Shown here: piece by piece, positions 1 through 64,000 of the stretch | How positions within the stretch are numbered: the stretch's first letter is position 1 | Layout of the letters: every line of letters starts with the position of its first letter | From: Blastocatellia bacterium | GTDB lineage: Bacteria; Acidobacteriota; Blastocatellia; RBC074 | DNA length: 64,000 nt | Assembly: GCA_046154695.1 (NCBI GenBank) | Contig: JBJXFI010000413.1 | Span: 9,823 to 73,822 of the forward strand | Reading direction: 5' to 3' | Translations under genes and position numbers: made by a program | The notes under the pieces: model-generated | Databases searched by the model: none | Told to the model about the DNA's origin: nothing | Seen by the model: the letters and a program-made list of their open reading frames with translations, nothing else

Positions 1-52
1 GTCTGGTGGAGTCGGCACAAGCTGGACAGCTTGTGCCACTCTTTCCAAACCC
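1..52. repeat. 3' end of composite palindromic repeat (GGCACAAGCTGGACAGCTTGTGCCAC + TTTCCAAAC tail); same element as at 12104-12322 and 63675-64000
   Basis: bases 14-40 form the perfect palindrome GGCACAAGCTGGACAGCTTGTGCC; flanking tggtgga..gcc..cactctttccaaac matches copies near 63841-63890. Confidence 0.7.
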
Positions 53-108
53 CCGCTAACCTCAATTTCGAGCCAGACCTCCTAAAAAATCCCTTCCGCC
101 GGAGGCTG

Positions 109-123
109 TGGCCAGCCAGTTGC
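109..123 (+). promoter_or_regulatory. sigma-54 (-24/-12) promoter-like site TGGCCAGCCAGTTGC upstream of the GAF/sigma-54 activator gene
   Basis: TGGCCA-N5-TTGC, GG-N10-GC spacing fits RpoN consensus TGGCAC-N5-TTGCW; near-identical 18-mer recurs at 1933. Confidence 0.55.
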
Positions 124-216
124 TTTCCCCCTTCAAATGATTGGCGGGTTCTTTCTTTATTCATACAAAAATGTTAGCTTTTAAATCAGATCGGACAATT
201 ATGTCGAATCTGAAAA

Positions 217-1791
<1,575 letters not shown>

Positions 1792-1932
1792 TCCGTAAAA
1801 AGACGAAAATGTCGGAAAATCCTCCCAAAGCGACAAAAATGTATGGGCGGGGGCTTCGGCGGGGCGGGGGCGAAGGAAGCGCGGCGCCATAATCGCGTGG
1901 ATTGATTGGAGATAGGGGGATGGGGAAGGGTT

Positions 1933-1947
1933 TGGCAAGCCAGTTGC
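1933..1947 (+). promoter_or_regulatory. sigma-54 (-24/-12) promoter TGGCAAGCCAGTTGC about 85 bp upstream of glnN
   Basis: TGGCAA-N5-TTGC with GG-N10-GC; directly downstream of sigma-54 activator gene; gggagag RBS at 2021. Confidence 0.6.
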
Positions 1948-2034
1948 TTCAAAAATGTACGGATCGGACTGTGAGCCGGTTCTCTGCCATATTAAATACG
2001 CGGTACAAATTCAATACACGGGAGAGATGAGACT

Positions 2035-4224
<2,190 letters not shown>

Positions 4225-4245
4225 CTGGATCTTGACGGTTCTGGC

Positions 4246-4284
4246 GCCGGAGACGGGGCATGTGCCCGGTCTCCGGTATTTTCC
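4246..4284 (+). terminator. intrinsic terminator after glnN
   Basis: GCCGGAGACGGGG-catgtg-CCCGGTCTCCGG followed by TATTTTCCC. Confidence 0.6.
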
Positions 4285-4369
4285 CGTCAAGGCCGACGCA
4301 AGCGGGGGGGCGCGTCCGGGGGGCTTTCCCGGCGCGCGCCGCTTACGCTTCAGCATTGCCGGGGAACCC

Positions 4370-4597
4370 ATGAAAACATACAAAATCAACAGCGAGATCT
4401 ATGGCGAATTGATGAACACATTGATGAATGAGCGTTCACGATTCGATTCGGAAGAGGAGTTTCAACGATTCGCCGTCGACGAGGTGCGGCGGTTCATCAG
4501 CGAATTGCGTTCGATCAACATCGAGCTGGCGATGCGCCCCAATTACAGCGGGCGGCCCATCTCCCGGCCCGGCGGGACGCAAAAACCGGCCAGGTAG
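4370..4597 (+). CDS. small hypothetical protein (75 aa)
   Basis: ATG with upstream ggggaa RBS; track ORF 4232 begins with TTG inside terminator so trimmed to the first ATG; no recognisable motifs. Confidence 0.4.
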   Translation: MKTYKINSEIYGELMNTLMNERSRFDSEEEFQRFAVDEVRRFISELRSINIELAMRPNYSGRPISRPGGTQKPAR

Positions 4598-4626
4598 AAT
4601 TTGCTCTCCTGCTATGACGAACATTC

Positions 4627-4665
4627 GCGGGGCGGGGGCTTCGGCCCCCGCCCTCTCTTTATTTG
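4627..4665 (+). terminator. GC-rich intrinsic terminator
   Basis: GCGGGGCGGGGGC-ttcg-GCCCCCGCCC followed by TCTCTTTATTTG. Confidence 0.65.
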
Positions 4666-4728
4666 GGGGGAGTCATTGTTTCGCCTTCCGGCTGAAGGCC
4701 ATTGGCATTCAGCTGGAGGAAAAATGTA

Positions 4729-4826
4729 GGATAACGGAACAGCCGGAAATAACGGAACAAACGAAACAAGACCGGGAAGAGTCCGTTTGTTCCGTTATTT
4801 CCGGCTGTTTCGTGCTCTCTTCTTTT
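4729..4826. repeat. inverted-repeat element family S (GGAAATAACGGAACAAACG ... CGTTTGTTCCGTTATTTCC); second copy at 38563-38645
   Basis: perfect 19-bp arms around a 23-nt loop; 85 percent identical truncated copy upstream of wzm. Confidence 0.75.
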
Positions 4827-4951
4827 ATTCTTTCCCGGCGAAATAATTGCAACCGAAGGCGGGGAGGGATCGTTTTCCGATGTCTGTGGGCCGCGGCGGT
4901 ATCCGCGGAAAAGAAGAAAGACAACGCGGGCCAGGGATCGGAAGCAATGCC

Positions 4952-6175
4952 ATGAGATTTTTCGAGGGAGTCAGAATCGCGCTCAGCAGTTTGCGGGCGA
5001 ACAAGCTGCGGTCCGTCTTGACACTGCTGGGGGTGATCTTCGGCGTGATGACGGTGGTGGCGGTGGCGTCGGTGATCCAGGGGTTTTTCGGCTATGTGGA
5101 TCGAACGGTGACGGCGGATCTGGGATCGAACACGGTGGTGGTGGACAAGTACGGGATCATCGCGAGTTTCGAGGACTACATTAACGCGAGCCGGCGCAAC
5201 AAGGATCTGACGATCGGGGACGCCGCCTATTTGCGGGAACGGCTGACGCTGGCCCGGGAAGTGGGCGTGCAGGGGTTTTCGAGCGCGGAGGTGCGGTCGC
5301 CGTCCGAGAAGATGACCAACGTCAACATCAAGGGCAACACGGCCAACATGGTCAATATCGACGCGACGCAGCCCGAGCTGGGCCGGTATATCAGCGAGCT
5401 GGATGACACCAACCGGCGGACGACGGCGTTGATCGGGGTGGAGATTGCCGACAAGCTGTTCGGGAGCCGGGATGTCGTCGGGCGGGAGATCAAGATCAAC
5501 GGGATGCCGTTCGAGGTGATCGGGGTGGCGAAGGAGCAGGGATCGTTTTTCGGGCAGTCGCGGGACGATTTCGTGATCATCCCGCTTTCGACCCATCAGA
5601 AGATGTGGGGCTCGCGGCAGAGCCTGACCTTTTCATTGAAGGCGCGGGATGGAGTGGACCTGAAGACGTTCGAGGATCAGATCCGCATGCTGATGCGGGC
5701 GCGCCACCGGCTGGGCTACAGCGAAAAGGACACCTTCGGGTTGGTGACGGCGGATGCGATCAACAATTTCGTGCAGGCGCTTTTCGGGATCATTGCCGCC
5801 GTGGCGCTGGGGGTGGTCTCGATCTCGCTGGTGGTGGGGGGAATCGTGATCATGAACATCATGCTGGTGACGGTGACCGAGCGGACGCGGGAGATCGGGA
5901 TTCGAAAGAGTCTGGGGGCGCGCCGCCGGGACATTCTGATCCAGTTTCTGGTCGAATCGACGACGCTTTCGCTGGTGGGTGGCCTGATCGGGCTGGGGGT
6001 GGCGTACGCGATTTCGAAGCTGCTGGTGGCGCTGACGCCGATTCCGGCGGAGCTGCCGGTCTGGTCCGCCGTGCTGGCGATCGGGGTATCGAGCGGCGTC
6101 GGCCTGGTTTTCGGCATCTATCCGGCCTGGAAGGCGGCGAAGCTGGATCCCATCGTCGCGCTCAGATCGGAGTAG
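4952..6175 (+). CDS. ABC transporter permease, FtsX/MacB family (MacB periplasmic domain + FtsX 4-TM)
   Basis: N-terminal LRANKLRSVLTLLGVIFGV TM1, large periplasmic domain, C-terminal FtsX TM bundle with RTREIGIRKSLGA; start taken at ATG 4952. Confidence 0.85.
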   Translation: MRFFEGVRIALSSLRANKLRSVLTLLGVIFGVMTVVAVASVIQGFFGYVDRTVTADLGSNTVVVDKYGIIASFEDYINASRRNKDLTIGDAAYLRERLTLAREVGVQGFSSAEVRSPSEKMTNVNIKGNTANMVNIDATQPELGRYISELDDTNRRTTALIGVEIADKLFGSRDVVGREIKINGMPFEVIGVAKEQGSFFGQSRDDFVIIPLSTHQKMWGSRQSLTFSLKARDGVDLKTFEDQIRMLMRARHRLGYSEKDTFGLVTADAINNFVQALFGIIAAVALGVVSISLVVGGIVIMNIMLVTVTERTREIGIRKSLGARRRDILIQFLVESTTLSLVGGLIGLGVAYAISKLLVALTPIPAELPVWSAVLAIGVSSGVGLVFGIYPAWKAAKLDPIVALRSE

Positions 6176-6182
6176 GAACAAT

Positions 6183-7427
<1,245 letters not shown>

Positions 7428-7591
7428 GCCGCCGCGCCGCCGAATCGTCCCTTTTACCGTGACCCGCCGCCTGGCCGCGCCGCGCCTCCTTTCGCGACGA
7501 TGCTCTCTCCGGCTTGATCGTGAACTTTGCATGCACGTAGAATTCGCGTTGTCGCGTCTCATTCCATGATTGGCCCGCATCGAGAGTTCCT

Positions 7592-8866
7592 ATGTCGAAA
7601 AGAATCCTTTGTCTGTCGGTAACAATATTGGCCCTGGCATCGTTGTGCGCGGGGGACGCGGAGGCGCAGGCGCGGAAGCCCTCGCAGGCCCTGCGCCAGG
7701 TGAATGAGGAAGAGGAGAGGTTGCTGAAGAGCTTCGACAGGGATCTGGGGCGGGGAAAGGCGCAGCCGTATGAGTGGGATGAGCGCACCGAGAGCCTGAA
7801 GCGTTTTGCGGCGCGGCAGGCGCAGGGGTACAACGCCGCCGACTGGAAGGGCGACGAGCTGCTGGCGCTGGCGACGTTGTATCAGACGGCGGAGATGTTC
7901 GCGCCCGCGGCCGAGGCCTATCGCGCCTTCCTGAAGGAAGGGCCGAAGCGCGAGGCGTCGGATGCGGCGACCAGCAGCCTGATTCGCGCGCTGATCGAGA
8001 CGGAGCGGGCGGAGGAGGCGGAGAAGCTGTTCGAGGACTGGCCCTACACGCCGCGGCAGGATCCGGCCGTGCTGCTCGCGCGCGTCGCGCTGCGTCAGGA
8101 TCTGGCCGCGCTTCTGCGCGATCGCGGGAAATTCGACCGGGCGGCCTATCAGGCGCGGGAAGGATACAATGAGGCCGATTCCGTCAATTTTTCGCGGGGA
8201 GCCATCGCGCAGCTCCGGGACGTCACGCAGCGCGCGCAGATGGCGCTGGCCGCGCTGGCGATCGCCTCTTTCGAGCGCGCCGGGAAGAAGGCCGAGGCGG
8301 AGAGCCTGAGCAAGCTGGTCGAAAGGTACGATTTCGCGCGGCAGCCTGCGCTCAAGTCGCTCTATGAGGGAGAGCTACGGATCGCGCGATTGATCGGGCG
8401 GCCCGCGCCGGAATTGATTGTTTCGCGCTGGCTCGATTCGGCCGGAATGCGGGTGGGCGATATGCGGGGGCAGGTCGTTCTGCTCGATTTCTGGGCGATG
8501 TGGTGCAGCCCGTGCATCGCCGCCTACCCACATTTGCGCGGCCTGCAGGCGAAATACGAGGGAAAGGGATTTCAGGTCATCGGCGTCACTCGCTATTTCG
8601 GCCGGTCCGACACGGAGGAGAGCCTCGCGCGGGAGCAGGAGCTGAAGAGCCTGCAGGCCTACAAGGTCAGGCACAAGCTGACCTGGCCGGTCGCGGTCGG
8701 CAAGATGGACGACCCGTCGAACGATGAGGCCTTTGGAGTGGCCTCGCTCCCGACGATCATTCTGATCGATCGCCAGGGCCGCGTGAGGCATTTCAAACGC
8801 GGGGTGGGGGAGTATCCGAAACTCGAAATGCAGATCGAGCGGCTCATCGGGGAAAGGAATGAATGA
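7592..8866 (+). CDS. secreted TlpA-like thiol:disulfide oxidoreductase (redoxin) with N-terminal helical/TPR-like domain
   Basis: signal peptide MSKRILCLSVTILALASLCAG; thioredoxin-fold active site WCSPC. Confidence 0.8.
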   Translation: MSKRILCLSVTILALASLCAGDAEAQARKPSQALRQVNEEEERLLKSFDRDLGRGKAQPYEWDERTESLKRFAARQAQGYNAADWKGDELLALATLYQTAEMFAPAAEAYRAFLKEGPKREASDAATSSLIRALIETERAEEAEKLFEDWPYTPRQDPAVLLARVALRQDLAALLRDRGKFDRAAYQAREGYNEADSVNFSRGAIAQLRDVTQRAQMALAALAIASFERAGKKAEAESLSKLVERYDFARQPALKSLYEGELRIARLIGRPAPELIVSRWLDSAGMRVGDMRGQVVLLDFWAMWCSPCIAAYPHLRGLQAKYEGKGFQVIGVTRYFGRSDTEESLAREQELKSLQAYKVRHKLTWPVAVGKMDDPSNDEAFGVASLPTIILIDRQGRVRHFKRGVGEYPKLEMQIERLIGERNE

Positions 8867-8953
8867 AGAGCGCCGCGGACCTGCCATCAAGGATGAATCG
8901 AACGCCGAGGACGCGCGGATCAGGTGGATTTACGCGGATGATCGGAAAGTAGC

Positions 8954-9469
8954 ATGACGATGTTGTGTCAGTTCTGCGGAGCGCGGCTCCAGCAGCTCGC
9001 CCGGTATTGCAAAAACTGCGGCGCCCGTGTGGGCCGGGAGAAGGATGATCCCGCGCCGGTGTCTGGGCGCGATGTCGTTCCGGCGCAGGACGATGGCGAT
9101 ATCCCCTGGCGGCCGGACGAGACCGCCCTCATCCTGCCCATCGAGCGAGAGTTCCCCCGGGAGTCCCCCTGGGGAGCCGGCGACGGCGGCGACTCCGCCG
9201 AGATCGTTCCGATCGACCCATGGAACGCGCCTTCCGCCCGCCGGGAGAATCCGCCATCGTGGGTTGAGATTCTGGAAGAGGAGACGATCCCGCCGCCCCA
9301 ATCCGAGGACGCATGGGATCCCCGCCCGGAAATCCAGGAATATTTCGCCCCCGCCCCGGCGCGGCGCGAACCTCCCCGGGAGAGGCGGTCAGCCATGCCC
9401 CTCCTCGTCCTGCTGGTCGCGGTGCTCCTGCTCTTCGTCTTCGCCTATCTCGTCTGGCAGGGCGCCTGA
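8954..9469 (+). CDS. zinc-ribbon domain membrane protein, hypothetical
   Basis: CQFCG...CKNCG double CxxC at N-terminus, acidic/Pro-rich linker, C-terminal TM helix LLVLLVAVLLLFVFAYLV. Confidence 0.6.
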   Translation: MTMLCQFCGARLQQLARYCKNCGARVGREKDDPAPVSGRDVVPAQDDGDIPWRPDETALILPIEREFPRESPWGAGDGGDSAEIVPIDPWNAPSARRENPPSWVEILEEETIPPPQSEDAWDPRPEIQEYFAPAPARREPPRERRSAMPLLVLLVAVLLLFVFAYLVWQGA

Positions 9470-9571
9470 AATTCGGCCGGCTCTGTAATTCAACATACTG
9501 GAAAAACATGGCTTCGTGCCGCAGAATGGGGCTTTCCACAATGGCGGTTCCTCTCTGACAATTTCGAAATT

Positions 9572-12010
9572 ATGATCGGCGAAACGATTTCACATTATCG
9601 CATCCTCGAACGACTGGGTGTGGGCGGCATGGGCGAGGTCTTCAAGGCCGAGGACACGCGCCTGCAGCGCCAGGTCGCGTTGAAGCTCATGATGGGCGAC
9701 GAGCGGCAGTTCGACCAGATGCGGGGGCGGTTCCTCCGCGAGGCCCGGGCCGCGAGCGCGATCAGCCATCCCAACATCGCGACCATCTACGAGATCGATG
9801 AGGTGGAGCGCGAGGGGCGTCGATACAGTTTCATCGTGATGGAGTATGTCGAGGGGCGCATCCTGAAGGAGATTCTCGGCGCCGTCTCGCTGATGGAGGC
9901 GCTGGAGATCATCGATCAGATGGTGGACGGGCTGGCGGCGGCGCATGAGCGGGGGATCGTTCACCGGGACATCAAGCCGTCGAACGTGATGGTCACGCCG
10001 GCGCAGCTGGTCAAGATTCTCGATTTCGGCGTCGCGAAATACGCGCCTCCGGTGTTGGAGGACGACGTCACGGCGAGCCTTCTTGCGACGGATGTCATGC
10101 ATACCATGCCGGGGACGGTGGTTGGAACCTACACGTATATGTCGCCGGAACAGGCGCGGGGGCTGGATGTCGATCACCGGAGCGATATCTTTTCGCTGGG
10201 CGTTCTCGCGTATGAGCTGATCACGGGGCGGCAGCCGTTCGAGGGAAAAAACGTGCTGGCCATTGTGGATTCGATTCTTCACAGCGCGCCGCTCCCGCTC
10301 GGACGGTACAACGCGCACGTGAACGGCGACCTGGAGCGGTTCATCTTTCGTATGCTGGAGAAGAGCCGGGATCTGCGGTATCAGAGCCTGCGCGACGCGT
10401 CGGTCGATCTGGAGCAGGTGCGCGTGGGCGTGACCCGCCCGCTTCCGGCGGTGAGTTACGAGACCAACATTGGATATGCCACGCAGTTGCTCCCCGGGGC
10501 GGCGCGCGATTCGGGGACGTTCACGCTGCGGAAACGCTCCGGCAAGAGCGTGGCCGTGCTCAGCTTCACGAATGTGACCCGCCGGTCCGAAGACGACTGG
10601 CTGGGTGTGGGGATCGCCGAGACGGTCACCTCCGATTTGAAGAACATCGAGGGGATCACGGTCATCGGCCGCGAGCGGATCTACGAGGCGCTGCGCCATT
10701 GGAACGAGGACCTGCGGGCCGATTTCGACGAGAAGATGGCGACCCGGATCGGGCAGGAGATCGGCGCGCGCTGGATCATCGGCGGGGCCTATCAGCGCCT
10801 CGGCGACCTGCTGCGCATCACCGCGCGGCTGGTGGAGGTCGAGACGGGCGAGATCGCCAAGACCGTCAAGATCGACGGGATGATCAGCGAGGTCTTCGCC
10901 CTGCAGGACAAGATCGTGTATGAGCTTTCCCGCAATCTCGATCTGAGCATCCGCAGCGGCGAGCGGGAGGCGATCGAACAGCCCGAGACGAATGTGATCG
11001 ATGCCTATGAGGCCTATGTCAAGGGGCAGGAGCTCGCCTTTGCCGGGACGCCAGAAAGCATCGATCAGGCGATTGAACTCGCCCGGAAGGCGATCGCGCT
11101 CGATCCGGCCTATGCGCATGCCTACGCGGTGCTGGCCTATGCCATGACCATCAAGGGGCAGTTCACGTCCGACCGGGAGCTGATCGCGCAGGCGGTCGAG
11201 CATGCCCAGAAGGCCATCGAATTGCGGCCGAATCTGGCCGACAGCTACGGCATTCTCGGCATCGCCTTCACGGCGCTGGATCGCGAGGATGACGCCATCG
11301 GCGCGATCAACCGCGCGCTCGCCTTCGCGCCGAATGACAGCCTGGTCCGCGCCAGCCTGGGCCGCGCCTATTTCGTCGGCAAGGGGAAGTTCAAGGAGGC
11401 CGCGGCGGAATACGATCAGGCGATGGAGAACCCGGGGGAGAATAACTGGATCGCCTCCGCGCTGGCCCATGTGCTGCTCTATACCGGCGATTACCGTCGC
11501 GCGGAGGAACTGGCGCGGGTCTCCATCCAATCCCAGGAGCAGTATGCCCTCAATCACGAGGGCATACAGGTGATCGGCTCCTATATGCGGCTGGGGCAGG
11601 CGCTTTATCTTCAGCGGCGGTATGACGAGGCGATCGCGGAGTTCAAGCGGGAGTTCGAATTTTTACAGACCAGCGGGCACGCGATGCGGGATCGCGTCCT
11701 GATCGAGATTCATCAGAAGCTCGCCTGCGCCTACATGCGGCTCGGAAAAATGGACGAGGCCCGCGACGAATACGAACAGGCCCTGGCCGGTTTCGACGCG
11801 CGTCTGCAACAGGGGGCGGATGACCCTTTCACCAGATATTACATGGCCTGCGCGTCGGCGGTGATGGGCGAAACGGACGCGGCATTCGATCATCTGCGCA
11901 TCGCCATCGAGAGGCGCCGCAACTTCAACGCGGCCCGCGCCCGGGTCGAGTTCGATCTGGAGGGCCTGCGCGAGGACGCGCGGTTCCAGGAACTGATTGA
12001 TCGACGGTAG
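9572..12010 (+). CDS. serine/threonine protein kinase with C-terminal TolB-N-like and TPR repeat domains
   Basis: GVGGMGEVFKA, VALK, HRDIKPSNVMV, DFGVAK, SPEQ kinase subdomains; TPR-like repeats in C-terminal half. Confidence 0.9.
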   Translation: MIGETISHYRILERLGVGGMGEVFKAEDTRLQRQVALKLMMGDERQFDQMRGRFLREARAASAISHPNIATIYEIDEVEREGRRYSFIVMEYVEGRILKEILGAVSLMEALEIIDQMVDGLAAAHERGIVHRDIKPSNVMVTPAQLVKILDFGVAKYAPPVLEDDVTASLLATDVMHTMPGTVVGTYTYMSPEQARGLDVDHRSDIFSLGVLAYELITGRQPFEGKNVLAIVDSILHSAPLPLGRYNAHVNGDLERFIFRMLEKSRDLRYQSLRDASVDLEQVRVGVTRPLPAVSYETNIGYATQLLPGAARDSGTFTLRKRSGKSVAVLSFTNVTRRSEDDWLGVGIAETVTSDLKNIEGITVIGRERIYEALRHWNEDLRADFDEKMATRIGQEIGARWIIGGAYQRLGDLLRITARLVEVETGEIAKTVKIDGMISEVFALQDKIVYELSRNLDLSIRSGEREAIEQPETNVIDAYEAYVKGQELAFAGTPESIDQAIELARKAIALDPAYAHAYAVLAYAMTIKGQFTSDRELIAQAVEHAQKAIELRPNLADSYGILGIAFTALDREDDAIGAINRALAFAPNDSLVRASLGRAYFVGKGKFKEAAAEYDQAMENPGENNWIASALAHVLLYTGDYRRAEELARVSIQSQEQYALNHEGIQVIGSYMRLGQALYLQRRYDEAIAEFKREFEFLQTSGHAMRDRVLIEIHQKLACAYMRLGKMDEARDEYEQALAGFDARLQQGADDPFTRYYMACASAVMGETDAAFDHLRIAIERRRNFNAARARVEFDLEGLREDARFQELIDRR

Positions 12011-12020
12011 TTGAATAAAA

Positions 12021-12103
12021 TCGTTTGGGGTTCCGCCTTCAGGGGGCCGGCCGTTCGCAAAGCCCGGCGGCCTGAAGGCGGAACTCCAAACGATTTCCGA
12101 GGA
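12021..12103. repeat. REP-like nested palindrome (R-family) copy R1: TCGTTTGGGGTTCCGCCTTCAGG ... CCTGAAGGCGGAACTCCAAACGA
   Basis: 22-bp arms, inner CCGCCTTCAGGCGG itself palindromic; copies at 19910, 32419, 44677, 47561 plus half-copies 38662 and 63661. Confidence 0.85.
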
Positions 12104-12322
12104 GCTTTCATGTCGCGTGGCGACGCCCGGAAACAATGAAATGCATGGTGGCACAAGCTGTCCAGCTTGTGCCTGGTGTAAGGTGCGCGTGAAGAGTCCG
12201 GCGGGGCGGGCGCCTGAAGGGGTCTCGTTCGAGGCCCGGACTTTTTCTGGTAGTGTCTGCCAGACACTCTCGGATGCGGCACAAGCTGGACAGCTTGTGC
12301 CACTTTTTCCGAGGAGCGGTTC
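12104..12322. repeat. composite palindromic repeat (P-family) bounded by two 24-bp palindromes GGCACAAGCTGTCCAGCTTGTGCC / GGCACAAGCTGGACAGCTTGTGCCAC, with internal terminator-like module GGGGTCTCGTTCGAGGCCCGGACTTTTTCT
   Basis: about 80 percent identical to 63675-63888 and to window start; ends 1 bp before ATG of 12323 gene and contributes its GAGGAG RBS. Confidence 0.8.
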
Positions 12323-13348
12323 ATGGATGCCCTTTCCCGATTCGAATCCATTCCGCGATTGAATTTCGGCCATTACCCGACGCCGATCGAAGAGCTGCCG
12401 CGGCTGCGGGAGGCGCTGGGGGCGGGCGCGCCGCGCATCTTCATCAAGCGGGACGATTACACGGGGCCGGGGTTCGGGGGGAACAAGGTTCGCAAGCTGG
12501 AATACGTTCTGGCGGGGGCGCGGGCCGAGGGCGCGGATGTCGCCGTCTCGTGCGGCGGAGAGAAATCGAATCACGCGCGGGTGACGGCCGCGTTGTGCGC
12601 GCGGCTCGGGCTGCGCTGCGTGCTGGTGCTGAATCCGGCCGCTGTGACGTATGACGGGCTGACGCCGGCGAGCCTGGCGGCGGACCACTGGTTTGGGGCG
12701 GAGATCGTCCGCGCGGCGAATCGCGAGGAGCGGATCGCGATGCTCGATGCGACGGGGGAGCGGCTTCGCGCGGAGGGGCGCAAGGTCGCGGTGATTCCGC
12801 TCGGCGGCTCGGTTCCCCTGGGCGCGATGGGCTTCGTTCGCGGCGTGCGGGAGACGCTGGCGCAGCTCGATGCGATGAACGTGCGGATTCGCTGGGTGTT
12901 TCATTCGAGCTCTTCCGGCGGGACGCAGGCCGGCATCATTTCAGGCGCGCGGCTCTTCGGCTGGGATGGGGTGCGGGTGCTCGGCGTCAGCCCGGACGAT
13001 CCGGCCGAATCGATTGGCGCAGAGGTCGGGCGCATCATTCGCGGCGTGGGCGAGATGCTCGGCGCGGAGCTCGACGAGCGCGCCGTCGTGCTGGACGATT
13101 ATGCGGGCGACGGCTACGGCATCCCTTCGCCGCGGGGAGAGGAGGCGCTGGCCCTGCTCGCCCGCACCGAAGGCATTCTGCTCGATCCGGTCTATACCGC
13201 AAAGGCCATGGCCGCGCCGCTCGACTGGATCCGCGCCGGGAACATCGCTCCCGAAGAGAATGTCCTCTTCTGGCATACCGGGGGACAACTGGCGCTGTTT
13301 TACGTGCCGGATCATCCCGCGCCCGCGCGAACCCGGGAGAAGAAATAA
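12323..13348 (+). CDS. PLP-dependent D-cysteine desulfhydrase / ACC deaminase family protein
   Basis: collinear with E. coli DcyD (FIKRDD...GGNKxRKLE...SNHxR...LDPVYTxKAM). Confidence 0.8.
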   Translation: MDALSRFESIPRLNFGHYPTPIEELPRLREALGAGAPRIFIKRDDYTGPGFGGNKVRKLEYVLAGARAEGADVAVSCGGEKSNHARVTAALCARLGLRCVLVLNPAAVTYDGLTPASLAADHWFGAEIVRAANREERIAMLDATGERLRAEGRKVAVIPLGGSVPLGAMGFVRGVRETLAQLDAMNVRIRWVFHSSSSGGTQAGIISGARLFGWDGVRVLGVSPDDPAESIGAEVGRIIRGVGEMLGAELDERAVVLDDYAGDGYGIPSPRGEEALALLARTEGILLDPVYTAKAMAAPLDWIRAGNIAPEENVLFWHTGGQLALFYVPDHPAPARTREKK

Positions 13349-14169
13349 TGGCATTTCAGGCGGGCGAAGCGCTGCCGCCATGCGAAATCGCCGCGCACAA
13401 TTACGCCGCCGATGTCGAGAACCGGATTCACAGCGACGAGGGGGCGGCCGAATACGGGTTCGCGGCGGCGCTGGTTCCGGGCGTCGGCGTCTATGCCTAT
13501 CTGGCGCGCCCGGTCGTCGAGGCGTTGGGGCGGGAGTGGGCGGCGCGCGGCGCGATGTCCGCGAAATTCCTCAAACCCGTGCACGACAAGGAGCGCGTAA
13601 GCGTGCGCGCGGCCGTCGCCGGGCTCGATCCGCTGACGCTCGACCTGCGGCTCTTCAACCCTTCCGGGACGCTCTGCGCGGCCGGCTCCGCGAGCCTGCC
13701 GGCAAGCCCGGCCGGAATCGACGTTCGCGACTATCCGCATTCTCCCCCGGGGGAGCCGCGCCCCGCGACGATCTCCGCGATTTCCCGGGGCGAGCACTTC
13801 GCGTCGCTCGATTTCGATTTGAGGATGGACCGGGAGCCCGCGGACTTTCTCGTCGATGTGGTCGATGACGCGCCGATCTTCGGCGGCCCGGACGCGATCT
13901 GTCATCCGGCGTTCTGGCTGGCGCAGGCGAACGAACTCGTGATGCGAAACGTCTCCCTCGGCATGTGGATTCATACCGCCAGCGAAGTGCGCCATTTCGC
14001 GCTCGCGCGCGACGGCGAGCCGATCTCCATGCGCGGACGCGTGCGCGACGCCTTCGAAAAGCGCGGCCACGAATCGATCACCCTCGACATCGGCGTCTTC
14101 GGCGAAGGCGGCCGCCCGATTCTCCATATCGACCACACGGCGATCATCCGCCCGCGCGCCGTCGCGTGA
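13348..14169 (+). CDS. double hotdog-fold (MaoC-like dehydratase family) protein
   Basis: two hotdog-like halves; ATG overlaps upstream stop (TAATG). Confidence 0.5.
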   Translation: MAFQAGEALPPCEIAAHNYAADVENRIHSDEGAAEYGFAAALVPGVGVYAYLARPVVEALGREWAARGAMSAKFLKPVHDKERVSVRAAVAGLDPLTLDLRLFNPSGTLCAAGSASLPASPAGIDVRDYPHSPPGEPRPATISAISRGEHFASLDFDLRMDREPADFLVDVVDDAPIFGGPDAICHPAFWLAQANELVMRNVSLGMWIHTASEVRHFALARDGEPISMRGRVRDAFEKRGHESITLDIGVFGEGGRPILHIDHTAIIRPRAVA

Positions 14170-14271
14170 GGCGGTTGATGGGCGCCTCGCCGCTTGAACT
14201 CTTCACGACGAGCCGTTTAGAATCCTCCTTACCGCACACCTCAAATCTTACAGAATCCACGGAGAACCATA

Positions 14272-15342
<1,071 letters not shown>

Positions 15343-15343
15343 C

Positions 15344-15398
15344 GGGCAAATCAAAAGGCAAAAGGAGGCCTCCCCTTTTGCCTTTTGATTTGCCTGTT
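15344..15398. terminator. bidirectional terminator hairpin between convergent fbaB and radical-SAM gene
   Basis: GGGCAAATCAAAAGGCAAAAGGAGG / CCTCCCCTTTTGCCTTTTGATTTGCC, about 24-bp stem built from tandem CAAAAGG units. Confidence 0.6.
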
Positions 15399-15402
15399 GC
15401 CC

Positions 15403-17235
15403 TTATCGGAGGCTCGTGAGGACCTCCTCCTTCAAAACTTGAAGGGGCTTGTGCGGCTGCCACCCATCGGGGAGGTCGCCGCAATCCTCGCGCAGATATT
15501 GCCATTGATTGGGCCGGACCGTTTGCAGTAGCTCCTTGCGGGTCTTCGACGGAACGGGTTTGCCGGTATAGATCTTGCCCATCCGGCTCATCAGGCCTTC
15601 GGGGAGCGCGCCGGAGAACATAAACAGGGGCCATGTGAAATTGGGGCCATTCAATTTCCGGAGCTTCCATGCCCACAGCGCGAGAGCGCCAGTTCGCCAG
15701 GCGATGGGCCCCCACCAGCTGTAGAGGCCGTGGCGCAGGTTGAATTTCCAGCATTTCATCAGCAATTGCCACTGCATCGCCGAGAGTTTGCGCGTTTCGG
15801 TGACGCCTACCTTCTTTTCCATGCGCGTGTCGTGAAGCGGCGTGAAGATCGAGGGAACGAGGAAGGCGAACAGGCCCCGGCGCTCCATCTCGTAGATCAG
15901 ATCGAGCGTGGCCATGACGTCCTCGTCCTCCTCTTCGGGCGCGCCGACGATCAGCGTCATTACCGGAAACCAGTTGTTTTTATTGAGGATTCGCAGCCCT
16001 TCGAGGATGACGCTCGGCCATTCATCGATCGGGAACGGGATGCCTTTCGACGGCATGATCTTCTTTCCGATGCGCACCGAGCCGGTCTCCATGCCGATCA
16101 GCGGCGCGAGGATCTTCTTTTTCGGATGCGAGCTGAGCGTCGGCAGGTGGAGCGGGCTCTTATCGAGCAGCATGTCGGAGAGTTTCTCGATGAGCACGGG
16201 ATCGACCACGGCGGGCGCGATCGTGCAGTGGCTCAGCACGTGCTGCTCGACGCCGGGCGTGTTGACGATCGATCCGTATAGGTCGAGCAGCGCCTCGCGG
16301 TTCGGAAAATAGAACGGCGTCTCGGTGTGCACCTGCCCCCAGATGAACATATCCTCGGTGGCGAGGCTGATCTGTTTATTGCCGCCCTCGAGGTTGACGT
16401 GGACGGCCTCCATGATCTTGTCCTTCGGCATGTCGATCTGCGGGTTCAGATCGGGAACGCAGAACTGGCAGCGGCGGCCGCAGCCGGTGGTCATCTCCAC
16501 CACGCCGAAGGTCGTGCGCTTCCGCGGCGCGAGGATCGCGTCGCGGTCCTTGGGGTGGGCGACCTCCATCTCGCGCGGCAGATCCTCGCCGCGAATCGCG
16601 CGGCGAAAGAGCTCCATGGTCTCTTCGGATTCCGCCCGCCCCTCGACGACGCAATCGACGCCCAGTTCGTCGAGGGTCCCGGTCTGCGTGATCTGCCAGC
16701 CGCCCGATCCGCCGACGATGACCTTGAATCCCCCGCGATGCGGATTCGTCCTGATCTTCTCGAACATCAGGCGCGAATAATGCGAATTGATCGGCATCTT
16801 CGAGGTGCCGAAAATCGACGTGTAGACGCCCGCCGCGAACGTCACCCCGAGCGGATTATGGGTCGAGACCGCGACCACGCGCGTGTTCGGCCCGATGAAC
16901 TTCTCCAGATCGTCCGGATAGCAGCAGGCGATCTCCTCCGCGCTGAATTCCCGCAGGAGCGAGGCCTCGACCAGGCGCACGCCCGCCGGCATATATCGCG
17001 CGGAGCCGTCCTCGTTGTATTCGACATCCCGCCAGTGCGGGTATTTGTTGTTCATCACGCCCTCCATCCAGATGGGCATCGACGCCATTCCCATCTGAAT
17101 GAAGTACCCCGCGTGATCGATCGCCTCGGTCAGGGGCGCCGTCAGCACAATCAGTTTGCCTCCACCCGCCTCGACGCCGGAATGCGCATGAAGGCCGTTC
17201 GCATGGCCGTTTGTGTTGTGAGAACTCTGTTGCAC
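15403..17235 (-). CDS. B12-binding-domain radical SAM protein (function unknown)
   Basis: CGRRCQFC (CxxxCxxC) radical SAM motif; N-terminal B12-like domain; track start is GTG at 17235, first ATG about 48 codons in. Confidence 0.7.
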   Translation of the reverse strand: MQQSSHNTNGHANGLHAHSGVEAGGGKLIVLTAPLTEAIDHAGYFIQMGMASMPIWMEGVMNNKYPHWRDVEYNEDGSARYMPAGVRLVEASLLREFSAEEIACCYPDDLEKFIGPNTRVVAVSTHNPLGVTFAAGVYTSIFGTSKMPINSHYSRLMFEKIRTNPHRGGFKVIVGGSGGWQITQTGTLDELGVDCVVEGRAESEETMELFRRAIRGEDLPREMEVAHPKDRDAILAPRKRTTFGVVEMTTGCGRRCQFCVPDLNPQIDMPKDKIMEAVHVNLEGGNKQISLATEDMFIWGQVHTETPFYFPNREALLDLYGSIVNTPGVEQHVLSHCTIAPAVVDPVLIEKLSDMLLDKSPLHLPTLSSHPKKKILAPLIGMETGSVRIGKKIMPSKGIPFPIDEWPSVILEGLRILNKNNWFPVMTLIVGAPEEEDEDVMATLDLIYEMERRGLFAFLVPSIFTPLHDTRMEKKVGVTETRKLSAMQWQLLMKCWKFNLRHGLYSWWGPIAWRTGALALWAWKLRKLNGPNFTWPLFMFSGALPEGLMSRMGKIYTGKPVPSKTRKELLQTVRPNQWQYLREDCGDLPDGWQPHKPLQVLKEEVLTSLR

Positions 17236-17419
17236 GGGACACCTCGTGTTGTTGGATTCATTGTTGATCGGAAATCACGCCCAGCCGATTGAGAATGCGG
17301 CCTCGTGCTCCCTGCATAATAGTTTGCGACGATTGATTCGGATTTTGATGAAGGATACTTATCACAGTGGTCCCGGTCGAGCAATCGTTAATTTGCAGAA
17401 GCGGCCCGGTGGGCTCAGA

Positions 17420-18427
17420 ATGCGGGCCATGTCCTTTGCGAAACTGATCGGAAACGCGCGGAACAAGGAGATTCTGCAGCGCCAGCTTCGGGGCGGGCGT
17501 GTCAATTCGACGCTCATCTTCGCCGGGCCGGAGGGGGTTGGAAAGCGGCAGTTCGCCCTGACCTTCGCCAAGGCGGTCAATTGCCGGCAGGGCCCCGCCG
17601 AAGGCTACGCGGCCGACAGTTGCGATGAATGCCCGACCTGCCATCGAATCGACGAGGGGACCTATGGCGACGTGACGATGATCTCGCCCGAGGGGCAGTA
17701 CATCAAGATCGCCCAGACTCGCGCCATGACCGACGAGGTCTATTATCGCCCCCGCGAAGGCCGCCAGCGATTCTTCATCCTAGATGAGGCGGACCGGCTG
17801 CGCGAGGAGGCGGCGAACTCGCTGCTCAAAACGCTGGAGGAGCCGCCCTCCACCTCAACGATCCTCTTGATCACCTCCCGCCCCTACGCGCTGCTCCAGA
17901 CGATCCGCTCGCGCGCGCAGCGAATCAACTTCGCCCCGCTCACGGTCGAGGAGATGGAGCGCTATCTGACGGAGAACTTCCCGCGCCCGGCCCCGGACAC
18001 CCAACTGCTCGCCCGCATCACCGAGGGGCGCCTCGGGCAGGCGACGGCCTTCGACCTGGGCGTCTACCGGCAGGAGCGCAGGACGCTGATCGAGCTGCTG
18101 GAATTGATCGCGGACGGCGAGAACCGGCTTCGCATTTTGAAGGCGGCCGAATACCTGGGGAAGAAGGAGCGCGACGAGTTCGAAAAACAGCTCGATCTGC
18201 TTGCCTCGCTGCTGCGCGATCTGATGCTCCTGGCCGCGGGGAAAGACGTCGCCTCGATCGCGAACCTCGATGTCGCCGATCGCCTCTTCCCGCTCGCGGG
18301 CCGCATCGGCCTCGCGCGCGTCATTGCCTGGGCCGGGCGCCTCGACGATCTGCGCGCCAGCCTCCGCGTCAACGTCAATCGCGTCATCGCGACCGAAGCG
18401 CTGCTGCTTTCGCTTGCCAGCGGCTAA
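17420..18427 (+). CDS. holB: DNA polymerase III subunit delta-prime
   Basis: LIFAGPEGVGKRQFA P-loop-like, zinc module CDECPTCHRI, FILDEADRL, SRxxxxxxTIRSRAQ; start at first ATG (track 17246 is GTG). Confidence 0.85.
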   Translation: MRAMSFAKLIGNARNKEILQRQLRGGRVNSTLIFAGPEGVGKRQFALTFAKAVNCRQGPAEGYAADSCDECPTCHRIDEGTYGDVTMISPEGQYIKIAQTRAMTDEVYYRPREGRQRFFILDEADRLREEAANSLLKTLEEPPSTSTILLITSRPYALLQTIRSRAQRINFAPLTVEEMERYLTENFPRPAPDTQLLARITEGRLGQATAFDLGVYRQERRTLIELLELIADGENRLRILKAAEYLGKKERDEFEKQLDLLASLLRDLMLLAAGKDVASIANLDVADRLFPLAGRIGLARVIAWAGRLDDLRASLRVNVNRVIATEALLLSLASG

Positions 18428-18466
18428 ATCAGACCCGAAAAAAATGAGACACGCGCCTTTGCAGAA

Positions 18467-18537
18467 CCGGGAGCGTCAGCGACCGGAGCCTTGATTCGCC
18501 GCCGCTTGCGCAATATGCCGGTCGCTAACGCTCCCGG
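18467..18537. terminator. long hairpin between convergent holB and PQQ-propeller gene
   Basis: CCGGGAGCGTCAGCGACCGG / CCGGTCGCTAACGCTCCCGG, 20-bp stem with 1 mismatch and 31-nt loop. Confidence 0.45.
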
Positions 18538-18576
18538 CACTGCGTCAATCTCTTTGGCTCTTTGGGCCTGATTAGC

Positions 18577-19851
18577 TCACTTCTTTTCGATCCGGTAAAG
18601 ATGGGTGCGTGTGCGGAGGAAGAACGCGTTGCCGGCGACGGCGGGCGAGGCGAGGAAGCCCTCGTCCAGTTTGTTCTCCGCCAGTTGCTCGAAATTCCGG
18701 CCGGGTTTGATCACGGTCGTCTTGCCTTCTTCGCTGAAGAGCCAGATTCTGCCGTCGGCGTAGACGGGAGAGGCCGAATATTCGCCGCCGATCCGTTTCT
18801 GCCAGACCTGTTCGCCGGTTTTGGCGTCGATGCAACTGGCGATGCCGGTGTCGCCGATCATGTAGATCAGGTCGTCGATCAGCAGGATCGAGGGCTTGTT
18901 CGAGACGCCGCGCTTGACGCGCCAGGCGACGTGGGTGTCGGTGATCAGGCCGCTGCCGCCCATGCGAACGGCGAGCAGCTGCCCCGCCGAGAATCCCGAC
19001 GGAAAGAAGATCATCCCGTGCCCCAGCACCGGACGCGTGCTCGCCGAATGCTGCGCGCGCTCCTCGACGCGCCAGAGTTCTCTGCCCGTGAACGGATCGT
19101 ACGAATAGGCGGCCTTCGCGCCGAGGCTGATCATCTCCCAGCGGCCGTTGATCCGCGTGACGTGGGGCGTCGAAAACGCCTTGCGCATGTCCCCGTCCGC
19201 GGCGATCTTGCCGTTCGGCTCGATGTCCTGAAAATCGATCGAGCGCTTCGTCTCCCAGATCGTCTTTCCCGTCCGTTTGTCGAGCGCCATGACGAACTGG
19301 CGGTCGCTGCCGTCGAAGTGCATCAGCAGCATGTTCTGAAAGACAATCGGCGAGGAGCCCGCCCCGCGAAAATGATTGCACTCGATGTCGCGGCGCGTCC
19401 ACAGGACCTTGAAGCTCCTGGTGTCGATGCAGGCCGTTCCCGGCGAGCCGAAGGTGATGTAGACCCGGCCCGCCTCGATCACCGGCGTCGGCGAGGCATA
19501 AGTATTAAAGGGATGCGCGTATTGCGGCTCAGCCACATCGAACAGCTTCATATCCTGAACGACGCGCCCCGTGTCGCGGTCGAGACAGAGCGCGAAGAGC
19601 TGGCGTCCGTCCTTGCTCGCCGATGTGAGCCACACCTGCTTCCCGTAAATGACGGGCGAGGACCAGCCCCGGTCGTGGATCGGCGTCTTCCAGACGATGT
19701 TTTGGGTTTCGCTCCACAGCAGCGGCAGCTCTCGCGCATCCGAATGGCCGGTGCCCTCCGGTCCGCGGAATTGGGGCCAGTTGTCGCTCGCGCGAGCGAG
19801 CAGGCAAAGAAAGACCGGGAAGAACGCCGTCAGCGCAAATCGTTTCATCAT
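18577..19851 (-). CDS. secreted PQQ-like beta-propeller repeat protein (BamB-like fold)
   Basis: signal peptide MKRFALTAFFPVFLCLLARA; repeated WxxxxG beta-propeller blades; track start 19857 is TTG, ATG at 19851. Confidence 0.75.
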   Translation of the reverse strand: MMKRFALTAFFPVFLCLLARASDNWPQFRGPEGTGHSDARELPLLWSETQNIVWKTPIHDRGWSSPVIYGKQVWLTSASKDGRQLFALCLDRDTGRVVQDMKLFDVAEPQYAHPFNTYASPTPVIEAGRVYITFGSPGTACIDTRSFKVLWTRRDIECNHFRGAGSSPIVFQNMLLMHFDGSDRQFVMALDKRTGKTIWETKRSIDFQDIEPNGKIAADGDMRKAFSTPHVTRINGRWEMISLGAKAAYSYDPFTGRELWRVEERAQHSASTRPVLGHGMIFFPSGFSAGQLLAVRMGGSGLITDTHVAWRVKRGVSNKPSILLIDDLIYMIGDTGIASCIDAKTGEQVWQKRIGGEYSASPVYADGRIWLFSEEGKTTVIKPGRNFEQLAENKLDEGFLASPAVAGNAFFLRTRTHLYRIEKK

Positions 19852-19909
19852 CTTCAATCCCTCGTGGCAAAATGTCGGTGGAAAAACGGCCGCATCTTAC
19901 CATGCAATG

Positions 19910-19964
19910 TTCGGAGTTCCGCCTTCAGGCGGTCAGTCTTCGCCAAAAAGGCGGAACTCCAAAC
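19910..19964. repeat. REP-like R-family copy R2 (TTCGGAGTTCCGCCTTCAGGCGG ... GGCGGAACTCCAAAC)
   Basis: shares arms with R1; immediately followed by CCGAGGAGC SD-like sequence and ATG 19977. Confidence 0.8.
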
Positions 19965-19976
19965 CCGAGGAGCGAA

Positions 19977-20321
19977 ATGTCACAATCGAGAATCGATGCC
20001 TTCCTCATTATGACGAAGACCCAGCCCGAGAACGAGATGATCTGGTACGGGCTGGCGAATGAATACACGAAGCTCTCGGCATGGCCGGAAGCGATCGACG
20101 CGCTCCGCAATGTGATCCGGATCAAGCCGGATTACACATCGGCTTATCAGTTGCTCGGTTCCGCGCTGTTGAGCCAGGGCCAGGCCGAGGAGGCGCGCCG
20201 CGTGTGGACGGAAGGCCTCGCCGTCGCGGACCGAACCGGCGCCTGGAAGGCCCGGCAGCATATGGAAGGGTTGCTGGCCGGAGCGGCGAATGAGGGCGAG
20301 GCCGGATTTTGCGAGGAATAA
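19977..20321 (+). CDS. TPR repeat protein (small)
   Basis: TPR-like helical repeats (WYGLANEY...AIDALRNVIRIKPDYTSAYQLLGSALLSQGQAEEA); upstream part of track ORF is repeat translation. Confidence 0.65.
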   Translation: MSQSRIDAFLIMTKTQPENEMIWYGLANEYTKLSAWPEAIDALRNVIRIKPDYTSAYQLLGSALLSQGQAEEARRVWTEGLAVADRTGAWKARQHMEGLLAGAANEGEAGFCEE

Positions 20322-20326
20322 AGGAT

Positions 20327-21184
20327 ATGCGGAACAGGAAAGGCGGAAAAAAGCCGCAGCAGGCCCGGAAATCGACGGCATCGGACGAGGCGGGGGCCGG
20401 CGCGAGTTGGAAGCGGTTTGCGGCCCCGGCGGCGATGGCGTTGATGCTTGCGTCCGCGGCATTCATCTATTTTCGGGGCTGGGAAAGGTTCTCGTATGGG
20501 AATTCCGCGCCGGCGTCCGGCGGGACGAATCTGACCCGGGCCGCGGCGGGAACCAACACGGGCGAGATGGGCGTGTCGGGAGAACCGATTCGAATGACCG
20601 TGGCGCAGGCGGTGGTCGTGACTGAAGAGCTCGATTTCGGGGGGCGCATCCCCTCGCTGGCGGAAGCGGTCGGGCAGATCGAGCGCGCCTACCAGCCCGA
20701 TGACGGGCAGGGGCGAACCTTCGCCATCCTCGATGCGCGCGGCGAAACGACCCCCGAGGGTCGATTGAAGATCTCCATGCACGTCAGCAGCGAGAAGCCC
20801 GGCATGGCGTTCCTGCGATTCCGCCCGACGGGGCGGCTCTTCTGGCGCGCGCGAATCGGAAGCCCCGGAGAGCCTCCGGCCGGCCCGAAAAACCTGGTGA
20901 TCCATCTCTCGAACGGGAGCGGGGGCAATTTCGTTCTCGATGGCAAGCGCGGCGGCGCAAGCGTGCTCGATGTCTTCATTCAGGGATCCACGTCGCGCGC
21001 GCGCGATGTCTGGCCGGACGGGACCGAGCGCGAAGTGACCTTCATCTACAGCGCCTGTGGATGCCCGGTGAAGGTGATGGTTCGCCGGGAGGGGGACCGC
21101 ACCGCCCGGACCCGGCTTTCGCCGGTCATCTTCCCCGACGATCCGGATGTCGTCGCGACAATCTCGGCGCTTATGAAATGGTGA
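20327..21184 (+). CDS. hypothetical membrane-anchored protein
   Basis: basic N-terminus then TM AAPAAMALMLASAAFIYF; no recognisable domain; aaggat RBS. Confidence 0.5.
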   Translation: MRNRKGGKKPQQARKSTASDEAGAGASWKRFAAPAAMALMLASAAFIYFRGWERFSYGNSAPASGGTNLTRAAAGTNTGEMGVSGEPIRMTVAQAVVVTEELDFGGRIPSLAEAVGQIERAYQPDDGQGRTFAILDARGETTPEGRLKISMHVSSEKPGMAFLRFRPTGRLFWRARIGSPGEPPAGPKNLVIHLSNGSGGNFVLDGKRGGASVLDVFIQGSTSRARDVWPDGTEREVTFIYSACGCPVKVMVRREGDRTARTRLSPVIFPDDPDVVATISALMKW

Positions 21185-21202
21185 TTTGTCGGAAAAGAGG
21201 GA

Positions 21203-21258
21203 ACGGAACGACGTACCACATCCCCTGTGGCTCCGTCTGTTCCGTTTTTTCGCGCGCG
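21203..21258 (+). terminator. intrinsic terminator after hypothetical gene
   Basis: GGAACGGAACGAC...GTCTGTTCCGTT stem followed by TTTTTT. Confidence 0.55.
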
Positions 21259-21371
21259 CATCGTCGTCCATTTTGTTTTTCGCGGTCGTTCCGTTATCTT
21301 TGGAGGCTTGATTCCTGGACGGATTTTCGACTGTCGGGCAGGGACACAGATCAACGATTGAGATTGACGAA

Positions 21372-23774
<2,403 letters not shown>

Positions 23775-23790
23775 CGTCCGTGTGGAGTGC

Positions 23791-23940
23791 CGCGGCTTGA
23801 CGCAGCTTTCCTATCCCCTGCGTTATCGGCGAACTTCGAGCGAGAGCGGTCCCTGCGCGATGCGATAACGACAGGGACCCGTACAGAACAAGAGTGCGAT
23901 TGCGTCGGGGGCTTGGAAAGCTGCGTCAAGCCGCAGCACT
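23791..23940. other. 150-nt structured inverted-repeat element (28-bp outer stem, nested inner stem)
   Basis: GGAGTGCCGCGGCTTGACGCAGCTTTCC (23791-23818) pairs GGAAAGCTGCGTCAAGCCGCAGCACTCC (23913-23940), 1 mismatch; inner CCTGCGTTATCG / CGATAACGACAGG. Confidence 0.6.
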
Positions 23941-23971
23941 CCAAGCGCTCCGCGTGTTTTTAACGGTCTGA

Positions 23972-25357
23972 ATGCACGCAATGAAATCTGAGATTCAAAA
24001 GATCGGCTTCGTCAGCCTGGGCTGTCCGAAAAATCTGGTGGACAGCGAGGTGATGATGGGCCAGTTGAAGCAGCACGGGTATGAGCTGACGACGGATCGC
24101 GAGGCGGCGGACGTGATGGTCGTCAATACGTGCGGGTTCATCCAGTCGGCCAAGGAGGAGTCGATCAACACGATTCTGGAGATGGCCGATTTGAAGGAGA
24201 CGGGCAATCTCAAGCGGCTGGTGGTCGCGGGATGCCTGGTCGAGCGATACCGGCAGGATCTGCTCAACCAGTTGCCGGAGGTCGACGCGGTGCTCGGCAC
24301 GAGCGAGATCGAGAAGATCGTGGCCGCGGTCGATCCGTCGGCCGTTGCCGCGCGGGATGCCGCGTTCGTCGCCTCGAACGCGTGGATGACGCGCGGCCTG
24401 CCGACCTACCTTTACGATGATGCCGCTCCGCGATTGCTGGCGACGCCGAAGCATTTCGCCTATATGAAGATCGCCGAGGGATGCGATCACACCTGCGCGT
24501 TCTGCGCGATCCCGCAGATGCGCGGGAAGTATCGCTCCCGCCACGCGGGCTCGCTGCTGCGCGAGGCGGAGCAGCTTTCCGCCCAGGGCGTGAAGGAACT
24601 CGTCCTGATCTCGCAGGACTCGACGCAATACGGTCTGGATCTCGGGATAAAGGACGGACTGGCCGATCTGCTGCGCTCGCTGTCGCGCGTCGATGGAATC
24701 GAGTGGATTCGGGTGATGTACACCTATCCCAACTCGCTCAGCGACGCGACGCTCGCGGCGATGGCCGAAGAGCCGAAGGTATGCAATTATCTCGACATGC
24801 CGCTTCAGCACGCGAGCGCCAATATGCTCAAGCGGATGCGGCGCGGCGGCAACCGGCAGTTGCTGGAAAAGCTGCTCGCGCGCGCCCGGCGGTTCGTGCC
24901 GGAGATCACCCTGCGGACGACTCTGATCGTCGGGTTTCCCGGCGAGACGGAGGCCGATTTCGACGAGCTGATGGGGTTCGTTCGCGATGTCGAGTTCGAC
25001 CGCGTGGGCGTCTTCACCTATTCGGATGAAGAGGGGACGCACGGCTGCGAGCTCGACGGCAAGGTTCCGGCGGGCGTCATGCGCGCGCGGCGCGCCAGGC
25101 TCATGCGCGAACAGGCCAGGATCTCCAAGCGCCGCAACAAGGCGCTCATCGGCCGGCGGTTTCGCGCCATGCTCGAAGGCGTCTCGCAGGAGTCCGACAT
25201 GCTGCTGCAGGCGCGCATGGAATCCCAGGCGCCCGAGGTCGACGGCCACGTGCTGGTCAACGACGTGCCCGACGGATTTCATTCCGCGCCCGGCGACTTT
25301 ATCGAGATCGAGATCGCCGAGGCCCACGAATACGACCTGGTCGCGCGCGTGATTTGA
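23972..25357 (+). CDS. rimO: ribosomal protein S12 methylthiotransferase (radical SAM MTTase with TRAM domain)
   Basis: N-terminus KIGFVSLGCPKNLVDSE matches RimO; radical SAM CDHTCAFC; C-terminal TRAM. Confidence 0.8.
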   Translation: MHAMKSEIQKIGFVSLGCPKNLVDSEVMMGQLKQHGYELTTDREAADVMVVNTCGFIQSAKEESINTILEMADLKETGNLKRLVVAGCLVERYRQDLLNQLPEVDAVLGTSEIEKIVAAVDPSAVAARDAAFVASNAWMTRGLPTYLYDDAAPRLLATPKHFAYMKIAEGCDHTCAFCAIPQMRGKYRSRHAGSLLREAEQLSAQGVKELVLISQDSTQYGLDLGIKDGLADLLRSLSRVDGIEWIRVMYTYPNSLSDATLAAMAEEPKVCNYLDMPLQHASANMLKRMRRGGNRQLLEKLLARARRFVPEITLRTTLIVGFPGETEADFDELMGFVRDVEFDRVGVFTYSDEEGTHGCELDGKVPAGVMRARRARLMREQARISKRRNKALIGRRFRAMLEGVSQESDMLLQARMESQAPEVDGHVLVNDVPDGFHSAPGDFIEIEIAEAHEYDLVARVI

Positions 25358-25381
25358 ACCGGCTCTCCCGCTCGGAAAATA

Positions 25382-25936
25382 ATGTCTGAACATTCGCCTT
25401 TTGCCGATAAGCGAGGCCGGTCGCTCACTCTCAACGGCCCGCTCGACGCGCTGGCCGTATTTCTGGCCACGGGGTTCGGGGCCGGCTTCATGCCGTTCGG
25501 CCCGGGGACGTTCGGCTCGATGGTCGGGCTGCTGATCGCGTACGGGCTGATCGCGGCGTTCGGGCGGGATGTCGTGCTGCTGCAGAATTCGATTCTGGTG
25601 ATCGGCGCGGTGCTGGCGGCGATCGGGATCTGGTCGGGCACGCGCGCGGAGCAGATCTTCGGCCGCAAGGATGCGGGGCAGGTCGTGATGGATGAGGTCT
25701 GCGGGCAGGTGATCACCTTCGCGTTTATCGGACCGTATCTGGCGCGGCTCGGCTCGCAGTGGCGATGGTGGATGATCGCGGGGTTCGTCCTCTTTCGGCT
25801 CTTCGATGTGTTCAAGCCGTATCCCATCGACCGGCTGCAGGATCTGGAGGGAGGGATCGGCGTGATGATGGACGATGTCGTGGCCGGGATCTATGCGGCG
25901 ATGGTTCTGTCGTTCCTGTTGTGGCTCTTTGCGTAA
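25382..25936 (+). CDS. pgpA: phosphatidylglycerophosphatase A
   Basis: GFGAGFMPFGPGTFGS PgpA signature, about 180 aa membrane protein. Confidence 0.8.
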   Translation: MSEHSPFADKRGRSLTLNGPLDALAVFLATGFGAGFMPFGPGTFGSMVGLLIAYGLIAAFGRDVVLLQNSILVIGAVLAAIGIWSGTRAEQIFGRKDAGQVVMDEVCGQVITFAFIGPYLARLGSQWRWWMIAGFVLFRLFDVFKPYPIDRLQDLEGGIGVMMDDVVAGIYAAMVLSFLLWLFA

Positions 25937-25966
25937 TTTTCCCTTTTCCTCGGAGCGCGAATCAAT

Positions 25967-27202
25967 ATGCTGAATGCGGAAATCATCGCGATCGGTTCGG
26001 AGATGCTGACGCCGTTTCGCGTGGACACCAATTCGCTGTGGCTGACGGAGCGGCTCAACTCGATGGGCATCGAGGTGAAGCTCAAAACGGTGGTGGGGGA
26101 TGACGAGGCGCGGCTCGAAGAGATGGTTGGGGATGCCATGCGCCGGTCCGAGATCGTCATCTCGACGGGCGGGCTGGGGCCGACCGAGGACGACATCACG
26201 CGGAAGATCTTCGCGCGGGCGCTCAAGCGGCGGTTGATTCTGCGGGAGGAGATTCTGGAGAGCCTACGGGCGCGGTTCGCCCGGCGGGGCATGCCGATGC
26301 CGGAGATCAACGCGCGGCAGGCGCTGGTGATCGAGGGCGCCGAGGTTCTGGCGAACAACAACGGCTCCGCGCCGGGGATGATGCTGACCGATGGCGAATG
26401 CACGGTGGTGATGCTGCCCGGGCCCCCGCGCGAGTTGAAGCCGATGTTCAACGATTCGGTGGCGCCGGCGCTGAAGGGACGGGCCGGAGATCTTTACATC
26501 GTGCGGCGGAAACTGAGCATCTATGGGTTGACCGAATCGCGCACCGATGAGCTGGCCGCGCCCGTTTACACCAAGTACCAGAATCCGTCGACGACGATCC
26601 TCTTCAAGGACGGGCAGATCGAGCTGCATTTGACGGCGCAGGCGCACAGCCAGGCCGAGGCCGCGCGGCTGAACGATGAACTCGCCGGGAAGCTCGAAGA
26701 GGCGCTCGGCGAGTACGTCTTCTCGCGGAGCGATCAGACGCTCGAAGAGGTGGTCGGGGAGCTGCTGCAGTGGCGCGGATACACGGTTTCGACGGCGGAG
26801 AGCTGCACGGGAGGCCTGGTCGCCGGGCGGATCACGGAGGTTCCCGGAAGCTCCGCTTATTTTCCGGAAGGCGTGGTGACCTATTCGAATGAGGCGAAGA
26901 CCGCGCTGCTGGGCGTCCCGAAAGAGATGATCGAGGAGCATGGGGCGGTCAGCGAGCCGGTCGCCAGGGCCATGGCCGAGGGGATACGCCGCCGCGCGGG
27001 AACGACTTTCGGCCTCAGCGTGACGGGAATCGCGGGGCCGGGCGGGGGCACCGAGGAGAAGCCGGTCGGGCTGGTCTATCTTGCGCTCGCGGACGACACC
27101 GAGACCGCCGCGCGGCGGCTCGTCTTTCCGGGCGACCGGCAGTTTATACGCATGCTCACGGTTAACGCGGCGCTGGATCTGCTCCGTCGCCGGATCAAAT
27201 AA
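25967..27202 (+). CDS. cinA: competence/damage-inducible protein CinA (MoCF-binding N-domain + CinA C-domain)
   Basis: IIAIGSEML...ISTGGLGPTEDDITR; C-terminal TAESCTGGLVAGRITEVPGSS. Confidence 0.85.
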   Translation: MLNAEIIAIGSEMLTPFRVDTNSLWLTERLNSMGIEVKLKTVVGDDEARLEEMVGDAMRRSEIVISTGGLGPTEDDITRKIFARALKRRLILREEILESLRARFARRGMPMPEINARQALVIEGAEVLANNNGSAPGMMLTDGECTVVMLPGPPRELKPMFNDSVAPALKGRAGDLYIVRRKLSIYGLTESRTDELAAPVYTKYQNPSTTILFKDGQIELHLTAQAHSQAEAARLNDELAGKLEEALGEYVFSRSDQTLEEVVGELLQWRGYTVSTAESCTGGLVAGRITEVPGSSAYFPEGVVTYSNEAKTALLGVPKEMIEEHGAVSEPVARAMAEGIRRRAGTTFGLSVTGIAGPGGGTEEKPVGLVYLALADDTETAARRLVFPGDRQFIRMLTVNAALDLLRRRIK

Positions 27203-27215
27203 CACGAGACACGCC

Positions 27216-27839
27216 ATGAACGCCCTTGCCCTGATCGCCGCCTATCTGCTCGGCTCGATTCCCTTCGGATTTCTGATCGTCCGGCTCAAGAGCGGCGCGG
27301 ATGTGCGGGAAACCGGCAGCGGCGGAACCGGCGCGACCAACGTCACGCGGAAGGCGGGCAGAGCGGCGGGAATCGTCACGCTGCTGCTCGACGCGGGGAA
27401 GGGATTCGCCGCCGTCTGGGTCGCGCGCCGGCTGACGGGAGAGGCGGGAACCTCGTGGGTTGTCGCCGGAGCGGCGGCGCTTGCAGTCGCGGGCCATTGT
27501 TTTCCCGTATGGCTGAAGTTCAAGGCCGGGAAGGGCGTGGCGACGGGGCTGGGCGTCTTTCTGGCGATCGTGCCCTGGGCGGTGCTGGCGGCCTTCGCGG
27601 TCTTCGCCGTCCTTTTCTGGCGCACCCGCTTCGTCTCGCTGGGATCGATCGCCGCCGCGGCCTTCATTCCGGCCTGGACCTGGGGGATGCACACATGGGG
27701 GGAGGCGCTTCCCGATTTCGCCCCGATCATGGCCGCATTGTGCGCCTCGTCGGCGGTGATCATCGCCAAGCACGCGGAGAACATCAAACGGCTGCTCGCC
27801 GGGACTGAGAACCGGTTCGGCGCCTCAGCCATGCAATGA
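27216..27839 (+). CDS. plsY: glycerol-3-phosphate acyltransferase PlsY
   Basis: YLLGSIPFGFL...SGGTGATNVTR...LLDAGKG signature; start at ATG 27216 inside track ORF. Confidence 0.88.
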   Translation: MNALALIAAYLLGSIPFGFLIVRLKSGADVRETGSGGTGATNVTRKAGRAAGIVTLLLDAGKGFAAVWVARRLTGEAGTSWVVAGAAALAVAGHCFPVWLKFKAGKGVATGLGVFLAIVPWAVLAAFAVFAVLFWRTRFVSLGSIAAAAFIPAWTWGMHTWGEALPDFAPIMAALCASSAVIIAKHAENIKRLLAGTENRFGASAMQ

Positions 27840-27848
27840 AGCCAGGCA

Positions 27849-28853
27849 ATGAAGAAGATCGCAATCATCGGAGCGGGCAGTTACGGCACGGCGCTGGCGC
27901 TCGTGGCGACGCGCGCCGGAAACGACATTCGATTGTGGGCGCACAGCGCGGAGGTCGCCGACGCGCTGCGCGGCCGGCGTGAAAACACCGTCTATCTGCC
28001 GGGATTTTCGCTGCCGTCGTCGATCGCCCCGACGAACGATCTGGCCGAGGCGCTCGACGAGGCCGAGATCGCGCTCATCGTCGTGCCGTCGCACGTTTGC
28101 CGCGATGTCTTCACGCGGATGCTGCCCGCGGTGCGACCGCGAATGATCTTCGTCAGCGCGGCCAAGGGGATCGAGATCGAGAGCGGAATGCGCATGGAAG
28201 AGGTCGCGCGCGATGTGCTCCACGATCATTTCGAGCCCCGCTACGTCGCGCTGTCCGGCCCCAGCTTCGCCGCGGAGGTCGCCGCCGATCAGCCGACGGC
28301 GATCGTCGCCGCCTCCCATTCCCAGGACTGGGCCGCCGACGTTCAGCAGGCCCTCTCGACCAGCCGGTTTCGCGTCTATACGAACAATGATGTGGTCGGC
28401 GTCGAGATCGGCGGCGCGGTGAAAAACGTGATGGCGATCGCGACGGGGGCGGTCGCCGGGCTCGGATTGGGCTACAATAGCGCGGCCGCGCTCGTCACCC
28501 GGGGATTGGCGGAGATCACGCGGCTCGCGGTGCGCCTGGGCGGCCGCCCGGAAACTCTCGCCGGACTCGCCGGCATGGGAGACCTCGTCCTGACGTGCTT
28601 CGGAAATCTCTCCCGCAACCGGCGCGTCGGATACGAACTCGGACGCGGACGAAACCTGCAGGAGATCATCAGCGAGATGCGCGAGGTGGCCGAAGGCGTC
28701 AAGACCGCCCGGGCCGCCTGTGAACTCGCCCGCGGACTCGGCGTCGAAATGCCCATCACCACCGGCGTCTATCGGATGCTCTATGAGGGAAAAAGCCCCC
28801 ACGATCTCATGGTCGAATTGATGGAACGGCCGCTCAAGTCGGAGAGGATGTAG
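27849..28853 (+). CDS. gpsA: NAD(P)H-dependent glycerol-3-phosphate dehydrogenase
   Basis: KIAIIGAGSYGTALA Rossmann motif, GxGDL, linked plsY-gpsA. Confidence 0.9.
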   Translation: MKKIAIIGAGSYGTALALVATRAGNDIRLWAHSAEVADALRGRRENTVYLPGFSLPSSIAPTNDLAEALDEAEIALIVVPSHVCRDVFTRMLPAVRPRMIFVSAAKGIEIESGMRMEEVARDVLHDHFEPRYVALSGPSFAAEVAADQPTAIVAASHSQDWAADVQQALSTSRFRVYTNNDVVGVEIGGAVKNVMAIATGAVAGLGLGYNSAAALVTRGLAEITRLAVRLGGRPETLAGLAGMGDLVLTCFGNLSRNRRVGYELGRGRNLQEIISEMREVAEGVKTARAACELARGLGVEMPITTGVYRMLYEGKSPHDLMVELMERPLKSERM

Positions 28854-28861
28854 CGTTTTCA

Positions 28862-29344
28862 ATGGCTGAAAAGACACAGGAACTGAAGATCATTACGACG
28901 AATCGCGACGCCTACCACAATTACCATATCCTTGAAACCCACGAGTCGGGCATTCAGTTGACGGGAACCGAAGTCAAATCGGCGCGCGCCGGGCGCGTCA
29001 ATCTGAAAGAGGCCTACGCCAGGATCGAGGGGGGAGAGGCCTGGCTGCTCAACGCGCACATCAGCCACTATTCGCACGGCAATCGCCAGAATCACGATCC
29101 CGTCCGCGAGCGCCGGCTGCTGCTGCATAAACGCGAGATCTTCCGGCTGCAATCCAAGATTCAGGAGAAGGGGCTGACTCTCATTCCGACCAAGCTCTAT
29201 TTCAAGGGCAATTTGATCAAGTGTGAGCTGGCGATCGCCAAGGGCAAGAAGTTATACGATAAACGGGAGTCCGAAACGCGCAAGACGCAGGAACGCGAAG
29301 CCCGCGCGGCGCTCAAGAGCAGATCCCGGGGAGAGGAGAGCTGA
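28862..29344 (+). CDS. smpB: SsrA-binding protein
   Basis: NRDAYHNYHILE...LTGTEVKS...LLLHKREI. Confidence 0.92.
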   Translation: MAEKTQELKIITTNRDAYHNYHILETHESGIQLTGTEVKSARAGRVNLKEAYARIEGGEAWLLNAHISHYSHGNRQNHDPVRERRLLLHKREIFRLQSKIQEKGLTLIPTKLYFKGNLIKCELAIAKGKKLYDKRESETRKTQEREARAALKSRSRGEES

Positions 29345-29520
29345 TCGTTGAGAGCTGATCGTTGAGAGTTGATAATTGAGAGTTGATAATTGATAGCGAC
29401 AGAATCGCCGTGGCCATTGCGAAACCTCTCACTAACGCTCAACATCGAAAAGAACCCGGGACGCGAAATCAGAAATTCCGACCACTATCAACAATCAACA
29501 ATCAACTATCAATTTAATCA
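29330..29520. repeat. tandem 14-bp repeats (GAGAGCTGATCGTT x2, GAGAGTTGATAATT x2) overlapping smpB stop, plus opposing CAATCAA x3 array forming an imperfect long hairpin
   Basis: direct reading of 29330-29400 and 29488-29520. Confidence 0.7.
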
Positions 29521-29531
29521 GGGGTTTTGAG

Positions 29532-31007
29532 ATGGACGTGAGAGCGATTGCAGGAAGGTTCGATGAGATCGAGGGAGACGCGCTGGTCGTCATGGTTTTT
29601 GAGGGAGAGGCGCCGGACGCGGGCGTCATCGGGGAGCTGAATCGGCAGACGCAGGGTGTGATTGCGTCGTTGATCGAAGCGGGCGAATTCACCGGCAAGT
29701 CGGGAGAGAGCGCCTATATCCACCATCCGGCCGGGCTGCGGGCGCGGCGGTTGCTGTTGTTGGGGGCGGGCAAGGAGGCGGAGTTTACATCCGAGACCCT
29801 GCGCCGGCTGGCGGGAACGGCGACGCGGACGCTGCGCGGGAAGAAGGCGCGCATCTTCGCGCTGCTCTGCCGCTGGTCGCTGCCCGCCGCCGAGAGCGCG
29901 CAGGCGGCGACGGAGGGCGCCGTGCTGGCGCTGTTCGATCCAGACAAGTATCACACGAGCGATAAGACCGAGAGCCATCTGGAGACGATGGCGCTCGTCG
30001 TGGCCGAAGACGGACTGGAAGAGACGCGGCGCGGCAGCGAGCGGGGCCGGATCATCGCCGAGGCGGCCAACTTCGCTCGTGAGGTGATCAATGAGCCGAG
30101 CAATTTGATGACGCCGACCGAACTGGCGCGCAGGGCCGAAGAGACCGCGAAGACCTATGGGCTCGAACTCGATGTCATCGAAGAGGCGCAGATGAAGGAA
30201 CTCGGCATGGGGTCGCTGCTCGGCGTCGCGCAGGGAAGCGCGGAGCCCGCCAAGCTGATCGTCATGCGCTACACGCCGAAGGCCGAATCGAGCGAGACCG
30301 TCGCCATCATCGGCAAGGGCGTGACGTTCGACACGGGCGGCATCTCGATCAAGCCCGCGGATGGGATGGAGAAGATGAAATACGACATGGCCGGCGGGGC
30401 GACAACCATCGCGGCCATGCGCGCGATCGCCCAGCTCAGGCCCGCGGTCCATGTGCTGGGAATCGTTCCGGCGGTCGAGAACATGCCCGGCGGGCGGGCG
30501 CAGCGCCCGGGAGACGTCGTGCGCTCGATGTCGGGCAAGACGATCGAGGTCATCAACACCGATGCGGAGGGGCGCCTGATCCTGTGCGACGCGATCAGCC
30601 ATGCCCGCAATCTCGGCGCCACCCGGATCGTCGATCTCGCCACGCTGACCGGGGCGGTTTCGATCGCGCTCGGCGATGTCCATGTCGCCATCCTCGGCAA
30701 CAATCAGCCGTGGATCGATGATGTCATCGCCGCCGGCAAGCGCGCCGGCGAGAAGCTTTGGCAGCTTCCCCTGACGCCCGAATACCGCGAGCAGATCAAA
30801 AGCGAGATCGCCGATATCAAGAATGTCGGGGGGCGAAAGGCCGGCACCATCACGGCGGCGTATTTCCTCCGCGAGTTCGTCGATGACGTCCCATGGGCGC
30901 ATCTCGACATCGCCGGAACGGCGTGGAACGAGAACGGCAAGCCGCATTTCGCCGTCGGCCCCACGGGCGTCTGCGTGCGGACGCTGGTCGCGCTGGTTTG
31001 CGGGTAG
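29532..31007 (+). CDS. pepA: leucyl aminopeptidase (M17)
   Basis: NTDAEGRLILCDAISHA M17 signature; VTFDTGGISIKP. Confidence 0.92.
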   Translation: MDVRAIAGRFDEIEGDALVVMVFEGEAPDAGVIGELNRQTQGVIASLIEAGEFTGKSGESAYIHHPAGLRARRLLLLGAGKEAEFTSETLRRLAGTATRTLRGKKARIFALLCRWSLPAAESAQAATEGAVLALFDPDKYHTSDKTESHLETMALVVAEDGLEETRRGSERGRIIAEAANFAREVINEPSNLMTPTELARRAEETAKTYGLELDVIEEAQMKELGMGSLLGVAQGSAEPAKLIVMRYTPKAESSETVAIIGKGVTFDTGGISIKPADGMEKMKYDMAGGATTIAAMRAIAQLRPAVHVLGIVPAVENMPGGRAQRPGDVVRSMSGKTIEVINTDAEGRLILCDAISHARNLGATRIVDLATLTGAVSIALGDVHVAILGNNQPWIDDVIAAGKRAGEKLWQLPLTPEYREQIKSEIADIKNVGGRKAGTITAAYFLREFVDDVPWAHLDIAGTAWNENGKPHFAVGPTGVCVRTLVALVCG

Positions 31008-31022
31008 TGTCGTAATTCCTTA

Positions 31023-31105
31023 AAAATCGTCCGCGAAGTTAAACGAAGAAACACGAAGGTTGAACCATTCCTTCGTGTTTCTTCGTTTAACTTCGTGGAC
31101 GATTT

Positions 31106-31106
<1 letters not shown>
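31023..31106. terminator. about 36-bp-stem hairpin (tandem ACGAAG units) between convergent pepA and Wzy-like gene
   Basis: AAAATCGTCCGCGAAGTTAAACGAAGAAACACGAAGG / CCTTCGTGTTTCTTCGTTTAACTTCGTGGACGATTTT, 1 G-U. Confidence 0.65.
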
Positions 31107-32359
<1,253 letters not shown>

Positions 32360-32418
32360 CAGCAGGATCAGAAGGGCGGCGTAAATAATCTTTTCGAGAA
32401 TAGGGGCTCCTCAGAAAC

Positions 32419-32484
32419 TGTTTGGAGTTCCGCCTTCAGGCGGTCGGTCTCGCGCCAACCGCCTGAAGGCGGAACTCCGAACGG
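32419..32484. repeat. REP-like R-family copy R3
   Basis: TGTTTGGAGTTCCGCCTTCAGGCGG ... CCGCCTGAAGGCGGAACTCCGAACGG; minus-strand GAGGAGC SD-like sequence adjacent. Confidence 0.85.
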
Positions 32485-32521
32485 TCTTCATCATTTTTCC
32501 GGGCGCCGCAGGCCGCCCTCG

Positions 32522-32905
32522 TTATTGGGTCTTCCAGAGACTCTCGTATTCCGCGCGATACGCGCGATACCATCGCTCCAGCGCCGCCACCTGTCGGCGT
32601 TCCCGGCGCATCAGATATACGCCGTGCAGCCGGACCAGAAGAATGATCGGACAGACCGTAACGAGAATGGCTCCGACGAAGGGGGCCTGCCCCGCCAGCA
32701 GCATATATCCGAGCAGCGCGCCGAAGACCGGGAGCAGGATCGTTAAATCATGCAGAAAGCTGATCCAGATCGATCTCTTCCTCGGTTCGGCTTTGGGAAC
32801 CGGAAGAATCAGCAGCGCGGACAGCGGCGGCGCGGAAACCAATTGACGATCATTCAGATGAACGGGCCGATTAACGGGCTGATGAACGGACGCTTCAGGG
32901 GTCAT
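32522..32905 (-). CDS. small membrane protein, hypothetical
   Basis: ATG start, two predicted TM helices, 127 aa. Confidence 0.5.
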   Translation of the reverse strand: MTPEASVHQPVNRPVHLNDRQLVSAPPLSALLILPVPKAEPRKRSIWISFLHDLTILLPVFGALLGYMLLAGQAPFVGAILVTVCPIILLVRLHGVYLMRRERRQVAALERWYRAYRAEYESLWKTQ

Positions 32906-33205
32906 AACGAATCCTCATTGCATCGACAATTCTCGGCGCTCCTCTCCCTCTCCCGCAGGCCGATGGAGGGGCTCGCCGGTACGGCTCTCATGGTAATTCA
33001 ACAATTGAGGAATCCAAGTTCACCACGGTGTTCTGGAATGATCATGACAATTTTCAGGGCAACAAGTCTTGACCAAGCAGATGAACTTTGAAGGTCTCTT
33101 CCCGCAACGATGCCGGAAATTTTACATCCTTCGCGTCGTCATGGGAATGGCATTAATGAAAGATGAGGGGAAGGCGGCTGTCGGGGCACGCGTCGGCCGG
33201 ATGTG

Positions 33206-34579
33206 TCAGCGGCCTCCTGACGGGTCCAATTCCGTAAGTTTGAAGTCGTCGAACCATAGACGGCCATTGATGGTGCAAGGCGGGACGGGGCAGGGAAGGC
33301 GGACGATGCGAACCTTGAGGGCTTCGGTTGCGGCCTGCGTCGTCAGATCGAGCCGATACTCATGCCATACATTGTTATAGTTCGGCAGTTGAGGCGTGGC
33401 GGCGCGCGGCCGTCCGGCGACGCCCACATCGAGCGCCGGGTCATAGAGCTCCACGAAGGGCGTGCTGAGCGCCTCCATGTCCTCGGTGCGAACCCAGAAG
33501 CTCAATCGATAGGAGGTCGAGGGCCTGACCGGAACGAGCTGCGTCGCGATGGTGAATGCCATGTTCTCCCCAAGGTTGAAACCGGCCCGCAGGGCCTGTT
33601 TTCCGCCATGCGGGTCCTTTCGATCGAGCGAGAGTTTGAAAAGGCCGCCGGGAGTCAGCCGCCATGTGTAAAAAGGCGTGGTGGCGTTGAGAGAGATCTG
33701 GCGTTCGAAATCGCCGTTTGAGAGCAGCGAGCCCGCATCGGGCGCCGGCCGGTCGGGCGGATTGGCGCCGCTCCATATCCGCCAGGCGGCGCTGAAGCGG
33801 CCGGCGTTGACCAGGGCCTCCGAGACGCGCTGAATATCGTCCGGAGTCGGGGCGGCCATGCCGCGCCACAGCTCCATGGCGTCCTCCACGCGTCCGCGCT
33901 CGATCATCAGGACGATCATTCGGGGTTTGAGCTCGTTCGCCGGATCGAGGGCCGCGATGATGGCCTTTCCGTTGCCGTTGAAGGCGTTCCAGGCATAATC
34001 GAAGACCAGCGGCAGCGCCGAGGGGCGATAGCCAAGGGCGAGCCGCATCTGCGCGAACGAGGCCGCGCGATCATCGGCGCGCAGCAGGTGATTACCGAAC
34101 GCCCATCTCGGATCGAAGTGGCGCGGGGCGAGCTCGACCGCGCGCTCAAAGGCCTTGCGCGCGCCCGTCATATCGCCGTTGTTCTCCTCCGCGCGCCCGA
34201 GAGCCATCCAGCCGCGGTAATCGTCCGGGCTCATCCGCACGGCCCGCCGGAACTCCTCCAGCGCCGCGGCCAATCGCGCCTCCGCCTGTTCTTCAGCGGC
34301 GGCGCTCATGTAAACGCCGCCTCGCCGCCAATGGATCAGGGGATCGCCGGGGGAGTACCGGGCCGCCATGTCGGCGCCCTCGATGCGGTCCTCTGCCGAC
34401 AGGTTCGGCGCCCGCTGCACGAACGTCATCACGCTCTCGCCGATCGCGGTGCGAACGACCGACCATCCCAGCATGCCGAGCCCCCCGGCAAGCAGCAACA
34501 GAAGCAGAAGCCGTATCGGAATGGGACCAAGTGGAATCGAGATCATAAGTTTGGAGAGACTACTCAATTCGCCTGGCAT
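33206..34579 (-). CDS. membrane-anchored TPR-repeat protein with C-terminal beta-rich (carbohydrate-binding-like) domain
   Basis: N-terminal TM LLLLLLLAGGLGMLGW, TPR helices, C-terminal beta domain; track start 34624 is TTG, first ATG 34579. Confidence 0.6.
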   Translation of the reverse strand: MPGELSSLSKLMISIPLGPIPIRLLLLLLLAGGLGMLGWSVVRTAIGESVMTFVQRAPNLSAEDRIEGADMAARYSPGDPLIHWRRGGVYMSAAAEEQAEARLAAALEEFRRAVRMSPDDYRGWMALGRAEENNGDMTGARKAFERAVELAPRHFDPRWAFGNHLLRADDRAASFAQMRLALGYRPSALPLVFDYAWNAFNGNGKAIIAALDPANELKPRMIVLMIERGRVEDAMELWRGMAAPTPDDIQRVSEALVNAGRFSAAWRIWSGANPPDRPAPDAGSLLSNGDFERQISLNATTPFYTWRLTPGGLFKLSLDRKDPHGGKQALRAGFNLGENMAFTIATQLVPVRPSTSYRLSFWVRTEDMEALSTPFVELYDPALDVGVAGRPRAATPQLPNYNNVWHEYRLDLTTQAATEALKVRIVRLPCPVPPCTINGRLWFDDFKLTELDPSGGR

Positions 34580-34877
34580 CGGCAAGCGGGGAAGCGCCGA
34601 GCCGGCGCTCGGCGGTCCCGGCAAGGCTGCGCCAATTGACGGTTTTGCGGCCTTCGGCGATACTTATCAACTGTCCGAAGGACATTGGCAGCGCCGGTTG
34701 CCGCCGATGACGGCGAGCGGCGAGGGGGGGCGAAGAATCCACGTCGGGAGCCCGCTCCAGGACGGAATTTGACCCAGGCCTGATCGAACGTCATCATTGC
34801 TTTTTAATCCCCCCCCTACAGATCGTCACGAATCAGGCTCATGAGAAGAGAAGTCGTATAAAGAAGAAGGAGCTTCT

Positions 34878-35897
34878 ATGCTGCGGAGATTCGGATTCTT
34901 TTCAATCCCGGGATTGGGACTGGCTCTATTGTTTGCGTCTTCGATCGCGGTGTTCGCGCAGGAGCCCGCCGCCGCGCCCCCGATGCGCGTTCCGGGGGGG
35001 ACGAATGACCGGAGCTATCGACTCGGTCCGGGCGATGTCATCGACGTTCGCGTCTTTGGCCGGCCCGAGATGACCAGCCAGGCGCGCATAGACAGTTTCG
35101 GGCGCGTCCGCCTGCCCTTCACCGACGAAATGCAGGCCGCGTGCCTGACCGAGGCCCAACTCGCCGATATCATCACGGAAAAATACAAGAAGTATCTGCG
35201 AACTCCCCAGGTCGATGTGATGATCAAGGAGTATCGCAGCCAGCCGGTCGCCGTTATCGGCGCGGTCACGCAGCCCGGGCGGTTTCAATTGCAGCGGCGC
35301 GTTCGCCTGCTGGAGCTGCTAACGCAGGCGGGCGGGCCGACGATTCACGCGGGCGCCACCGTCAACATTATTCACAGCACGGATCACGACTATTGCCCCA
35401 CGGACGAGGAAGCGAAGGCCGCCGCCGCGCCGCCGCCGCTCCAGGATGGCGATTCGCCGATCCCGCTCCTGTCGATGATCAAGCTCAAGCAGGTGCTGAC
35501 CGGAGAGGCCAGCGCCAATCCCTACGTCAAACCCGGCGACATCATCAGCATTCCCGAGGCCGATCAGTTCTTCGTCACCGGATCGGTCGTCAAACCGGGC
35601 GCGTATCCGATGGTCGCGAAGATCACGCTGACCCAGGCCGTCGCGCTCGCCGGGGGAATCAATGGCGAGGGAGCGCGGAACCGCGTTCGCCTCGTGCGGC
35701 AGGAACCCGGCAAAGAGACCAAGACGGAGACGATCTACAACCTCGACGAAATTCACCGGCGCAAGATCCAGGACATCGTCCTGCAGGTCAACGATATCGT
35801 CGAGGTGCCCGGATCGACGATCCGCGTCGCGGCGCGGAACCTGCTGGGCGTGAGCATCAACATGCTCAGCGCCCTGCCGTTTTTCATTATTCCCTAG
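34878..35897 (+). CDS. wza: polysaccharide export outer-membrane protein (Wza/OPX family; Poly_export + SLBB)
   Basis: signal peptide, PGDVIDVRVFG Poly_export motif, SLBB repeats; aaggag RBS. Confidence 0.85.
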   Translation: MLRRFGFFSIPGLGLALLFASSIAVFAQEPAAAPPMRVPGGTNDRSYRLGPGDVIDVRVFGRPEMTSQARIDSFGRVRLPFTDEMQAACLTEAQLADIITEKYKKYLRTPQVDVMIKEYRSQPVAVIGAVTQPGRFQLQRRVRLLELLTQAGGPTIHAGATVNIIHSTDHDYCPTDEEAKAAAAPPPLQDGDSPIPLLSMIKLKQVLTGEASANPYVKPGDIISIPEADQFFVTGSVVKPGAYPMVAKITLTQAVALAGGINGEGARNRVRLVRQEPGKETKTETIYNLDEIHRRKIQDIVLQVNDIVEVPGSTIRVAARNLLGVSINMLSALPFFIIP

Positions 35898-35960
35898 ATC
35901 TGTTCTCAATCACCCGGCAACCGATCGACACTGGTCCCGGAACACAAAGCGTACCCGAAG

Positions 35961-38303
35961 ATGCAAGCCCAAATACAGGAAGAAGCGAAAAACAAGATGA
36001 TGACCGTCGAAGAGGCGGCCACCATGCTCGATTTGAAGCGCGATTACGTCTATGGACGCGGGGTGGCGGCCGATCGTGAGGATACGCATCTCCGCGATTA
36101 TTGGCGGATCATTCGCCGCCGGCTCTGGATTCCCCTGAGCGTCATGGTTGTCGTGACGACGCTCGCGACCATCTATAATCTGCGGCTGCCCTCGATCTAT
36201 GAGGGCGTCACGAAGGTGAAGATCGATCGCGAGGATCGCGTCGTCAATCTGAAGGACGTCCAGATCAGCATGGGAACGGGCGATGACAGCTCGTATGTCA
36301 ACACCCAGCTCAAGATTCTGCAGAGCCCGCGCGTGGCCTATATCGTCGTCAAGTCGCTCGATCTCGAGCATAACAACGAGTTTCTGCCGGGAAGGGCGCG
36401 GCCGGTGAATCTGCAGGAGGAGAATCTGCAGCTGACTGAGGGGGGGACCGACGAGCAGGCCGACATCGAGAAGCTGGAGCCGTTCATCGACACGCTGCTC
36501 GGGAATGTCGAGGTGAGGCCGGTTCGGGAGACGCGTCTGGTCGAGATTCACTACCAGCACCCCAACAAGGATCTGGCCCGAAAAATCTCCGACACCTGGG
36601 CCGATGCCTTCATCCTGAATACGCTCGATGAACGCAAAAGCGCCAACAGACAGGCCGGCAAATATCTCGAAGGAAGCATCACCCGGTATAAATTGAAGCT
36701 GCGGGACGCCGAGGAGAAACTGCAGAATTATCTGCGGCAGAATCAGATCATCGATTTCGGGCAGAAAGAGAGCACTGTCACGACGCGACTCGCGGAGTTG
36801 AATCATCAACTGCTGCTGGCGGAGAACGAGCGGAAGAACTCCGAGCTTGCCTACAAGCTCACCCGGGAAGTCGCGGATGTCTCGACCGTGCCGGAGATTC
36901 AGCGCGACCAGATCGTGCAGGAGCTGAACAAGAAGATCACGGAATTGAACCAGCTTCGCGAGCGGCTGCTGGTGGAGTTCACCCCTGAATGGCCGGAGGT
37001 CAAGCAGGTCAACCAGCAGTTGCAGCGGCTGGAGGGGGAGCTGCGGGCCGCGCATCAGCGCATCCTGACGACGCTCGATAATCAGTACAAGACGGCGGTC
37101 CAGCGCGAGGATGCGCTGCGCAAGGCGTTTGGGCAGCAGCGGGCCGAGACGATGCAGCAGAACGAGGGCTCGATCAACGCGAAGATGCTGCAGGCTGAGG
37201 TCGATTCGTACCGGCAGATGTTCGACAGCCTGCTGCAGAGCCAGAAGGGGGTCGAGGTTTCAGAGGCCGGTCTGCTCAAGAGCAACATCTCGATCACCGA
37301 GTTTTCGCCGATTCCGAAATCGCCCGTCGCGCCGAAGCGTGTGCAGAACATTCTGCTGTGCATGCTGCTCTCGCTGATGGGCGGGATCGGCCTGGTGCTC
37401 TTTCTCGATTACATCAACAACAAGATCGAGTCGGTGGAGGATATCGACCGCTATCTGCGGCTGCCGGCGCTGGGAGTGATTCCGTCGCTCGAAAGCGAGG
37501 GGAAGGCGAGGCGGCTGCTGGGCAAGGGCGGGAACGGCGCGACGGATCTCGCGCCCGCGGGTTTGCAGGGTGCGGCGTCGAATGGCGCGGTGATTCTGAC
37601 GCAGGTCGAGGCCAACTCCTCGATCGCCGAGAGCTACCGGCAATTGCGCACGGCGCTCATGCTTTCGTCGGCGGGCCATGCGCCGCGGACGCTGCTGATC
37701 ACGAGCAGCCAGCCGGCGGAGGGCAAGACCACGACCAGCGTCAACACAGCGATCTCGCTGGCCCAGACCGGCTCGGCGGTCCTGATCATCGACGCGGACC
37801 TTCGCCGTCCGCGCGTCCACAAGGTCTTCGGATTGAAGAACAATGTGGGGCTGAGCAACTTCCTGGCGGGCGAGGGCGATCTGGCGGCGATGATCCAGGT
37901 GGCGATGCCCAACCTTTATGTGCTGCCGGTCGGCCCGCTGCCGCCCAATCCCGCGGAATTGCTCGGCTCGGCCAGAATGAAGCAGGTGATCGAGACGCTT
38001 TCGGCGAACTTCGATTATGTCGTGATCGATTCGCCGCCGGTCTCGTCCTTTGCCGACAGCCTGATCCTGTCGGCGCTCGTCGAGGGCGTGATCATCGTCG
38101 TCAAGGCGGGCCATACGCCGCGCGAGATGGCGCAGCGCACCCGGGCCCACCTGCAATCGGTCGGCGCCAGGATTCTCGGCGTCGTGATCAATCAAATCAA
38201 ACTGCAGCCACACGACTATTATTACTATTCGACCTATTACAGCCGGTATTATTACGGAAACGGCGAGGGCGACGAGAAGAAAGAGAAGGAAAAGGTCGAA
38301 TAA
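35961..38303 (+). CDS. wzc: polysaccharide co-polymerase / tyrosine autokinase (Wzc, PCP-2a)
   Basis: Wzz/GumC periplasmic domain with coiled coil, second TM, Walker A SSQPAEGKTTTSVN, Walker B VLIIDADLRRP, C-terminal tyrosine cluster YYYYSTYYSRYYY. Confidence 0.9.
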   Translation: MQAQIQEEAKNKMMTVEEAATMLDLKRDYVYGRGVAADREDTHLRDYWRIIRRRLWIPLSVMVVVTTLATIYNLRLPSIYEGVTKVKIDREDRVVNLKDVQISMGTGDDSSYVNTQLKILQSPRVAYIVVKSLDLEHNNEFLPGRARPVNLQEENLQLTEGGTDEQADIEKLEPFIDTLLGNVEVRPVRETRLVEIHYQHPNKDLARKISDTWADAFILNTLDERKSANRQAGKYLEGSITRYKLKLRDAEEKLQNYLRQNQIIDFGQKESTVTTRLAELNHQLLLAENERKNSELAYKLTREVADVSTVPEIQRDQIVQELNKKITELNQLRERLLVEFTPEWPEVKQVNQQLQRLEGELRAAHQRILTTLDNQYKTAVQREDALRKAFGQQRAETMQQNEGSINAKMLQAEVDSYRQMFDSLLQSQKGVEVSEAGLLKSNISITEFSPIPKSPVAPKRVQNILLCMLLSLMGGIGLVLFLDYINNKIESVEDIDRYLRLPALGVIPSLESEGKARRLLGKGGNGATDLAPAGLQGAASNGAVILTQVEANSSIAESYRQLRTALMLSSAGHAPRTLLITSSQPAEGKTTTSVNTAISLAQTGSAVLIIDADLRRPRVHKVFGLKNNVGLSNFLAGEGDLAAMIQVAMPNLYVLPVGPLPPNPAELLGSARMKQVIETLSANFDYVVIDSPPVSSFADSLILSALVEGVIIVVKAGHTPREMAQRTRAHLQSVGARILGVVINQIKLQPHDYYYYSTYYSRYYYGNGEGDEKKEKEKVE

Positions 38304-38562
38304 CGGACGACGGAATCGATTCATTGCGCTCGAACCGGCGGGGCGGTTGATTCCGCCCCCGTCCGCGGGAGTTTGCCCGGCATTTCAACACCGCACCCAC
38401 TCAATTCACAGAAGCCTCGCGTCTGATTCCCGCCCGATGGGGCGATATCGTGAATCGACAGGGAGGATTGCGCGCGGATGCGGCCGGCGGCGATAACTCG
38501 ATAGCTGCCTCGACACGAGGTTTCCTTCACGGTCATCTGGACGGGAGAGGTCCGCCCGAACG

Positions 38563-38645
38563 CGGGATAGCGGAACAGACGGAAATAACGGAACAAACGA
38601 AACAAGACCAGGAAGAGACCGTTTATTCCGTGCTCTCTTCTTTCG
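38563..38645. repeat. S-family repeat, truncated copy
   Basis: GGGATAGCGGAACAGACGGAAATAACGGAACAAACGAAACAAGACCAGGAAGAGACCGTTTATTCCGTGCTCTCTTC. Confidence 0.7.
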
Positions 38646-38661
38646 TTAACTTAACGTCATT

Positions 38662-38686
38662 GGCCTGAAGGCGGGACTCCGAACGG
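38662..38686. repeat. R-family half element (3' arm only) just upstream of wzm start
   Basis: GGCCTGAAGGCGGGACTCCGAACGG. Confidence 0.6.
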
Positions 38687-38702
38687 GAGCGCCATCACCG
38701 AA

Positions 38703-39563
<861 letters not shown>

Positions 39564-39596
39564 ACGGGTAATAAAGCACGGGCTGATTTCGAAATT

Positions 39597-40871
39597 GTGA
39601 CAATACCTTTTGCAATCCGGGTCGAGGATGTTTCCAAGCGCTATCATCTGGGCGCGCGGGCGCGGGTCGATCGAACGCTCCGCGATGTGATCACGGATTC
39701 GATGAGCCGGCTGCGGCCGTTTTCGCGGTCGCGCCGCGCCGCGGGGAGCGGGGACGCCGATCTGTGGGCCCTCGACCGGGTGGGATTCGAGATCAAACCC
39801 GGGGAAGTGGTCGGCATCGTCGGGCGCAACGGCGCGGGAAAGAGCACGCTCCTCAAAATCCTTTCGCGGATCACGCAGCCCACAAGCGGCCGCGTGGAGA
39901 TTTACGGGCGCATCGGCAGCCTGCTGGAGGTCGGCACCGGATTTCACCCCGAATTGAGCGGTCGCGAGAACATCTATCTCAACGGCTCGATTCTCGGGAT
40001 GGCGCGCCGCGAGATCGAAGCGAAGTTCGACGAGATCGTCGCCTTCGCCGAGATCGAGCGCTTCATCGACACGCCGGTGAAGCGGTACAGCAGCGGAATG
40101 TACGTTCGCCTGGCGTTCGCGGTCGCCGCGCATCTGGAGCCGGAGATCCTGCTGGTCGATGAGGTGCTCGCCGTGGGCGACGCGGCGTTTCAGAAGAAGT
40201 GCCTGGGCAAGATGAGCGATGTCGCCCGGCATGGGCGCACGGTGCTGTTCGTCAGCCACAACACCGCGGCGATGCTCAATCTGTGCGATCGGGGCATTTT
40301 GCTGGAGGGAGGCAGGCAGGTGGATGACGACGCGATCGAGCCCGTGATCCAGAAATATCTGAAGGGGCTGCGCACCGCCACGCCCTGGGATTTAAAGAGC
40401 CACGCCGACCGCCAGGGGCGCGGGCGGGTCCGGTTCACCGGCGTCCGGTTCGAGGACGGCGCGGGCAACGCGATCGAGCAGGGCGTTTCGGGAAGGCCGC
40501 TGGTCGTGGTTCTGGATTACGAATCGGAAGGGCGCGCGTCGCTGCCGAACTGCCGCGCCTCGGTCACATTCTTCGATGGGCTCGGCCAGCCGCTGTTCAA
40601 TTGCTCCAGCGAACTGGTGATTCAGGATCCGGTCGATCTTCCGCCGAAAGGAACGCTGCGGTGCGTGGTTCCACGGCTTCCGCTGAGTCAGAGCCAGTAT
40701 CTGGTCACCCTGTTTCTCGAAGTCAATCGGGAGATCGAGGACTGGATCATGAACGCGATCGAGATCGACGTGATCGACGGCGACTATTACGGCACGAGCC
40801 GGCTCTATCCGGAGGGATGGCGGGGCAAGGGCGTTCTCGTTCCGCATCAATGGATCATGAATGGTGGATGA
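39597..40871 (+). CDS. wzt: ABC polysaccharide exporter ATP-binding protein (Wzt/KpsT family) with C-terminal carbohydrate-binding domain
   Basis: GRNGAGKSTLL Walker A, YSSGMYVRLAFA signature, LLVDEVLAVGD Walker B; about 170-aa C-terminal extension; GTG start. Confidence 0.88.
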   Translation: MTIPFAIRVEDVSKRYHLGARARVDRTLRDVITDSMSRLRPFSRSRRAAGSGDADLWALDRVGFEIKPGEVVGIVGRNGAGKSTLLKILSRITQPTSGRVEIYGRIGSLLEVGTGFHPELSGRENIYLNGSILGMARREIEAKFDEIVAFAEIERFIDTPVKRYSSGMYVRLAFAVAAHLEPEILLVDEVLAVGDAAFQKKCLGKMSDVARHGRTVLFVSHNTAAMLNLCDRGILLEGGRQVDDDAIEPVIQKYLKGLRTATPWDLKSHADRQGRGRVRFTGVRFEDGAGNAIEQGVSGRPLVVVLDYESEGRASLPNCRASVTFFDGLGQPLFNCSSELVIQDPVDLPPKGTLRCVVPRLPLSQSQYLVTLFLEVNREIEDWIMNAIEIDVIDGDYYGTSRLYPEGWRGKGVLVPHQWIMNGG

Positions 40872-41778
40872 GTTGGGGCATCGAAACCCGGCGTTTCCGC
40901 CTCCGCCGGAGGGGATGACGGATTGGCCGTGGGCGATGAGCGCGGGAGCGGGGCCGGATGTGCCTGCCGCGCCGCCCCGGATCAGCGTCGTGATCCCCTC
41001 GTTCAATCAGGCGGCGTTCATCGAGAAGACCCTGCGTTCGGTGCTGCTGCAGCGATATCCGAGGCTGGAATGCATCGTGATCGATGGCGGCAGCACGGAT
41101 GGCAGCGTCGAGGTGATTCGCAAATACGCGCCGTGGCTGAGTTATTGGAGCAGCGAGCCCGATCGCGGGCAGAGCCATGCGATCAACAAGGGATTCGCCC
41201 GATCGACGGGAGACGTCCTTTGCTGGCTGAACAGTGACGATTATTACATGCCCCACACGCTCGGAATCGTGGGGGAGAGGCTCGCGGACGGAACGGGCGT
41301 CTTCGCTCTCGCCGGCCACTGCCTCAAGATCTATCCCGACGGCCGCCCGCCCACGCTGCTCGAAGGCCGGTATGAGGACCGCCGCCGCCTGCTGGAATTC
41401 TGGAAAGGCTATCAGATGCATCAGCCCGCCGTCTTCTGGCGCAGAGAGGTGTTCGAGAAGGTCGGCGAGCTCGATGAATCGCTCCATCTGATCATGGATT
41501 TCGATTATTGGGCGCGAATCGCGCGCTTATATCCGTTCGCCAACGTCGATGAGGTTCTGGCCTGCGCCCATTATCACGACGCGGCGAAGACCGGCGACGA
41601 GTACGCCGGATATCATCGAGACCTCGGCGCCCATGCGCCGCGCTACTGGGGGTCGCGGGGAGCGTGGGAGTTCTGGGCGCTCTGGCTTGGCCGGTGGAAC
41701 CATTTTTCGCTGCGGCCCTTCCGTCAGGCGCTGCGCGGCCGGCTGGCCCGTCTCGTTCGAGGGGGCGGCGATGTCTGA
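40861..41778 (+). CDS. glycosyltransferase family 2
   Basis: ISVVIPSFNQ...IVIDGGSTDG...DSDD; true start possibly ATG at 40915 or 40936; overlaps wzt stop. Confidence 0.8.
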   Translation: MVDELGHRNPAFPPPPEGMTDWPWAMSAGAGPDVPAAPPRISVVIPSFNQAAFIEKTLRSVLLQRYPRLECIVIDGGSTDGSVEVIRKYAPWLSYWSSEPDRGQSHAINKGFARSTGDVLCWLNSDDYYMPHTLGIVGERLADGTGVFALAGHCLKIYPDGRPPTLLEGRYEDRRRLLEFWKGYQMHQPAVFWRREVFEKVGELDESLHLIMDFDYWARIARLYPFANVDEVLACAHYHDAAKTGDEYAGYHRDLGAHAPRYWGSRGAWEFWALWLGRWNHFSLRPFRQALRGRLARLVRGGGDV

Positions 41779-42661
41779 GCTTCGCGGCGAGAGAAGCGTC
41801 TCGGTCGTCGTTCCGGTCTATAACGGCGCGGGGACGATCGCGCGCACGATCGAGTGCCTTCTGCGGCAAACGCAGCCGCCGCGCGAGATCGTGATCGTCG
41901 ATGACGGCTCGACCGACGGGACACACGAAGCCCTCGCCGGGTTTCACGGACGAGTCCGGTCGCTTCGCAAGAAGAATGGCGGCCCCGCATCGGCGCGAAA
42001 TGCCGGCGTGCAAGCGGCGGAAGGCGCGTTCATCGCCTTCACCGACAGCGACTGCCTGCCGGAGCCGGATTGGCTGCGCAATCTGCTGGCCGGCTTCGAC
42101 CGGGACGATCTGGCCGGGGTGGGCGGAATTGTCCGGAGCGTCGACGGCACGCTCACGGGGCAGTATGTCGACGCGATCCGGCTGCTCGATCCGCGGCCCG
42201 ACGAGACGGGAGAGATTCCTTATCTGATCACGGCCAATGCATGTTTTCGACGGGAGGCGCTTTTGCGCGCGGGCCTGTTCGACGAGCGATTTCGCAAGCC
42301 GGGCGGGGAGGAGCCGGAACTCTGCTCGCGGATTCGAAAGCTGGGATATCGCTTCGCCGCGGCCGAATCGGCCGTGGTGCTGCACCGCCACCGGCAGACG
42401 GCGCGAAGCCTGCTTCGCACCATTTCGAATTATGGAGAAGGGCGCTATCTCATCGGTCAGTTGTGTCCGGAGCATCGCATCGACCGGCCGCGCCGCGTCT
42501 TCTGGCGGCGGGTGGTCGCGCTGCGCTCGATCTTCACCCGGGTTTTTTCGTACGCCGAACATTACGGTTTGCCGAAGGCCGTCTATTTCTCGGTGCTCGA
42601 CTACCTGCGGCAGGTGGCGATGATCCACGGATATTTGAGGGCGAGCCGTCGTGTCGTCTGA
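41771..42661 (+). CDS. glycosyltransferase family 2
   Basis: VSVVVPVYNG...IVIVDDGSTDGT...FTDSDC; start at internal ATG overlapping upstream stop by 8 nt. Confidence 0.8.
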   Translation: MSELRGERSVSVVVPVYNGAGTIARTIECLLRQTQPPREIVIVDDGSTDGTHEALAGFHGRVRSLRKKNGGPASARNAGVQAAEGAFIAFTDSDCLPEPDWLRNLLAGFDRDDLAGVGGIVRSVDGTLTGQYVDAIRLLDPRPDETGEIPYLITANACFRREALLRAGLFDERFRKPGGEEPELCSRIRKLGYRFAAAESAVVLHRHRQTARSLLRTISNYGEGRYLIGQLCPEHRIDRPRRVFWRRVVALRSIFTRVFSYAEHYGLPKAVYFSVLDYLRQVAMIHGYLRASRRVV

Positions 42662-43550
42662 GGTCAGCGTCATCATTCCCGCATATAACGCCGAGGGGTA
42701 TCTGGCCGAGACGATCGAGAGCGCGCTGGCGCAGACCCGTCCGCCTTTCGAGATCATCGTGGTGGACGACGGATCGGAGGATCGCACGCTGGAAGTCGCG
42801 CGGCGGTATGCCCCGCGGGTTCGCGCGATCCGCAAACCAAACGGCGGACCGGCGTCGGCGCGGAACGAGGCGATGCGAAACGCTTCGGGCGAATACCTCG
42901 CCTTTCTCGACAGCGACGATCTGTGGGTGCCCGACAAGCTGGAAGAGCAGGTTGCCTTTCTGGACCGGCACGGGGACGTCGGCCTGGTGTACGGGCAGGC
43001 GTTGATGTTCACACAGCATGGCGCGGAACGCGCCTTCGGCCGGCGGATCGGATTCACCGAGGACCCGTCGTTCCGGCTGCTGCTGTACGGGGACTTCATT
43101 CCGAACTCGACGGTCATGATCCGCCGAAGCTGCGCCGAGGCCGTGGGCCCGCTCAACGAGCGGCGGGAGCTGATCGCCGTCGAGGATTACGAATACTGGA
43201 TGCGCATCGCACGGCGATTCCCCATTGCGGGCATCTCGCGTCCGCTGGCCTGGTATCGAATTCGCGAGGGGAATCTGATGGGCGACGGCTCGGACATCGA
43301 CAAGAGCGTGCGGCTGTCGATCGAGGCCCTGCGCGAGATCGAGCGGCTGCACCCCGAAATTTGGGGCGAATTGGGAGTGGATCGCGAGATGCTCTTCGCC
43401 CGGCTGCACGTCCGCGCGGGCTTTGCCTGGAAGCGGCGGCGCGCCTGGCGGCAGGTTCGCCGGGAATTCCGCGAGGCGCTGCGCTGGCGAATGCATCCGC
43501 GGGTGCTGCGATGGATCGTGGCGGCGATGATTTTGAAAGAGTGGTCATAG
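42651..43550 (+). CDS. glycosyltransferase family 2
   Basis: VSVIIPAYNAE...IIVVDDGSEDRT...LDSDD; GTG start overlapping upstream gene. Confidence 0.8.
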   Translation: MSSEVSVIIPAYNAEGYLAETIESALAQTRPPFEIIVVDDGSEDRTLEVARRYAPRVRAIRKPNGGPASARNEAMRNASGEYLAFLDSDDLWVPDKLEEQVAFLDRHGDVGLVYGQALMFTQHGAERAFGRRIGFTEDPSFRLLLYGDFIPNSTVMIRRSCAEAVGPLNERRELIAVEDYEYWMRIARRFPIAGISRPLAWYRIREGNLMGDGSDIDKSVRLSIEALREIERLHPEIWGELGVDREMLFARLHVRAGFAWKRRRAWRQVRREFREALRWRMHPRVLRWIVAAMILKEWS

Positions 43551-43566
43551 GGATGATTGATGGGAC

Positions 43567-43623
43567 CTATGGGACTTATAGGACCCATAAGTCCTATGAG
43601 TCCCATGAGTCCCATAAAAAATG
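43567..43623. other. about 25-bp-stem hairpin built from ATGGGAC heptamer repeats
   Basis: GATGGGACCTATGGGACTTATAGGAC / GTCCTATGAGTCCCATGAGTCCCAT; followed by A-run, so not a classical + strand terminator. Confidence 0.55.
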
Positions 43624-44718
43624 CAAATCACTTTTGTCTTGCCCATGTACCTCGATGTTCCGTCGGGCGGGTTCAAGGTGGTGTATGAATACGCGAACCG
43701 CCTGCAGGCCCGCGGCCATCGCGTGACGCTGATTCATCCGCGGACGATCGAACGCGCGCCGGGCGCGGTGGAAGCGTTCAAGCGGTTCGCATGGCGTTAC
43801 AAGATCCGCCTGAGGGATCGCCCGCTGGTTCCGTGGTTTCCGCTTCATCCGGGGGTGCGGGCGCTGCTGGCTCCCGATCTGGGCGCGGAGTCGATTCCAC
43901 CGGGAGACGCGATCTTCGCCACGGCTTTTGAAACCTCCTTCCCGGTCTATGCATGTCCGGCCGACCGCGGGCGGAAGTTTTACCTGATCCAATCCTACGA
44001 AGAATGGAACGGGCCGAAAGAGAAGGTGCGGGAGAGCTGGCGCCTGCCGCTGCGAAAGGTGGTCGTCTCGCGCAGGTTGATGGCGCACGCCCGCGAACTC
44101 GGCGTGGGCGAAAGCACGGTGCTGATTCCGATCGGGCTGGATTTTTCACAATTCCGGGCAACGACGCCGATCGATCGACGGCCCACGCTCCGCGTCGGGA
44201 TGGTGGCGCACCCGAACGAGCTCAAGGGGATGCGCGACGGCATCGCGGCGCTGGAGATGGCGCGGGCGGAGATCCCGGATCTGCGGGCCGTGCTTTTCGG
44301 AACGCCGCCGCGCGATGCGGCCATCCCGGCCTGGATGGATTATCTGCAACGCCCCGCGCCGGAGCGGATGGTCTCGCTCCACAATTCCTGCCGGATCTTT
44401 CTGCATCCGAGCCGGGCGGAAGGCTGGGGGCTGCCCGCGGCCGAGGCGATGGCTTGCGGCTGCGCCCTCGTATCGGCCGATAACGGCGGCGTGCACGAGT
44501 TCGCCACGGATGAGGTGAGCGCGCTGATCGCGCCCATCAAATCGCCGCCGGAACTGGCGCGGCGCATCGTCCGGCTGCTTCGCGACGATGAGCTGCGGCA
44601 GCGCATCGCAAGGGCGGGCGCCGAACAGGTGGGGCAATTCACCTGGGACCGCGCCGTTGATCAATTGGAGCAATTGTTCGGAGTTCCGCCTTCAGGCGGA
44701 CTGACCATGGAGAAATAG
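43621..44718 (+). CDS. glycosyltransferase family 4 (GT-B)
   Basis: GGxxxxxxxxA N-terminal GT4 fold, EGWGLPAAEAMACG C-terminal motif; last 13 codons lie inside REP copy R4. Confidence 0.85.
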   Translation: MQITFVLPMYLDVPSGGFKVVYEYANRLQARGHRVTLIHPRTIERAPGAVEAFKRFAWRYKIRLRDRPLVPWFPLHPGVRALLAPDLGAESIPPGDAIFATAFETSFPVYACPADRGRKFYLIQSYEEWNGPKEKVRESWRLPLRKVVVSRRLMAHARELGVGESTVLIPIGLDFSQFRATTPIDRRPTLRVGMVAHPNELKGMRDGIAALEMARAEIPDLRAVLFGTPPRDAAIPAWMDYLQRPAPERMVSLHNSCRIFLHPSRAEGWGLPAAEAMACGCALVSADNGGVHEFATDEVSALIAPIKSPPELARRIVRLLRDDELRQRIARAGAEQVGQFTWDRAVDQLEQLFGVPPSGGLTMEK

Positions 44719-44747
44719 GTTCCGCCTGAAGACGGAACTCCAAACGG
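44677..44747. repeat. REP-like R-family copy R4, overlapping 3' end of GT4 gene and abutting next ATG
   Basis: TTCGGAGTTCCGCCTTCAGGCGG ... CCGCCTGAAGACGGAACTCCAAACGG. Confidence 0.85.
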
Positions 44748-44749
44748 TC

Positions 44750-45661
44750 ATGCCACTGGTTTATGTGATCGTGCTCAATTACAACGGCCGGGAGTGGCTG
44801 GCGCGCTGTTTCGAGGCGCTGCTGGCGACGAGATATGAGCCGTTTCGCGTGCTCTTCATCGACAACGCGTCGACCGACGACAGCATCGAGTTGATGCGAA
44901 CGCGCTATCCGCGGATCGCGCGGATCGAGAACGAAGCGAATCTGGGATTCACGGAAGGGAACAACGTCGGCATTCGACAGGCATTGCGGGAAGGCGCGGA
45001 CTATTTCGTGCTGCTCAATCCGGACACGCGGGTCGAGCCGGCGTGGCTGAACGCGTTGATTGCGGCGGGCGAGGCCGAGGCGGGCGTGGGCATCCTCGGC
45101 GCCGTGCAGCTCGAATACGAGGGGGATGCGCTGAACAGTTGGACGCGGACGGCGGCGAGCGGGCGCCTCGATCCGTTGCGAGATCCCGAATCCGCGCCGC
45201 GCGCCATCCCGATGGAATGGGTCGAGGGCGCATGTTTCGCGGTCAAGCGCGCTGTCGCCGAGCGCATCGGCCTGCTCGATTCGATCTACTTCTCATTTTA
45301 TGAAGAGATCGATTATTGCCGCCGGGCCGCCTGCGCGGGATATTCGTCGGCGTTGGTCCCCCGCAGCCGCATCCATCATCATCGCGGCGGAAGCTGGCTG
45401 GCGGACGCCCGGACCTCTCGCAGGCGGAACTATGTCTGCGATCGCAGCCAGTTCATTTACGCCGCGACCGATCCGCGAAAATCGCTGGCCCGAAACGCGG
45501 GCTGGTACGGAATCACGCTCGCGACCAAGGCCCGCGAGCTGTTTCGCGGGTTCACGATGGCGAGGGCCGTCGATCTGTGTCGAATGCAGATCGATCTATT
45601 TCTCAAATTTCCCGCGATGGTCGCCAAGTGGCGAAACGATCGCGAGCTGTTTCGCCGATGA
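44750..45661 (+). CDS. glycosyltransferase family 2 (rhamnosyltransferase-like)
   Basis: VYVIVLNYNG...LFIDNASTDDS...LLNPD. Confidence 0.8.
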   Translation: MPLVYVIVLNYNGREWLARCFEALLATRYEPFRVLFIDNASTDDSIELMRTRYPRIARIENEANLGFTEGNNVGIRQALREGADYFVLLNPDTRVEPAWLNALIAAGEAEAGVGILGAVQLEYEGDALNSWTRTAASGRLDPLRDPESAPRAIPMEWVEGACFAVKRAVAERIGLLDSIYFSFYEEIDYCRRAACAGYSSALVPRSRIHHHRGGSWLADARTSRRRNYVCDRSQFIYAATDPRKSLARNAGWYGITLATKARELFRGFTMARAVDLCRMQIDLFLKFPAMVAKWRNDRELFRR

Positions 45662-46581
45662 AGGTTTCCGTCATCATTCCCACGCGCAACCGTTCCGCGG
45701 ATCTGCGCCGGTGCCTGGAGGCGCTGGCCGCGCAGGATTTCCCGCGGGAGCGATTTGAGGTGATCGTCTGCGATGACGGATCGGACGAGGACATACAGGC
45801 CGTGGCGCATGCGATGGCCGGCGCGGGGCTCCCCGTTCGATGGGAGCGGCAGGCGCCGCTGGGGCCTGCCGCCGCGCGGAATCTGGGAATTCAACATGCC
45901 GCCGGCGAGATCGTCGCGATGACCGACAGCGACACGCTGCCGGATCCCCGCTGGCTGACGAAGCTCTGCGAGGCGCTCGACGCGGACCCGGACGCCGTGG
46001 GCGTCGAGGGGCTGGTTTACGCCGAGAACGAGGGCGAATTCGATCCGCTCGGAGAAGGGCCGAGCAACAAGGCGGGCGGCGTCTTTCTGACCTGCAACTG
46101 CGCCTATCGCCGCCGCGCGCTGATGCGGGTCGGCGGCTTCGATGAGGGCTTCCCCTATCCGGCCTACGAAGACACGGATCTGGCCGCCGCCGCCGGCCGG
46201 CTCGGCCGCATTCTCTGGCAGCCCGAGGCGAGAGTGATGCACCCCCAGCGTCCGCTCACCCTGCGAGCCGTGATAAAGAAGCTGCATCATTGGGAATATG
46301 TTCTATTGATGGGGTACCGCTACGGATATCTTGCCTGGAAGCGGTATCCCGTGCGGCATCCGAGGCTGCGCGTGGCGCTGCTATCGGTCATCGCGCTGCC
46401 GTTGGCCAAGTTCAGGACCGCGGGGGAATGGTTCGGGCGGAAGCCGGCCGAGGCGATGAAGCTGATGGGATTCGGCCTCGTCGAATCGCTCGGGGCGCTG
46501 GCGCTGGTCGTGCCGAAAGCTTTGTTCGGCAGGCATCGCCGAAGAATTCCGCGCCGCAGCCGGTTGTCCGCGCCGCGATGA
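45658..46581 (+). CDS. glycosyltransferase family 2
   Basis: VSVIIPTRNR...VIVCDDGSDED...MTDSD; ATGA start/stop overlap. Confidence 0.8.
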   Translation: MKVSVIIPTRNRSADLRRCLEALAAQDFPRERFEVIVCDDGSDEDIQAVAHAMAGAGLPVRWERQAPLGPAAARNLGIQHAAGEIVAMTDSDTLPDPRWLTKLCEALDADPDAVGVEGLVYAENEGEFDPLGEGPSNKAGGVFLTCNCAYRRRALMRVGGFDEGFPYPAYEDTDLAAAAGRLGRILWQPEARVMHPQRPLTLRAVIKKLHHWEYVLLMGYRYGYLAWKRYPVRHPRLRVALLSVIALPLAKFRTAGEWFGRKPAEAMKLMGFGLVESLGALALVVPKALFGRHRRRIPRRSRLSAPR

Positions 46582-47522
46582 AGAACGCTCCGCTGGTGCA
46601 CATCATCGTTCTCAACTACAAGATGCGCGACGCCGTGGGGCGGTGTCTGGCGTCGCTGCGGTCGCTGACCTATCCGAACTACCGGGTGATCGTCGTCGAC
46701 AATGATTCGGGAGACGGGATCGAGGCGCTGGTCCGCGAGCGATTTTCCGACGCCGAGATGATCGGGAACCCGGTCAATTCGGGCTATACGGGGGGGAACA
46801 ATCGAGGCCTCCGCCACGCGCTCGAAAGCGGAGCCGATTATGCGCTGATCCTCAACCCCGACACGGAGGTGGTCAACGCGGATTTTCTGACAGCAATGGT
46901 CGCGTACGCCGAGGCGCATCCGGAGCTGGGGATCGCCGGGCCGCGCGTTTTTCTGCGCGAGCGCGGCGAGATTCAGAACACGGTCCTGTTTCCGCCGGGC
47001 TTTTGGCGAAGCCTGGTCCACTGGTTCCGGTATCGCATCGACCCGGATTCATTCGTTTTTTCCGGCAACGAGGTCGTCGAGGCGCGGGTGCTCAACGGCG
47101 TCTGCCTGCTGCTTCGCGCCGACTGCCTGCGCCGGATCGGCCTCTTCGATGAAGCCCTGTTTATGTACATCGAGGACGCCGAGATGGACTGGCGCGCCCG
47201 GCGCGCGGGCTGGGCGGTTCGCTATCTGCCCATCGACAGCGTGGTTCACCTGCAGAAACAGGACGGATACCACATGACCAGCCTGGTCAGTTTTCTGTTG
47301 AAGCGGAACTCCGTCTATTACCTATGCAAGACCGGCAGGCGATTCGAGGCGTGGGGATATGCTCTTTTCTCGGTCCTTCTCCTGTTGATTCACGGCCTGC
47401 TGACGCGGAGTCGAAGGGGATTCGAGGAATATGCCGGCTTCACCCGCAGGCTCGCGAACGCTTATCTCGTTGTGCTTCGGGGCCGCCGCCTCGACAAGAA
47501 TTTCGGGCCGCCGTATGCGTGA
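46578..47522 (+). CDS. glycosyltransferase family 2
   Basis: VHIIVLNYKM...VIVVDNDSGDG...LNPD; ATGA overlap. Confidence 0.8.
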   Translation: MKNAPLVHIIVLNYKMRDAVGRCLASLRSLTYPNYRVIVVDNDSGDGIEALVRERFSDAEMIGNPVNSGYTGGNNRGLRHALESGADYALILNPDTEVVNADFLTAMVAYAEAHPELGIAGPRVFLRERGEIQNTVLFPPGFWRSLVHWFRYRIDPDSFVFSGNEVVEARVLNGVCLLLRADCLRRIGLFDEALFMYIEDAEMDWRARRAGWAVRYLPIDSVVHLQKQDGYHMTSLVSFLLKRNSVYYLCKTGRRFEAWGYALFSVLLLLIHGLLTRSRRGFEEYAGFTRRLANAYLVVLRGRRLDKNFGPPYA

Positions 47523-47560
47523 CGAGTGGGAAGGGAACAGCGTATGAGAAGAGATCCCTC

Positions 47561-47632
47561 GTTCGGGGTTCCGCCTTCAGGCGGAATTGTCGCAATGAAA
47601 AATCGACCGCCTGAAGGCGGAACTCCGAACGG
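47561..47632. repeat. REP-like R-family copy R5 at the 5' end of the hypothetical secreted-protein gene
   Basis: GTTCGGGGTTCCGCCTTCAGGCGG ... CCGCCTGAAGGCGGAACTCCGAACGG; ATG 47595 lies in the loop. Confidence 0.85.
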
Positions 47633-47651
47633 TTTCCGCTGGCTGCTGGGC

Positions 47652-49238
47652 ATGCTGTTGATCGTGATGCCAATGGCGAGGGCGCAGCCGCCTGCCGTCG
47701 CGGAAGCCATTCGGGCGGAGGCGCTGCGGCCGGACCTGGATGTCGCCGACCGGCCGCTGCCGCTCGCGGGCCACTGGAATCTCGGCGAGGGGCGGGACGG
47801 GTTCGGCCCGGAATACCAGATGCGTATGCTGGACCGGGGCCATCACCTGCTGCCGTGGTTTCTGATGCCCAACGAGCAGGCCAATCCCGAGGACCCGCGC
47901 TGGCGTAGCTATTACGAGGGGGCGTTCCGGCGCGCGGCGCAATTGCGCCTGCCGATTTCGCTGATCGGGACGCAATGGGAGCAGATGCTCTCGGTCGAGC
48001 AGGAATATCTCGATCTCCCGCCGGAGCAGAACCCGAACGTCGTGCAGGGCGATGGAAAGATCCGCCGGGAGGTCTCGCCCTTCGGCCCGATCGGCGCATG
48101 GTACGAGGCGGGACAGCGTTGGGGATCGACCGCGATGTTGAAGCGGCTGCAGGATCTTTATCCCGATCCGCCTCTGGTCGTCTTCGTTTCGAATCACGAA
48201 CACGCCAAATTGCAATGGCCGAAGGCCGAGGAGGATCGCCGGTTCGGCAGGCTTTTTGGCGACGGCCGCGACGATGAGTTCAAGCGTCGGATCGTCGGCG
48301 ATGGCTGGATCGCGCGATATCGGGCGCTGCAGGCCGGGTTGCGGGATGGGCTGACCAATGCCAATTGGAAAGCGAAGGCGATCTTTATCGGGTACGACGC
48401 TTTCGGGCCGGCGCATTTCGGCCGGTGGGCGGGGTGGATGGAGTACGCCCTCAACAGCAAGAGGCGCATCGATCCGTGGGTTCACGCCTGGGACGGCGGC
48501 TCGCCCTCGTTCTATGTCTACAATTGGGCGGCGGTGACGGACTACACGGTGTTCAGCCCGCAGGTCGAGACCATGAACTGGGTTTTTATGCAGGACGAGG
48601 CGCGCCGCGTTCATCAGGGATCGGGGCGCAACTTCTGGTTTGAGATGTCGGTCTGGGACGGCCACGAGCCCGCGCAGGAGAACGACAAGCGGAAGACCTA
48701 CGCCCGGTCGGGGCAGCGGTTCACGCCGGAGCGATACGGCGGCATGGCGCAGTTCGGGATGTGGCTGCTGCGCCCGCGCGTCGTGCGGGAATTTCGCGGG
48801 TGGCAGGATACGCTCGCCCAGGCCGAGCCCTACTTCACGCCGATCGTGGAGGCCGTCGATCGCGTGCACGAAAATCCGGTCCTGCGCGAATTCTGGCGGC
48901 GGGGGCGGCTTGTGGCCAACCGGGCGCATGCCCATCCGTATCAGACGGCCGTGCCGCCGGAATATCAGAATCTCGACCGCTGGTTTCTGCTCGACACCTC
49001 GGCCGATCCGCGACGGCCGTGGGAACTGGGGACGCCGCTGCCGGTCTTTTCCCTGGCGCTGGTGACGGGCAGCGCGCCGCGGCGCCAGTGGCTGGTCTAT
49101 GCCCACGCGCCTCTCGGCGCGCGCAATTCGATCTCGGTGACGATTCCGGACTATCGCGCCGTCAATATCGATGTCTCGCTCGGCGGATCGTATTATCTGG
49201 TGGAAGAGCGGACCGGCCGCGCACAGCCAGTGAAATGA
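47652..49238 (+). CDS. hypothetical secreted protein (about 529 aa), no recognisable family; alternative start 47595 inside REP would give a longer signal peptide
   Basis: long uninterrupted ORF in operon frame; signal-peptide-like LLGMLLIVMPMARA-QPP; Trp/aromatic-rich. Confidence 0.6.
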   Translation: MLLIVMPMARAQPPAVAEAIRAEALRPDLDVADRPLPLAGHWNLGEGRDGFGPEYQMRMLDRGHHLLPWFLMPNEQANPEDPRWRSYYEGAFRRAAQLRLPISLIGTQWEQMLSVEQEYLDLPPEQNPNVVQGDGKIRREVSPFGPIGAWYEAGQRWGSTAMLKRLQDLYPDPPLVVFVSNHEHAKLQWPKAEEDRRFGRLFGDGRDDEFKRRIVGDGWIARYRALQAGLRDGLTNANWKAKAIFIGYDAFGPAHFGRWAGWMEYALNSKRRIDPWVHAWDGGSPSFYVYNWAAVTDYTVFSPQVETMNWVFMQDEARRVHQGSGRNFWFEMSVWDGHEPAQENDKRKTYARSGQRFTPERYGGMAQFGMWLLRPRVVREFRGWQDTLAQAEPYFTPIVEAVDRVHENPVLREFWRRGRLVANRAHAHPYQTAVPPEYQNLDRWFLLDTSADPRRPWELGTPLPVFSLALVTGSAPRRQWLVYAHAPLGARNSISVTIPDYRAVNIDVSLGGSYYLVEERTGRAQPVK

Positions 49239-49248
49239 GACGGGATTG

Positions 49249-49336
49249 GCCACGAATGAACACGAATGTTCACGAATGGCCGGGGAGAGTGCCCCGTTTA
49301 CCCTTTTATTCGTGTACATTCGCGCATATTCGTGGC
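49249..49336. other. imperfect long hairpin built from CACGAATG octamer repeats with inner GC clamp
   Basis: GCCACGAATGAACACGAATGTTCACGAATGGC ... GCCACGAATATGCGCGAATGTACACGAATAAAAG (rc). Confidence 0.5.
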
Positions 49337-49348
49337 TGAAACTACTGC

Positions 49349-50575
49349 ATGAGACGCGTGCTGCTGCTCAACAATGTTCCCACGCCCTATTTCGATCCGC
49401 TGTTCGAGCTTGTGGGGCGGGAATCGGGATGGGAGCTGACGGTCTGCTATTCCTCCGCGTGGAACCGGGCCGTCGGATGGGAGGAGAAGGCGCGGGACGA
49501 GAGCGGCGCGCATCGAACGATCATTCTCGATCGGCGGCGGCCCCGGCTTCGCGCTCGATTCGGTTCGTGGGCGGCGGCGGCCGCCGCGCTAGTCGAACTT
49601 CTGCGGCGCGAGCGGCCCGACTATCTGATTTGTTATGGGTACACGCTGCTTCCCCAGATGAGCGCATTGCTCTGGGCGATCGCGACAGGGACGCCCTTTG
49701 CCGTGATCGGAGACGCCAACTATTACACCGATGGCGCGGCGGGCCTCAAACGGGCCCTCAAGCGCCGCTGGCTTCGCTGGATCACCCGCCGCGCCGCCGC
49801 GCTGATCGCCGTCGGCGCCGCCGCCCGCCTCTTCTGGGAATCGTATGGCGCGCGCGCCGATCAGCTCTTCGAATCGCCCTTCGCCGTGGATAATGAGTTC
49901 TTCATCCGCGATCGCGAGGGGCGGATGCGGGCCGCGGAGGCGCTTCGCGATCGCTGGCAACTGGCGGGGAAGACGGTCTTTCTCTATGTGGGCCGCCTCG
50001 TACGGCGCAAGAATGCGCATCTCGTGATCCGCGCCCTTCGCGAGCTGCCGGAACCGAATCTCGCGCTCGTGATCGCGGGCGCCGGAGAAGAGCGCGCCGC
50101 GCTCGAATCTCTCGCCGGAGGCGATCCGCGCATCGTCTTCGCGGGGATCATCGCTCCGCGGGACCTGCCGGCGCTTTACACCGCGGCCGATGCCCTCGTC
50201 CTCGTCGCCGATCAGGAGCCCTGGGGGCTCGTCATCAACGAGGCCATGGCCTCCGGCCTGGCCGTGCTCGCGCACCGCCACTGCGGCGCCGCCGTCGATC
50301 TCGTCGATGAGACGAACGGCGCGAAAATCGATCAATTCGACGTCGGAGAGATCAAGGCCGCCCTCCGCTCCATGGCCTCGGATCGCGATCGATTACGGCG
50401 CCTGCAGGAGGGGTCGCGACAAAAGATAAAAAAATGGACGCTTGAACGCGCGGCCTGTGGTATCATCCGCGCCGTTGAAGAATCAGCCGCACCCCCGCAG
50501 CCTGAGCCGCGCCCGAGTGGACGATTGAACCCTCGGCCCGGATCTCGGCATGAAATAGAAAGAATAGAGAAATGA
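49349..50575 (+). CDS. glycosyltransferase family 4
   Basis: GT-B fold; EPWGLVINEAMASG motif. Confidence 0.82.
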   Translation: MRRVLLLNNVPTPYFDPLFELVGRESGWELTVCYSSAWNRAVGWEEKARDESGAHRTIILDRRRPRLRARFGSWAAAAAALVELLRRERPDYLICYGYTLLPQMSALLWAIATGTPFAVIGDANYYTDGAAGLKRALKRRWLRWITRRAAALIAVGAAARLFWESYGARADQLFESPFAVDNEFFIRDREGRMRAAEALRDRWQLAGKTVFLYVGRLVRRKNAHLVIRALRELPEPNLALVIAGAGEERAALESLAGGDPRIVFAGIIAPRDLPALYTAADALVLVADQEPWGLVINEAMASGLAVLAHRHCGAAVDLVDETNGAKIDQFDVGEIKAALRSMASDRDRLRRLQEGSRQKIKKWTLERAACGIIRAVEESAAPPQPEPRPSGRLNPRPGSRHEIERIEK

Positions 50576-51954
50576 CAGCTTATCCCGTTCTGCTGTTCGT
50601 TGTCGGCAGTCTGCTGCTCATATTGTGGTATCGCTTTCGCGACAATTTCCTTCGCGTCTATGGCCTGTTCTTTCTGATTCTTCTGGTCTACGCCTCGAAC
50701 AAGGAATATTACGGTATCTCGCCGGACATGTCGGAAGGCGCGGCAAGCCCGTTGAGCCTTGTGCGCTGGGGATTGCTCGGGATCTTCGCGTGGGCGGCCT
50801 GGCGGTCCAGGATGCCGGCCCGCCTTCGAGGGGATGCCGCGCTGGGGACGATGATCACGGTGCTGCTGCTCGTGATGGTCGTCTCGGGTTTTTATGCGCC
50901 GAGCTTCAGCTATTCGTTCATGCGGGCCGCCAGCATGGTGTTGCTGGCGCTGGCGCTGGTGAAGGGCCTGGGCCCGTATCTGCAGGGCAGCATGAACTGC
51001 CTGCGATTTTTTCAATTGAAATACTATGTGGCCTGGATCGTTCTGGCGCCGATGATGTTCATGTTGTTGTCGGGAATCGGTTATGGCGTGACGATCATCA
51101 TGAACCAGTATGCGGGCTATTTCGGCAACCAGAATATGTTCGGGACGTTCTCGGCGCTGATCACGCCCTATGTGCTCTTTCACTGGCGGGCCGTGGCGCG
51201 CAAGCGATGGGAGCGGTGGGCCGACGTCTCGCTGCTGCTGATGATTTTCGCCGGGCTCTGGTTCTCGAATTCGCGCAATGGCGCGGTCTGTTCCCTGATT
51301 GCGATCACGGCCTATTTTTACATCGTGAACACGCAGGACCGGATCAAGATCTTCGCCGTGGCGATCTGCATCGCCCTGATCTTCGCGTTCAGCCCCTCGC
51401 TGCAAAGCGACCTGACGCGTTTTATTCGCAAGGGAACCGACAAGTCGGCGGGCGTAACCGACATCTCGACCCAGTTTCTGGAAGAGAAGCGCTATGAGAT
51501 GTGGACGGGCGTGCTGCCGATGTTCTGGAAGGAGAAGCTGACCGGCTATGGATTCGCCTCCTCGCACCTGCTGGTCTTTCCCTTCACCAAGGACGAAGAG
51601 GCCGGACGCGCCCTGCACAACAGTTATCTGGAGATCTTCGGCGATCTGGGATTGCCGGGATTGCTGCTGCTCCTGGTGATCCTCTTTCGCATCGCCACAA
51701 AAGCGGCGGTGCTGGTTCAGAATCGCGGCGAGTACCTGGAGCGAAATATCAACGCGGTGTTCATCTCGATCTTCATCGCCGGATCGACGAACGCCTTTTT
51801 TGAAAGCTGGATGTTTTCGGTGGGAAATCTGACGTCGCTCATTTACTGGGGCGCGGTCACCGGCGTCGTCGCGCGTTGGGCGTGGCGATCGCGGGAATGG
51901 CGCGCGACGGCATCCGATGTCTCTCTCCACCCGCAATTGAGTTATACGCGATAA
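50572..51954 (+). CDS. wzy: O-antigen polymerase/ligase family (Wzy_C) membrane protein
   Basis: about 12 TM, periplasmic loop with NSYLEIFGDLGLPGLLLLL Wzy_C-like segment; ATGA overlap with upstream GT4. Confidence 0.7.
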   Translation: MTAYPVLLFVVGSLLLILWYRFRDNFLRVYGLFFLILLVYASNKEYYGISPDMSEGAASPLSLVRWGLLGIFAWAAWRSRMPARLRGDAALGTMITVLLLVMVVSGFYAPSFSYSFMRAASMVLLALALVKGLGPYLQGSMNCLRFFQLKYYVAWIVLAPMMFMLLSGIGYGVTIIMNQYAGYFGNQNMFGTFSALITPYVLFHWRAVARKRWERWADVSLLLMIFAGLWFSNSRNGAVCSLIAITAYFYIVNTQDRIKIFAVAICIALIFAFSPSLQSDLTRFIRKGTDKSAGVTDISTQFLEEKRYEMWTGVLPMFWKEKLTGYGFASSHLLVFPFTKDEEAGRALHNSYLEIFGDLGLPGLLLLLVILFRIATKAAVLVQNRGEYLERNINAVFISIFIAGSTNAFFESWMFSVGNLTSLIYWGAVTGVVARWAWRSREWRATASDVSLHPQLSYTR

Positions 51955-52002
51955 CAACAGAAGACGCGAATCGCAAGGACGATAAAAAAATACCCGCCAA
52001 TA

Positions 52003-52027
52003 ACGGAAATGGGGGCGCCCCATTTCC
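52003..52027 (+). terminator. short perfect hairpin after wzy
   Basis: CGGAAATGGGGG-CG-CCCCATTTCCG. Confidence 0.45.
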
Positions 52028-52075
52028 GGATATGACTGCCTTGCGCGACGGCCCTTCACATCCCCTGATGCTCGT

Positions 52076-53299
52076 ATGCCTCGCATATTAATCAACGCAC
52101 TGTCCTCTACCGCCGGCGGCGGCATTACCTATTTGAAGAATGTATTGCCGCGATTGGAACGATTCGACGTGATGAATCATTACGTGGTTCTTGTGCCGCC
52201 GGAACATTTCGATCAATACAAGCCCTACGTGACCAGGCACATCAGCATCGAGACGGTGCATCCGATGGGCGGGACCGCGGGGCGGCTGCTTTGGGAGCAG
52301 ACCTTTTTGCGGAGCTTCGTCCGAAGGCGAAAGATCGGGGTGCTGGTCTCGCTCGGCAATTTCGCGATCCTGGGCGCGCGGGTTCCGCAGGTGCTGTTCA
52401 GCCGGAATGACCTCTATTTTTCGCCGGATTTCGAGCAGGATCTGAAGGCGCGGGGGCGGCAATTCGATGTTGTCAGCAACCGGTTGAAATCGCGGCTGGC
52501 GTGCGCGTCCATCCGGCAGGCGCAGATCAACATCACGCCGACGGCGGCGTTTGCCGCGCGCATTCGGTCGCACGAGGGGATGGACGGGATCCGATTCGAG
52601 GTGGTTCCCTTCGGATTCGATTCCGAGGTCTTTCTGGGAGAGGGCGAGCCGCTGAGTGAAGAGCAGTTGCGGCTGCTCGAGCCGGGCGAGTCCTGCAGCC
52701 GTCTGCTCTATGTGAGCAATTACAACTATTTTCGGAATTTCGAGACGCTGATCCGCGCGCTGCCTTTTATCCGGGGGGAGATTCGGGAGCGGGAGGATCG
52801 CGATGTGCAGCTCATCCTGACGACCGACATCCGGCAGGGGGCGGTTCATGGCGGGTACGATTCATCGGCCGCCGCGGAACTGATCGACCAACTGCGGCTG
52901 CGCGACAACATCGCCATGCTGGGGCCGGTCGATTACCACAAGCTTCATCATCTGTATCGGATGAGCGACGCGTTTGTCTGCCCGTCGTATTCAGAGAGCT
53001 TTGGCCATCCGCTGGTCGAGGCGATGGCCAGCGGGGTGCCGGTGGTCGCCGCGAATCTGCCGGTTCATCGCGAGGTGTGCGAGGACGCGGCGCTCTATTT
53101 TCGCCCCTTCGATGTGCGGGAACTGGCGCGGCAGAGCGTTCGCGTTCTGACCGAGCCGAGGCTGGCCGAAGTGATGCGATCCCGCGGCCTAGAACGGGTA
53201 CGCCATTTCTCCTGGGACGATCACGTCCGCAAATTGATCCGATTGGTGGAGCGGTGCCTGCCGTATCGCGCGGCCGTCTCGAAGGTCTTTCCCGTTTAA
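52076..53299 (+). CDS. glycosyltransferase family 4
   Basis: GT-B fold, ESFGHPLVEAMASGVPVV motif. Confidence 0.82.
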   Translation: MPRILINALSSTAGGGITYLKNVLPRLERFDVMNHYVVLVPPEHFDQYKPYVTRHISIETVHPMGGTAGRLLWEQTFLRSFVRRRKIGVLVSLGNFAILGARVPQVLFSRNDLYFSPDFEQDLKARGRQFDVVSNRLKSRLACASIRQAQINITPTAAFAARIRSHEGMDGIRFEVVPFGFDSEVFLGEGEPLSEEQLRLLEPGESCSRLLYVSNYNYFRNFETLIRALPFIRGEIREREDRDVQLILTTDIRQGAVHGGYDSSAAAELIDQLRLRDNIAMLGPVDYHKLHHLYRMSDAFVCPSYSESFGHPLVEAMASGVPVVAANLPVHREVCEDAALYFRPFDVRELARQSVRVLTEPRLAEVMRSRGLERVRHFSWDDHVRKLIRLVERCLPYRAAVSKVFPV

Positions 53300-53310
53300 T
53301 AAATGGTAGG

Positions 53311-53383
53311 CAACCACGGGGAGCACGGGGAACACGGGGAAATAGAGGTTCTTTCCCCGTGTTCCCCGTGCTTCCCGTGGTTG
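53311..53383 (+). terminator. 32-bp-stem hairpin built from CACGGGGA octamer repeats, followed by ATTTTCT
   Basis: CAACCACGGGGAGCACGGGGAACACGGGGAAA / TTTCCCCGTGTTCCCCGTGCTTCCCGTGGTTG (1 G-U). Confidence 0.65.
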
Positions 53384-53398
53384 ATTTTCTGACTATTC

Positions 53399-54334
53399 AT
53401 GCCGGCCCCAAAAGAATCCGAGAAGTTTCCCCTTTCCGTCATCATTCCCGTCAAAAACGAAGAGCGAAATCTGGCCGCGTGCCTGGAGAGCGTCGCGTGG
53501 GCGGACGACATCTGGGTCGTCGATTCGGGCAGCACGGATGGGACGGCGGGGATCGCCGAGGCGCATCGCGCCCGGGTCGCGCAGTTCGATTATTCGGGCG
53601 GGTTTCCCAAGAAGAAGAACTGGGCGCTCGCGAATCTGCCGCTCCGGCATGAATGGGTGCTGCTGATCGATGCGGACGAGCGCGTCACGCCCGAGCTGGC
53701 GGGCGAAATCCGCGACCGGCTGGGCGGCGGAGAGGCTGCCGACGGCTATTATCTCAATCGAAAACTGATCTTTCTGGGGCGATGGATCCGGCATTGCGGC
53801 TGGTATCCGAGCTGGAATCTGCGGCTGTTCAAGCACAGGCTGGGCCGGTACGAGAAGCTGGAGGCCGGGGACGTCGAGAACGCCGGCGACGTCGAGGTTC
53901 ACGAACACGTCGTTTTGCAGGGGCGCGGCGAGTATCTCGGGAACGATCTGCTGCACGAGGATTTCAAGAGCATCTATCATTTCATCGAGCGTCATAACCG
54001 CTACTCGAACTGGGACGCGCGGGTCTATCACAATCTGGCCTCGGGCGTCGCGTTCGGCAGCGCGATCGGCGCCTCTCCCTTCGGTTCGCCGCTCGAACGG
54101 AAGCGGTTTCTCAAGCGGATGTGGGCGCGATTCCCGTTTCGCCCGCTGTTTCGCTTCGTCTGGATGTACATCGTCAAACGGGGCTTTCTGGACGGTCGCG
54201 CCGGATTGATCTTCTGCACGCTGATGACCATGCATGAGGCCGTCATCTCGGCGAAGATGTATGAAGAGAGGCTGAAGATCGCGCAGGGAGCGGATGCGGC
54301 GACAAACGACATTTCTCACTCGAAGAATCCGTAA
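53399..54334 (+). CDS. glycosyltransferase family 2
   Basis: LSVIIPVKNEE...VVDSGSTDGT...IDADE. Confidence 0.8.
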   Translation: MPAPKESEKFPLSVIIPVKNEERNLAACLESVAWADDIWVVDSGSTDGTAGIAEAHRARVAQFDYSGGFPKKKNWALANLPLRHEWVLLIDADERVTPELAGEIRDRLGGGEAADGYYLNRKLIFLGRWIRHCGWYPSWNLRLFKHRLGRYEKLEAGDVENAGDVEVHEHVVLQGRGEYLGNDLLHEDFKSIYHFIERHNRYSNWDARVYHNLASGVAFGSAIGASPFGSPLERKRFLKRMWARFPFRPLFRFVWMYIVKRGFLDGRAGLIFCTLMTMHEAVISAKMYEERLKIAQGADAATNDISHSKNP

Positions 54335-54336
54335 TC

Positions 54337-56298
54337 ATGTGTGGAATCTGCGGGATCGTCGGCGCGGTTGAGCGAGAGACGATCGAGCGAATGACGGCGA
54401 GTCTGGCGCACCGGGGGCCGGATGGCGGCGGGACGGAGTCGTTTCCCGCGCATGGGCTGTCGCTCGGGCATCGGCGGCTGAGCATCATCGACCTTTCGCC
54501 GCGCGGCCGGCAGCCGATGGCGAATGAGGACGAGAGCCTCTGGATCAGCTTCAACGGCGAGATCTATAACTTCCGGGAGCTGCGTCGCTCGCTCGATCCG
54601 GCGCGGCATCGCTTTCGATCTGAGACCGACACCGAGGTCATCCTTCATCTGTTCGAGGAGCGCGGGGTCGAGGCGTTCCGTCGATTGAACGGGATGTTCG
54701 CGTTTGCGCTGTACGATTCGGTTGGCGGGCGGCTTCATCTGGTTCGGGATCATCTCGGCGTGAAGCCGCTTTATTACGCGGACGTGGGCGGGCGGTTGAT
54801 CTTCGGTTCGGAGATCAAGGCGATTCTGGCCTCGGAGGCGTATTCGCCGGAGATCGACCGGCAGTCGATGCGCGACTTCTTCTCGTTTCTTTACGTTCCC
54901 GCGCCGCGAACGATCTTTCGGGACATTCATCAATTGCCGCCGGCGCACTGGCTGGAATATGACCTGGCGCGGCGGCGAATCGTTCGCGTGGAGCGATATT
55001 GGGGCCCGAAGGATTGGGCCGCGCCGCCCGTCGAGGCGGGGGATCGCCGGCGGGCGCTGCGCGAACTGTTCACCGACGCGGTCGGCAGGCAGATGATCAG
55101 CGATGTTCCGCTGGGCGCGTTTCTCTCTGGCGGGGTGGACTCGAACGTGATCGTGGGATTGATGGCGGAGCGGGCTTCGCGGCCGGTCAAGACCTTCACG
55201 GTTCTCTTCGATGAGCCGGGGATGGACTATTACGATGAGCGCCGCGAGGCGAGGCGCGTCTCCGACCGGTTTTCGACCGAGCATCACGAGCTGCCGATCG
55301 ACCTGTCGCGCCCCGAGGAGATGCTCGACCTGGTCGAATCGTTCGATCAGCCGTTCGGCAACACGACCTTCTTTCTCACCTGGCTGCTCTCGCGATACAC
55401 GCGCGAGTCGGTCACGGTGGCCCTGTCGGGGGCGGGGGGCGATGAGCTCTTTGGCGGGTATCCGCGCTACCGCGCGGTTCGCCGGATGCGGGCCCTGCGG
55501 CTGCTGCCGCGGCCCCTGGCGCGCGCGACCCTCCGGGGCCTGTCGCGGCTGCGGGACGATTTCGCCGACCGGCGCCTGCATCGCCTGCGCGCCCTGCTGG
55601 CGGGGCTCGACCGCGATCCGGCCCGGCAGTACCTGAAATGGGTCTATTACCTCGACGAAGACCGCAAGGCCAGGCTTCTGCGCGACGGCGGCGGGCTTCC
55701 CGCGCATCGCATACTCCAATCGCATCTCGATGAGATTCCCGGGGCTTCGGCCGATCCATGGGATGACGGCAACCGGTTTTCTTTTCTCGATACCGAGACG
55801 TTTCTTCCCGACAACCTGCTCGAATATTCCGACAAGATGAGCATGGCCTGGGGGCTGGAGCTTCGCGTTCCGTTCCTCGATCCGCGGATGGTCGAGTTCG
55901 CCTTCCGCACGCCGTTCGCGGAGAAACTCAATCGCCGCGGCAGCAAGATGATTCTGCGCGAGGCCTTCGCCGATCTGATCCCCCCGGAGAATCTTCGCGT
56001 GCCGAAGAAGGGGTTCAATGTCCCGCTCGGCGCGTGGATGCGGACGAAACTCGACCGCTATTTCGACGAACTGCTCCCGCGGGAGTATGTCGAGCGCGAG
56101 GGGCTCTTCCATCACGCTTACATCACTCACCTGCGCGAAGAGCACCGGAACGGAAAGCGCGACAACGCGTACGAACTCTTCTCGATTCTGATCTTCGACG
56201 CGTGGTATCGGAAATACATCACCCGCACCCTGCCCCGAAAGATGGAATCGGCGAACGGATTTTTTGATCGTAATCACGAACATTCAACACCGACGTAG
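54337..56298 (+). CDS. asparagine synthetase-family glutamine amidotransferase (AsnB-like); in this context probably a sugar-carboxyl amidotransferase
   Basis: N-terminal MCGICG Ntn-hydrolase nucleophile, SGGVDS PP-loop motif, 653 aa. Confidence 0.88.
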   Translation: MCGICGIVGAVERETIERMTASLAHRGPDGGGTESFPAHGLSLGHRRLSIIDLSPRGRQPMANEDESLWISFNGEIYNFRELRRSLDPARHRFRSETDTEVILHLFEERGVEAFRRLNGMFAFALYDSVGGRLHLVRDHLGVKPLYYADVGGRLIFGSEIKAILASEAYSPEIDRQSMRDFFSFLYVPAPRTIFRDIHQLPPAHWLEYDLARRRIVRVERYWGPKDWAAPPVEAGDRRRALRELFTDAVGRQMISDVPLGAFLSGGVDSNVIVGLMAERASRPVKTFTVLFDEPGMDYYDERREARRVSDRFSTEHHELPIDLSRPEEMLDLVESFDQPFGNTTFFLTWLLSRYTRESVTVALSGAGGDELFGGYPRYRAVRRMRALRLLPRPLARATLRGLSRLRDDFADRRLHRLRALLAGLDRDPARQYLKWVYYLDEDRKARLLRDGGGLPAHRILQSHLDEIPGASADPWDDGNRFSFLDTETFLPDNLLEYSDKMSMAWGLELRVPFLDPRMVEFAFRTPFAEKLNRRGSKMILREAFADLIPPENLRVPKKGFNVPLGAWMRTKLDRYFDELLPREYVEREGLFHHAYITHLREEHRNGKRDNAYELFSILIFDAWYRKYITRTLPRKMESANGFFDRNHEHSTPT

Positions 56299-56322
56299 GG
56301 GCAGGCCCCCGTGCCTGCCCCG
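56299..56322 (+). terminator. short GC hairpin after asnB-like gene
   Basis: GGGGCAGGC-ccccgt-GCCTGCCCC. Confidence 0.4.
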
Positions 56323-56340
56323 GTTGTCGGTGGGGCTCTT

Positions 56341-58482
56341 ATGAAGCAAGTGACACAGAACGTTCGCACGGGCGTGCTGAAGGTGGACGAGGTGCCGGAG
56401 ACGATCTGCAAGCGCGGCGGGGTGCTCGTGGACAATGCCACGTCGCTGATCAGCGCGGGGACCGAGAAGATGGCGGTCGATTTCGCGCGGAAGTCGCTGG
56501 CGGGAAAGGCGCGGGAGCGGCCGGATCTGGTTCGCCAGGTGCTGCTGAAACTGAAGCGGGACGGGTTGACGAACACGATCAACACCGTGCGAGCGCGGCT
56601 GGAGTCGCCGTTGGCGCTTGGATACAGTTGCGCGGGTGTCGTGCGGGAGATCGGCGCGGGGGCGGAGGAGTTCCGCGTCGGGGATCGCGTGGCGTGCGCC
56701 GGGATGAATTACGCCTCGCATGCCGAGACGGTCTTCGTTCCGAAGAATCTGGCGGTGCGGATTCCGGAGGGCGTGAGCTTCGACGAGGGGGCCTTCGTCA
56801 CGCTGGGAGCGATCGCGCTGCAGGGCGTGCGAACGGCGGAGGTCAGGCTGGGCGATGCGGCGGCGGTGATCGGGCTGGGGCTGCTCGGCCAGTTGACGGC
56901 GCAGATTCTGAAGGCGGCCGGATGCCGCGTCATCGGAATCGACCTCGAGCAATCGAAGATCGACCTTGCCCGCGAGTTCGGCGCCGATGAGGCCGTGCTC
57001 CGCGGCGATGACGTCGAGCGGCGCATCGCGGCATTCACCGATGGGCACGGGGTCGATGCCATCATCGTCGCCGCGGCGGCCGACACCAATGATCCGATCG
57101 AGCTTGCGGGCGTCATCGCCCGCGATCGCGCGATCGTCTCGATGGTCGGCGCGGTGCGAATGGAGATCCCGCGAAAGATCTATTACGAAAAGGAGCTGCA
57201 GCTTCGCCTCTCGCGCTCGTACGGGCCGGGCCGGTACGATGCGATCTACGAAGAGCAGGGCGTCGATTACCCGATCGGGTATGTGCGCTGGACCGAGCGT
57301 AGAAATATGCAGGAGTTTCTGCGCCTGGTCGCGGCGCGCGCGGTGCGGCTCGCTCCGCTGATCACGCATCGCTTTCCGATCGAGGAAGCCGGGACGGCCT
57401 ACGAGATCATCACCGGCAAGCGGCGCGAGCCTTATATGGCCGTTTTGCTGCAATACGCCGCCGAGGCGCCCGGCTCGAAGGTCGTGGCGCTAAGCGCGCG
57501 CGCCGCGTCCGGAGAGATCCGGCTGGGCGTGATCGGCGCGGGAAATTTCGCGAAGAGCGTGCTGCTGCCCCGGCTCGCGAAATCGCGCGAGGTCCGGCTC
57601 GCCGGCATCGCGACCGCGACCGGAAGAAATGCCCGGGCCATCGGCGAGCAGTATGGATTCGGCTTCTGCACGACCGATTATCGGGAACTGCTCTCGCGCG
57701 AAGAGGTCAATACCATCCTCATCGCCACGCGCCACGACACGCACGCCCGTATGACGGCCGAGAGCCTGCGCGCGGGCAAGAACGTCTTCGTGGAGAAGCC
57801 GCTTGCCATCGACCAGGAAGGGTTGGAGGAGGTTCGGGCCGCCGTGAATGCCGCCGGAGAAACGGCGCCGCGCCTGATGGTCGGTTTCAACCGGCGGTTC
57901 TCGCCCCTCTCCAACGAGCTGAAGTCCTTTTTCGCCGGCGCCGGTCCGCTGGCCGTCACCTACCGCGTCAACGCCGGCGAGATCCCGAAAGAGAGCTGGG
58001 TTCATGCCGAGGAGGGCGGCGGGCGCATCGTCGGTGAAGTCTGCCACTTCGTCGATTACCTGCAATTCCTGACCGGGTCCGATCCTGTGGAGGTCTTCGC
58101 CCTCGCCGGCGCCTCGGGCGTCGATACGCTGAGCATTGTCCTCAAATTCAGCGACGGCTCGATCGGCGGCATCAACTACTTCGCGACCGGAGATCGAGGC
58201 TTTCCGAAAGAACGGGTTGAAGTTTACGGCGGCGGACGCGCCGCCGTTCTCGACGATTTTCGCTCGCTCGAAACGTGGCGCGACGGAAAACGGGCCGTCA
58301 CCCGCCGCGGTTCGCAGGAGAAGGGCTTCGATCAGGAGCTTGCCGCCTTCCTCACGGCGATCCGCTCCGGCCGGGAGATGCCCATCTCCTGGCAGAGCCT
58401 GTTTCTGACGACGGTGACGACGCTACGGATCGAGGAATCGCTGAGAAATGGTTGCCGGTTGCCGGTCGCCGGGTGTCAGTAA
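56341..58482 (+). CDS. bi-domain oxidoreductase (N-terminal zinc-type alcohol dehydrogenase/MDR domain fused to C-terminal Gfo/Idh/MocA NAD-binding oxidoreductase)
   Basis: MDR-like N-half (GxGxxG VIGLGLLG); C-half RLGVIGAGNFAKSVLLPRL Rossmann + Gfo/Idh/MocA C-domain; ATG 56341 (track GTG 56311 lies in the hairpin). Confidence 0.8.
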   Translation: MKQVTQNVRTGVLKVDEVPETICKRGGVLVDNATSLISAGTEKMAVDFARKSLAGKARERPDLVRQVLLKLKRDGLTNTINTVRARLESPLALGYSCAGVVREIGAGAEEFRVGDRVACAGMNYASHAETVFVPKNLAVRIPEGVSFDEGAFVTLGAIALQGVRTAEVRLGDAAAVIGLGLLGQLTAQILKAAGCRVIGIDLEQSKIDLAREFGADEAVLRGDDVERRIAAFTDGHGVDAIIVAAAADTNDPIELAGVIARDRAIVSMVGAVRMEIPRKIYYEKELQLRLSRSYGPGRYDAIYEEQGVDYPIGYVRWTERRNMQEFLRLVAARAVRLAPLITHRFPIEEAGTAYEIITGKRREPYMAVLLQYAAEAPGSKVVALSARAASGEIRLGVIGAGNFAKSVLLPRLAKSREVRLAGIATATGRNARAIGEQYGFGFCTTDYRELLSREEVNTILIATRHDTHARMTAESLRAGKNVFVEKPLAIDQEGLEEVRAAVNAAGETAPRLMVGFNRRFSPLSNELKSFFAGAGPLAVTYRVNAGEIPKESWVHAEEGGGRIVGEVCHFVDYLQFLTGSDPVEVFALAGASGVDTLSIVLKFSDGSIGGINYFATGDRGFPKERVEVYGGGRAAVLDDFRSLETWRDGKRAVTRRGSQEKGFDQELAAFLTAIRSGREMPISWQSLFLTTVTTLRIEESLRNGCRLPVAGCQ

Positions 58483-58512
58483 CCGGCAACCGGCGACCGG
58501 CTACCGCCAACC
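58446..58512 (+). terminator. hairpin of GGTTGCC heptamer repeats spanning the stop codon of the oxidoreductase
   Basis: GGTTGCCGGTTGCCGGTCGCCGG (coding) / CCGGCAACCGGCGACCGGC (post-stop). Confidence 0.5.
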
Positions 58513-58515
58513 GGA

Positions 58516-60279
58516 ATGCTGCTGCGATTACTCCGCACGATCAAGCCGCTCCGATGGGAGCAGATTGTCTACCGGCCGTTGCGCGTGGCGCAGTATCGGG
58601 CGTATCGGTATTTTCCATCGCTTGCCGGGGAGGCGCGTGAGGAGGCCGAGCTTTCGAGATCGCGAATCGATCTTTTTCGTAATGTGATTCACGAATCGTT
58701 CGCGCATCTGATGCCGCCGATGGAAGAGGTCGAGCCGGTGTTGGCGGACGTGCTGGCGAATCGCTTTACGTTCCTCAATCAGCCGCTCGAACTGGCCGAA
58801 GTCGATTGGAATCGCCGATACGAGAGCCATCTCTGGAATTATCAGCTTCACTATTTCAATTTCACGATGCCGTGCGCGCGGGCGGGTGGAAAACCCTGGC
58901 GCCGCTGCCGCGCGCGGATCGAGAGCTGGATCGAGACGGCGCGTCCGGGGCAAAGCGATGGATGGGACGCGTATCCGATCTCGCTGCGCGTTGTGAACTG
59001 GCTGTATGCGTTCGCGCTCGTCGAGGCCGCGGAGACGGATCGCGCGTTTCTCGATCGCTGGCGGGGGAGCATGCACCGCCAGCTTGCGTTTCTGCGCCGT
59101 CACCTGGAGTTTCATCTGCTGGCCAACCATCTGTTGAAGAATGTGAAGGCCCTGGTCGTGGGCGGGCTCGCCTTCGAGGAGCGCGAGTGGCTGGAGACCG
59201 GCGAGCGCCTGTTGTGGCGCGAGTTCGATGAACAGGTCCTCGCGGACGGCGGGCATTACGAACGAGCGCCGATGTATCACGCGCAGACGCTGGCCGATTT
59301 TCTCGAATGCGCCGCGCTGTTGCGCGCCTGTGGGCGCGTCGTTCCCCCGCGCGTCGAGGAAGGGCTGCCTCGCATGGCTTCGTTTCTTTCGGCAATGACG
59401 CACACGGACGGCTCGCTGGCGCTCTTCAATGACTCCGCAAACACGGCTGAAACGAGGCCCCGGCCCATTCTCGAAGCAGCCCGCCGAATCTGTGGCGCCT
59501 TCGAACCGGCAACCGAATTCCCACAAACCGGCTATTACGTCTGGGCTTCGCGGACCGAAGCGGAGAAGATCATTATCGATGCCGGGCCGCCGTCGATCGG
59601 CTATAACACCGCCCACGCGCATTGCGACCTGCTCAGCTACGAGATGTGGCTGGACGGGCGCCCGTTCATCGTGGATTCCGGGCTGCACGGCTATGGCGGC
59701 GATCCCTTTCGGGAATATTGCCGGTCGACGAGGGCGCACAACACGGTGCTCTTCGACGGCGTGGAACAGTCCGAGGTCTGGGGCACGTTTCGCATGGCGC
59801 GCCAGGCCCGACTGCTCGACGCGGATTGGCGCGCCGGCGACGACACCCTCGCATTTCGCGGCGCCTATCGCCGTCATGACGGCGCGGTCATTCACGAGCG
59901 CCGCATTCATCGCGCCGCCGACGGAGCATGGACCGTATTCGATCTCGCCCGCGAGGGCGCGGTGCGCGACGCCGTCAACTTCGTGCATCTGCATCCCTCG
60001 GTTTCCGCCCGAAAGATTAATGCGCGTCTCATCGAATGTCGGATTCGCTCGCGCATTGTATTTATCGAGCCGTTCGCGGATGATGGTATTGAAATCGACA
60101 TTGAATTAATCGCGGGAGGTCAGTCGCCGGTTCAGGGCTGGCACTGTCCGGAGTTTGGCGTGGCGCATCCCAGTCCGACCATCTGTCTTCACTTTGGAGT
60201 CGCGGAGGGAAAGGGATTCGGATACCGGCTCGTCTTTCGGGACGCGGATGCTGCGGAGCGCCCGATACCCCCAGAGTAA
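58516..60279 (+). CDS. heparinase II/III-like (alginate-lyase-fold) family protein
   Basis: Hepar_II_III-like segments (ISLRVVNWLYA; GYNTAHAHCDLLSYEMWLDGRPFIVDSGLHGYGG; HNTVLFDG). Confidence 0.8.
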   Translation: MLLRLLRTIKPLRWEQIVYRPLRVAQYRAYRYFPSLAGEAREEAELSRSRIDLFRNVIHESFAHLMPPMEEVEPVLADVLANRFTFLNQPLELAEVDWNRRYESHLWNYQLHYFNFTMPCARAGGKPWRRCRARIESWIETARPGQSDGWDAYPISLRVVNWLYAFALVEAAETDRAFLDRWRGSMHRQLAFLRRHLEFHLLANHLLKNVKALVVGGLAFEEREWLETGERLLWREFDEQVLADGGHYERAPMYHAQTLADFLECAALLRACGRVVPPRVEEGLPRMASFLSAMTHTDGSLALFNDSANTAETRPRPILEAARRICGAFEPATEFPQTGYYVWASRTEAEKIIIDAGPPSIGYNTAHAHCDLLSYEMWLDGRPFIVDSGLHGYGGDPFREYCRSTRAHNTVLFDGVEQSEVWGTFRMARQARLLDADWRAGDDTLAFRGAYRRHDGAVIHERRIHRAADGAWTVFDLAREGAVRDAVNFVHLHPSVSARKINARLIECRIRSRIVFIEPFADDGIEIDIELIAGGQSPVQGWHCPEFGVAHPSPTICLHFGVAEGKGFGYRLVFRDADAAERPIPPE

Positions 60280-61574
60280 TGATGCGAATAACATTTCTCT
60301 GCCAATATTTTCCACCGGAGATGGGCGCGCCGTCGGCGCGCACGTTCGAGCATGCCCGCCATTGGGCCCGGCTCGGGCATGAAGTCACGGTGATCACGGG
60401 ATTTCCGAATCACCCGACGGGCGTCATTCGCCCCGAGTATCGCGGGGAGATCGTCAAGCGGGAACGGGTCGGGAAGATCGATTTGCTGCGAACATGGGTC
60501 TATGTCACCGCCAATCGGGGATTCGTCAAGCGGATTTTGAATTTTCTTTCGTTCTTTGCCTCGTCGATTCTCTTCGGCGCGGTGATGACCCGGCGCCCCG
60601 ATGTCGTGGTGGGGACCTCGCCGCAGTTTTTCTGCGCGGTCGGGGCCTATGTGCTGAGCGTGCTGAAGCGCGCGCCGTTCGTCTTTGAGGTGCGCGATAT
60701 CTGGCCGCGGTCGGCCGTCGAACTGGAGGTGCTGCGGAACCCCTTCCTGATTCGCGCCCTCGAACGGATCGAGTTGTTTCTATACAACCGCGCCGCGCTT
60801 ATCGTTCCGGTGGCGGAATCGACGCGGGACTATCTGATCGCCCGGGGGATTCCCGCCGAGAAGATCCGCATCGTTCCCAACGGAATCGACGCGGAGTATC
60901 TGGAATCCGCGACCGTGACGGCCGGCGAGGTCCGCGCGCAATACGGATTGGAAGGGAAGTTTCTGATCTCGTACATCGGCACCCATGGCATCTCGCACGC
61001 GCTGGATATCGTCCTGGAGGCGGCGAAGCGATTGGCGGCGGCGCCCGACATCCATTTTCTGTTTGTCGGGGAGGGCGCGGAGAAGGAGAGCCTCAAACGG
61101 CTGGCGGCCGAGTCCCGGCTGGAGAACGTCACCTTCATCGATCAGCAGCCGCGGGAGCGGCTGCTCGGGTTTTATCGCGCGAGCGATGTCAGTCTGGTCC
61201 CGCTCAAGCGCCTGCCGATTTTCAGAAAGGTTCTTCCCTCAAAGCTCTTCGAGTTGATGGGCGCGGGGTGTCCGATCATCTGCGGCGTCGAGGGAGAGGC
61301 CGCGCGGCTCGTCGGCCGGGCCGAGTCGGGGCTCTGCATCGAGCCGGAGAATCCGGCGGAAATGGTCGAGGCGATTCTTCGATTGCGCGCGGATGGCGGT
61401 TTGCGCGGACAGTTGAGCGAGAACGGCCGCGCCTTCGTTCGAAAGAACTACCTGCGGTCCGCGCTGGCCGAGCGGTATCTGGAATCGCTCGGGACGATCC
61501 TTTCCGGCCGGCTCGCGATTCGCGGCGCCAATTCGCCGACCGCCGAGCATCGTCCGCCGGTGACCGACAACTAA
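60279..61574 (+). CDS. glycosyltransferase family 4, WcaI/WbuB-like
   Basis: N-terminus MMRITFLCQYFPPEMGAPSARTFEHARHWARLGHEVTVITGFPNHPTG typical of WbuB/WcaI-type GT4. Confidence 0.85.
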   Translation: MMRITFLCQYFPPEMGAPSARTFEHARHWARLGHEVTVITGFPNHPTGVIRPEYRGEIVKRERVGKIDLLRTWVYVTANRGFVKRILNFLSFFASSILFGAVMTRRPDVVVGTSPQFFCAVGAYVLSVLKRAPFVFEVRDIWPRSAVELEVLRNPFLIRALERIELFLYNRAALIVPVAESTRDYLIARGIPAEKIRIVPNGIDAEYLESATVTAGEVRAQYGLEGKFLISYIGTHGISHALDIVLEAAKRLAAAPDIHFLFVGEGAEKESLKRLAAESRLENVTFIDQQPRERLLGFYRASDVSLVPLKRLPIFRKVLPSKLFELMGAGCPIICGVEGEAARLVGRAESGLCIEPENPAEMVEAILRLRADGGLRGQLSENGRAFVRKNYLRSALAERYLESLGTILSGRLAIRGANSPTAEHRPPVTDN

Positions 61575-61581
61575 TGCAGTC

Positions 61582-63054
61582 ATGCTTACCTATGTCACCC
61601 TCTTCATTTTGTCGTCGTTCGCGGCCCTGCTGATCACGCCCTTCGTGCGGCGGAAGGCGATTGCGTGGGGAGCGGTCGCGATGCCGGATCAGGGCCGCCA
61701 CATTCATGCGACGCCGACGCCGCGCCTGGGCGGGGTCGCCATCTATGCTGCCTTTCTGGCGGCGCTGCTCTGTGTGCCTCTGTTCGGCAACATGGTCGGC
61801 GACATCTTCCGCGCCAATCTTCCCAAATTGCTCGCCCTGATCGGCCCGGCGACGCTCATCTTTCTTTTCGGCGTGTATGACGATTTCCGCAGCGCCTCGG
61901 CGCCGCTCAAGATCACCGTGCAGACGGCGGCGGCGAGCATTGTCTATGCCTGCGGGTATGGGATCGGCAATCTTTCCTCGCCCTTCGGCGGAGAGTGGCA
62001 TCTTCCGGCATGGCTCGGCTTCCTGTTGACCGTTCTCTGGATCGTCGGCATCACCAATGCGTTTAATCTGATCGATGGCGTCGATGGGCTGGCCGCGGGA
62101 GCCTCGGTCTTCGCGCTGCTCTCCATTCTGATCTTCTCCGTCGCGCAGGAGAATCCCGAAATCAGCCAGATCGCCGTCGTTCTGGTCGGCGCGGTCATCG
62201 GATTTCTGCGCTATAACTTCAATCCGGCGACGATCTTTCTGGGCGATTCGGGCAGCCTCTTCCTGGGATTTATGGCGGCGGTACTGTCGCTGGTCGGATC
62301 TCAGAAAGGATCGACGATCGTGGCGATCGCGATTCCGCTGGTCTCTTTCGGGCTGCCGGTGATCGAGGCGGGATTGTCGATTTTGCGGCGGTTTCTCAGC
62401 GGGCAGCCGCTGCTGGCGGGGGATCGGGGCCACATTCATCACCGGCTGCTCGAACGCGGATTGTCGCAGCGGCAGGTGGCGATTCTGCTTTACGGCGTAT
62501 GCGGGCTCTTCTCGCTCTTCGGATTGATGCTGTTGAATCCGGCGCGCAATCTCGCGGCCCTGATCTTCTTCGTTCTCGGTGTGGGGATCCTCTTCGGCGT
62601 GCAGCATCTGCGGTATGCCGAATTCAGCGAACTGGGAAGCCAGATCAAACAGGGCGTCAACCGCCGCCGCCGCTCGCTGGCGGTCAATGTCCGCGTTCGG
62701 CGGACGAGCGATGATCTCGGCAATGCAAAATCACTCGATCAGCTCTTCACCCTGCTCGATGAGCTGCTCTCAACCAACGAATTCGATTACGTCGAACTCG
62801 AGGTCGATGATCTGGTCTGGGACTGGGGGGCCCGCCCATTCGACTCCAGCGGCCGGGAGCAGTTCTGGGCGCTCCGCGTCCCGCTCACCGCGGAAGATGG
62901 CCGCGCGGTCGGCGCCATCAGCTTTCACCGCGCGATCTCCAGCGAGATTCCCGCGATCGATATCGCCCATCTCTGCGGCAGCCTCCAGCGCGAATTGAGC
63001 GCCGCCCTCGTCCGCCTCCTCGATGAAGAGAAGGTGGCCGGCCCCCGCGCCTGA
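61582..63054 (+). CDS. polyprenyl-phosphate N-acetylhexosamine-1-phosphate transferase (WecA/MraY superfamily priming GT) with about 150-aa extra C-terminal cytoplasmic domain
   Basis: 11 TM; VYDDFR and NAFNLIDGVDGLAAG MraY/WecA catalytic motifs; soluble C-terminal tail after residue about 340. Confidence 0.85.
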   Translation: MLTYVTLFILSSFAALLITPFVRRKAIAWGAVAMPDQGRHIHATPTPRLGGVAIYAAFLAALLCVPLFGNMVGDIFRANLPKLLALIGPATLIFLFGVYDDFRSASAPLKITVQTAAASIVYACGYGIGNLSSPFGGEWHLPAWLGFLLTVLWIVGITNAFNLIDGVDGLAAGASVFALLSILIFSVAQENPEISQIAVVLVGAVIGFLRYNFNPATIFLGDSGSLFLGFMAAVLSLVGSQKGSTIVAIAIPLVSFGLPVIEAGLSILRRFLSGQPLLAGDRGHIHHRLLERGLSQRQVAILLYGVCGLFSLFGLMLLNPARNLAALIFFVLGVGILFGVQHLRYAEFSELGSQIKQGVNRRRRSLAVNVRVRRTSDDLGNAKSLDQLFTLLDELLSTNEFDYVELEVDDLVWDWGARPFDSSGREQFWALRVPLTAEDGRAVGAISFHRAISSEIPAIDIAHLCGSLQRELSAALVRLLDEEKVAGPRA

Positions 63055-63069
63055 CCCCGCCTTCCCGCC

Positions 63070-63489
63070 CTATCGATGCATCGGAATGAAATCCGGATCA
63101 TCCTGATGTTCCCGCTCCCACACCAGAAAGTCGTAATACCCGCACTGGTTCTCTTCGGGGTACTGGCGGCAGATCGCCGGGCGGTGCTCATAGATCGTGC
63201 ATTGCCGCCTCTCCGGGTGCAGAAATTGGCACGCGCTCTTGAAGACGGTATCCTTGCGGTGCCGCAGCACATCGCGCTTATAGCTCTTGATGTGCTTCGT
63301 GAACTTCTTCCTCGCCTGTTCGAAGTTCAACCCGAAGCGCTTGCCCAGCCGCCTGATGTCCACTTTTGTCACGGGAATCCAGTCGTACGTGCAGCAGTAC
63401 GCCGGGCATTTCGTGCAGTCATATTTCAATTTGGATTTCTTCCCCGCGCCGTTGGCGGATTGCAGCACCGGGAGTTCTTTAGTTGCCAT
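63070..63489 (-). CDS. YkgJ-family cysteine-cluster protein (putative Zn/Fe-binding, UPF0153)
   Basis: CTKCPAYCC ... C ... C ... CRQYP cysteine pattern; 139 aa. Confidence 0.65.
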
Positions 63490-63660
63490 AGAATCCGATC
63501 GACCTTCGTGAAGTTAACATGCGAGTGATTCTTATCATTATCGTAGATTGACGGCAACACCGGCTCGGAAAAAATGTCCGAGTGATAAAGAGACGCAGGA
63601 GACCCCATAGCTGACAAGCAGACAGGCCGCGGGTACAATCGGCCGAGATTTCAGAGCGGC

Positions 63661-64000
63661 GGGAAACTCCAAACAATTTCCGAGAAGCCGTCATGTCGCG
63701 TGACGACGCCCGGAGACAATGAAAAGCATGGTGGCACAAGCTGTCCAGCTTGTGCCGAGTGTGTGTGTGGGCGTGAAGAGTGCGTCGCGTCGCGCGGCGG
63801 AAGGGGTCTCGTTCGAGGCCCGGTCTTTTTCCGGGAGTGTCTGGTGGATGCGGCACAAGCTGGACAGCTTGTGCCACATTTTCCAAAGCATGGTGGCACA
63901 AGCTGTCCAGCTTGTGCTGAGTGTGTGTGTGGGCGTGAAGAGTGCGTCGCGTCGCGCGGCGGAAGGGGTCTCGTTCGAGGCCCGGTCTTTTTCCGGGAGT
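63661..64000. repeat. R-family half arm followed by two tandem units (about 162 bp each) of the composite palindromic P-family repeat, running off the window end
   Basis: GGGAAACTCCAAAC...CATGGTGGCACAAGCTGTCCAGCTTGTGCC...GGCACAAGCTGGACAGCTTGTGCCAC repeated at 63727 and 63889; the 92-nt segment GAGTGTGTGTGTGGGCGTGAAGAGTGCGTCGCG...GTCTTTTTCCGGGAGT (63757-63848 = 63919-64000) is repeated exactly. Confidence 0.85.

Follow-up and report, generated by a model that had tools for sequence, protein, structure and literature searches.

Hairpin repeats at gene boundaries of a 64-kb stretch of DNA are probably GGAG-tagged REPs and REPINs of a RAYT-associated family

The hairpin repeats scattered along the 64-kb stretch of DNA analyzed here (the window, meaning the whole of that stretch) are very probably REPs, present mostly as REPINs, of a family whose cognate enzyme is a RAYT, a HUH/tyrosine transposase of 206 aa. 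This assignment is carried by the anatomy of the repeat unit, the covariation of its stem, the association of the repeats with RAYT genes in relatives, and the extragenic placement of the copies. The repeats are ordinary REP/REPIN elements, a class of parasitic DNA with small hairpins that a dedicated tyrosine transposase (RAYT) spreads, and their only unusual point is that the REP sequence is nearly unchanged in several phyla.

Results

A 24-nt unit recurs in the window, mostly as inverted doublets

The repeating unit is 24 nt long; it opens with a 10-nt tag, GTTYGGAGTY, and continues as a small hairpin whose stem has 5 bp and whose loop has 4 nt (CCGSS-TTYA-SSCGG). Twelve copies are found in the window where 0 are expected by chance, organized as five inverted doublets and two singles (Table 1). 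The sites lie ~3 to 12 kb apart, at a density of roughly one per 10 kb. All of the five full and two half copies listed in the preliminary description were recovered at the places given there. A search with GGAGTTCCGCCTTCAGGCGG allowing up to three mismatches returned 10 matches in the window compared to 0.01 expected, and a search with the 24-nt unit GTTTGGAGTTCCGCCTTCAGGCGG allowing up to six substitutions returned 11 matches compared to 0 in shuffled sequences. The 12th unit is degenerate/eroded and was detected through its tag only.

Each doublet contains two inverted units with their tags pointing outward, separated by a spacer of 8 to 22 nt that differs between copies. The elements measure 56 to 74 nt. 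Folded as single-stranded DNA, the doublets have predicted free energies of -20 to -36 kcal/mol, with z scores of -5.9 to -11.4. The inner sequence CCGCCTTCAGGCGG, which the preliminary description had taken to be palindromic, is no perfect palindrome but a 5-bp stem with a 4-nt loop (CCGCC-TTCA-GGCGG). With 5 bp, the stem is near the lower limit of the range for REPs.

Table 1. Repeat elements in the 64-kb window, with their units and immediate surroundings
Element	Span	Units (strand)	Features	Context
REPIN R1	12018..12096	12023-12046(+), 12068-12091(-)	21-nt spacer; inverted repeat reaches AAATC/GATTT; ssDNA fold -36.4 kcal/mol, z -9.1	12 nt past the stop (12008-12010) of the Ser/Thr-kinase-TPR gene 9572-12010
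REPIN R2	19909..19964	intact 19909-19932(+), degenerate 19941-19964(-)	degenerate hairpin CCGCC-TTTTT-GGCG	between divergent gene starts 19857 (minus) and 19977 (plus); GAGGAGC 3 nt beyond the tag, ATG 19977 12 nt beyond
REPIN R3	32420..32482	32420-32443(+), 32459-32482(-)	15-nt spacer; fold -34.2 kcal/mol, z -11.4	39 nt past the stop of minus-strand ORF 32522-32905; GAGGAGC, the Shine-Dalgarno sequence of the minus-strand O-antigen-ligase gene, is 7 nt away
Single REP	38661..38684	(-)	GTTCGGAGTCCCGCCTTCAGGCCA, 4 mismatches	18 nt upstream of ATG 38703; GGGAGC after the tag
REPIN R4	44676..44745	44676-44699(+), 44722-44745(-)	TAG 44716-18 within the spacer	
REPIN R5	47561..47630	47561-47584(+), 47607-47630(-)		38 nt past the GT2 stop (47522)
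REP remnant	63657..63674	(-)	tag AACTCCAAAC intact, hairpin eroded	

The stem-loop is conserved as a structure across genomes

To place the repeat beyond the window, one genome per species was scanned for the exact 20-mer of the repeat, which yielded at least 113 stretches. Among the matches listed, at least 47 loci belong to Verrucomicrobiota, at least 26 to Acidobacteriota and at least 22 to Planctomycetota, with at least 7 more in Lentisphaerae, at least 4 in Desulfobacteraceae and a few others. The exact 20-mers occur mostly in doublets, which were seen at loci of Verrucomicrobiota, Acidobacteriota and Planctomycetota, and they are found in Desulfobacterota also. The contigs that carry them include ones of 1.6 to 5.4 Mb, and mis-binning therefore cannot explain the spread over phyla. 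Some exact 20-mers lack the GTTY tag, namely in Streptomyces (L039) and also at L040 and L069; these were considered chance matches in coding sequence and left out of the REPs.

The partner arm in these doublets often has another hairpin, either CCGCG-TAAA-CGCGG or CCGGC-TAAA-GCCGG, followed by the same AACTCCRAAC. Thus, what is conserved is the 10-nt tag plus any small hairpin, and not a long inverted repeat. Across 499 distinct units, conservation is bounded sharply at 24 nt, with the consensus GTTYGGAGTY, C-C-G-S-S, T-T-Y-A, S-S-C-G-G. Within the tag, the GGAG located 2 nt from the stem is invariant. There are four main stem variants (CCGCC, CCGGC, CCGCG and CCGCA), each of which faces an exactly complementary sequence across a loop that reads TTCA or TTTA.

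Covariation was measured on 132 distinct units that were chosen by their tag alone from loci fetched by protein similarity. Pairing was observed in 97.4% of cells compared to 84.1% in shuffles, and registers slid along the unit paired at no more than 54%. Cells in which both positions had changed numbered 59, compared to 13.5 in shuffles, and 0 of 500 shuffles reached the observed value. The bases of the stem covary, whereas the 10-nt tag and the loop do not change, and thus the stem-loop is under selection as a structure.

This covariation bears directly on the notion that the repeats are binding sites of a chromosomal protein, such as gyrase, an IHF-like protein or a nucleoid factor, kept for chromosome architecture. 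The binding of gyrase, IHF and Pol I to BIMEs of E. coli provides a precedent, and a spacing of roughly one site per 10 kb would suit such a role. However, the covariation preserves intrastrand pairing rather than a duplex sequence, the spacers vary in both length and sequence, and the density differs strongly between genomes, falling to only two perfect-stem units in the 20 kb around the RAYT gene at one locus (L194). The data contain no hint of such a protein, and we regard this explanation as very improbable.

Known repeat types of other kinds were also considered. Integron attC sites were rejected because the ends of the doublets, 5'-GTTYGGA ... TCCRAAC-3', are in the reverse of the RYYYAAC ... 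GTTRRRY order, TCCAAAC does not fit RYYYAAC, and there are no cassette arrays. One Acidobacteriota contig (L103) contains 15 tandem copies of a 78-nt heterodimer, an arrangement that is like a BIME cluster. A CRISPR reading was dismissed, given the distances between the window copies and the near-identical "spacers" of this sole tandem array, and a reading of the repeats as DNA uptake sequences was rejected on anatomy.

A RAYT gene is bracketed by the same units in relatives

A tblastn search over the 64 kb found no RAYT gene in the window. When the ORFs of the 113 20-mer loci were clustered all-against-all, no recurrent neighbor gene emerged, only common families, as is expected for dispersed elements. 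The enzyme was located by a regular expression for the HUH and tyrosine motifs among the same loci. The single match was a 206-aa RAYT gene (L038:3738-4358, minus strand) in a Candidatus Udaeobacter MAG. Its product matches the NCBIfam model of REP-associated tyrosine transposases, NF047646, with an E value of 1.3e-21 and 77 bits, slightly below the curated cut-off of 80 bits. The protein itself has no Pfam match, and PF01797 is present in some of its relatives. It also matches the E. coli TnpA_REP structure (PDB 4ER8) with an E value of 6e-4, and both catalytic motifs are aligned, NHYH to EHMH and NYVHHNPVKH to DYIYINPVKH. REPs in the two orientations, GTTTTGGAGTTCCGCCTTCAGGCGG and CCGCCTAAAGGCGGAACTCCAAAC, bracket the gene.

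The enzyme belongs to a large family, with 1749 word-index matches at E < 1e-5 and, among 50%-identity representatives, 3070 matches at E <= 0.001 and 92 at E <= 1e-30. Residues H91, H93 and Y151 are invariant, the N terminus is proline-rich (PWHSPPHRPN), and the tyrosine motif reads YVHHNPV. We fetched 80 metagenomic RAYT loci with the protein alone and examined their flanks. An upstream REP pointing at the RAYT gene was present at 63 of 78 evaluable loci, its median distance to the ATG being 19 nt, and an inverted REP was located within 250 nt downstream of the gene at 67 of 74. The same bracketing of a RAYT gene by REPs is observed on a 6.6-Mb MAG contig and in a Tepidisphaerales (Planctomycetota) MAG that also contains arrays of GTTCGGAGTMCCGGCTTCAGCCGG; L194 and L197 are among the loci that show it. 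At a RAYT locus from a protein cluster with an "Acidobacteria bacterium" member, the REPs read GTTCGGAGTG-CGAGC-TTTA-GCTCG, in which the tag and loop are as in the window family and the stems are different. The named RAYT hosts are Verrucomicrobiota, Tepidisphaerales and Acidobacteria. The preliminary description had proposed a search for a RAYT gene, which succeeds in relatives; its "REP-like" was right and now has a firm footing.

Two further features of these loci are informative. In the cultured species Prosthecobacter fusiformis, a homologous RAYT gene is flanked by doublets of GTTTTGTAGTCCCGGCTTTAGCCGG. The literal GT[AG]G is absent from the window unit, and the P. fusiformis homologue reads GTAG where the window family has GGAG; GGAG thus occupies the canonical GTAG position. 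In the metagenomic loci, different stems coexist around one RAYT gene, which suggests that one RAYT may tolerate several stems. Such tolerance would point to recognition of shape plus tag. We also observed that a RAYT gene with its outward-tagged REPs resembles a giant version of the window doublets, which fits the published idea that REPINs are nonautonomous derivatives of RAYT flanks.

The identity of this enzyme also separates the repeats from MITEs of a DDE-type insertion sequence, in which the 24-nt arms would be terminal inverted repeats. The window elements do look like MITEs in being short (56 to 74 nt) and dispersed in many copies, with inverted ends and a variable interior. However, the only gene found between arms is that of a Y1 HUH transposase, and target-site duplications are absent at five of five doublets, none of which has flanking direct repeats. 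Moreover, the arms form hairpins of their own, in which changes are compensatory, lone arms occur, and the arms of one element may differ in stem (CCGCC compared to CCGCG or CCGGC), so they are not simple copies of each other. A DDE-type MITE origin is accordingly one to which we give hardly any credence.

Elements lie outside genes or at gene ends

A self-trained gene map of the window contains 49 genes and is 90.7% coding. Despite this, all seven sites are extragenic or overlap gene ends only, in agreement with the gene-boundary location claimed in the preliminary description. The neighbors identified by Pfam are ordinary chromosomal genes, encoding a Ser/Thr kinase-TPR protein, a PLP-dependent enzyme, a PQQ propeller, a TPR protein, an O-antigen ligase, and GT4 and GT2 glycosyltransferases. 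The window has neither tRNA nor tmRNA genes. Exact-protein look-ups for three of its proteins gave no match, and in a tblastn comparison of its proteins with taxon-labelled loci the best match, 75% identical over 226 aa to an Acidobacteria MAG, was too weak to be decisive. At four of the seven sites, the host gaps measure roughly 30 to 160 nt and, given the length of the elements, contact with a start or stop codon is therefore largely forced. In the other genomes, 40% of the sites are located well within some open frame of 450 nt or more, an upper bound since GC-rich DNA has many spurious open frames, compared to 75% of random positions. Thus, the elements are depleted from genes, though not excluded from them. 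Two MAGs (L003 and L071) have a His-rich ORF that contains one and the same doublet, conserved in frame.

Five of the seven window tags are followed by GAGGAGC or GGGAGC at no more than 10 nt. In 121 distinct outer flanks from the other genomes, CTCC, the complement of GGAG, was present at 4.1% compared to 6.4% in controls and hence not enriched, indicating that the closeness to Shine-Dalgarno sequences (CCGAGGAGC beside the tag) is local to the window. On the same grounds, we rejected a preferred insertion beside Shine-Dalgarno sequences through the likeness of GGAG to them. Stop-containing words (TTAG, TAGC and TAAC) are ~3-fold enriched in the 121 flanks. The contact of the copies with genes had been described as more intimate than that of classic REP/BIME elements. 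This contrast dissolves, given that start and stop contact is largely forced by short gaps and the Shine-Dalgarno proximity is local, and REPs at ORF termini have already been documented.

The first three doublets had been described as followed by a Shine-Dalgarno-like sequence and a start codon. GAGGAGC is present beside R2 and R3 (Table 1); the ATG at 12111 after R1 opens only a 9-codon ORF of a different repeat family, and the true next gene starts from 12323. Two of the five "Shine-Dalgarno plus ATG" cases trace to the second repeat family and are no genes. Indeed, a second repeat family is present in the window and supplies some of the short ORFs with a Shine-Dalgarno sequence and ATG next to REPs; the word TTTCCGAGGAGC, which has four window matches at one mismatch or fewer, is partly explained by it. 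The remnant at 63657-63674 is the leftmost part of a composite repeat in common with 12082-12179 (family D4).

R4 covers the last 13 codons and the stop of the GT4 gene, just as had been described. Specifically, the final 13 residues of the glycosyltransferase (FGVPPSGGLTMEK) and its stop come from the R4 left unit and spacer, and the ATG of the next gene (GT2) is located at 44750, 4 nt past the right arm. The GT4 homologues in the PDB align as far as the residue that starts the REP-coded tail, so that only a dispensable end of the enzyme has been replaced. The case of R5 depends on the start codon. The 529-codon reading of the following gene begins at 47652, 21 nt beyond R5, and with this start the described overlap of R5 with the beginning of a 529-aa gene is lost; it is regained with the ATG at 47595 in the R5 spacer, which gives a 547-aa product with the N terminus MKNRPPEGGTPNGFRWLLGMLLIVMPMARA. 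The start at 47652 yields a truncated signal peptide and that at 47595 a far better, credible one. Thus, ATG 47595 is likely the start of a secreted 547-aa protein and, if so, the R5 right unit probably encodes PPEGGTPN in the n-region of the signal peptide. The proposal that the elements rewrite protein termini consequently stands for R4, whose REP-coded C terminus extends beyond the homologue alignment, and is probable for R5.

Such contacts raise the question of whether the hairpins are selected cis-regulatory RNAs, acting as 3' stabilizers or attenuators, 5'-UTR structures or coupling devices, that have spread by virtue of their function. The very stable folds, the Shine-Dalgarno-like words near five of seven tags, the R4 arms that enclose a stop and abut the next ATG, and the enrichment of stop-containing words in flanks across genomes are all in line with such a function, and covariation of the stem would be equally expected. 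However, Rfam gave 0 matches over the whole window at gathering thresholds and, at relaxed thresholds around R1, only chance-level miRNA and snoRNA matches far below the cut-offs. The sites are variously located inside ORFs, between divergent genes, and at 5' or 3' ends; with doublets that are symmetric as well, they have no fixed polarity relative to transcription. Tandem arrays without genes exist, and the Shine-Dalgarno complement is not enriched in flanks elsewhere. In addition, a regulatory origin leaves the tight association with a transposase gene unexplained, whereas regulatory side effects fit the REP/RAYT explanation too. We therefore consider selected regulatory RNAs an improbable explanation, though less so than protein-binding sites or DDE-type MITEs.

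Discussion

The data fit the defining features of the REP/RAYT system other than the literal tag. A REP is a short unit of ~20 to 40 nt whose imperfect palindrome can form a stem-loop, with an unpaired GT[AG]G at the 5' foot of the hairpin, dispersed in many mostly extragenic copies; here, the unit is 24 nt long with such a palindrome and with GGAG in the tag, 12 units are present in 64 kb, and copies are depleted from genes in other genomes. REPINs are recognized by folding doublets that outnumber singles, which they do by five to two in the window. A REPtron, in which a RAYT gene is flanked by the same REPs, is present in relatives, and the enzyme there shows the HUH motif, the single tyrosine motif and the similarity to TnpA_REP that characterize RAYTs as Y1 HUH enzymes.

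Modelled by analogy on E. coli TnpA_REP and IS200/IS605, the following mechanism may be envisaged. A single-copy RAYT, presumably encoded elsewhere in the genome of the window, would bind the folded hairpin and its GGAG-containing tag where the DNA is single-stranded, most likely at the replication fork. By cutting and rejoining the strand, it would allow REPINs to be copied or moved. Copies that land inside genes would be lost by selection, the survivors would gather in short intergenic gaps where they inevitably touch start and stop codons, and a few copies may be tolerated in dispensable ORF ends, as in R4 and probably R5. Effects on RNA would arise as by-products. Transcribed hairpins might act as 3' mRNA stabilizers or attenuators (R1, R3 and R4), and structure might adjoin ribosome-binding sites (R2, R3 and R4). 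In the case of R4, a ribosome terminating in the spacer would have melted the left arm, freeing the right arm by the next ATG. REPINs of the R4 type, with arms around a stop and abutting the next start, could thereby enforce translational coupling. Liang, Rudd and Deutscher are said to have found in 2015 that REPs near stop codons affect translation.

The near identity of the repeat in distant hosts raises the further idea that one REP-RAYT lineage, with a near-invariant 10-nt tag and loop, is common to at least three phyla, which we put forward only tentatively and hold to be rather doubtful. If true in the form of cross-phylum REPIN-RAYT transfer, it would be at odds with the prevailing view that REPIN-RAYT inheritance is strictly vertical and lineage-specific; if true in the form of extreme stasis of the recognition sequence, it would provide a natural system for studying RAYT-REP recognition. 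Given the cross-phylum conservation, public genomes can be used to test both horizontal REPIN-RAYT movement and constraint on the tag. To our knowledge, descriptions of REPs from Verrucomicrobiota, Planctomycetota and Acidobacteriota are limited to a few cultured strains, and the present analysis documents a GGAG-tagged REP family and RAYT clade in these phyla. It also explains seven odd gene boundaries in the window, including the REP-coded tail of the GT4 enzyme and a probable REP-coded segment of a signal peptide, and it holds a caution for annotation, as small ORFs created by these repeats should not be called.

Comparison with known systems

The closest known system is that of the GTAG-tagged REPs, with their BIMEs and REPINs, of Proteobacteria and PVC bacteria, examples of which are the Y and Z REPs of E. 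coli, GTAG-1 of Pseudomonas, and GTAG-17 to 20 of Opitutus terrae (PMC3733652; Bertels and Rainey 2011). The window family and these REPs have in common a short unit with a conserved 5' tag and a hairpin, tail-to-tail inverted doublets with variable spacers, two-stem heterodimers and tandem arrays, a mainly extragenic location with some copies in ORF termini, and a single RAYT gene flanked by units. Unlike them, the window family has GGAG within the 10-mer GTTYGGAGTY in place of GT[AG]G, and a stem of only 5 bp with a fixed TTYA loop. Published REP families tolerate tag variants at the second and third positions, and GGAG is not among these (PMC3733652). Moreover, REP families are for the most part confined to one species or genus, whereas the exact 20-mer of the window family is found in several phyla. 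The motif and its peptides are absent from the text and supplements of both REP/RAYT surveys (PMC3733652, PMC6006769), and a literature search by sequence words returned unrelated primer matches only. On RAYTs in Verrucomicrobia, we found no paper beyond Di Nocera et al. 2013.

Among RAYTs, the partner enzyme is similar in its motifs to subclass 2.8 (Quentin et al. 2018) and may be assigned to it on that resemblance. This subclass has an HYH variant of HUH and a proline-rich N terminus; its description is based on Cyanobacteria, where the REPs are "long canonical" GT[AG]G ones, and mentions relatives in other phyla (PMC6006769). Like its members, the partner RAYT has NHYH, YVHHNPV and a PWHSPPHRPN N terminus, it matches NCBIfam REP_Tyr_transpos and PDB 4ER8, and its gene is flanked by REPs. 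In contrast to them, its hosts are Verrucomicrobiota, Tepidisphaerales and Acidobacteria, and its REPs are short and GGAG-tagged.

A more distant parallel is provided by the subterminal hairpins of IS200/IS605 elements and by PATEs, where a Y1 HUH enzyme likewise recognizes a hairpin and adjacent bases on single-stranded DNA. The window family differs from these in having neither left-end/right-end asymmetry nor TnpB, in that the repeats do not carry the enzyme gene along, and in that the enzyme is of the RAYT branch.

A Second Repeat Family Forms a Composite with REP Sequence

The window harbors a second repeat family, unrelated to the REP family, with 6 matches found versus 0 expected. Its elements are ∼165-173 nt long and terminate in 27-nt inverted repeats based on the palindrome GGCACAAGCTG(TC/GA)CAGCTTGTGCC; a tandem pair of copies occupies the right end of the window. 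The RNA fold of the element has an energy of −101 kcal/mol (z = −8.6). A search of Rfam with the family gave no match, and it was not found in a set of 200 fetched loci.

Repeats and associated features in the window and in loci fetched from other genomes (L numbers)
Feature	Location	Strand	Remarks
Second repeat family	window 1-49, 12139-12313, 63723-63887, 63885-64000
98-nt composite stretch	window 12082-12179 and 63665-63762		91% identity between the two places
Third repeat, 67-nt long hairpin	window 4729-4795 and 38565-38631		two copies 93% identical
Single REP at 38661 with adjoining sequence	window 38640-38684		compared with L065 ∼2830-2870
O-antigen-ligase gene start region	window 32399-32412	minus
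Exact 20-mer without GTTY tag or partner	L039 5934-5953; also L040, L069
In-frame REP doublet within histidine-rich ORF	L003 ∼130-260 and L071 ∼5400-5520
Tandem REP-heterodimer array	L103 5097-6264		14.9 copies of a 78-nt unit, 95% matches

The 98-nt composite starts within the REP tag (AACTCCAAAC), includes TTTCCGAGRAGC and extends into the left terminus of a second-family element, and it contains a nine-codon mini-ORF encoding MSRGDARKQ or MSRDDARRQ, followed by a stop. The Shine–Dalgarno-like sequence and start codon that the preliminary description placed after R1, the inverted REP doublet (REPIN) at 12021, are indeed present, but they are part of this composite. The repeat at 63661, described as a half copy, likewise belongs to the composite shared with 12082-12179.

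Other Features of the Window

The third repeat is a hairpin of sequence CGGAACAGCCGGAAATAACGGAACAAACG ... CGTTTGTTCCGTTATTTCCGGCTGTTTCG. In L005, an Acidobacteria MAG, the arms of one REPIN are lengthened by words resembling this hairpin (GATAACGGAACAGRCGAAATAAG). On the minus strand, the lone REP at 38661 continues into GGCCAATGACGTTAAGTTAACGAAAGAAGAG, which resembles GGCCAATGGCATTAAGTTAAGCAAGAAGAG, the sequence adjoining a REP in a Blastocatellia MAG (L065). This sequence likeness hints at a larger composite element common to distant genomes.

The apparent start codon of the O-antigen-ligase gene is an ATT (32399-32401) that follows GAGGAGC by 5 nt. Use of the first listed start, a GTG at 32359, would lose a hydrophobic segment, ILEKIIYAALLILL, that resembles a first transmembrane helix.

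REP Copies in Other Genomes

Some exact 20-mers, for example in Streptomyces humi, lack both tag and partner. We rejected these as REPs; in S. humi (L039) the reverse strand encodes the peptide RLKAELQ, and chance coding sequence is the most likely explanation. Raw 20-mer counts therefore slightly overstate REP spread.

The doublet within the histidine-rich ORF is positionally conserved between two distinct MAGs of Verrucomicrobiota and is apparently a tolerated intragenic REPIN. The L103 array, on a 1.6-Mb Acidobacteriota contig, is built of heterodimers in which a CCGCC-TTCA type REP is paired with an inverted CCGCG-TTTA type. This tandem array resembles a BIME cluster.

Follow-up and report, generated by a model that had tools for sequence, protein, structure and literature searches.

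Results

A modular polysaccharide locus in an uncultured Acidobacterium

A polysaccharide gene cluster of ~32 kb lies within the 64-kb stretch of DNA analyzed here (the window), which belongs to a metagenome-assembled genome of the Blastocatellia (Acidobacteriota), an uncultured soil-type Acidobacterium. Pfam identifies the other window genes that were checked as housekeeping genes. [quoted passage not shown] The genes that this annotation placed from position 34878 onward stand, but its left border does not, as synteny assigns to the locus two further genes on the reverse strand, namely a second Wzy_C gene and a gene for a transmembrane TPR protein with a CBM_4_9-like domain. Both had been overlooked, as had a periplasmic glycoside-hydrolase-like (GH-like) protein.

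The 19 genes from wzm to wecA are packed in operon-like fashion, either overlapping or separated by gaps of at most 121 nt. Three modules make up the locus: the wza-wzc pair, a five-gene cassette (wzm-wzt-GT2a-GT2b-GT2c), and a 14-gene core encoding eight single-domain GTs, the GH-like enzyme, a Wzy_C protein, an amidotransferase, an oxidoreductase, a heparinase-like protein, and a WecA-type primer. Pfam places seven of the GTs in GT2 and four in GT4/group 1; NCBIfam yields no equivalog-level assignment for any of them. The spacer between wzc and wzm has no Rfam match, and promoter, terminator, and Rfam scans of the locus spacers returned nothing usable. The first 263 nt of the wzc-wzm spacer are homologous to a related locus, L104, in which a 3.9-kb OMP gene comes next; two other relatives (L103 and L001) have an AsnB-like gene inserted after wzc, ahead of the ABC transporter genes.

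Table 1. Features of the polysaccharide locus, in window coordinates
Feature	Position	Strand	Evidence and remarks
Wzy_C membrane protein no. 1, 417 aa	31106..32359	-	Pfam Wzy_C 80 bits; about 9 TM; HX10G at H323
Membrane-anchored TPR protein with C-terminal CBM_4_9-like domain	33206..34624	-	Divergent from wza; Pfam TPR families and weak CBM_4_9 match
OPX, Wza-like, 339 aa	34878..35897	+	Signal peptide; Poly_export 73 bits and two SLBB; short hydrophobic C-terminal tail
PCP-2a/BY tyrosine autokinase, Wzc-like, 780 aa	35961..38303	+	Wzz, GNVR, P-loop kinase
Spacer wzc/wzm	38304..38702		399 nt, non-coding; variable insertion point in relatives
Wzm, ABC-2 permease, O-antigen/teichoic-acid type	38703..39563	+	ABC2_membrane (PF01061) 76 bits
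Wzt, ABC ATPase with C-terminal carbohydrate-binding domain	39597..40871	+	ABC_tran (PF00005) 82 bits; Wzt_C
GT2a, GT2b, GT2c	40861-41778; about 41771-42661; 42651-43550	+	Pfam GT2; genes overlap
GT4a, GT2d, GT2e (start about 45658), GT2f (start about 46578)	43621..47522	+	Pfam; in all orthologous loci
Glycoside-hydrolase-like protein, secreted/periplasmic	47595..49238	+	TIM barrel and beta-sandwich; no Pfam/NCBIfam model
GT4b	49349..50575	+	Pfam Glycos_transf_1 104 bits
Wzy_C membrane protein no. 2, 460 aa	50572..51954	+	Pfam 66 bits; HX10G at H349, RX10G at R283
GT4c and GT2g	52076..54334	+	Pfam
AsnB-type glutamine amidotransferase	54337-56298	+	Pfam, NCBIfam
Fused Zn-ADH/Gfo-Idh-MocA oxidoreductase	56311-58482	+	Pfam, NCBIfam
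Heparinase II/III-like protein	58516-60279	+	Pfam, NCBIfam
GT4d	60279..61574	+	Pfam
WecA/MraY-family polyprenyl-phosphate HexNAc-1-phosphate transferase, primer	61582..63054	+	Glycos_transf_4 145 bits

Envelope-spanning and exporter components

Wzc scores 196 bits against TIGR01007 (cut-off 108), carries a Walker A' motif (VLIIDADLR) at residue 607 and a Walker B motif (YVVIDSPP), and ends in a cluster of nine tyrosines within its final 28 residues. A search for the cognate tyrosine phosphatase (Wzb; LMWPc or PHP) gave no match among the locus proteins or the scanned window ORFs, namely those outside positions 9572-17235. In the OPX protein no Wza_C domain was detected; its hydrophobic 27-residue tail may supply a C-terminal helix spanning the outer membrane. 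The neighboring TPR/CBM protein has homologues in L083 and L104, where the gene lies upstream of wza, and in L003, where it lies in the interval from wzc to wzm.

The best NCBIfam match of Wzm is the galactan permease Wzm/RfbD, followed by KpsM, both below threshold. The C-terminal domain of Wzt whose absence would, according to the initial annotation, have refuted the mixed-pathway observation is present: Wzt_C (PF14524) matches residues 270-396 with 51 bits (cut-off 30.4), and the alignment to full-length Aquifex aeolicus Wzt (7K2T/8DKU, E = 2e-69) extends from residue 55 to residue 388. The nearest solved relatives of the transporter are A. aeolicus WzmWzt and the TarGH/TagGH exporters. In content and gene order, the cassette resembles a minimal ABC-transporter-dependent O-antigen cluster, the order wzm-wzt-GTs being that of the Klebsiella O2a and E. 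coli O9a rfb clusters. As for a chain terminator, which would produce the cap for the carbohydrate-binding module (CBM), none of the locus proteins has a methyltransferase, kinase, or GT99 domain of that kind. One of the GT2 proteins might conceivably take a capping role; in the relative L072, three methyltransferases adjoin Wzt.

The primer has about 10 TM segments and a C-terminal cytoplasmic extension, and scores 119 bits, below threshold, against the WecA model. As to the polymerase, the Wzy_C domain reported by the initial annotation is there, but polymerase identity does not follow from it, since there are two such genes and PF04932 with its HX10G signature is common to WaaL ligases, PglL/PilO O-oligosaccharyltransferases, and inverting Wzy polymerases (PMC4815439, PMC3643930). 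A search of PDB sequences with both proteins gave no matches. The core protein (no. 2), which has an orthologue in every core locus, is a candidate, albeit unproven, polymerase of the core. The upstream protein (no. 1) has weak, sub-threshold NCBIfam matches to IctB and to an exosortase-associated O-ligase, and a homologue between wzc and wzm in L003; its sequence would fit a ligase, a polymerase, or an O-oligosaccharyltransferase alike.

Absence of a Wzx flippase from the window

Pfam detects no MOP-family flippase (PF01943/PF13440/PF14667) in the locus, and TM-segment prediction points to none elsewhere in the 64-kb window, in that the only window ORFs with more than five predicted TM segments are Wzm, the two Wzy_C proteins, and WecA. 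The earlier observation that the window lacks Wzx is thus upheld. Nor was Wzx found in the Pfam-annotated orthologous loci, which jointly cover the region from the TPR gene to 10 kb past wecA. A distant locus, L097, encodes Wzc, Wza, two copies of the GH-like protein, and a bona fide Wzx (Polysacc_synt_3, 203 bits), and the GH-like family therefore occurs in flippase-type loci as well.

Conservation of the cassette and of its linkage to wza-wzc

Ten loci (the window, L103/L081, L088, L089, L093, L095, L099, L104, L105, and L106) share wzt and the three GT2 genes followed by the core, in the same position. Within this set wzm was detected in six; in L089 it lies off the contig end, and in L088, L095, and L105 it was not detected. 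L001 carries a reduced version of the cassette, in which wzt but not wzm was detected. The cassette is the majority state (10-11 of 13 loci). In two loci, L083 and L087, precisely the five cassette genes are missing, the remaining genes being orthologous (49-78% identity) and in conserved order, such that GT2a-c are present or absent together with the transporter. The initial annotation had offered two polymers or one complex repeat unit as alternatives; a separable cassette, missing from two otherwise orthologous loci, speaks for two polymers no less than for a fused pathway.

Wherever the upstream region of a cassette-bearing relative is visible (L103, L104, and L001, the last with wzt but no detected wzm), the genes follow the order wza-wzc-(variable gene)-wzm-wzt-GTs. 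Relatives of this Wzt occur in 52 informative loci; in 16 of them (~30%) a PCP-2a gene lies no more than 6 kb upstream, in 15 cases on the same strand, and these 16 span six phyla: Acidobacteriota, Bacteroidota, Verrucomicrobiota, Planctomycetota, Chloroflexota, and Methylomirabilota. No Wzx-like ORF occurs within about 10 kb of wzt, as far as contigs reach, in any of the 15 PCP-2a-bearing loci examined. In L027 and L072, wza-wzc directly precedes wzm-wzt and GT genes, with neither Wzx nor Wzy_C, and in L003 and L060 Wzy_C genes lie between wzc and wzm. The mixing of PCP-2a/OPX components with an O-antigen-type Wzm/Wzt(Wzt_C) in one co-directional string is therefore real and recurs in relatives. 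Its description as atypical holds only when measured against enterobacterial paradigms; in this lineage the combination is common.

Discussion

In the textbook scheme, Wzy-dependent export (PCP-2a and OPX) is separate from ABC-dependent export (PCP-3 and OPX, or neither for O-antigen). The locus described here shares features with both. As in the Wzx/Wzy-dependent group 1/4 capsule and EPS systems (E. coli Wza-Wzb-Wzc and colanic acid; M. xanthus EPS), it encodes an OPX protein, a PCP-2a with a tyrosine cluster, many single-domain GTs, a Wzy_C-family protein, a polyprenyl-phosphate primer, and a periplasmic glycosidase-like accessory protein comparable to PslG in Psl. Unlike those systems, it has no Wzx in the locus or its orthologues, no Wzb in the locus, an OPX protein that is short and not a lipoprotein, and an ABC-2 exporter embedded in the operon. 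With the ABC-dependent O-antigen systems that possess a Wzt CBM (E. coli O9a, K. pneumoniae O2a/O12, A. aeolicus), it has in common Wzm and Wzt_C, the gene order, a WecA-type primer, and Wzy_C/WaaL-like candidates, but here wza-wzc precede the transporter, neither a recognizable terminator (methyltransferase, kinase, or Kdo transferase) nor a multi-domain polymerase GT is present, and the GTs are far more numerous than usual.

Between one-pathway and two-pathway readings of these parts, we tentatively favor a composite locus, namely a Wzy-type EPS locus that has its flippase gene elsewhere and into which an optional ABC cassette of the O-antigen type is set. WecA would then most likely serve as common primer for two Und-PP-HexNAc-primed glycans. 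The core product would be a complex repeat unit. A MOP flippase encoded outside the locus would flip it, the internal Wzy_C protein would polymerize it in the periplasm with Wzc in control, and after trimming by the GH-like enzyme the polymer would leave through Wza. The cassette product would be a simple polymer finished in the cytoplasm, exported by Wzm/Wzt once the Wzt CBM recognizes its end, and then attached by a Wzy_C/WaaL-type ligase, possibly the upstream copy. Domain content, operon-like packing, conservation, and modularity are observed; this allotment of enzymes to glycans, like the polymerase and ligase roles and the external flippase, we infer. Several observations argue for a composite locus: the cassette is present or absent as a unit in orthologous loci; in its gene content the core matches Wzy-type heteropolysaccharide loci (single-domain GTs, Wzy_C with HX10G/RX10G, PCP-2a, and OPX); the GH-like family is shared with the flippase-type locus L097; and the two Wzy_C paralogues could provide one polymerase and one ligase. 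It is weakened by the lack of Wzx in the window and in the annotated orthologous loci, by the majority status of the cassette and its translational overlap with the core in one apparent operon, by the L027 and L072 strings, which suggest that PCP-2a/OPX may really serve ABC exporters, by the lack of a chain-terminating enzyme for the CBM, and by the upstream Wzy_C gene, whose presence does not track the cassette (L103 versus L083).

A serious but somewhat doubtful contender is that PCP-2a/OPX pairs are the export partners of Wzm/Wzt(CBM) across the six phyla, a distinct and widespread hybrid route with neither Wzx nor KpsE/KpsD, in which Wzm/Wzt of the present locus would be the sole inner-membrane translocase, moving either polymer or CBM-checked repeat units. 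In the polymer version, which we consider unlikely for this locus, the wzm-to-wecA operon would make a single Und-PP-linked polymer in the cytoplasm, Wzm/Wzt would be its only inner-membrane translocase, a periplasmic Wzy_C enzyme would ligate or release the polymer, and PCP-2a/OPX, replacing the KpsE/KpsD pair, would carry it to the surface. The locus, otherwise complete, offers no translocase candidate besides Wzm/Wzt, which is operonic with all GTs, and the conserved position of wza-wzc, the recurrence of upstream PCP-2a genes without Wzx-like ORFs, and the clean strings of L027 and L072 all point the same way. In V. cholerae O31 NRT36S, moreover, transposon disruption of wzm abolished the capsule, and the same capsule/O-antigen region holds wzt and wza-wzb-wzc (PMC1847822); that region, however, also encodes wzx and a putative wzy, belongs to another phylum, and shows no gene-by-gene homology to the present locus. 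Against a single polymer stand L083 and L087, which retain the core without wzm/wzt; the 8-11 single-domain GTs, unlike known ABC-dependent polymers; the want of both a terminator enzyme and a multi-domain polymerizing GT; and reviews that place PCP-2a in Wzy-dependent and PCP-3 in ABC pathways (PMC12220298). Gene adjacency in polysaccharide loci is, besides, not proof of coupling.

It is distinctly improbable that Wzm/Wzt stands in for Wzx, moving completed, CBM-checked, Und-PP-linked repeat units to the periplasm; there the internal Wzy_C protein would polymerize them under Wzc, and Wza would secrete the polymer. The absence of wzx beside Wzy_C, PCP-2a, and OPX, together with the placement of Wzy_C genes in L003 and L060, accords with such a replacement, and ABC transporters that flip Und-PP-oligosaccharides exist (PglK, Wzk), albeit of another ABC type. 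To the best of our knowledge, though, every characterized Wzm/Wzt-CBM system moves long, capped polymers; the cassette-less loci keep their Wzy_C protein, and a pure flippase role leaves unexplained why three GT2 genes are lost along with the transporter. Scarcely credible, finally, is a misread XrtA/PEP-CTERM-type or Kps-type (group 2 capsule) system, an idea raised by sub-threshold NCBIfam matches to EpsE, EpsF, EpsG, and the XrtA-system amidotransferase and by the weak match of Wzm to KpsM. All of these matches fall far under their curated cut-offs (for TIGR030xx models, for example, 108 versus 180 bits, and 512 versus 817 bits, the latter for the amidotransferase against TIGR03108), and no exosortase was found in the window. 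The KpsM model gives Wzm 49 bits where 300 are required, no KpsC/KpsS (Capsule_synth), PCP-3, or GfcC-type OPX domain is found, and the primer is of the WecA type. The group 2/3 capsule systems (KpsMT-KpsE-KpsD) do likewise join an ABC exporter, in concept, to a PCP and an OPX that span the envelope, but theirs is a PCP-3 without kinase, an OPX with a GfcC-like domain, and a lyso-PG-Kdo linker made by KpsC/KpsS, all absent here.

Acidobacteriota are abundant in soil, and their EPS matters for soil aggregation; we know of no study of their EPS export pathways. Our literature search for a PCP-2a and Wzm/Wzt hybrid, or for Acidobacteria with wzm, returned only V. cholerae NRT36S and cyanobacterial surveys. 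In the cyanobacterial EPS sets (Synechocystis Wza/Wzc with KpsMT/Wzm-Wzt), Wzy-type and ABC-type parts likewise coexist, are suspected to interact, and share OPX between pathways (PMC4594306, PMC8205485), but there the genes are scattered over the genome, whereas here they form one tight, conserved string. If PCP-2a/OPX accept polymers delivered by Wzm/Wzt, the assignment of pathways from gene content in soil and aquatic phyla would need revising, and tyrosine-kinase control would extend to ABC-made polymers. Should the locus merely combine two pathways, it would be one more ordinary mosaic of polysaccharide genes, yet still a useful marker of surface-glycan diversity in the Blastocatellia.

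The GH-like ORF as called spans 47526-49238 (570 aa), with its true start probably at 47595. Its product represents an undescribed, conserved protein family tied to EPS loci, with more than 1,100 members.

Gene content and organization of the locus

Coding frames in the window (60-67% G+C) were recognized by a third-position G+C above 0.72. Wza (OPX), Wzc (PCP-2a), Wzm, Wzt and the priming transferase named in the initial annotation are all present, and its eleven glycosyltransferases were recovered with Pfam. Wzc carries Walker A' and Walker B motifs, with nine tyrosines within its last 28 residues. Full-length Aquifex aeolicus Wzt structures align to residues 55-388 of the window Wzt (E = 2e-69); since this alignment reaches residue 388, the Wzt-type C-terminal extension noticed earlier is a true Wzt carbohydrate-binding domain (CBD).

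Features of the locus, its surroundings and related loci (L-numbers, loci from other genomes or metagenomes); domains from Pfam and NCBIfam
Feature	Sequence	Coordinates	Strand	Description
Co-directional gene string	Window	34878-63054		21 genes
OPX protein	Window			Poly_export, two SLBB domains
PCP-2a protein	Window			780 aa; Wzz, GNVR, BY-kinase; TIGR01007 196 bits, cut-off 108
Wzm	Window			ABC2_membrane
Wzt	Window			ABC_tran, Wzt_C (51 bits, cut-off 30.4)
Glycosyltransferases	Window			Seven GT2, four GT4/group-1
GH-like protein	Window	47595-49238		547-570 aa; no HMM match
Internal Wzy_C protein	Window			Membrane protein
Amidotransferase	Window			AsnB-type
Oxidoreductase	Window			Fused Zn-ADH/Gfo-Idh-MocA
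Heparinase-like protein	Window			Heparinase II/III-like
Priming transferase	Window			WecA/MraY family
Second Wzy_C protein	Window	31106-32359	minus	Upstream, divergent from wza
TPR protein	Window	33206-34624	minus	Membrane-anchored, CBM_4_9-like end; upstream, divergent from wza
Interval between the two preceding genes	Window	32360-33205		846 nt
Sole ORF in this interval	Window		minus	127 aa; no Pfam match
Hairpin-like Rfam match	Window	32417-32485		Weak, noise level
wzc-wzm spacer	Window	38304-38702		399 nt
Repeat array	Window	63723-64000		116-nt direct repeat, two copies, 99% identical, 162-nt spacing
OMP beta-barrel gene	L104	5037-8954		Between wzc and wzm; 1,305 aa, CarboxypepD_reg, TonB-receptor-like
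DUF433/DUF5615 pair	L105	16508-17202		Toxin-antitoxin-like; between GT2g and AsnB
GT87 gene	L083	14540-15868		Pfam-confirmed
GT87 gene	L089	11052-12329		Pfam-confirmed
GT87 gene	L091	6809-8284		Pfam-confirmed
GT87 gene	L092	5309-6784		Placed by equivalent ORF
Wzt paralogue	L072	6931-8391
Wzt paralogue	L072	9989-11266
Second AsnB-like gene	L103	7264-9144

The Wzy-like polymerase of the initial annotation does contain a Wzy_C domain, but neither domain nor motif fixes a polymerase role. Both Wzy_C proteins possess the HX10G motif (H323, H349), and domain and motif alike are common to WaaL ligases, PglL/PilO O-oligosaccharyltransferases and inverting Wzy polymerases (PMC4815439; PMC3643930). Because of this, and because a PDB sequence search returned no solved structure matching either protein, we regard both as putative polymerases at most, which weakens one of the three Wzy hallmarks. 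In some orthologous loci, the window not among them, a GT87 (GT-C fold) membrane glycosyltransferase gene directly follows the internal Wzy_C gene and may point to side chains being added in the periplasm, with a polyprenyl-phosphate sugar as donor.

The only ORFs in the 64-kb window with more than five predicted membrane segments encode Wzm, both Wzy_C proteins and WecA, and the remaining genes checked are housekeeping genes. A Wzx (MOP) flippase is thus absent from the window, as originally stated; no flippase match was obtained among the locus proteins, nor was any Polysacc_synt-type flippase detected in the Pfam-annotated orthologous loci.

The TPR gene occupies the same position in L083 and L104, and both upstream genes, Wzy_C and TPR, have homologues between wzc and wzm in L003, an Acidobacteriota locus; judged by these positions, the two genes belong to the polysaccharide system. 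The packing of the locus suggests two units: wza and wzc, separated by 63 nt, and, beyond the spacer downstream of wzc, 19 genes, wzm through wecA, that are separated by no more than 121 nt and in several places overlap. Neither an Rfam match nor a convincing terminator was found in the spacer. The interval between wzc and the ABC transporter varies: the window has no gene there, L104 (the closest relative) has an OMP gene, and L103 and L001 each have a second AsnB-like gene. By DNA alignment, the window spacer is homologous to the sequence flanking the L104 OMP gene, which marks an insertion or deletion event where the locus is variable. In the outer membrane, the L104 beta-barrel protein could act together with the export system.

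Conservation of the cassette and the core

Proteins identical to the GH-like protein, Wzt and WecA of the window are on record in a Blastocatellia MAG, on a contig of 73,857 bases. Two markers, Wzt and the GH-like protein, led us to 13 orthologous loci, the window included, from genomes and metagenomes. Ten share the string wzt-GT2a-GT2b-GT2c-GT4a-GT2d-e-f-GH-like-GT4b-Wzy_C-GT4c-GT2g-AsnB-oxidoreductase-heparinase-like. In six of these (the window, L093, L099, L104, L106 and L103/L081, the last from the complete 6.3-Mb Acidobacteriota genome CP065005.1, assembly GCA_016700195.1) wzm lies directly upstream of wzt. In L089 the wzm position falls beyond the contig end; in L088, L095 and L105 wzm was not detected, and an AsnB-like gene abuts wzt. 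The co-occurrence of Wzy-type and ABC-type hallmarks first noticed is real and conserved, and its original description is correct as far as the domains are concerned.

In L083 and L087 precisely wzm, wzt and GT2a-c (the cassette) are missing, and the remaining genes keep their order; in L001 the cassette is reduced to wzt and GT2a. Wherever the upstream region is visible (window, L104, L103, L001) wza-wzc comes first, and the genes beyond wecA are unrelated, in L086 and the window alike.

The GH-like protein carries a signal peptide. Its homologues number more than 1,134, nearly all unnamed, and the 120 best listed (P0001-P0120) are 55% or more identical; no Pfam or NCBIfam model matched the family. 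A confident AlphaFold model built with 30 homologues (pLDDT 89.4, pTM 0.88) places a TIM barrel before a beta-sandwich, a predicted fold that resembles glycoside hydrolases. The family is embedded in EPS loci, among them the distant L097, which holds two copies together with Wzc, Wza and a real Wzx (Polysacc_synt_3, 203 bits).

wzc beside wzm/wzt in other phyla

Among 80 loci from GTDB species representatives encoding the closest relatives of the window Wzt, 52 have 5 kb or more of sequence ahead of wzm/wzt. In 16 of the 52, a gene whose match to Wzc spans the periplasmic part and the kinase lies within 6 kb upstream, on the same strand in 15; these loci belong to Acidobacteriota, Bacteroidota, Verrucomicrobiota, Planctomycetota, Chloroflexota and Methylomirabilota. 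Besides Wzm, multi-TM ORFs in 15 such loci comprise only three Wzy_C proteins and one acyltransferase, and no Wzx was found within about 10 kb of wzt, where the contig extends so far. The Cytophagaceae locus L027 is a tight co-directional string of short OPX, Wzc, Wzm, Wzt and sulfotransferase followed by glycosyltransferase genes. The Pyrinomonadaceae locus L072 reads LuxR-Wza-Wzc-Wzm-Wzt-methyltransferase/GT2-Wzt(CBD)-two methyltransferases-GT-double GT2-GT2; by gene content this is a classical ABC/O-antigen set directly behind wza-wzc, with candidate methyl-cap enzymes. One of its two Wzt paralogues lacks a detectable Wzt_C and the other has a CBD, with methyltransferases between and after them.

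Reviews assign PCP-2a proteins to Wzy-dependent and PCP-3 proteins to ABC-dependent systems (PMC12220298), and large OPX surveys, which assign the pathway by the nearest marker gene, do not describe a PCP-2a/OPX and Wzm/Wzt pairing (PMC9601211). In cyanobacteria Wzy-type and ABC-type gene sets also coexist, but scattered over the genome (PMC4594306; PMC8205485). Our literature search turned up no study of wzm in Acidobacteria; as subscription journals lay outside its coverage, the missing description is weak evidence of novelty. What merits further attention is that the PCP-2a/OPX-Wzm/Wzt string recurs in environmental phyla.

Possible functions of the locus

Three models fit these data. The one we prefer, tentatively and at somewhat less than even confidence, combines an O-antigen-type ABC cassette with a Wzy-type core (GT4a through wecA) in one locus. 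The five-gene cassette would be a minimal ABC module whose simple polymer starts from the shared WecA primer, and the core with Wzc/Wza would form a Wzy-type heteropolysaccharide pathway whose flippase is encoded elsewhere. The cassette is cleanly present or absent as a unit and canonical in content and order, the core is Wzy-type in make-up, and L097 also favors this arrangement. However, Wzx is missing from the window and from every Pfam-annotated orthologous locus, and the cassette is embedded in the operon and present in the majority of loci.

Less likely, though plausible, is a single hybrid route, in which Wzm/Wzt would be the only translocase and Wzc/Wza would export its product. In its favor, wzc and wzm recur side by side with no Wzx in six phyla, and the L027 and L072 strings are clean; a precedent is V. 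cholerae NRT36S, where a wzm insertion abolished the capsule, although that region holds wzx and wzy as well as wza-wzb-wzc (PMC1847822). Orthologous loci without the cassette, the many single-domain glycosyltransferases and the lack of a terminator speak against it. Considerably less probable still is a flippase replacement, with Wzm/Wzt moving repeat units that a Wzy_C protein would then polymerize. Evidence within the lineage leans slightly towards the composite arrangement, a modular, two-glycan locus. Kps-type and exosortase-type readings were rejected, their defining features being absent.

Additional features

A second AsnB-like amidotransferase gene, not found in the window, adjoins wzm or wzt on the upstream side in most acidobacterial relatives (L103, L081, L088, L093, L095, L099, L105, L106, L001, L003, L011 and L066); its product is 30-36% identical to the window AsnB. 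At the window end, which the repeat array reaches, each repeat copy contains a perfect 24-27-nt palindrome, GGCACAAGCTGTCCAGCTTGTGCC, and the array could be a REP/MITE-like element.

Follow-up and report, generated by a model that had tools for sequence, protein, structure and literature searches.

The long hairpins of the 64,000-nucleotide stretch of Blastocatellia DNA analysed here (the window) are a local variant of known REP/MITE-type intergenic repeats, not a new system. With slightly better than even confidence, they are read as lineage-specific palindromic repeats that insert in the manner of REP/MITE elements, have microsatellite-like arms and are located at the gene ends of these soil bacteria. 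Comparison with related loci showed that whole elements of about 70–120 nt come and go, and replace one another, at gene junctions, next to or inside the 3' ends of genes. It also showed that several arm types form low-copy families within and across genomes, and that a resident element is inherited vertically, its hairpin being kept by compensatory or concerted change.

The hairpin that was flagged for study is the following.

53311–53383, no strand assigned: flagged hairpin, arms at 53311–53342 and 53352–53383

It fills the 99-nt gap between a GT4 gene (52076–53299) and a GT2 gene (53399–54334). Its 32-nt arms are 97% complementary, with one mismatch, and enclose a 9-nt loop (TAGAGGTTC). Each arm holds three 9-nt units (CACGGGGAR / YTCCCCGTG), and Tandem Repeats Finder returned period 9 with 3.0 copies for both arms. 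Folded as RNA, the sequence has a minimum free energy of −71.4 kcal/mol, with z = −12.2 against 200 dinucleotide shuffles; the minus strand folds as RNA at −64.3 kcal/mol and the element folds as DNA at −42.3 kcal/mol. The hairpin that an earlier note had described at this position from the sequence alone is real. No second copy was found in the 64-kb window or in the loci searched with it.

That note had listed eight sites, all of which proved to contain long inverted repeats. The 6–8-mers which it quoted as units are mere cores of true periods of 7–14 nt: 9–10 nt at 53311, 43560, 49249 and 31023, 7 nt at 58450 and 15345, and 14 nt at 29336. The further features of the window are listed below; those at 4734 and 38571 were found in this analysis, outside the earlier list.

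49246–49339, no strand assigned: imperfect hairpin (the 49249 element), three CACGAAT cores per arm at 10-nt spacing
49235–49242, plus strand: left copy of ATGAGACG, an 8-bp direct repeat, including the stop codon of the upstream gene
49349–49356, plus strand: right copy of ATGAGACG, an 8-bp direct repeat, including the start codon of the downstream GT4 gene
31020–31109, no strand assigned: 37–40-bp hairpin (the 31023 site) with three (C)ACGAAG cores in the arms
4734–4813, no strand assigned: hairpin of the AACGGAACA family (9-nt unit), copy 1
38571–38645, no strand assigned: hairpin of the AACGGAACA family, copy 2, right arm with a deletion
21197–21251, no strand assigned: weaker AACGGAAC-type hairpin, directly 3' of the stop codon of gene 20309–21184
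15342–15397, no strand assigned: 24-bp hairpin of CAAAAGG units
43560–43615, no strand assigned: hairpin of about 25 bp, 9-nt units ATGGGACYT, filling the gap between two glycosyltransferase genes
58450–58512, no strand assigned: hairpin of 7-nt units GGTTGCC
29336–29512, no strand assigned: split element in the smpB–pepA spacer, two inverted arrays with a loop of about 90 nt
23783–23943, no strand assigned: REP-like element 3' of uvrD, 29-bp arms, 103-nt loop

Stems other than that of 53311 measure 21–40 bp in the window and reach 76 bp in relatives. The 49249 element is flanked by gene 47652–49238 on one side and the GT4 gene at 49349 on the other. Two hairpins lie between convergent genes, that at 31020 between pepA (29532–31007, +) and a Wzy_C gene (31106–32359, −), and that at 15342 between an aldolase gene (14272–15342, +) and the gene of a radical-SAM protein (15403–17235, −). 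At 58450, the last 9–10 codons of the oxidoreductase gene 56311–58482 form the left arm. In the 29336 element, the left array (29336–29397) is built of direct tandem 14-nt units, GAGAGYTGATMRTT, and its inverted partner on the right (29487–29512) of 7-nt units ATCAACW. The arms at 23783 are not clearly tandem, and long hairpins without tandem units make up a separate REP-like family at 12018, 32417, 44676 and 47560. An A-run and then the next ATG follow the 43560 hairpin on its 3' side. Some hairpins abut the next start codon, where translation would be hindered if the stem stays folded.

The hairpins exceed chance expectation at the scale of the window, with nine found at a score of at least 16 and loops of 3–30 nt, against a mean of 0.00 in 20 first-order Markov simulations. 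When loops of up to 160 nt were allowed, all 12 of 12 hairpins were located in the intergenic 8.6% of the window, and most window hairpins start 2–15 nt past a stop codon. Arm periodicity was stronger than in composition shuffles (P≤0.01) in seven of the nine tandem-type arms tested, and in six of the seven tandem sites of the earlier list. Periodicity at 15342 and 31020 was marginal.

The architecture is lineage-specific. Blastocatellia-like relatives (36 sources, 578 kb) contained 61 long hairpins, or 1.06 per 10 kb, compared with 28, or 0.16 per 10 kb, in other Acidobacteriota and metagenome loci (125 loci, 1.76 Mb). Periodic arms were present in 27 of the 61 hairpins of close relatives versus 1 of the 28 in other loci, and 15 of the lineage's 27 periodic arms have period 7. 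The recurrence supposed in the earlier note is borne out in this form and is easier to reconcile with a dedicated origin than with ordinary terminators. Pfam scans detected no RAYT/Y1_Tnp domain or any other transposase among the 48 ORFs of the window, a negative result that counts against the insertional reading. A metagenome scan with AsnB gave a nearest relative of 74%, the relatives of 86–89% coming from protein searches alone. At the flagged junction L161 and L162, two loci differing by 2.2% over 3.2 kb, have exactly the same hairpin, which weakly opposes a hypervariable contingency locus with rapid change in unit number.

Comparison of orthologous junctions, as proposed in the earlier note, was carried out and revealed element types swapped at the same junction, whole elements gained or lost, and one 8-bp duplication resembling a target-site duplication. 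Together these point to insertional, REP/MITE-like behaviour combined with slippage of units. At the flagged junction, a gap of 99–101 nt containing the hairpin with the same units is shared by the window, L161, L162, L163 and L164 (with about 88% identity in GT2). In more distant syntenic genomes the 53311 element is absent, and the GT4 gene either overlaps the GT2 gene, by 10–26 nt (L081, L086 and L090), or is spaced from it by 17 nt (L084). Judged from these junctions, the 53311 element is an insertion between two glycosyltransferase genes. At 49249, an insertion of 114 nt consists of a 106-nt insert and one copy of the duplicated 8-mer ATGAGACG; in L161 and L163 a single ATGAGACG is present, the site is empty, and the stop and start codons overlap (ATGA). 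This is the one clean filled/empty pair with a target-site-like duplication, the other junctions being too diverged to judge, and an insertion in L166 had no evident flanking duplication. As expected of MITEs, insertion polymorphism between related genomes was observed. With regard to terminal inverted repeats, the arms of 49249 are inverted, yet the palindrome is not terminal in the insert, being offset by 5 nt on the left and 12 nt on the right, and a parent IS is not known.

Filled and empty states were found for 53311, 49249, uvrD–miaB, hyp–uvrD and AsnB–oxidoreductase. The 21197 hairpin is missing at the same junction (hyp to uvrD) in L166 and L167, and the 23783 junction is empty in L167 and occupied by a different giant hairpin in L166. 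The smpB–pepA spacer holds an orthologous array in L166 and other tandem-unit hairpins in L007, L016–L019, L021 and L024; hairpins of differing sequence occur in this spacer and 3' of pepA in most relatives. Turnover of the occupant at a fixed junction was seen at uvrD–miaB, pepA–wzy, wzy–h127, AsnB–oxidoreductase and the 3' end of the oxidoreductase gene. At this last site (58450), the window has another sequence in place of the C-terminal tail that is conserved between L082 and L084, and the corresponding point in L161 is occupied by a heptamer array of a different kind, CCAGTAG. Such insertions can split translationally coupled genes and, as at 58450, rewrite protein C-termini.

The claim that each hairpin is unique in sequence did not survive. 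The elements at 4734–4813 and 38571–38645 are two copies of one element, with arms, loop and 3' flank in common, and four arm types, those of 4734, 15345, 31023 and 49249, recur at non-orthologous sites of other genomes. Arms of the AACGGAACA type are present in three copies in L005 and one in L161 (about 8720–8820), and L005 contains 3 + 2 copies of two hairpin types within 16.6 kb. The ACGAAG hairpin of 31023 is present as an orthologue in L167, while L166, at a neighbouring junction, and L161 hold related copies. The CACGAATG arm type of 49249 recurs in L083, where the 49249 arm GCCACGAATGAACACGAAT is found at 11777–11896, a different junction. CAAAAGG-type arms occur as AAATCAAAAGGCAAAAGG at another junction in L004 (5767–5864), and their core ATCAAAAGGCA at yet another in L023 (4030–4066). 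Arms like those of 23783 are present in L012 and L025. Within the window, dispersed copies number one in 64 kb for 53311 and two for the 4734/38571 type. In viral contigs, the AACGGAACA core had seven matches, all single-strand in coding-like sequence and with no hairpin, and the CACGGGGAR pattern had 48 scattered matches, one of which, when read, was a direct 9-mer array in L222 and probably coding (HGE repeats). Among these viral-contig matches there was no sign that phages carry the hairpin elements.

Pairing is constrained. In the 31023 family, compensatory changes affect 7 of 37 pairs, and pairing holds in 95% of cells; at most one double-changed pair was obtained in slid controls, and no more than 2 of 500 shuffles reached the observed values. 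The arms of 53311 differ between the window and L161 at 11 of 64 positions (17%, counted on the alignment) against 31–41% at fourfold sites of the flanking genes, and evolve at about half the fourfold-site rate. Loops diverge freely between orthologous hairpins. Within arms, the linkers hold 6 of the 7 arm-to-arm mismatches of 49249, the cores being spared, and the cores of the 31020 family are invariant with variable linkers. Selection at the RNA level through a G.U bias was considered and dropped, since the G.T pattern on the plus strand of the first four window hairpins vanished at n = 54 (9 sense versus 14 antisense). In the 31023 family, G.U and A.C mismatches on the sense strand numbered 8 and 4. 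G.U is not in excess of A.C, so nothing points directly to RNA, as opposed to DNA, as the form under selection.

It is improbable, though to be taken seriously, that the hairpins are simply the intrinsic and often bidirectional terminators of this lineage, kept by selection for termination and rendered low in complexity by slippage. Their position directly 3' of stop codons, convergent pairs included (15342, 31020), would suit this, as would the presence of some hairpin 3' of pepA in most relatives and the pairing kept by compensatory change. The arms are also polar, with purine/A-rich 5' arms and T/C-rich 3' arms in 40 of 61 hairpins and the reverse in 1 of 61, and canonical A-tract/stem/T-tract hairpins occur in some relatives, e.g. 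L002 and L003. However, 53311 and 49249 are located between genes that overlap in relatives, an overlap from which these pairs can be taken as operonic and translationally coupled. U-tracts are mostly missing, the earlier note having observed this at several sites, and that of 53311 is not conserved: at least five T within 8 nt after the stem were counted in only 10 of the 61 lineage hairpins, 53311 has ATTTTCT (5 T in 8) where its L161 and L164 orthologues have ATCTTCT, and 43560, 49246, 58450 and 15342 have none. The other half of that observation, that the stems far exceed those of terminators, also holds. Stems of 25–60 bp are far above what termination needs, and the stems are 3–6 times longer than those of canonical terminators. 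That of 53311, at 32 bp and with its 9-nt loop, falls outside the canonical GC-rich stem of about 5–15 bp and loop of 3–8 nt, although its inner part is picked up by a simple terminator scan. Sites of canonical terminator type showed no enrichment over the 20 kb covered by the scan (22 found, 17.1 ± 4.5 expected), and the hairpin sequences recur at other loci.

Formation of the palindromes in situ, with no mobile element involved, carries a similarly low probability. A seed at a gene end would be inverted by fold-back or template switching and then multiplied by slippage, all locally. In the hairpin at the flagged junction of L083 (7977–8034), the left arm is the GT4 gene's own 3' end with the stop codon, identical at 18 of 21 positions to hairpin-less L084, which has no right arm, and this suggests an in-situ inverted duplication. 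Very long perfect arms that include unique sequence (62 bp at L005 9832), differing arrays nested in one palindrome (L004 11516, L005 2690, L021 5467) and near-perfect Watson–Crick arms with no G.U preference agree with a local origin, as, weakly, does a loose resemblance of the 43560, 49249 and 53311 units to the adjacent stop-codon sequence. Such an origin is hard to reconcile with identical arm segments of 17–19 nt and whole-element similarity at non-orthologous loci of different genomes, with the 8-bp duplication around a 106-nt insert of non-local sequence, or with different element types at the same junction in close relatives. Slightly less probable is an endogenous templated palindrome maker, a structure- or motif-specific enzyme or a quirk of replication or repair that would seed on gene-end motifs, (A/C)ACGRR or heptamers, reiterate and invert them, and so create or replace hairpins de novo at cistron boundaries. 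The L083 left arm, perfect arms of 45–62 bp with unique sequence and the occupant turnover would fit it, and if it exists the hairpins would be self-renewing terminator or insulator modules rather than products of classical transposition.

A role at the DNA level, as protein-binding arrays with operator- or iteron-like cores for a regulator or nucleoid protein, or as non-B DNA (cruciform, G-quadruplex), appears very unlikely. The invariant cores (CGAAG, CACGAAT) between variable linkers give some support to the protein-binding sites mentioned in the earlier note, and a spacing of 9–10 nt is close to one helical turn. Compensatory change, however, keeps the linkers paired, something that a mere row of binding sites would not require, and unrelated sequences at one junction argue for a role based on shape rather than sequence; unit sequences differ so widely between sites that no single protein could read them all. 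G-quadruplex formation was proposed for the analogous GGGAATC arrays of Xanthomonas (Rehm et al. 2015, PLoS One, PMC4692102), but this reading was rejected here: each arm of 53311 has only three GGGG runs, and the majority of units lack G-runs and cannot form G4. An intrastrand triplex (PMC4666352) was set aside as well, the arms being inverted and not mirror repeats. That the hairpins are artefacts of assembly or sequencing, such as chimeric fold-back reads in metagenome-assembled genomes, can practically be dismissed. All sequences do come from MAGs or metagenome contigs, and at least one contig (L161) ends within a heptamer array. Yet hairpins are shared at the same junction, with ordinary substitutions, by independent assemblies (window, L161/L162/L163 and L164; window and L167/L168), and the placement of the elements follows reading frames and gene boundaries.

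Under the preferred reading of insertional REP/MITE-like repeats, the periodic arms would consist of short motifs reiterated as 7–10-nt units (14 nt at one site), and it is presumably this reiteration that makes the arms arrays. In the lineage of the window the motifs would be mostly (A/C)ACGRR cores about one helical turn apart. Arrays may expand and contract by replication slippage, and selection on pairing, intrastrand template switching or a combination of the two may maintain the complementarity of the arms. In transcripts, stems at cistron ends, with energies of about −50 to −75 kcal/mol, could block 3' exonucleases or, alternatively, serve as RNase III-type processing sites or weak factor-independent terminators. 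The hairpins probably act in RNA as 3'-end or processing hairpins, and a role in stabilising RNA 3' ends or marking processing sites is plausible; it would explain why certain junctions always hold a hairpin, of whatever sequence. A search of the whole window against Rfam gave no match at gathering thresholds. At E≤1, generic long-hairpin models (eukaryotic miRNA precursors) were matched at about half their thresholds, and these sub-threshold matches were discounted as matches of shape only.

If the preferred reading is correct, interchangeable hairpins built from repeats mark many gene ends throughout a bacterial class. This would bear on operon and terminator prediction in Acidobacteriota MAGs, and on assembly too, because contigs break at these palindromes. 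The elements would also exemplify a non-coding structure that outlives its sequence, with position and shape conserved, sequence replaced, pairing compensated and unit cores fixed.

REP, BIME and REPIN sequences, which are associated with RAYT transposases, comprise short palindromes and inverted dimers in intergenic DNA (Bertels & Rainey 2011, PMC3116915; Di Nocera et al. 2013, PMC3733652), and Acidobacteria have related tyrosine transposases with long flanking TIRs (PMC3733652). Like REP and REPIN sequences, the elements described here are located after genes, form long hairpins, fall into families per genome and show long vertical inheritance, and the GGAGTTCCGCCTTCAGGCGG family of the window resembles the REP type. 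The unpaired GTAG/CGTC tag of REP sequences (PMC3733652) does not flank 53311, 43560, 49246 or 58450; at 31020 a CGTC is present, but within the paired stem. The tandem-unit hairpins also differ from REP sequences in being low-copy in the sequence sampled, in their periodic arms and in that no RAYT was seen in the window. REP/IS200-type elements are not known to make 8-bp flanking duplications such as the one at 49249.

Among the MITEs whose transcripts form long hairpins within operons are the Correia/NEMIS elements of Neisseria and the enterobacterial ERIC sequences, whose mRNA hairpins are cut by RNase III or alter mRNA stability. They are high-copy, generate TA duplications and have defined inverted repeats at their extreme ends. 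The elements of the window resemble them as insertions of about 100 nt between presumably co-transcribed genes, in their presence/absence variation and, at one site, in an apparent target-site duplication, and differ in low copy number, diverse sequences, tandem-unit arms and, in the one mapped insert, an off-terminal palindrome. With canonical Rho-independent terminators they share a stem-loop directly downstream of the stop codon; unlike intrinsic terminators, 53311 is an insertion in a gene pair whose members overlap in relatives.

Tandem heptamer repeats were reportedly described in cyanobacteria as STRR sequences by Mazel et al. in 1990 and are said to be related to the arrays of Xanthomonas. 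In Xanthomonas, tandem repeats of the heptamer GGGAATC occur as inverted pairs (Rehm et al. 2015, PMC4692102). Arrays usually comprise about 3–4 units of 7 nt, 70–75 cases per genome consist of two convergent arrays able to form stem-loops, and there is a strong bias to positions less than 50 bp from stop codons or overlapping them; between two Xanthomonas species the presence and type of arrays are mostly preserved and their lengths differ (PMC4692102). The likeness is seen at 58450, where tandem 7-nt units form two convergent arrays near a stop codon, 53311 having period 9. In contrast to the single unit used throughout a Xanthomonas genome, dozens of units with periods of 7, 9, 10 and 14 nt are found here, differing at every site, and nearly all arrays are inverted pairs of near-perfect complementarity. 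The heptamer arrays of Xanthomonas and the cyanobacteria are still unexplained, and the Blastocatellia would provide a third independent lineage in which to study them.

The gap between the GT4 gene (52076-53299) and the GT2 gene (53399-54334) is filled by a hairpin at 53311-53383, which starts 11 nt past the GT4 stop codon and ends 15 nt ahead of the next ATG. The window is part of a Blastocatellia (Acidobacteriota) MAG; its genes lie on the + strand almost throughout, and the GT4 and GT2 genes belong to a polysaccharide cluster at 34.8-63 kb (Wza, Wzc, an ABC exporter, many glycosyltransferases, AsnB and a heparinase-like protein). The hairpin is as an earlier note, made from the sequence alone, had described it: arms (53311-53342 and 53352-53383) of 32 nt each, 97% complementary, around a loop of 9 nt, each arm consisting of three 9-nt units, CACGGGGAG, CACGGGGAA and CACGGGGAAA (Tandem Repeats Finder: period 9, 3.0 copies). 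The RNA fold of the 99-nt spacer reached -71.4 kcal/mol (z = -12.2), equalled by none of 200 shuffles; the opposite strand and single-stranded DNA folded nearly as strongly. Six direct tandem copies of CACGGGGAG, without an inverted partner, also occur in the viral contig L222 (14520-14585), where they probably encode an HGE repeat and match by coincidence.

Long inverted repeats were confirmed at this and the remaining seven sites listed in the earlier note, with loops of about 100 nt at 23783-23943 and 29336-29512; at 29336 a direct array has its inverted partner 90 nt downstream. Nine hairpins (score at least 16, loop 3-30 nt) were counted in the window against a mean of 0.00 in simulated sequence, an abundance beyond chance, and the observation as a whole is statistically solid. 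Allowing loops of up to 160 nt gives 12 hairpins, every one of them in the intergenic DNA that makes up 8.6% of the window. Arm periodicity was significant in seven of nine tandem-type arms tested. The 6-8-mers quoted earlier are cores only, the actual periods being 9-10, 7 and 14 nt. The longest-ORF starts at 47526-47651 and 56311-56342 are probably too far upstream (orthologues of 528 aa versus 570, starting at a conserved ATGAAGCAAGTG); once the starts are corrected, both 47560 and 56299 fall between genes.

The claim that each hairpin is unique in sequence was refuted. A single element is present twice, at 4734-4813 and 38571-38645, the copies sharing arms, loop and 3' flank and one arm carrying a deletion. 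Their 9-nt unit AACGGAACA recurs weakly at 21197, in three hairpins of the 16.6-kb locus L005 and in one of L161 (L numbers designate DNA loci from other genomes or metagenome contigs). The 31023 arm, with ACGAAG cores, was found again in L167, L166 and L161, the 49249 arm in L083 and the 15345 arm in L004 and L023. The apparent uniqueness is due to a sample of only 64 kb. For 53311, a second copy is absent elsewhere in the window and in the loci searched. Separate from the tandem-unit hairpins is GGAGTTCCGCCTTCAGGCGG, a small palindrome of REP-like type, with related copies in L021 and L166.

REPIN-like family in the window (21-31-bp hairpins in four intergenic spacers)
12018-12096: inverted pair of GGAGTTCCGCCTTCAGGCGG
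32417-32485: inverted pair of GGAGTTCCGCCTTCAGGCGG
44676-44745: inverted pair of GGAGTTCCGCCTTCAGGCGG
47560-47631: inverted pair of GGAGTTCCGCCTTCAGGCGG

Further repeats were observed. One of about 160 nt, its ends a 26-nt palindromic GTGGCACAAGCTGTCCAGCTTGTGCC, is present in three copies (12148-12303, 63731-63877 and from 63893 to the end of the window); two are tandem neighbours that meet at the hairpin 63853-63917. Inside it, a stem resembling a terminator, GGGTCTCGTTCGAGGCCC, precedes a T-run. The repeat has no Rfam match, as is the case for the whole window, and may represent a MITE or a gene for a small RNA. The small GC-rich palindrome GGGGCAGGCCCCCGTGCCTGCCCC after AsnB (56299-56322) has an identical copy in the smpB-pepA spacer of L167 (9912-9935), indicating another dispersed REP-like family. 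Locus L166 carries a giant hairpin (4332-4524, -153 kcal/mol) with arms built from palindromic units of about 22 nt in tandem (CCGAGCACCAGCTCGG), and a related element 11 kb away on the same contig (15213-15586).

A single hairpin scan was run over all DNA fetched, near and distant loci alike.

Long hairpins in near and distant loci
Window and 35 closest loci: 578 kb, 61 long hairpins, 1.06 per 10 kb, 27 periodic-armed
125 other Acidobacteriota and metagenome loci: 1.76 Mb, 28 long hairpins, 0.16 per 10 kb, 1 periodic-armed

The 27 periodic arms have periods of 7 (15), 9 (5), 14 (3), 10 (2), 8 (1) and 15 (1). The 5' arm is purine-rich (at least 0.6) in 40 of the 61 hairpins and pyrimidine-rich in one, a polarity identical on both strands.

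Junctions are directly comparable, since synteny is conserved both in the pepA region and across the polysaccharide cluster. At the 53311 junction, genomes with a GT2 gene about 88% identical (L161/L162/L163 and L164) have a gap of 100-101 nt and the same hairpin, with the same 9-nt unit, three per arm. Elsewhere the GT4 and GT2 genes overlap by 10-26 nt (L081, L086, L090) or are 17 nt apart (L084), and L083 has a different hairpin of 21 bp. The 53311 hairpin is therefore an insertion in one sub-lineage that has been passed on since. At the 49249 site, L161 and L163 have a single ATGAGACG, within which stop and start codons overlap; the window has 114 extra nt flanked on both sides by ATGAGACG (49235 and 49349), a signature resembling a target-site duplication.

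Other junctions remain filled although the element in them differs between genomes, as seen in a comparison of the kind the earlier note had proposed. The oxidoreductase 3' end has GGTTGCC units in the window versus CCAGTAG units in L161, both displacing a tail conserved in L082 and L084; the left arm at 58450-58482 encodes the last 9-10 codons of this two-domain protein (56311-58482), and the L161 protein is truncated differently before its repeats. The AsnB-oxidoreductase junction has a small REP in the window versus an AACGGAA hairpin in L161. Between uvrD and miaB, the window has a REP-like element, L166 the giant 22-nt-unit hairpin and L167 nothing, and around wzy an ACGAAG hairpin and a REP element trade sides between the window and L166. 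Most relatives have a hairpin after pepA and another filling the smpB-pepA spacer, with differing units; GGATTTT is common to L016, L017, L018 and L024, hence units can also be inherited. Just 3' of the pepA hairpin, L016, L018 and L020-L024 share a short conserved stretch resembling an ORF, ATGTCCTTCACTCGC...CAGCAAATCGGCGCGCTC, whose product may be a small membrane protein. In more distant relatives (L001, L004, L005, L007, L013), pepA is immediately followed by the class I aldolase gene (window 14272-15342); in the window (29532-32359), L166 and L167 wzy and the polysaccharide cluster are found instead, with hairpin elements bounding the rearrangement.

Aligning four members of the 31023 family showed pairing in 95% of cells and changes on both sides in 7 of 37 pairs; slid controls gave at most one such pair, and no more than 2 of 500 shuffles attained the observed values. 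Between the window and L161, 11 of 64 positions in the 53311 arms differ (17%, alignment count), compared to 31-41% of fourfold-degenerate sites in the flanking genes; loops diverge freely. One inner pair reads A-T, G.T and G-C in the three genomes, yet the L161 hairpin has decayed to -51 kcal/mol. Cores are conserved beyond what pairing alone needs: none of ten variable left-arm columns of the 31023 family coincides with any of the 15 columns that form the CGAAG cores (P = 0.002), and 6 of 7 arm-arm mismatches of 49249 lie in linkers. G.U over A.C mismatches showed no sense-strand excess, leaving the data silent on RNA or DNA as the selected form.

The hairpins are shown to be heritable gene-junction insertions, partly in families, lineage-specific and kept as hairpins. 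They are best explained as this lineage's own variant of the palindromic repeats known between genes: REP/MITE-like elements whose arms would be reiterated short motifs, lengthened by slippage, their complementarity presumably upheld by selection, intrastrand templating or both. Some of the evidence pulls the other way. In L083 the 3' end of the GT4 gene itself serves as left arm of the hairpin, 18/21 identical to L084, which lacks the hairpin, as fits in-situ inverted duplication. Very long perfect arms include unique sequence, no transposase is seen among the 48 ORFs of the window, and a case resembling a target-site duplication was found once only. Ordinary terminators, which the earlier note had already thought insufficient, rate lower, because 53311 and 49249 separate genes whose counterparts in relatives overlap, few hairpins have a U-tract and it is not conserved, and hairpin sequences recur at other sites; the terminator scan showed no enrichment of consensus terminators in the 20 kb covered.

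In transcripts, the hairpins may form barriers at 3' ends, be sites of processing or terminate weakly, which would account for some junctions always holding a hairpin of one kind or another. In Neisseria, hairpin-forming MITEs are cleaved by RNase III and are a functional analogue. The closest published description is that of the Xanthomonas GGGAATC heptamer arrays, which cluster within 50 bp of stop codons, with 70-75 convergent pairs among them per genome, share one unit genome-wide and were read as G-quadruplex formers (PMC4692102). Like REP/REPIN and tagged REPs, the elements are palindromic, intergenic and family-forming; REP/REPIN differ in carrying a GTAG or CGTC tag, in being numerous and in having a RAYT gene (PMC3116915, PMC3733652). 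Related tyrosine transposases, with long TIRs, are encoded in Acidobacteria (PMC3733652) and are a candidate mobiliser.

Follow-up and report, generated by a model that had tools for sequence, protein, structure and literature searches.

Genes of the locus

Positions 54337–60279 of the window (the whole 64,000-nucleotide stretch of DNA under study) were analysed together with the neighbouring genes of the same polysaccharide operon, which comes from a Blastocatellia MAG. Three open reading frames began and ended exactly where the first-pass annotation had placed an amidotransferase, an oxidoreductase and a heparinase-like protein, and the coordinates and Pfam matches also confirmed that a WcaI-like glycosyltransferase and a priming transferase follow. 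All genes described here are located on the + strand. A GT2 glycosyltransferase gene (53399–54334; Pfam Glycos_transf_2, 7.9e-16) directly precedes, with a gap of 2 nt, the gene encoding a 653-aa AsnB-family glutamine-dependent amidotransferase (54337–56298; GATase_7, 1.6e-44; Asn_synthase, 1.1e-93). Downstream lie the genes for a bi-domain oxidoreductase, termed OR (56311–58482; ADH_N, ADH_zinc_N, GFO_IDH_MocA and its C-terminal domains), and for a 587-aa protein with the heparinase III (PL12) fold, termed HEP (58516–60279; Hepar_II_III_N, 2.7e-18; Hepar_II_III_C, 2.3e-39). The HEP stop codon and the start codon of the WcaI-family GT4 glycosyltransferase gene (60279–61574; NF007640, 8.9e-58) share one nucleotide in a TAATG overlap, and 7 nt separate the GT4 gene from that encoding a WecA/MraY-family polyprenyl-phosphate HexNAc-1-P transferase (61582–63054; PF00953, 2.2e-42; TIGR02380, 2.4e-34). 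The genes of the region are packed in an operon-like manner.

The WecA-like protein, predicted to start the repeat unit, carries some 10 hydrophobic segments and, behind them, a soluble cytoplasmic extension of about 150 aa at its C-terminus. Because Wzm/Wzt ABC-transporter genes are also present in the locus and no Wzx was recognised in it, the label "EPS operon" is a simplification.

OR consists of an N-terminal MDR domain without zinc, fused to a C-terminal Gfo/Idh/MocA domain. The MDR half, initially labelled Zn-ADH, was rejected as a canonical member of that group since its zinc ligands are missing: Ser48 (SAGTE) and Tyr105 (GYS) stand in place of the ligand Cys and His in virtually all of the 47 family members compared, and a structural-zinc Cys lobe is absent. 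The true start of OR is probably the ATG at 56341 (MKQV...) and not the GTG at 56311, because the N-terminus is conserved in the family and a GGTGGGG Shine-Dalgarno-like motif lies upstream. Both Rossmann motifs, the Lys of EKP, GFNRRF and CHFxD are conserved in the 47 homologues. All 47 have Asp211 where MDR strand beta2 ends, and the end of Gfo beta2 reads T/S-A/S-T-G, without an acidic residue; by this one sequence rule the two domains are predicted to have different cofactor sites, an NAD-type and an NADP-type one. No solved structure with the domain fusion of OR was found.

Distribution of the cassette and the place of AsnB

The comparison covered about 170 related loci, spread over many phyla. 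The GT4 gene was located directly downstream of HEP in 24 of 25 acidobacterial-type loci and in 37 of 50 other loci. OR lay upstream of HEP in 19 of 19 acidobacterial-type loci (directly upstream in 17) and in 29 of 42 others (directly upstream in 24). The conserved core is therefore HEP followed by GT4, usually with OR before it, and not the AsnB–OR–HEP triad proposed at first; the WcaI-like GT4 is the obligate partner of HEP. The WecA-like gene after GT4 was kept in acidobacterial-type loci (52–86% identity) where the contig reaches that far.

AsnB was found directly upstream of OR in 15 of 16 acidobacterial-type loci but was present in only 9 of 37 loci from other phyla, so that it is fixed to the cassette only in Acidobacteriota. 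It was present in 23 of 52 OR-centred loci, including positions beside OR in unrelated metagenome loci. The GT2–AsnB–OR order was found again elsewhere: GT2 homologues were 66–83% identical in acidobacterial loci, and homologues of 41–44% identity lay upstream of AsnB–OR in the OR-centred metagenome loci L107, L108, L117, L121, L124 and L125.

The AsnB protein starts with MCGICG, with the Cys directly after Met1, and its PP-loop reads FLSGGVDS; no glutaminase or PP-loop motif is disrupted. These complete motifs, together with a TIGR01536 (asn_synth_AEB) score of 439 bits, over the cut-off of 267, would suit the cell's ordinary asparagine synthetase, present in the operon by chance. Such an explanation is highly improbable given the fixed position between GT2 and OR in acidobacterial-type loci and the recurrence beside OR in unrelated ones. 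Moreover, the best NCBIfam match was the XrtA/PEP-CTERM amidotransferase model TIGR03108 (512 bits, under its 817-bit cut-off), compared with 286 bits for the E. coli-type AsnB model, and the closest solved structure, ahead of E. coli AsnB, was 7ylz (8e-64), a hydroxyamidotransferase which works on a non-aspartate carboxylate. No second asnB copy was found within the window. The AsnB-like amidotransferases WbpS and WbtH of O-antigen/EPS loci, like the TIGR03108 enzymes, are long paralogues of AsnB with a predicted role in uronic-acid amidation, and the AsnB of the window resembles them, by description, in being a long paralogue whose gene lies in a polysaccharide locus. It differs from the TIGR03108 systems in its score below the model cut-off and in the lack of an exosortase in the window. 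The suggested role of an amidating paralogue is plausible in view of these best matches, and AsnB is the proposed uronate C6 amidase.

The OR–HEP–GT4 order was also present in two cultured pathogens, accompanied by wecB and wecC in V. parahaemolyticus and by AsnB and a WecA-type gene in V. cholerae. The window OR is 40% identical to the ORs of both, and the OR+HEP pair occurs in Vibrio surface-polysaccharide loci and exosortase EPS loci. Without OR, HEP and GT4 were found beside wecB/wecC in an E. coli galF–gnd O-antigen cluster, E. coli IncC plasmids, a Sulfitobacter plasmid and Natroniella; this neighbourhood in OR-less loci ties HEP to hexosaminuronic acid. In E. coli, Sulfitobacter and V. 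cholerae GT4 was 39–43% identical to that of the window and HEP only 30–32%.

WbpB and WbpS had been named as analogues. The WbpB comparison, implying C3 oxidation that feeds transamination, was not supported, since the locus contains no aminotransferase, and the closest described system is instead gnlA/gnlB of the A. baumannii K loci, with the same domain pair. GnlA (ADH_N and a Gfo-type GH188 match) and GnlB (a PL12 protein with the heparinase III fold) are homologous to WeeE/WeeF from the A. venetianus RAG-1 emulsan cluster, for which UDP-L-GalNAcA synthesis has been postulated only. The resemblance, judged by domain make-up, lies in the adjacent dehydrogenase and PL12 pair, situated in gnlA/gnlB loci within a Wzy-type surface-polysaccharide locus and postulated to supply an L-hexosaminuronic acid. 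The window differs in having no mnaA/mnaB (wecB/wecC) and in the additional AsnB and WecA-type initiating enzyme. Its cassette is a further copy of a very widespread, biochemically uncharacterised one (gnlAB/weeEF in Acinetobacter), and the original description as poorly characterised was accurate: no enzyme assay for any cassette member from any organism was found in the literature searched.

HEP as a putative C5-epimerase

The AF2 model of HEP (pLDDT 88, pTM 0.90) gave its best Foldseek matches with heparinase III structures (4fnv, 4mmh and 5jmd). HEP shares with the PL12 lyases Pedobacter HepC (4mmh) and Bacteroides BT4657 (5jmd) the two-domain (alpha/alpha)-toroid and beta-sandwich fold and the Asn/Tyr/His catalytic set, as Asn204, Tyr254 and His367 align with HepC Asn240, Tyr294 and His424 and are invariant among 34 sequences of 29–81% identity. 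It differs from these lyases (16–19% identity) in the lack of a secretion signal, the biosynthetic rather than degradative context and the tight pairing with a glycosyltransferase. Human dermatan-sulfate epimerase 1 (6hzn) was matched with a TMq of 0.65. This eukaryotic, Golgi-lumenal enzyme acts at the polymer level and its 12% identity to HEP does not imply orthology, but its lyase-type fold serves uronic-acid C5-epimerisation and thus provides a natural precedent for epimerisation rather than elimination.

HEP has no transmembrane segment and no signal peptide, and a signal-peptide-like N-terminus was lacking in 382 of 383 relatives; the family is predicted to be cytoplasmic. This bears on the other role suggested in the first-pass annotation, a chain trimmer. 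AlgL is a lyase of alginate operons, and a cognate lyase or hydrolase is encoded in many EPS operons. With its full PL12 catalytic set, whose residues would fit genuine beta-elimination equally well, HEP could similarly trim or degrade the acidic polymer while it is being made, or remove wrongly assembled chains. A true lyase is nevertheless a quite improbable identity for a protein without export signals that is translationally coupled to a cytoplasmic GT4, is also encoded in O-antigen clusters, and whose slot is taken elsewhere by a Glce-type epimerase and not by another lyase. The C5-epimerase is the better supported of the two suggested roles.

The exchange with a Glce-type gene was observed in the OR-centred scan. 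A HEP-like gene was located directly before GT4 in 11 loci, with two looser arrangements, and in seven HEP-less loci a D-glucuronyl C5-epimerase-like gene (PF06662; E 1e-45 to 1e-51) occupied the same slot before GT4, downstream of OR and AsnB. Six of the GT4s following it were 41–47% identical to that of the window and the seventh (L123) only 27%. HEP-like and Glce-like genes were mutually exclusive, never occurring together in one locus, and the HEP-centred and reference loci L001–L089 contained no Glce-like gene. The Glce-like protein (about 325 aa compared with 587 aa) has no detectable sequence similarity to HEP (hhalign probability 0.1%), and the swap represents non-orthologous displacement. 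Despite its lyase-like appearance, HEP is probably an enzyme which flips C5 of a sugar acid.

A HEP-like gene was detectable in only 22 of 80 loci of the OR-centred scan and in some loci no epimerase could be recognised within 6 kb; therefore, the function of OR is not strictly HEP-dependent. Proteins of about 390 aa with an alpha/alpha-like appearance followed OR in about 8–9 loci.

Source of the uronic acid and a proposed pathway

The view of the three proteins as one cytoplasmic sugar-tailoring unit of a polysaccharide operon was supported, and a uronic acid is its likely substrate. The best explanation, given slightly below even confidence, is that the cassette performs C5-epimerisation (HEP), a redox step (OR) and amidation (AsnB) of one (hexosamin)uronic acid of a lipid-linked repeat unit in the cytoplasm. 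Priming would occur through transfer of HexNAc-1-phosphate onto undecaprenyl phosphate by the WecA-like enzyme, and the WcaI-like GT4 would add a D-(hexosamin)uronic acid, probably ManNAcA in many related loci. HEP would then take off the C5 proton beside the carboxylate in its PL12-type active site, with Asn as the neutraliser and Tyr and His as base and acid, and give it back on the opposite face to form an L-configured uronic acid. Its substrate could be either the GT4 product or a nucleotide sugar; in the former case the terminal residue, with a free O4, would be unable to undergo elimination. In the favoured version for OR, one domain would oxidise and the other re-reduce the sugar by way of the NAD-type and NADP-type sites, inverting ring carbon C3 to the L-galacto configuration postulated for gnlA/gnlB (WeeE/WeeF). 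Finally, AsnB would convert the C6 carboxylate to the amide with glutamine and ATP. GT4 enzymes are retaining, and the stereochemistry of a retaining GT4 relative to an L-sugar product was counted against the cassette reading.

No wecB, wecC or UDP-sugar 6-dehydrogenase gene was found in the window or in acidobacterial-type loci, within fetched flanks of up to 10 kb on each side, and the uronic-acid substrate was for this reason assumed to come from elsewhere. Alternatively, OR itself could make the uronate, its two domains taking the C6-OH of the transferred HexNAc/ManNAc through a four-electron oxidation, from alcohol by way of aldehyde to acid, and so replacing the 6-dehydrogenase; HEP would then epimerise C5 and AsnB amidate, giving an L-GulNAcA(N)-like and not an L-GalNAcA(N) product. 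This possibility, doubtful but worth weighing, agrees with the finding that 6-dehydrogenase genes near HEP occurred mainly where OR was absent (L035, L042, L049, L060, L085, L086 and L089). Among loci with OR, they were limited to 1 of 50 in the OR-centred scan and to L062 and the V. parahaemolyticus locus L087 in the HEP-centred set. Nine OR loci had wecB without wecC, and the uronate-specific partners of OR, AsnB and three kinds of putative C5-epimerase, appeared with no other uronate source in sight. The rarity of 6-dehydrogenases in OR loci fits C3 inversion equally well, however, and these genes may lie beyond the fetched flanks. In V. parahaemolyticus wecB, wecC, OR and HEP occur together, and the A. 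venetianus RAG-1 wee cluster presumably also contains both a 6-dehydrogenase and OR. Neither MDR nor Gfo domains are known to oxidise C6, nor is such oxidation known for lipid-linked sugars, and the differing predicted cofactors of the two domains would better fit an oxidise-then-reduce relay.

The second alternative differs from the best explanation solely in the level of action: OR and HEP would turn UDP-D-ManNAcA into UDP-L-GalNAcA in solution and GT4 would transfer the finished L-sugar, HEP never acting on a lipid-linked glycan. It is in line with what has been postulated in print for WeeE/WeeF and gnlA/gnlB, with the fact that wecB/wecC often lie beside HEP, and with the OR–HEP–GT4 order, which reads as sugar synthesis followed by transfer. 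It is considered unlikely, albeit a serious contender, because all carbanion-type uronate C5-epimerases characterised so far, and all PL12/15/17/21 relatives, are known to work on residues in glycosidic linkage, with which the Foldseek match list agrees.

In addition, the only recent experiments on the conversion of ManNAcA to L-GulNAcA assign it to a stage at which the sugar is already on the lipid carrier. For V. cholerae VPS it has been proposed that ManNAcA undergoes C5-epimerisation on a lipid-linked disaccharide and that its carboxyl group is modified afterwards, VpsH adding a glycine amide. The proposed cytoplasmic epimerase of that pathway, VpsJ, resembles HEP in its suggested role, but it belongs to another family according to the VPS paper (alpha/alpha-barrel-like) and its partner is a GT26 enzyme (VpsK) and not a GT4.

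Gene order in the window and the fold of HEP

The + strand of the window (GC content of 63%) carries a long polysaccharide locus, in which a Wza-like gene (34878), a Wzc-like gene (35961), Wzm/Wzt genes (38703–40871), a Wzy-like gene (50572) and many GT2 and GT4 glycosyltransferase genes precede three neighboring ORFs. These ORFs, located exactly at the positions assigned to them in the first-pass annotation, code for an amidotransferase (AsnB, 54337–56298), a fused oxidoreductase with ADH_N/ADH_zinc_N followed by GFO_IDH_MocA domains according to Pfam (OR, 56311–58482) and a protein with both Hepar_II_III domains (HEP, 58516–60279). The MCGICG start and the SGGVDS PP-loop ascribed earlier to AsnB were both present. 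The stop codon of the HEP gene overlaps by one base (TAATG) with the WcaI-family GT4 gene (60279–61574), 7 nt after which a gene for a PF00953 WecA-type transferase begins (61582–63054), in line with the predicted succession of a WcaI-like GT4 and a priming transferase after HEP. Searches of the 64-kb window for exosortase, wecB, wecC/ugd, a second AsnB and Wzx found none of them.

The heparinase II/III fold proposed earlier for HEP was corroborated by both the Pfam domains and the structure comparison. The AF2 model (pLDDT 88, pTM 0.90) had a two-domain fold of an alpha-toroid and a beta-sandwich, with the heparinase III structures 4mmh, 4mmi, 4fnv and 5jmd as the best Foldseek matches (E 1e-21 to 1e-22, TMq 0.60–0.69), followed by PL17, PL15, PL33 and PL21 lyases and human dermatan-sulfate epimerase 1 (TMq 0.65). 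The profile alignment to HepC placed Asn204, Tyr254 and His367 of HEP opposite Asn240, Tyr294 and His424, the published neutralizer and base/acid residues of HepC, and the three residues were invariant in 34 HEP sequences, down to 29% identity. HEP is thus similar to PL12 heparinase III lyases in its fold, catalytic Tyr/His and Asn neutralizer, but, unlike these secreted or periplasmic degradative enzymes, it has no signal peptide or TM segment and occurs in a biosynthetic context. OR and AsnB likewise have no TM segment or signal peptide, and a signal-like N-terminus was found in only 1 of 383 HEP relatives. Of the two roles offered for HEP in the first-pass annotation, that of a chain trimmer is unsupported, as the protein has no signal peptide.

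Distribution of the cassette

The scan of genomes with a HEP profile gave 80 loci from Acidobacteriota, Gemmatimonadota, Nitrospirota, Desulfobacterota, Alpha-, Beta- and Gammaproteobacteria, Calditrichota, Bacillota, Chloroflexota and one archaeon. Synteny was counted on the basis of tblastn and hmmsearch and not on the gene calls of the GC3-weighted ORF caller. In the acidobacterial-type loci, tblastn placed OR upstream of HEP in 19/19 cases, GT4 directly after HEP in 24/25 and AsnB directly before OR in 15/16, the corresponding counts in other phyla being 29/42 for OR and 37/50 for GT4, with AsnB present in 9/37. Acidobacteriota share the entire syntenic block GT4-Wzy-GT4-GT2-AsnB-OR-HEP-GT4-WecA. 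These counts and the block synteny identify HEP followed by GT4, and then OR, as the deep core, and AsnB as a lineage-typical addition.

The cassette was found in soil Acidobacteriota, in the exosortase EPS loci of Nitrospira, Nitrosospira and sulfate reducers and in the capsule/O-antigen loci of Vibrio and Acinetobacter, and HEP homologues are present in haloarchaea. In 23 non-acidobacterial loci, the module adjoins an exosortase (EpsH+DUF3485) gene, often together with wecB. The HEP-like family comprises 2,568 clusters (50% identity, E ≤ 1e-30). The locus in the window is one more example of a widespread gene cassette that already bears a name.

According to two papers on Acinetobacter K loci, gnlA/gnlB are homologous to WeeE/WeeF from the RAG-1 emulsan cluster, for which synthesis of UDP-L-GalNAcA has been postulated, and the supplement of a 2026 preprint assigns an ADH_N (PF08240) and a Gfo-type (GH188) match to GnlA and PF07940/PL12 with a heparinase III fold (best structure 4fnv) to GnlB. 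The 56311–60279 region resembles this pair, judged from its description, in that a surface-polysaccharide locus encodes an MDR+Gfo dehydrogenase next to a heparinase-fold protein, the likeness being one of the domain pair. In contrast to the gnlA/gnlB module with its mnaA/mnaB (wecB/wecC) genes, neither the 64-kb window nor the acidobacterial-type loci gave a WecB or 6-dehydrogenase match. The literature searched contained no biochemical test of GnlA or GnlB, which agrees with the earlier description of the triad as poorly characterized, L-GalNAcA being a postulated product even in Acinetobacter.

In cultured organisms, homologues of HEP were 30–32% and the accompanying GT4 39–43% identical to those of the window. 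The V. cholerae locus contains AsnB, OR, HEP, GT4 and WecA-type genes and the V. parahaemolyticus locus contains wecB, wecC, OR, HEP and GT4, the OR and HEP pairs of Vibrio being orthologous to that of the window (40% identity for OR and 30–31% for HEP). HEP and GT4 accompanied by wecB and wecC, without OR, were identified in the chromosomal galF-gnd O-antigen cluster of E. coli and on IncC plasmids of E. coli and Enterobacter, and a Sulfitobacter plasmid carries both genes with wecB and a nucleotide-sugar dehydrogenase gene. Part of an O-antigen-type cluster, flanked by IS26 and comprising wecB, wecC, DUF2837, polymerase, GT, HEP, GT4 and nucleotidyltransferase genes, was present on the conjugative IncC plasmid pCRE10.2, on four other E. 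coli plasmids and on Enterobacter and Citrobacter plasmids.

Exchange of HEP and the proposed biosynthetic route

A second scan, centered on OR in metagenome contigs, had the slot before GT4 typed by HMM and Pfam. OR was often found without a close HEP, detectable by tblastn in 10/50 and by HMM in 22/80 loci, which rules out that OR always needs HEP. In 11 loci, the gene directly before GT4 was HEP-like (two more loci had a looser arrangement), and in 7 loci it coded for a protein of about 325 aa with the Pfam domain C5-epim_C of D-glucuronyl C5-epimerases (Glce-like; E 1e-45 to 1e-51). In six of these 7 loci, GT4 was 41–47% identical to GT4 of the window, and only in L123 was the identity 27%. 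The two kinds of genes never occurred together in one OR-centered locus, and no Glce-like gene was found in the HEP-centered and reference loci (L001–L089). This exchange in the slot before GT4 is the strongest argument for reading HEP as a C5-epimerase of uronates and not as a lyase, and the epimerase role, the other one offered in the first-pass annotation, is favored. For V. cholerae VPS, a 2026 study (PMC13463779) proposes C5-epimerization of ManNAcA on a lipid-linked disaccharide and then glycine amidation of the carboxyl, which is a precedent for the step order proposed for the cassette.

A third alternative, a protein of about 390 aa resembling an alpha/alpha-barrel, with weak GH88, pectate-lyase and squalene-cyclase-type matches, was observed after OR in about 8–9 loci. 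It lies directly after OR, in the place of HEP, in L095, L100, L127, L128, L132 and L138; in L120 and L142, it is more distant from OR or encoded on the other strand. The protein is possibly an epimerase of a third kind, perhaps VpsJ-like. HEP showed no remote homology to either the Glce-like or the 390-aa protein (hhalign probability 0.1–0.2%). The Glce-type cassettes (L105, L107, L117, L121, L125, L166 and L169) also have a carbamoyltransferase gene (PF02543/PF16861) after OR, suggesting an O-carbamoylated sugar, and, where the fetched contig reaches, a gene for a conserved protein of about 361 aa, with no match in Pfam, that precedes those for the epimerase and GT4.

OR had been annotated as a fusion of a Zn-ADH (MDR) with a Gfo/Idh/MocA oxidoreductase; Pfam confirmed the fusion, but the zinc assignment had to be given up, as the ligands are absent. 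In the MDR half, SAGTE replaces CGxD, GYS replaces GHE and there is no structural-zinc Cys cluster, Ser48 (46/47 sequences) and Tyr105 (47/47) occupying the Cys/His zinc-ligand positions. The C-terminal half (Pfam 3.2e-22) is similar to Gfo/Idh/MocA oxidoreductases in its Rossmann GxGxxG/A, EKP Lys and C-terminal His/Asp motifs, and GAGNFA, VEKP, GFNRRF and CHFVD are conserved in the 47 sequences. Both domains look catalytically intact, and translation probably starts from the ATG at 56341. Asp211 at the end of beta2 in the MDR Rossmann fold is invariant, and the Gfo domain has T/S-A/S-T-G at the equivalent place. An acidic residue (Asp) at this position is typical of NAD and the T/S-A/S-T-G motif of NADP binding. 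Because of this NAD-type Asp211 and NADP-type motif, an oxidize-then-reduce relay inverting a ring carbon would fit OR, and the inversion at C3 together with that at C5 would convert D-ManNAcA into L-GalNAcA, as in the gnlAB postulate. OR could instead perform C6 oxidation, since 6-dehydrogenase genes adjoin HEP mainly in loci that lack OR and were found in only 1/50 OR-centered loci, but V. parahaemolyticus has both a 6-dehydrogenase and OR. The analogy of OR to WbpB, in which 3-oxidation feeds a transaminase, was dropped because no aminotransferase is encoded in the locus.

AsnB belongs by its N-terminal Cys nucleophile, SGGxDS PP-loop and both domains (Pfam GATase_7 and Asn_synthase) to the class II (Ntn) glutamine amidotransferase/AsnB family, and passes TIGR01536 with 439 bits (cut-off of 267). 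The best family model was the XrtA/PEP-CTERM amidotransferase TIGR03108, with 512 bits and thus under the cut-off of 816.9 bits, and no exosortase match was obtained, which sets the window apart from XrtA/PEP-CTERM EPS loci. The best solved relative is a hydroxyamidotransferase and not an asparagine synthetase. AsnB was present in 23/52 OR-centered loci, often as GT2-AsnB-OR. On the most economical reading, it would amidate the uronate carboxyl.

Taken together, the data allow the tentative proposal, which we consider somewhat less probable than its opposite, that HEP-like epimerases and the OR relay constitute a so far undescribed pathway to L-hexosaminuronic acids, extended by AsnB to a uronamide in Acidobacteriota. 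The HEP-like proteins would be cytoplasmic PL12-fold enzymes switched from beta-elimination to C5-epimerization, acting on the terminal uronic-acid residue of undecaprenyl-PP-linked intermediates, and could represent a bacterial counterpart of dermatan-sulfate epimerase, interchangeable in function with Glce-type epimerases. The fused zinc-less MDR/Gfo protein would act as an NAD+/NADPH relay inverting a ring carbon, and both enzymes could lead to L-GulNAcA and L-GalNAcA in settings ranging from Vibrio and Acinetobacter capsules to the exosortase-type EPS of Nitrospira.

If HEP is a lyase-fold C5-epimerase, the origin of L-configured hexosaminuronic acids would be explained, the 'heparinase/alginate lyase' label would be corrected on thousands of genes, removing them from degradative CAZyme counts, and structures could be better predicted from capsule loci. 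Serotypes are predicted from the capsule or O-antigen loci of Vibrio and Acinetobacter that hold the cassette. What is gained for this window is chiefly an annotation that is correct and more exact.

Other features of the polysaccharide locus

In the 34878–51954 region, Wza/Wzc and the Wzy-like polymerase occur alongside an ABC transporter (Wzm/Wzt), whose Wzt carries the carbohydrate-binding Wzt_C domain. This set without a recognized Wzx may represent two side-by-side pathways or a mixed route of export. The region upstream of the Wza-like gene (31106–34624) holds divergent genes on the - strand for a TPR protein and for a second membrane protein of the Wzy_C/O-antigen-ligase-like type. Three GT2 ORFs follow one another in 44750–47522, where the overlapping alternatives 45316–46581 and 46290–47522 may reflect wrongly placed start codons or a frameshift. 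Among the glycosyltransferase genes lies an ORF of 570 aa (47526–49238) without a Pfam or NCBIfam match, in which a stretch resembling a signal peptide (LLGMLLIVMPMARAQ) follows a start that is probably mis-called, and which is kept in at least five related acidobacterial loci. The WecA-type transferase (61582–63054) has a soluble C-terminal extension of about 150 aa (residues ~340–490), and its homologues in related Acidobacteriota are comparably long (512–517 aa). Just past the operon end, a CxxCxxCC (PF03692) protein is encoded convergently (63070–63489, - strand), and it occupies the same position in 24 related loci.

Follow-up and report, generated by a model that had tools for sequence, protein, structure and literature searches.

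Near the end of a 64,000-nucleotide stretch of DNA (the window) from the MAG of a soil acidobacterium of the class Blastocatellia (Acidobacteriota), a palindromic repeat stands head to tail with a second copy of itself, and related copies lie near 12 kb and at the window start. What kind of element is this repeat (hereafter P), how did it come to occupy these sites, and what might it do there? Based on the analyses described below, P is ordinary in kind, as it belongs to the known class of REP/REPIN/MITE-like bacterial intergenic repeats. The explanation that we favor, with somewhat better than an even chance of being right, is that P represents a non-coding, palindromic repeat of intergenic DNA, specific to this lineage and of the REP, REPIN or TIR-repeat kind, recently gained and amplified, most likely mobilized by a transposase in trans and perhaps terminator-like in its transcripts.

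The window is chromosomal DNA, and its best protein matches are Blastocatellia MAG proteins; one window protein has a 100% identical database match (MFN0088057.1, on a 73,857-bp contig). Pfam analysis assigned window genes to a GAF/sigma-54 activator, glutamine synthetase III, MacB-type transporters, a Ser/Thr kinase, a D-cysteine-desulfhydrase-like PLP enzyme (dcyD-like), DNA polymerase III delta', UvrD, MiaB and SmpB, and a large exopolysaccharide cluster is also encoded. None of the 46 ORFs in the 64-kb window carries a transposase or integrase domain according to Pfam.

The 24-nt motif GGCACAAGCTG(TC/GA)CAGCTTGTGCC occurs six times in the window (positions 14, 12150, 12278, 63733, 63852 and 63895, the last with one mismatch) and 0 times in shuffled sequence, and the core GGGGTCTCGTTCGAGGCCCGG occurs three times (12219, 63803 and 63965) against an expectation of 0 from shuffles. 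The earlier note, made by reading the sequence, had described a repeated composite element at the window end, at 12 kb and at the window start, and these counts confirm that description and show the repeat to be non-random. The occurrences fall into three loci with four units: 12082-12317 (copy A), 63665-64000 (copies B and C, 1.7 units with a period of 162) and 1-49 (copy D, 3' end only). All are intergenic and all lie in + orientation, which is that of the downstream genes. Copy A sits between the Ser/Thr kinase gene and the dcyD-like gene, copies B and C are upstream of a divergent gene for a CxxCxxCC-domain protein (63070-63489, minus strand), and copy D is upstream of the activator gene. 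At least one locus, and probably a second, occupies a divergent (5'-5') intergenic setting. The coordinates of the features are collected in Table 1.

Table 1. Features of P, and of the second hairpin family R, in the 64-kb window
Feature	Position	Strand	Remarks
Copy D, 3' end of a P unit	1..49	+	Pre-TIR segment, right TIR 14-39, tail CTCTTTCCAAAC; left part off window
R-family hairpin	12018..12096	.	38-nt arms, 87% complementary; directly after kinase stop codon (12010)
Left copy of 12-nt direct repeat TTTCCGAGGAGC, end of R arm	12094..12105	+	Exact second copy at 12306-12317
Copy A leader	12106..12147	+	37/42 identical to 63689-63730; 9-codon mini-ORF 12110-12139
Copy A left TIR, GTGGCACAAGCTGTCCAGCTTGTGCC	12148..12173	+	Inverted-repeat finding
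Copy A core	12174..12277	+	Variable block; terminator-like hairpin 12220-12237, then GGACTTTTTC; A-specific palindrome 12252-12268
Copy A right TIR	12278..12303	+	Followed by CTTTTT; terminator-like too
Right copy of direct repeat TTTCCGAGGAGC	12306..12317	+	GAGGAG Shine-Dalgarno 6 nt before ATG (12323) of PLP-dependent D-cysteine desulfhydrase-like gene
Sigma-70-like promoter match, CTGACA-17-TACAAT, 10/12	63611..63639	+	Upstream of copy B, outside the repeat; consensus match only
Solo R right-arm remnant plus TTTCCGAGAAGC	63665..63688	+	22/24 identical to 12082-12105; start of homology with copy A
Copy B leader	63689..63730	+	Mini-ORF 63693-63722
Copy B proper	63731..63877	+	Left TIR 63731-63757, 93-nt core, right TIR 63851-63877
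Copy B terminator-like hairpin	63804..63821	+	Followed by GGTCTTTTTC
Tail and junction ATTTTCCAAAGCATG between tandem units	63878..63892	+	Flanking TIRs (right of B, left of C) predicted to form a 27-bp hairpin with a 15-nt loop
Copy C, second tandem unit, cut by window end	63893..64000	+	Left TIR 63893-63919, hairpin 63966-63983
Other R copies		 	Near 19904-19965, 32417-32485, 38658-38692, 44676-44745 and 47560-47631; with 12018-12096, six in the window

The 24-mers were initially described as perfect palindromes; strictly, each consists of 11-nt arms flanking an asymmetric TC or GA, and the left motif is the exact reverse complement of the right one. The two form the inner parts of TIRs of 26-27 nt (GTGGCACAAGCTGTCCAGCTTGTGCC(G)), which are 100% complementary and 93-104 nt apart, for a TIR-to-TIR size of 147-156 bp that contains no ORF. 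From left to right, a full copy comprises the end of an R arm (AACTCCAAAC.ATTTCCGAG.AGC), a 42-nt leader, the left TIR, the core, the right TIR and a T-rich tail.

Copy A and the 63.7-kb copy align from 12082/63665 to 12310/63884 with 84% identity by blastn, and 196/223 aligned columns are identical, with 14 gap columns, by MAFFT; the first estimate of about 80 percent for the 12-kb copy was therefore close. Divergence is unevenly distributed along the MAFFT alignment. The TIRs are identical at 52/52 positions, compared with 144/171 elsewhere (Fisher p = 0.001), and identity is 31/33 in the core hairpin block, 37/42 in the leader and only 32/44 (73%) in the variable block, as would be expected if the ends and the core hairpin are the functional parts. 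A coding function was considered and rejected: 162 nt corresponds to 54 codons and six frames are open in the tandem pair, but two forward frames of copy A are interrupted by stops, and indels put it out of frame with copy B. When a six-frame composite translation of the unit was searched against proteins, neither a matching protein nor a called ORF over another copy was found. The mini-ORF of the leader is not conserved as coding sequence, as both codon differences between copies A and B are non-synonymous.

The head-to-tail pair at the window end was borne out by a repeat finder, which aligned 63723-63838 with 63885-64000 at 99% (115/116 identical) and a spacing of 162. Tandem Repeats Finder did not report the pair, because only 1.7 units are visible before the window end. 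Since the source is a MAG contig, with the closest database protein on a contig of 73,857 bp, and since near-identical repeats of ~160 bp are hard for short reads and the second unit is cut by the window end, we considered whether the pair is an assembly artefact that hides a single unit at the real locus. However, the two units differ at one base, a C>T change in the left TIR of copy C (63756 C vs 63918 T), and the junction GTGCCACATTTTCCAAAGCATGGTGGCAC is found a single time. A junction of this sort is not something that graph assemblers make up, and it must therefore be present in the reads; in nature, moreover, REPINs are known to form tandem clusters (PMC3116915). We consider an artefact quite unlikely.

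Position 1 of the window continues position 64000 in exact 162-nt phase. A circular replicon was considered as a candidate and set aside, as a DUF481 gene lies upstream of the activator in three relatives and the window carries housekeeping genes. Window positions 1-49 are 92% identical to 63839-63887 and 97% identical to 12277-12310. The window-start fragment differs from unit B at 4/49 positions, compared with 1/116 between units C and B (p = 0.03), and this higher divergence suggests that the fragment is a separate copy.

Based on structure prediction, P is dominated on both strands by a long stem between its two TIRs (z about -6), which is 19-23 kcal/mol better than two local hairpins. A single TIR is also predicted to fold on itself, with a 10-bp stem and a 4-nt loop (-16.3 kcal/mol), and the palindromic unit, GC-rich and 24-27 nt long, falls within the REP size range (20-40 nt). 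Within the core, a conserved hairpin, GGGTCTC-GTTC-GAGGCCC, is followed by GG(T/A)CTTTTTC. Its 7-bp stem (5 GC pairs) precedes GGTCTTTTTC in each unit, in the manner of an intrinsic terminator. The resemblance of the internal module to a terminator had been noticed from the letters alone, and a consensus scan agreed, scoring the core hairpin with its T run in every unit; the right TIR of copy A followed by ACTTTTTCC scored too. In transcripts, P may serve as a hairpin or a terminator.

These structures also bear on the small-RNA idea raised in the earlier note, under which P would be transcribed from the + strand up to the internal terminator-like hairpin and would give a small RNA or, alternatively, a cis-acting leader RNA. 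The sigma-70-like match, located 92 nt ahead of copy B's left TIR, is consistent with this idea, as are the GC-rich hairpin and T run in every unit, the shared orientation of all units with the downstream genes, and a stem position in CCGG(N7)C(C/T)GG at which G-C changes to G-U, a change tolerated only in + strand RNA. However, no promoter-like site is present in copy A, which itself comes after another hairpin, and the 73%-identical block between the conserved modules is predicted to fold differently in A and B. In addition, a search of Rfam at gathering thresholds gave no match (below them, only generic hairpin matches to miRNA models), the element is absent from all relatives examined, and its two independent sequences offer no usable covariation. 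We therefore regard a small RNA as rather improbable.

If P is instead a REP-like repeat, a + strand transcript through it would form very stable hairpins and two intrinsic-terminator-like structures, and its effect on the host would probably be that of a transcript-end or insulator element, not of a gene. The terminator-like hairpins of copy A lie only 22-90 nt before the dcyD start, which leaves no room for a promoter; strong termination there is therefore doubtful, as it would silence the dcyD-like gene. At divergent 5'-5' P loci a terminator is not needed, an observation that counts against the terminator part of the favored explanation.

Many other long intergenic hairpins of unrelated sequence, among them the six copies of R, occur in the window, so that this genome has several hairpin families, of which P is one. 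A full R hairpin precedes copy A and a solo right-arm remnant precedes copy B, whereas copy C has no R arm and the left side of copy D is off the window. The proposal that R and P form one composite element consequently holds for two of the four units (A in full, B as a remnant) and fails for C. Homology between copies A and B reaches 66 nt to the left of the left TIR, through the leader and into the R-arm remnant, and the spreading unit is therefore not simply TIR-to-TIR. Either this unit is larger, or P homes to the ends of R arms, and three loci cannot separate the two.

The extent of this homology also matters for the reading of P as a classical MITE, i.e., a deletion derivative of an IS, mobilized by a DDE transposase acting on the 26-27-bp TIRs and leaving a target-site duplication. 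P has much of the expected form, with perfect TIRs, a size of 147-156 bp, no ORF, a fold into one long stem-loop, as is usual for MITEs (PMC3184786), and presence or absence that differs between close relatives. In copy A, moreover, an exact 12-nt direct repeat, TTTCCGAGGAGC (12094 and 12306), brackets the leader and unit. This repeat does not abut the TIRs, however, and neither does any other; a conserved 42-nt leader separates it from the left TIR. The sequences directly at the TIR edges (..GCATG | TIR ... TIR | (A/T)(T/C)TTTCC..) do not repeat one another, and both are conserved from copy to copy, so that the MITE idea, also put forward in the earlier note, did not pass the test for a target-site duplication at this position. 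The window holds no parent IS or transposase either. Taken together, we judge a classical MITE to be unlikely, albeit with more in its favor than an artefact.

The direct repeat is also relevant to the claim that P provides the ribosome-binding site (RBS) of the dcyD-like gene. This claim found little support, as the GAGGAG lies within the 12-nt direct repeat and is not conserved at the right ends of units B and D, whose tails (CCAAAGC and CCAAACC) contain no Shine-Dalgarno sequence. The same Shine-Dalgarno-bearing 12-mer TTTCCGAGGAGC is found directly after the R arm (12094), and a similar CCGAGGAGC follows another R arm at ~19964-19977, before a gene start at 19977. At that gene, a relative has TTTCCGAAGGAG without any R. 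Because the 12-mer ends an R arm, has these two parallels and lacks a counterpart in the tails of B and D, the RBS is better seen as a native or target sequence that was duplicated than as a conserved gift of P.

We compared the P loci with orthologous sites in five related Blastocatellia assemblies, and both P and R were absent from these sites. The gap between the kinase and dcyD genes contains sequence unrelated to P: an inverted array of GGTAGTC heptamers in GCA_033763135.1, a GCCAGTA-type array in an ENA contig and a 118-codon gene in a Logan assembly. In three relatives the activator gene is preceded by a DUF481 gene and lacks an upstream P, while its sigma-54 promoter is retained. Using an nhmmer profile of the unit together with pattern scans, we found no P or R in ~100 kb of the relatives' DNA. 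Given this absence, P is a recent, lineage-specific gain and not a conserved regulatory element of its neighbors; it was gained recently at several intergenic sites and amplified locally into the head-to-tail pair.

The same comparison addresses the possibility that the palindromes are operator or enhancer (UAS) sites of a dimeric protein, paired at 119-128 bp for looping, with copy D serving the sigma-54 promoter of the NifA-like activator. Apart from the one mismatch at 63895, the arms are identical across the six palindromes despite diverged surroundings, and the palindrome at 14-37 is centred ~85 nt upstream of a conserved sigma-54 promoter (109-124), a typical enhancer distance. However, relatives keep this promoter without the palindrome, and the only other sigma-54 promoter in the window (1933-1948, preceding the glutamine synthetase III gene) has no palindrome; no sigma-54 promoter follows the other copies of P. 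Selfish repeats, and not operators, are moreover the kind of sequence that is amplified in tandem and linked to a second repeat family. An operator role is very unlikely on this evidence. The palindromes themselves contain no full sigma-54 site, in agreement with the earlier note, since GG and GC in the right motif are 9 nt apart where 10 are needed and the left motif has CC where GC is needed (TGGCAC-N5-TTGC). Two further candidates were rejected: a NifA-type UAS (TGT-N10-ACA), as the palindrome reads ACA-N12-TGT, and an integron attC or dif site, as the motifs do not fit the consensus sequences of such sites.

In wider searches, a scan of JGI metagenome contigs and IMG/VR for the palindrome found none, blastn against plasmids and phages gave no match, and a metagenome scan with the core motif returned chance matches only, mostly in ABC-ATPase coding sequence (GVSFEA). 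A scan of GTDB genomes with the palindrome identified at least one locus, in a Ktedonobacteraceae (Chloroflexota) MAG, where a perfect hairpin with 34-bp arms lies between convergent genes and has the apex ATGGTGGCACAAGCTG-TT-CAGCTTGTGCCACCAT. This match is possibly due to chance, because in a palindrome only half of the bases are independent and hairpins are very frequent between genes. A bolder reading would make the palindrome the recognition hairpin of an undescribed Y1/RAYT-like system of Blastocatellia, with a built-in terminator and homing to a second hairpin family, and the Ktedonobacteraceae apex (ATGGTGGCACAAGCTG-NN-CAGCTTGTGCCAC) a sign of cross-phylum spread; we give this little probability.

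Because P has paired, inverted, GC-rich palindromes, is found only between genes, has constrained ends, varies in presence or absence, is amplified in tandem together with its flanks and is linked to R, we read it as a member of the REP/REPIN/TIR-repeat class. Its spread would most likely have been effected by a hairpin-recognising transposase acting in trans from elsewhere in the genome; the strongest candidate, of a type known to be encoded in Acidobacteria, would be an IS200/IS605-type tyrosine transposase (RAYT/TIRYT kind). The tandem copies may have arisen by replication slippage or by unequal recombination between identical palindromes, and P may preferentially land in, or travel with, the end of the R hairpin family. 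Several observations count against this interpretation: three loci with four units were seen, no transposase is encoded in the window and none is linked to the palindrome, and the palindrome has no GTAG/CGTC tag.

P is of practical use for annotation, as it accounts for contig breaks or mis-assemblies that may occur here in this lineage, for spurious ORFs that may be called (all six frames of the tandem pair being open) and for the complete difference between the intergenic regions of close relatives. With P, the REP/REPIN/TIR-repeat class gains an acidobacterial member, and no new question is opened; if a cognate transposase were found, P would offer a clean perfect-palindrome system for the study of hairpin-directed transposition.

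Among known systems, the Correia elements of Neisseria (CREE/NEMIS) and other bacterial MITEs share with P a size of ~100-160 bp, TIRs of ~26 bp and an intergenic position, often 5' of genes, and these elements form long RNA hairpins and can carry functional motifs (PMC3184786, which also gives the MITE definition). Correia elements, however, have a TA duplication at the TIR edges, whereas P has none, and in P conserved sequence extends past the left TIR. Another dispersed repeat named in PMC3184786 resembles P in having a terminator-like conserved core; there is no sequence relationship between them, and the palindromic TIRs are an extra feature of P.

REPs and REPINs likewise consist of short GC-rich palindromes, inverted around a spacer of tens to ~100 bases, that fold separately or as one long hairpin; they are strictly extragenic, and their presence varies between close relatives (PMC3116915, PMC3733652). 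A REP family typically counts tens to hundreds of extragenic copies per genome, with a single-copy RAYT (Y1 transposase) gene that the same palindromes flank; for P, three loci (four units) are seen in 64 kb. REP dimers have spacers of 20-100 bp that carry small stem-loops (Di Nocera et al. 2013, PMC3733652). As with P, near-identical units occur in tandem together with their flanks and insert into or beside other repeat families (PMC3116915, PMC3733652); REP arrays with spacings of 72 and 112 bp have been described, as have REPINs inserted into or beside other REPINs (PMC3116915). [quoted passage not shown]

TIR repeats, which also flank the genes of their TIRYT transposases, offer a further comparison; they include the self-complementary family of Stenotrophomonas maltophilia. 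Unlike in some TIR repeats, the motif GGGGWSAS is not found in the TIR of P, a 7/8 match (GGGGTCTC) being present in the core only, and no TIRYT gene is tied to the palindrome in the 64-kb window. Like P, TIR repeats have inverted repeats of >20 nt, some of them self-complementary, and they occur as singles, dimers and clusters within moderately abundant families, with dimers and clusters also known for the self-complementary ones; a distinct RAYT-like group of TIRYT transposases is found in Acidobacteria (PMC3733652).

At orthologous intergenic sites, close relatives (90–97% protein identity) carry hairpin families wholly different from those of the window. We compared window positions 12018-12317 (between a Ser/Thr kinase gene and a D-cysteine desulfhydrase-like gene) and 19904-19965 with positions 9700-9960 and 18990-19065 of L002 and 9830-9990 of L003, both loci of close Blastocatellia relatives. 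In the relatives these sites have, for example, heptamers (GGTAGTC or GCCAGTA) arranged as inverted arrays, or a hairpin of the CACGAAG type, whereas the window has the hairpin family R and the palindromic repeat unit P. Among these close relatives, the site persists and its hairpins turn over.

Family R, with arms ..GTTTGGAGTTCCGCCTTCAGG / CCTGAAGGCGGAACTCCAAAC.., is found at six sites across the 64-kb window (at one of these as a solo arm) and is nearly missing from ~100 kb of DNA from relatives. Three R copies end in (TTT)C(C/T)GAGGAGC, and in two of these copies that sequence provides the SD for the gene that follows. For the TPR-protein ORF at 19872-20321, the probable start is not 19872 but the ATG at 19977, which gives 114 aa as in a relative; with this start, the R hairpin would be intergenic and not within the ORF. 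The window has many other long intergenic inverted repeats; they start mostly a few dozen bases or less from stop codons, and some are composed of tandem heptamers or nonamers (CACGGGGAA, GGTTGCC).

Coordinates in the window of R hairpins, other long intergenic inverted repeats and sigma-54 promoter matches
Feature	Position	Remarks
R	12018-12096	
R	19904-19965	
R	32417-32485	
R	38658-38692	
R	44676-44745	
R	47560-47631	
Inverted repeat	4734-4813	arms 24-40 nt, sequence unrelated (all inverted repeats); second copy 38565-38631
Inverted repeat	15342-15397	
Inverted repeat	18461-18543	
Inverted repeat	23783-23943	
Inverted repeat	31020-31109	
Inverted repeat	53311-53383	
Inverted repeat	58450-58512	
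Sigma-54 match	109-124	TGGCCAGCCAGTTGCT; good match; 5' of GAF/sigma-54 activator gene
Sigma-54 match	1933-1948	TGGCAAGCCAGTTGCT; good match; 5' of glutamine synthetase III gene

The P tandem pair (63727-64000) has a period of 162 nt, equal to 54 codons. Each of the six frames stays open throughout the pair, and one of them reads as a Cys-rich HGGTSCPACAECVCGREEC; gene callers could predict spurious ORFs here. These frames are broken in copy A (12082-12317), which, compared with the other copies, has a 10-nt insertion that yields a local palindrome, AGTGTCTG-C-CAGACACT, at 12252-12268. The insertion resembles an inverted copy of the bases just before it (template switching). Window base 1 resumes base 64000 in exact phase of the 162-nt unit, with 1-49 aligning to 63839-63887; synteny in relatives and the greater divergence of the window-start P fragment argue against a real circle joining the two positions.

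The sigma-54 promoter of the activator gene is kept in three relatives (TGGCCAGCGAGTTGCG, TGGCAGCCTATTTGCA, TGGCAGCAGACTTGCA). Together, the matches preceding the activator and glutamine synthetase III genes suggest an autoregulated nitrogen-assimilation circuit. A motif resembling ACAAAAATGT is found repeatedly around the two promoters.

Among the matches listed, a Ktedonobacteraceae MAG (DASTKE010000775.1, positions 1378-1447 of the locus) has a perfect hairpin with 34-nt arms between convergent genes. Its apex and the P palindrome have ATGGTGGCACAAGCTG..CAGCTTGTGCCAC in common, a likeness that could reflect chance or distant relatedness.
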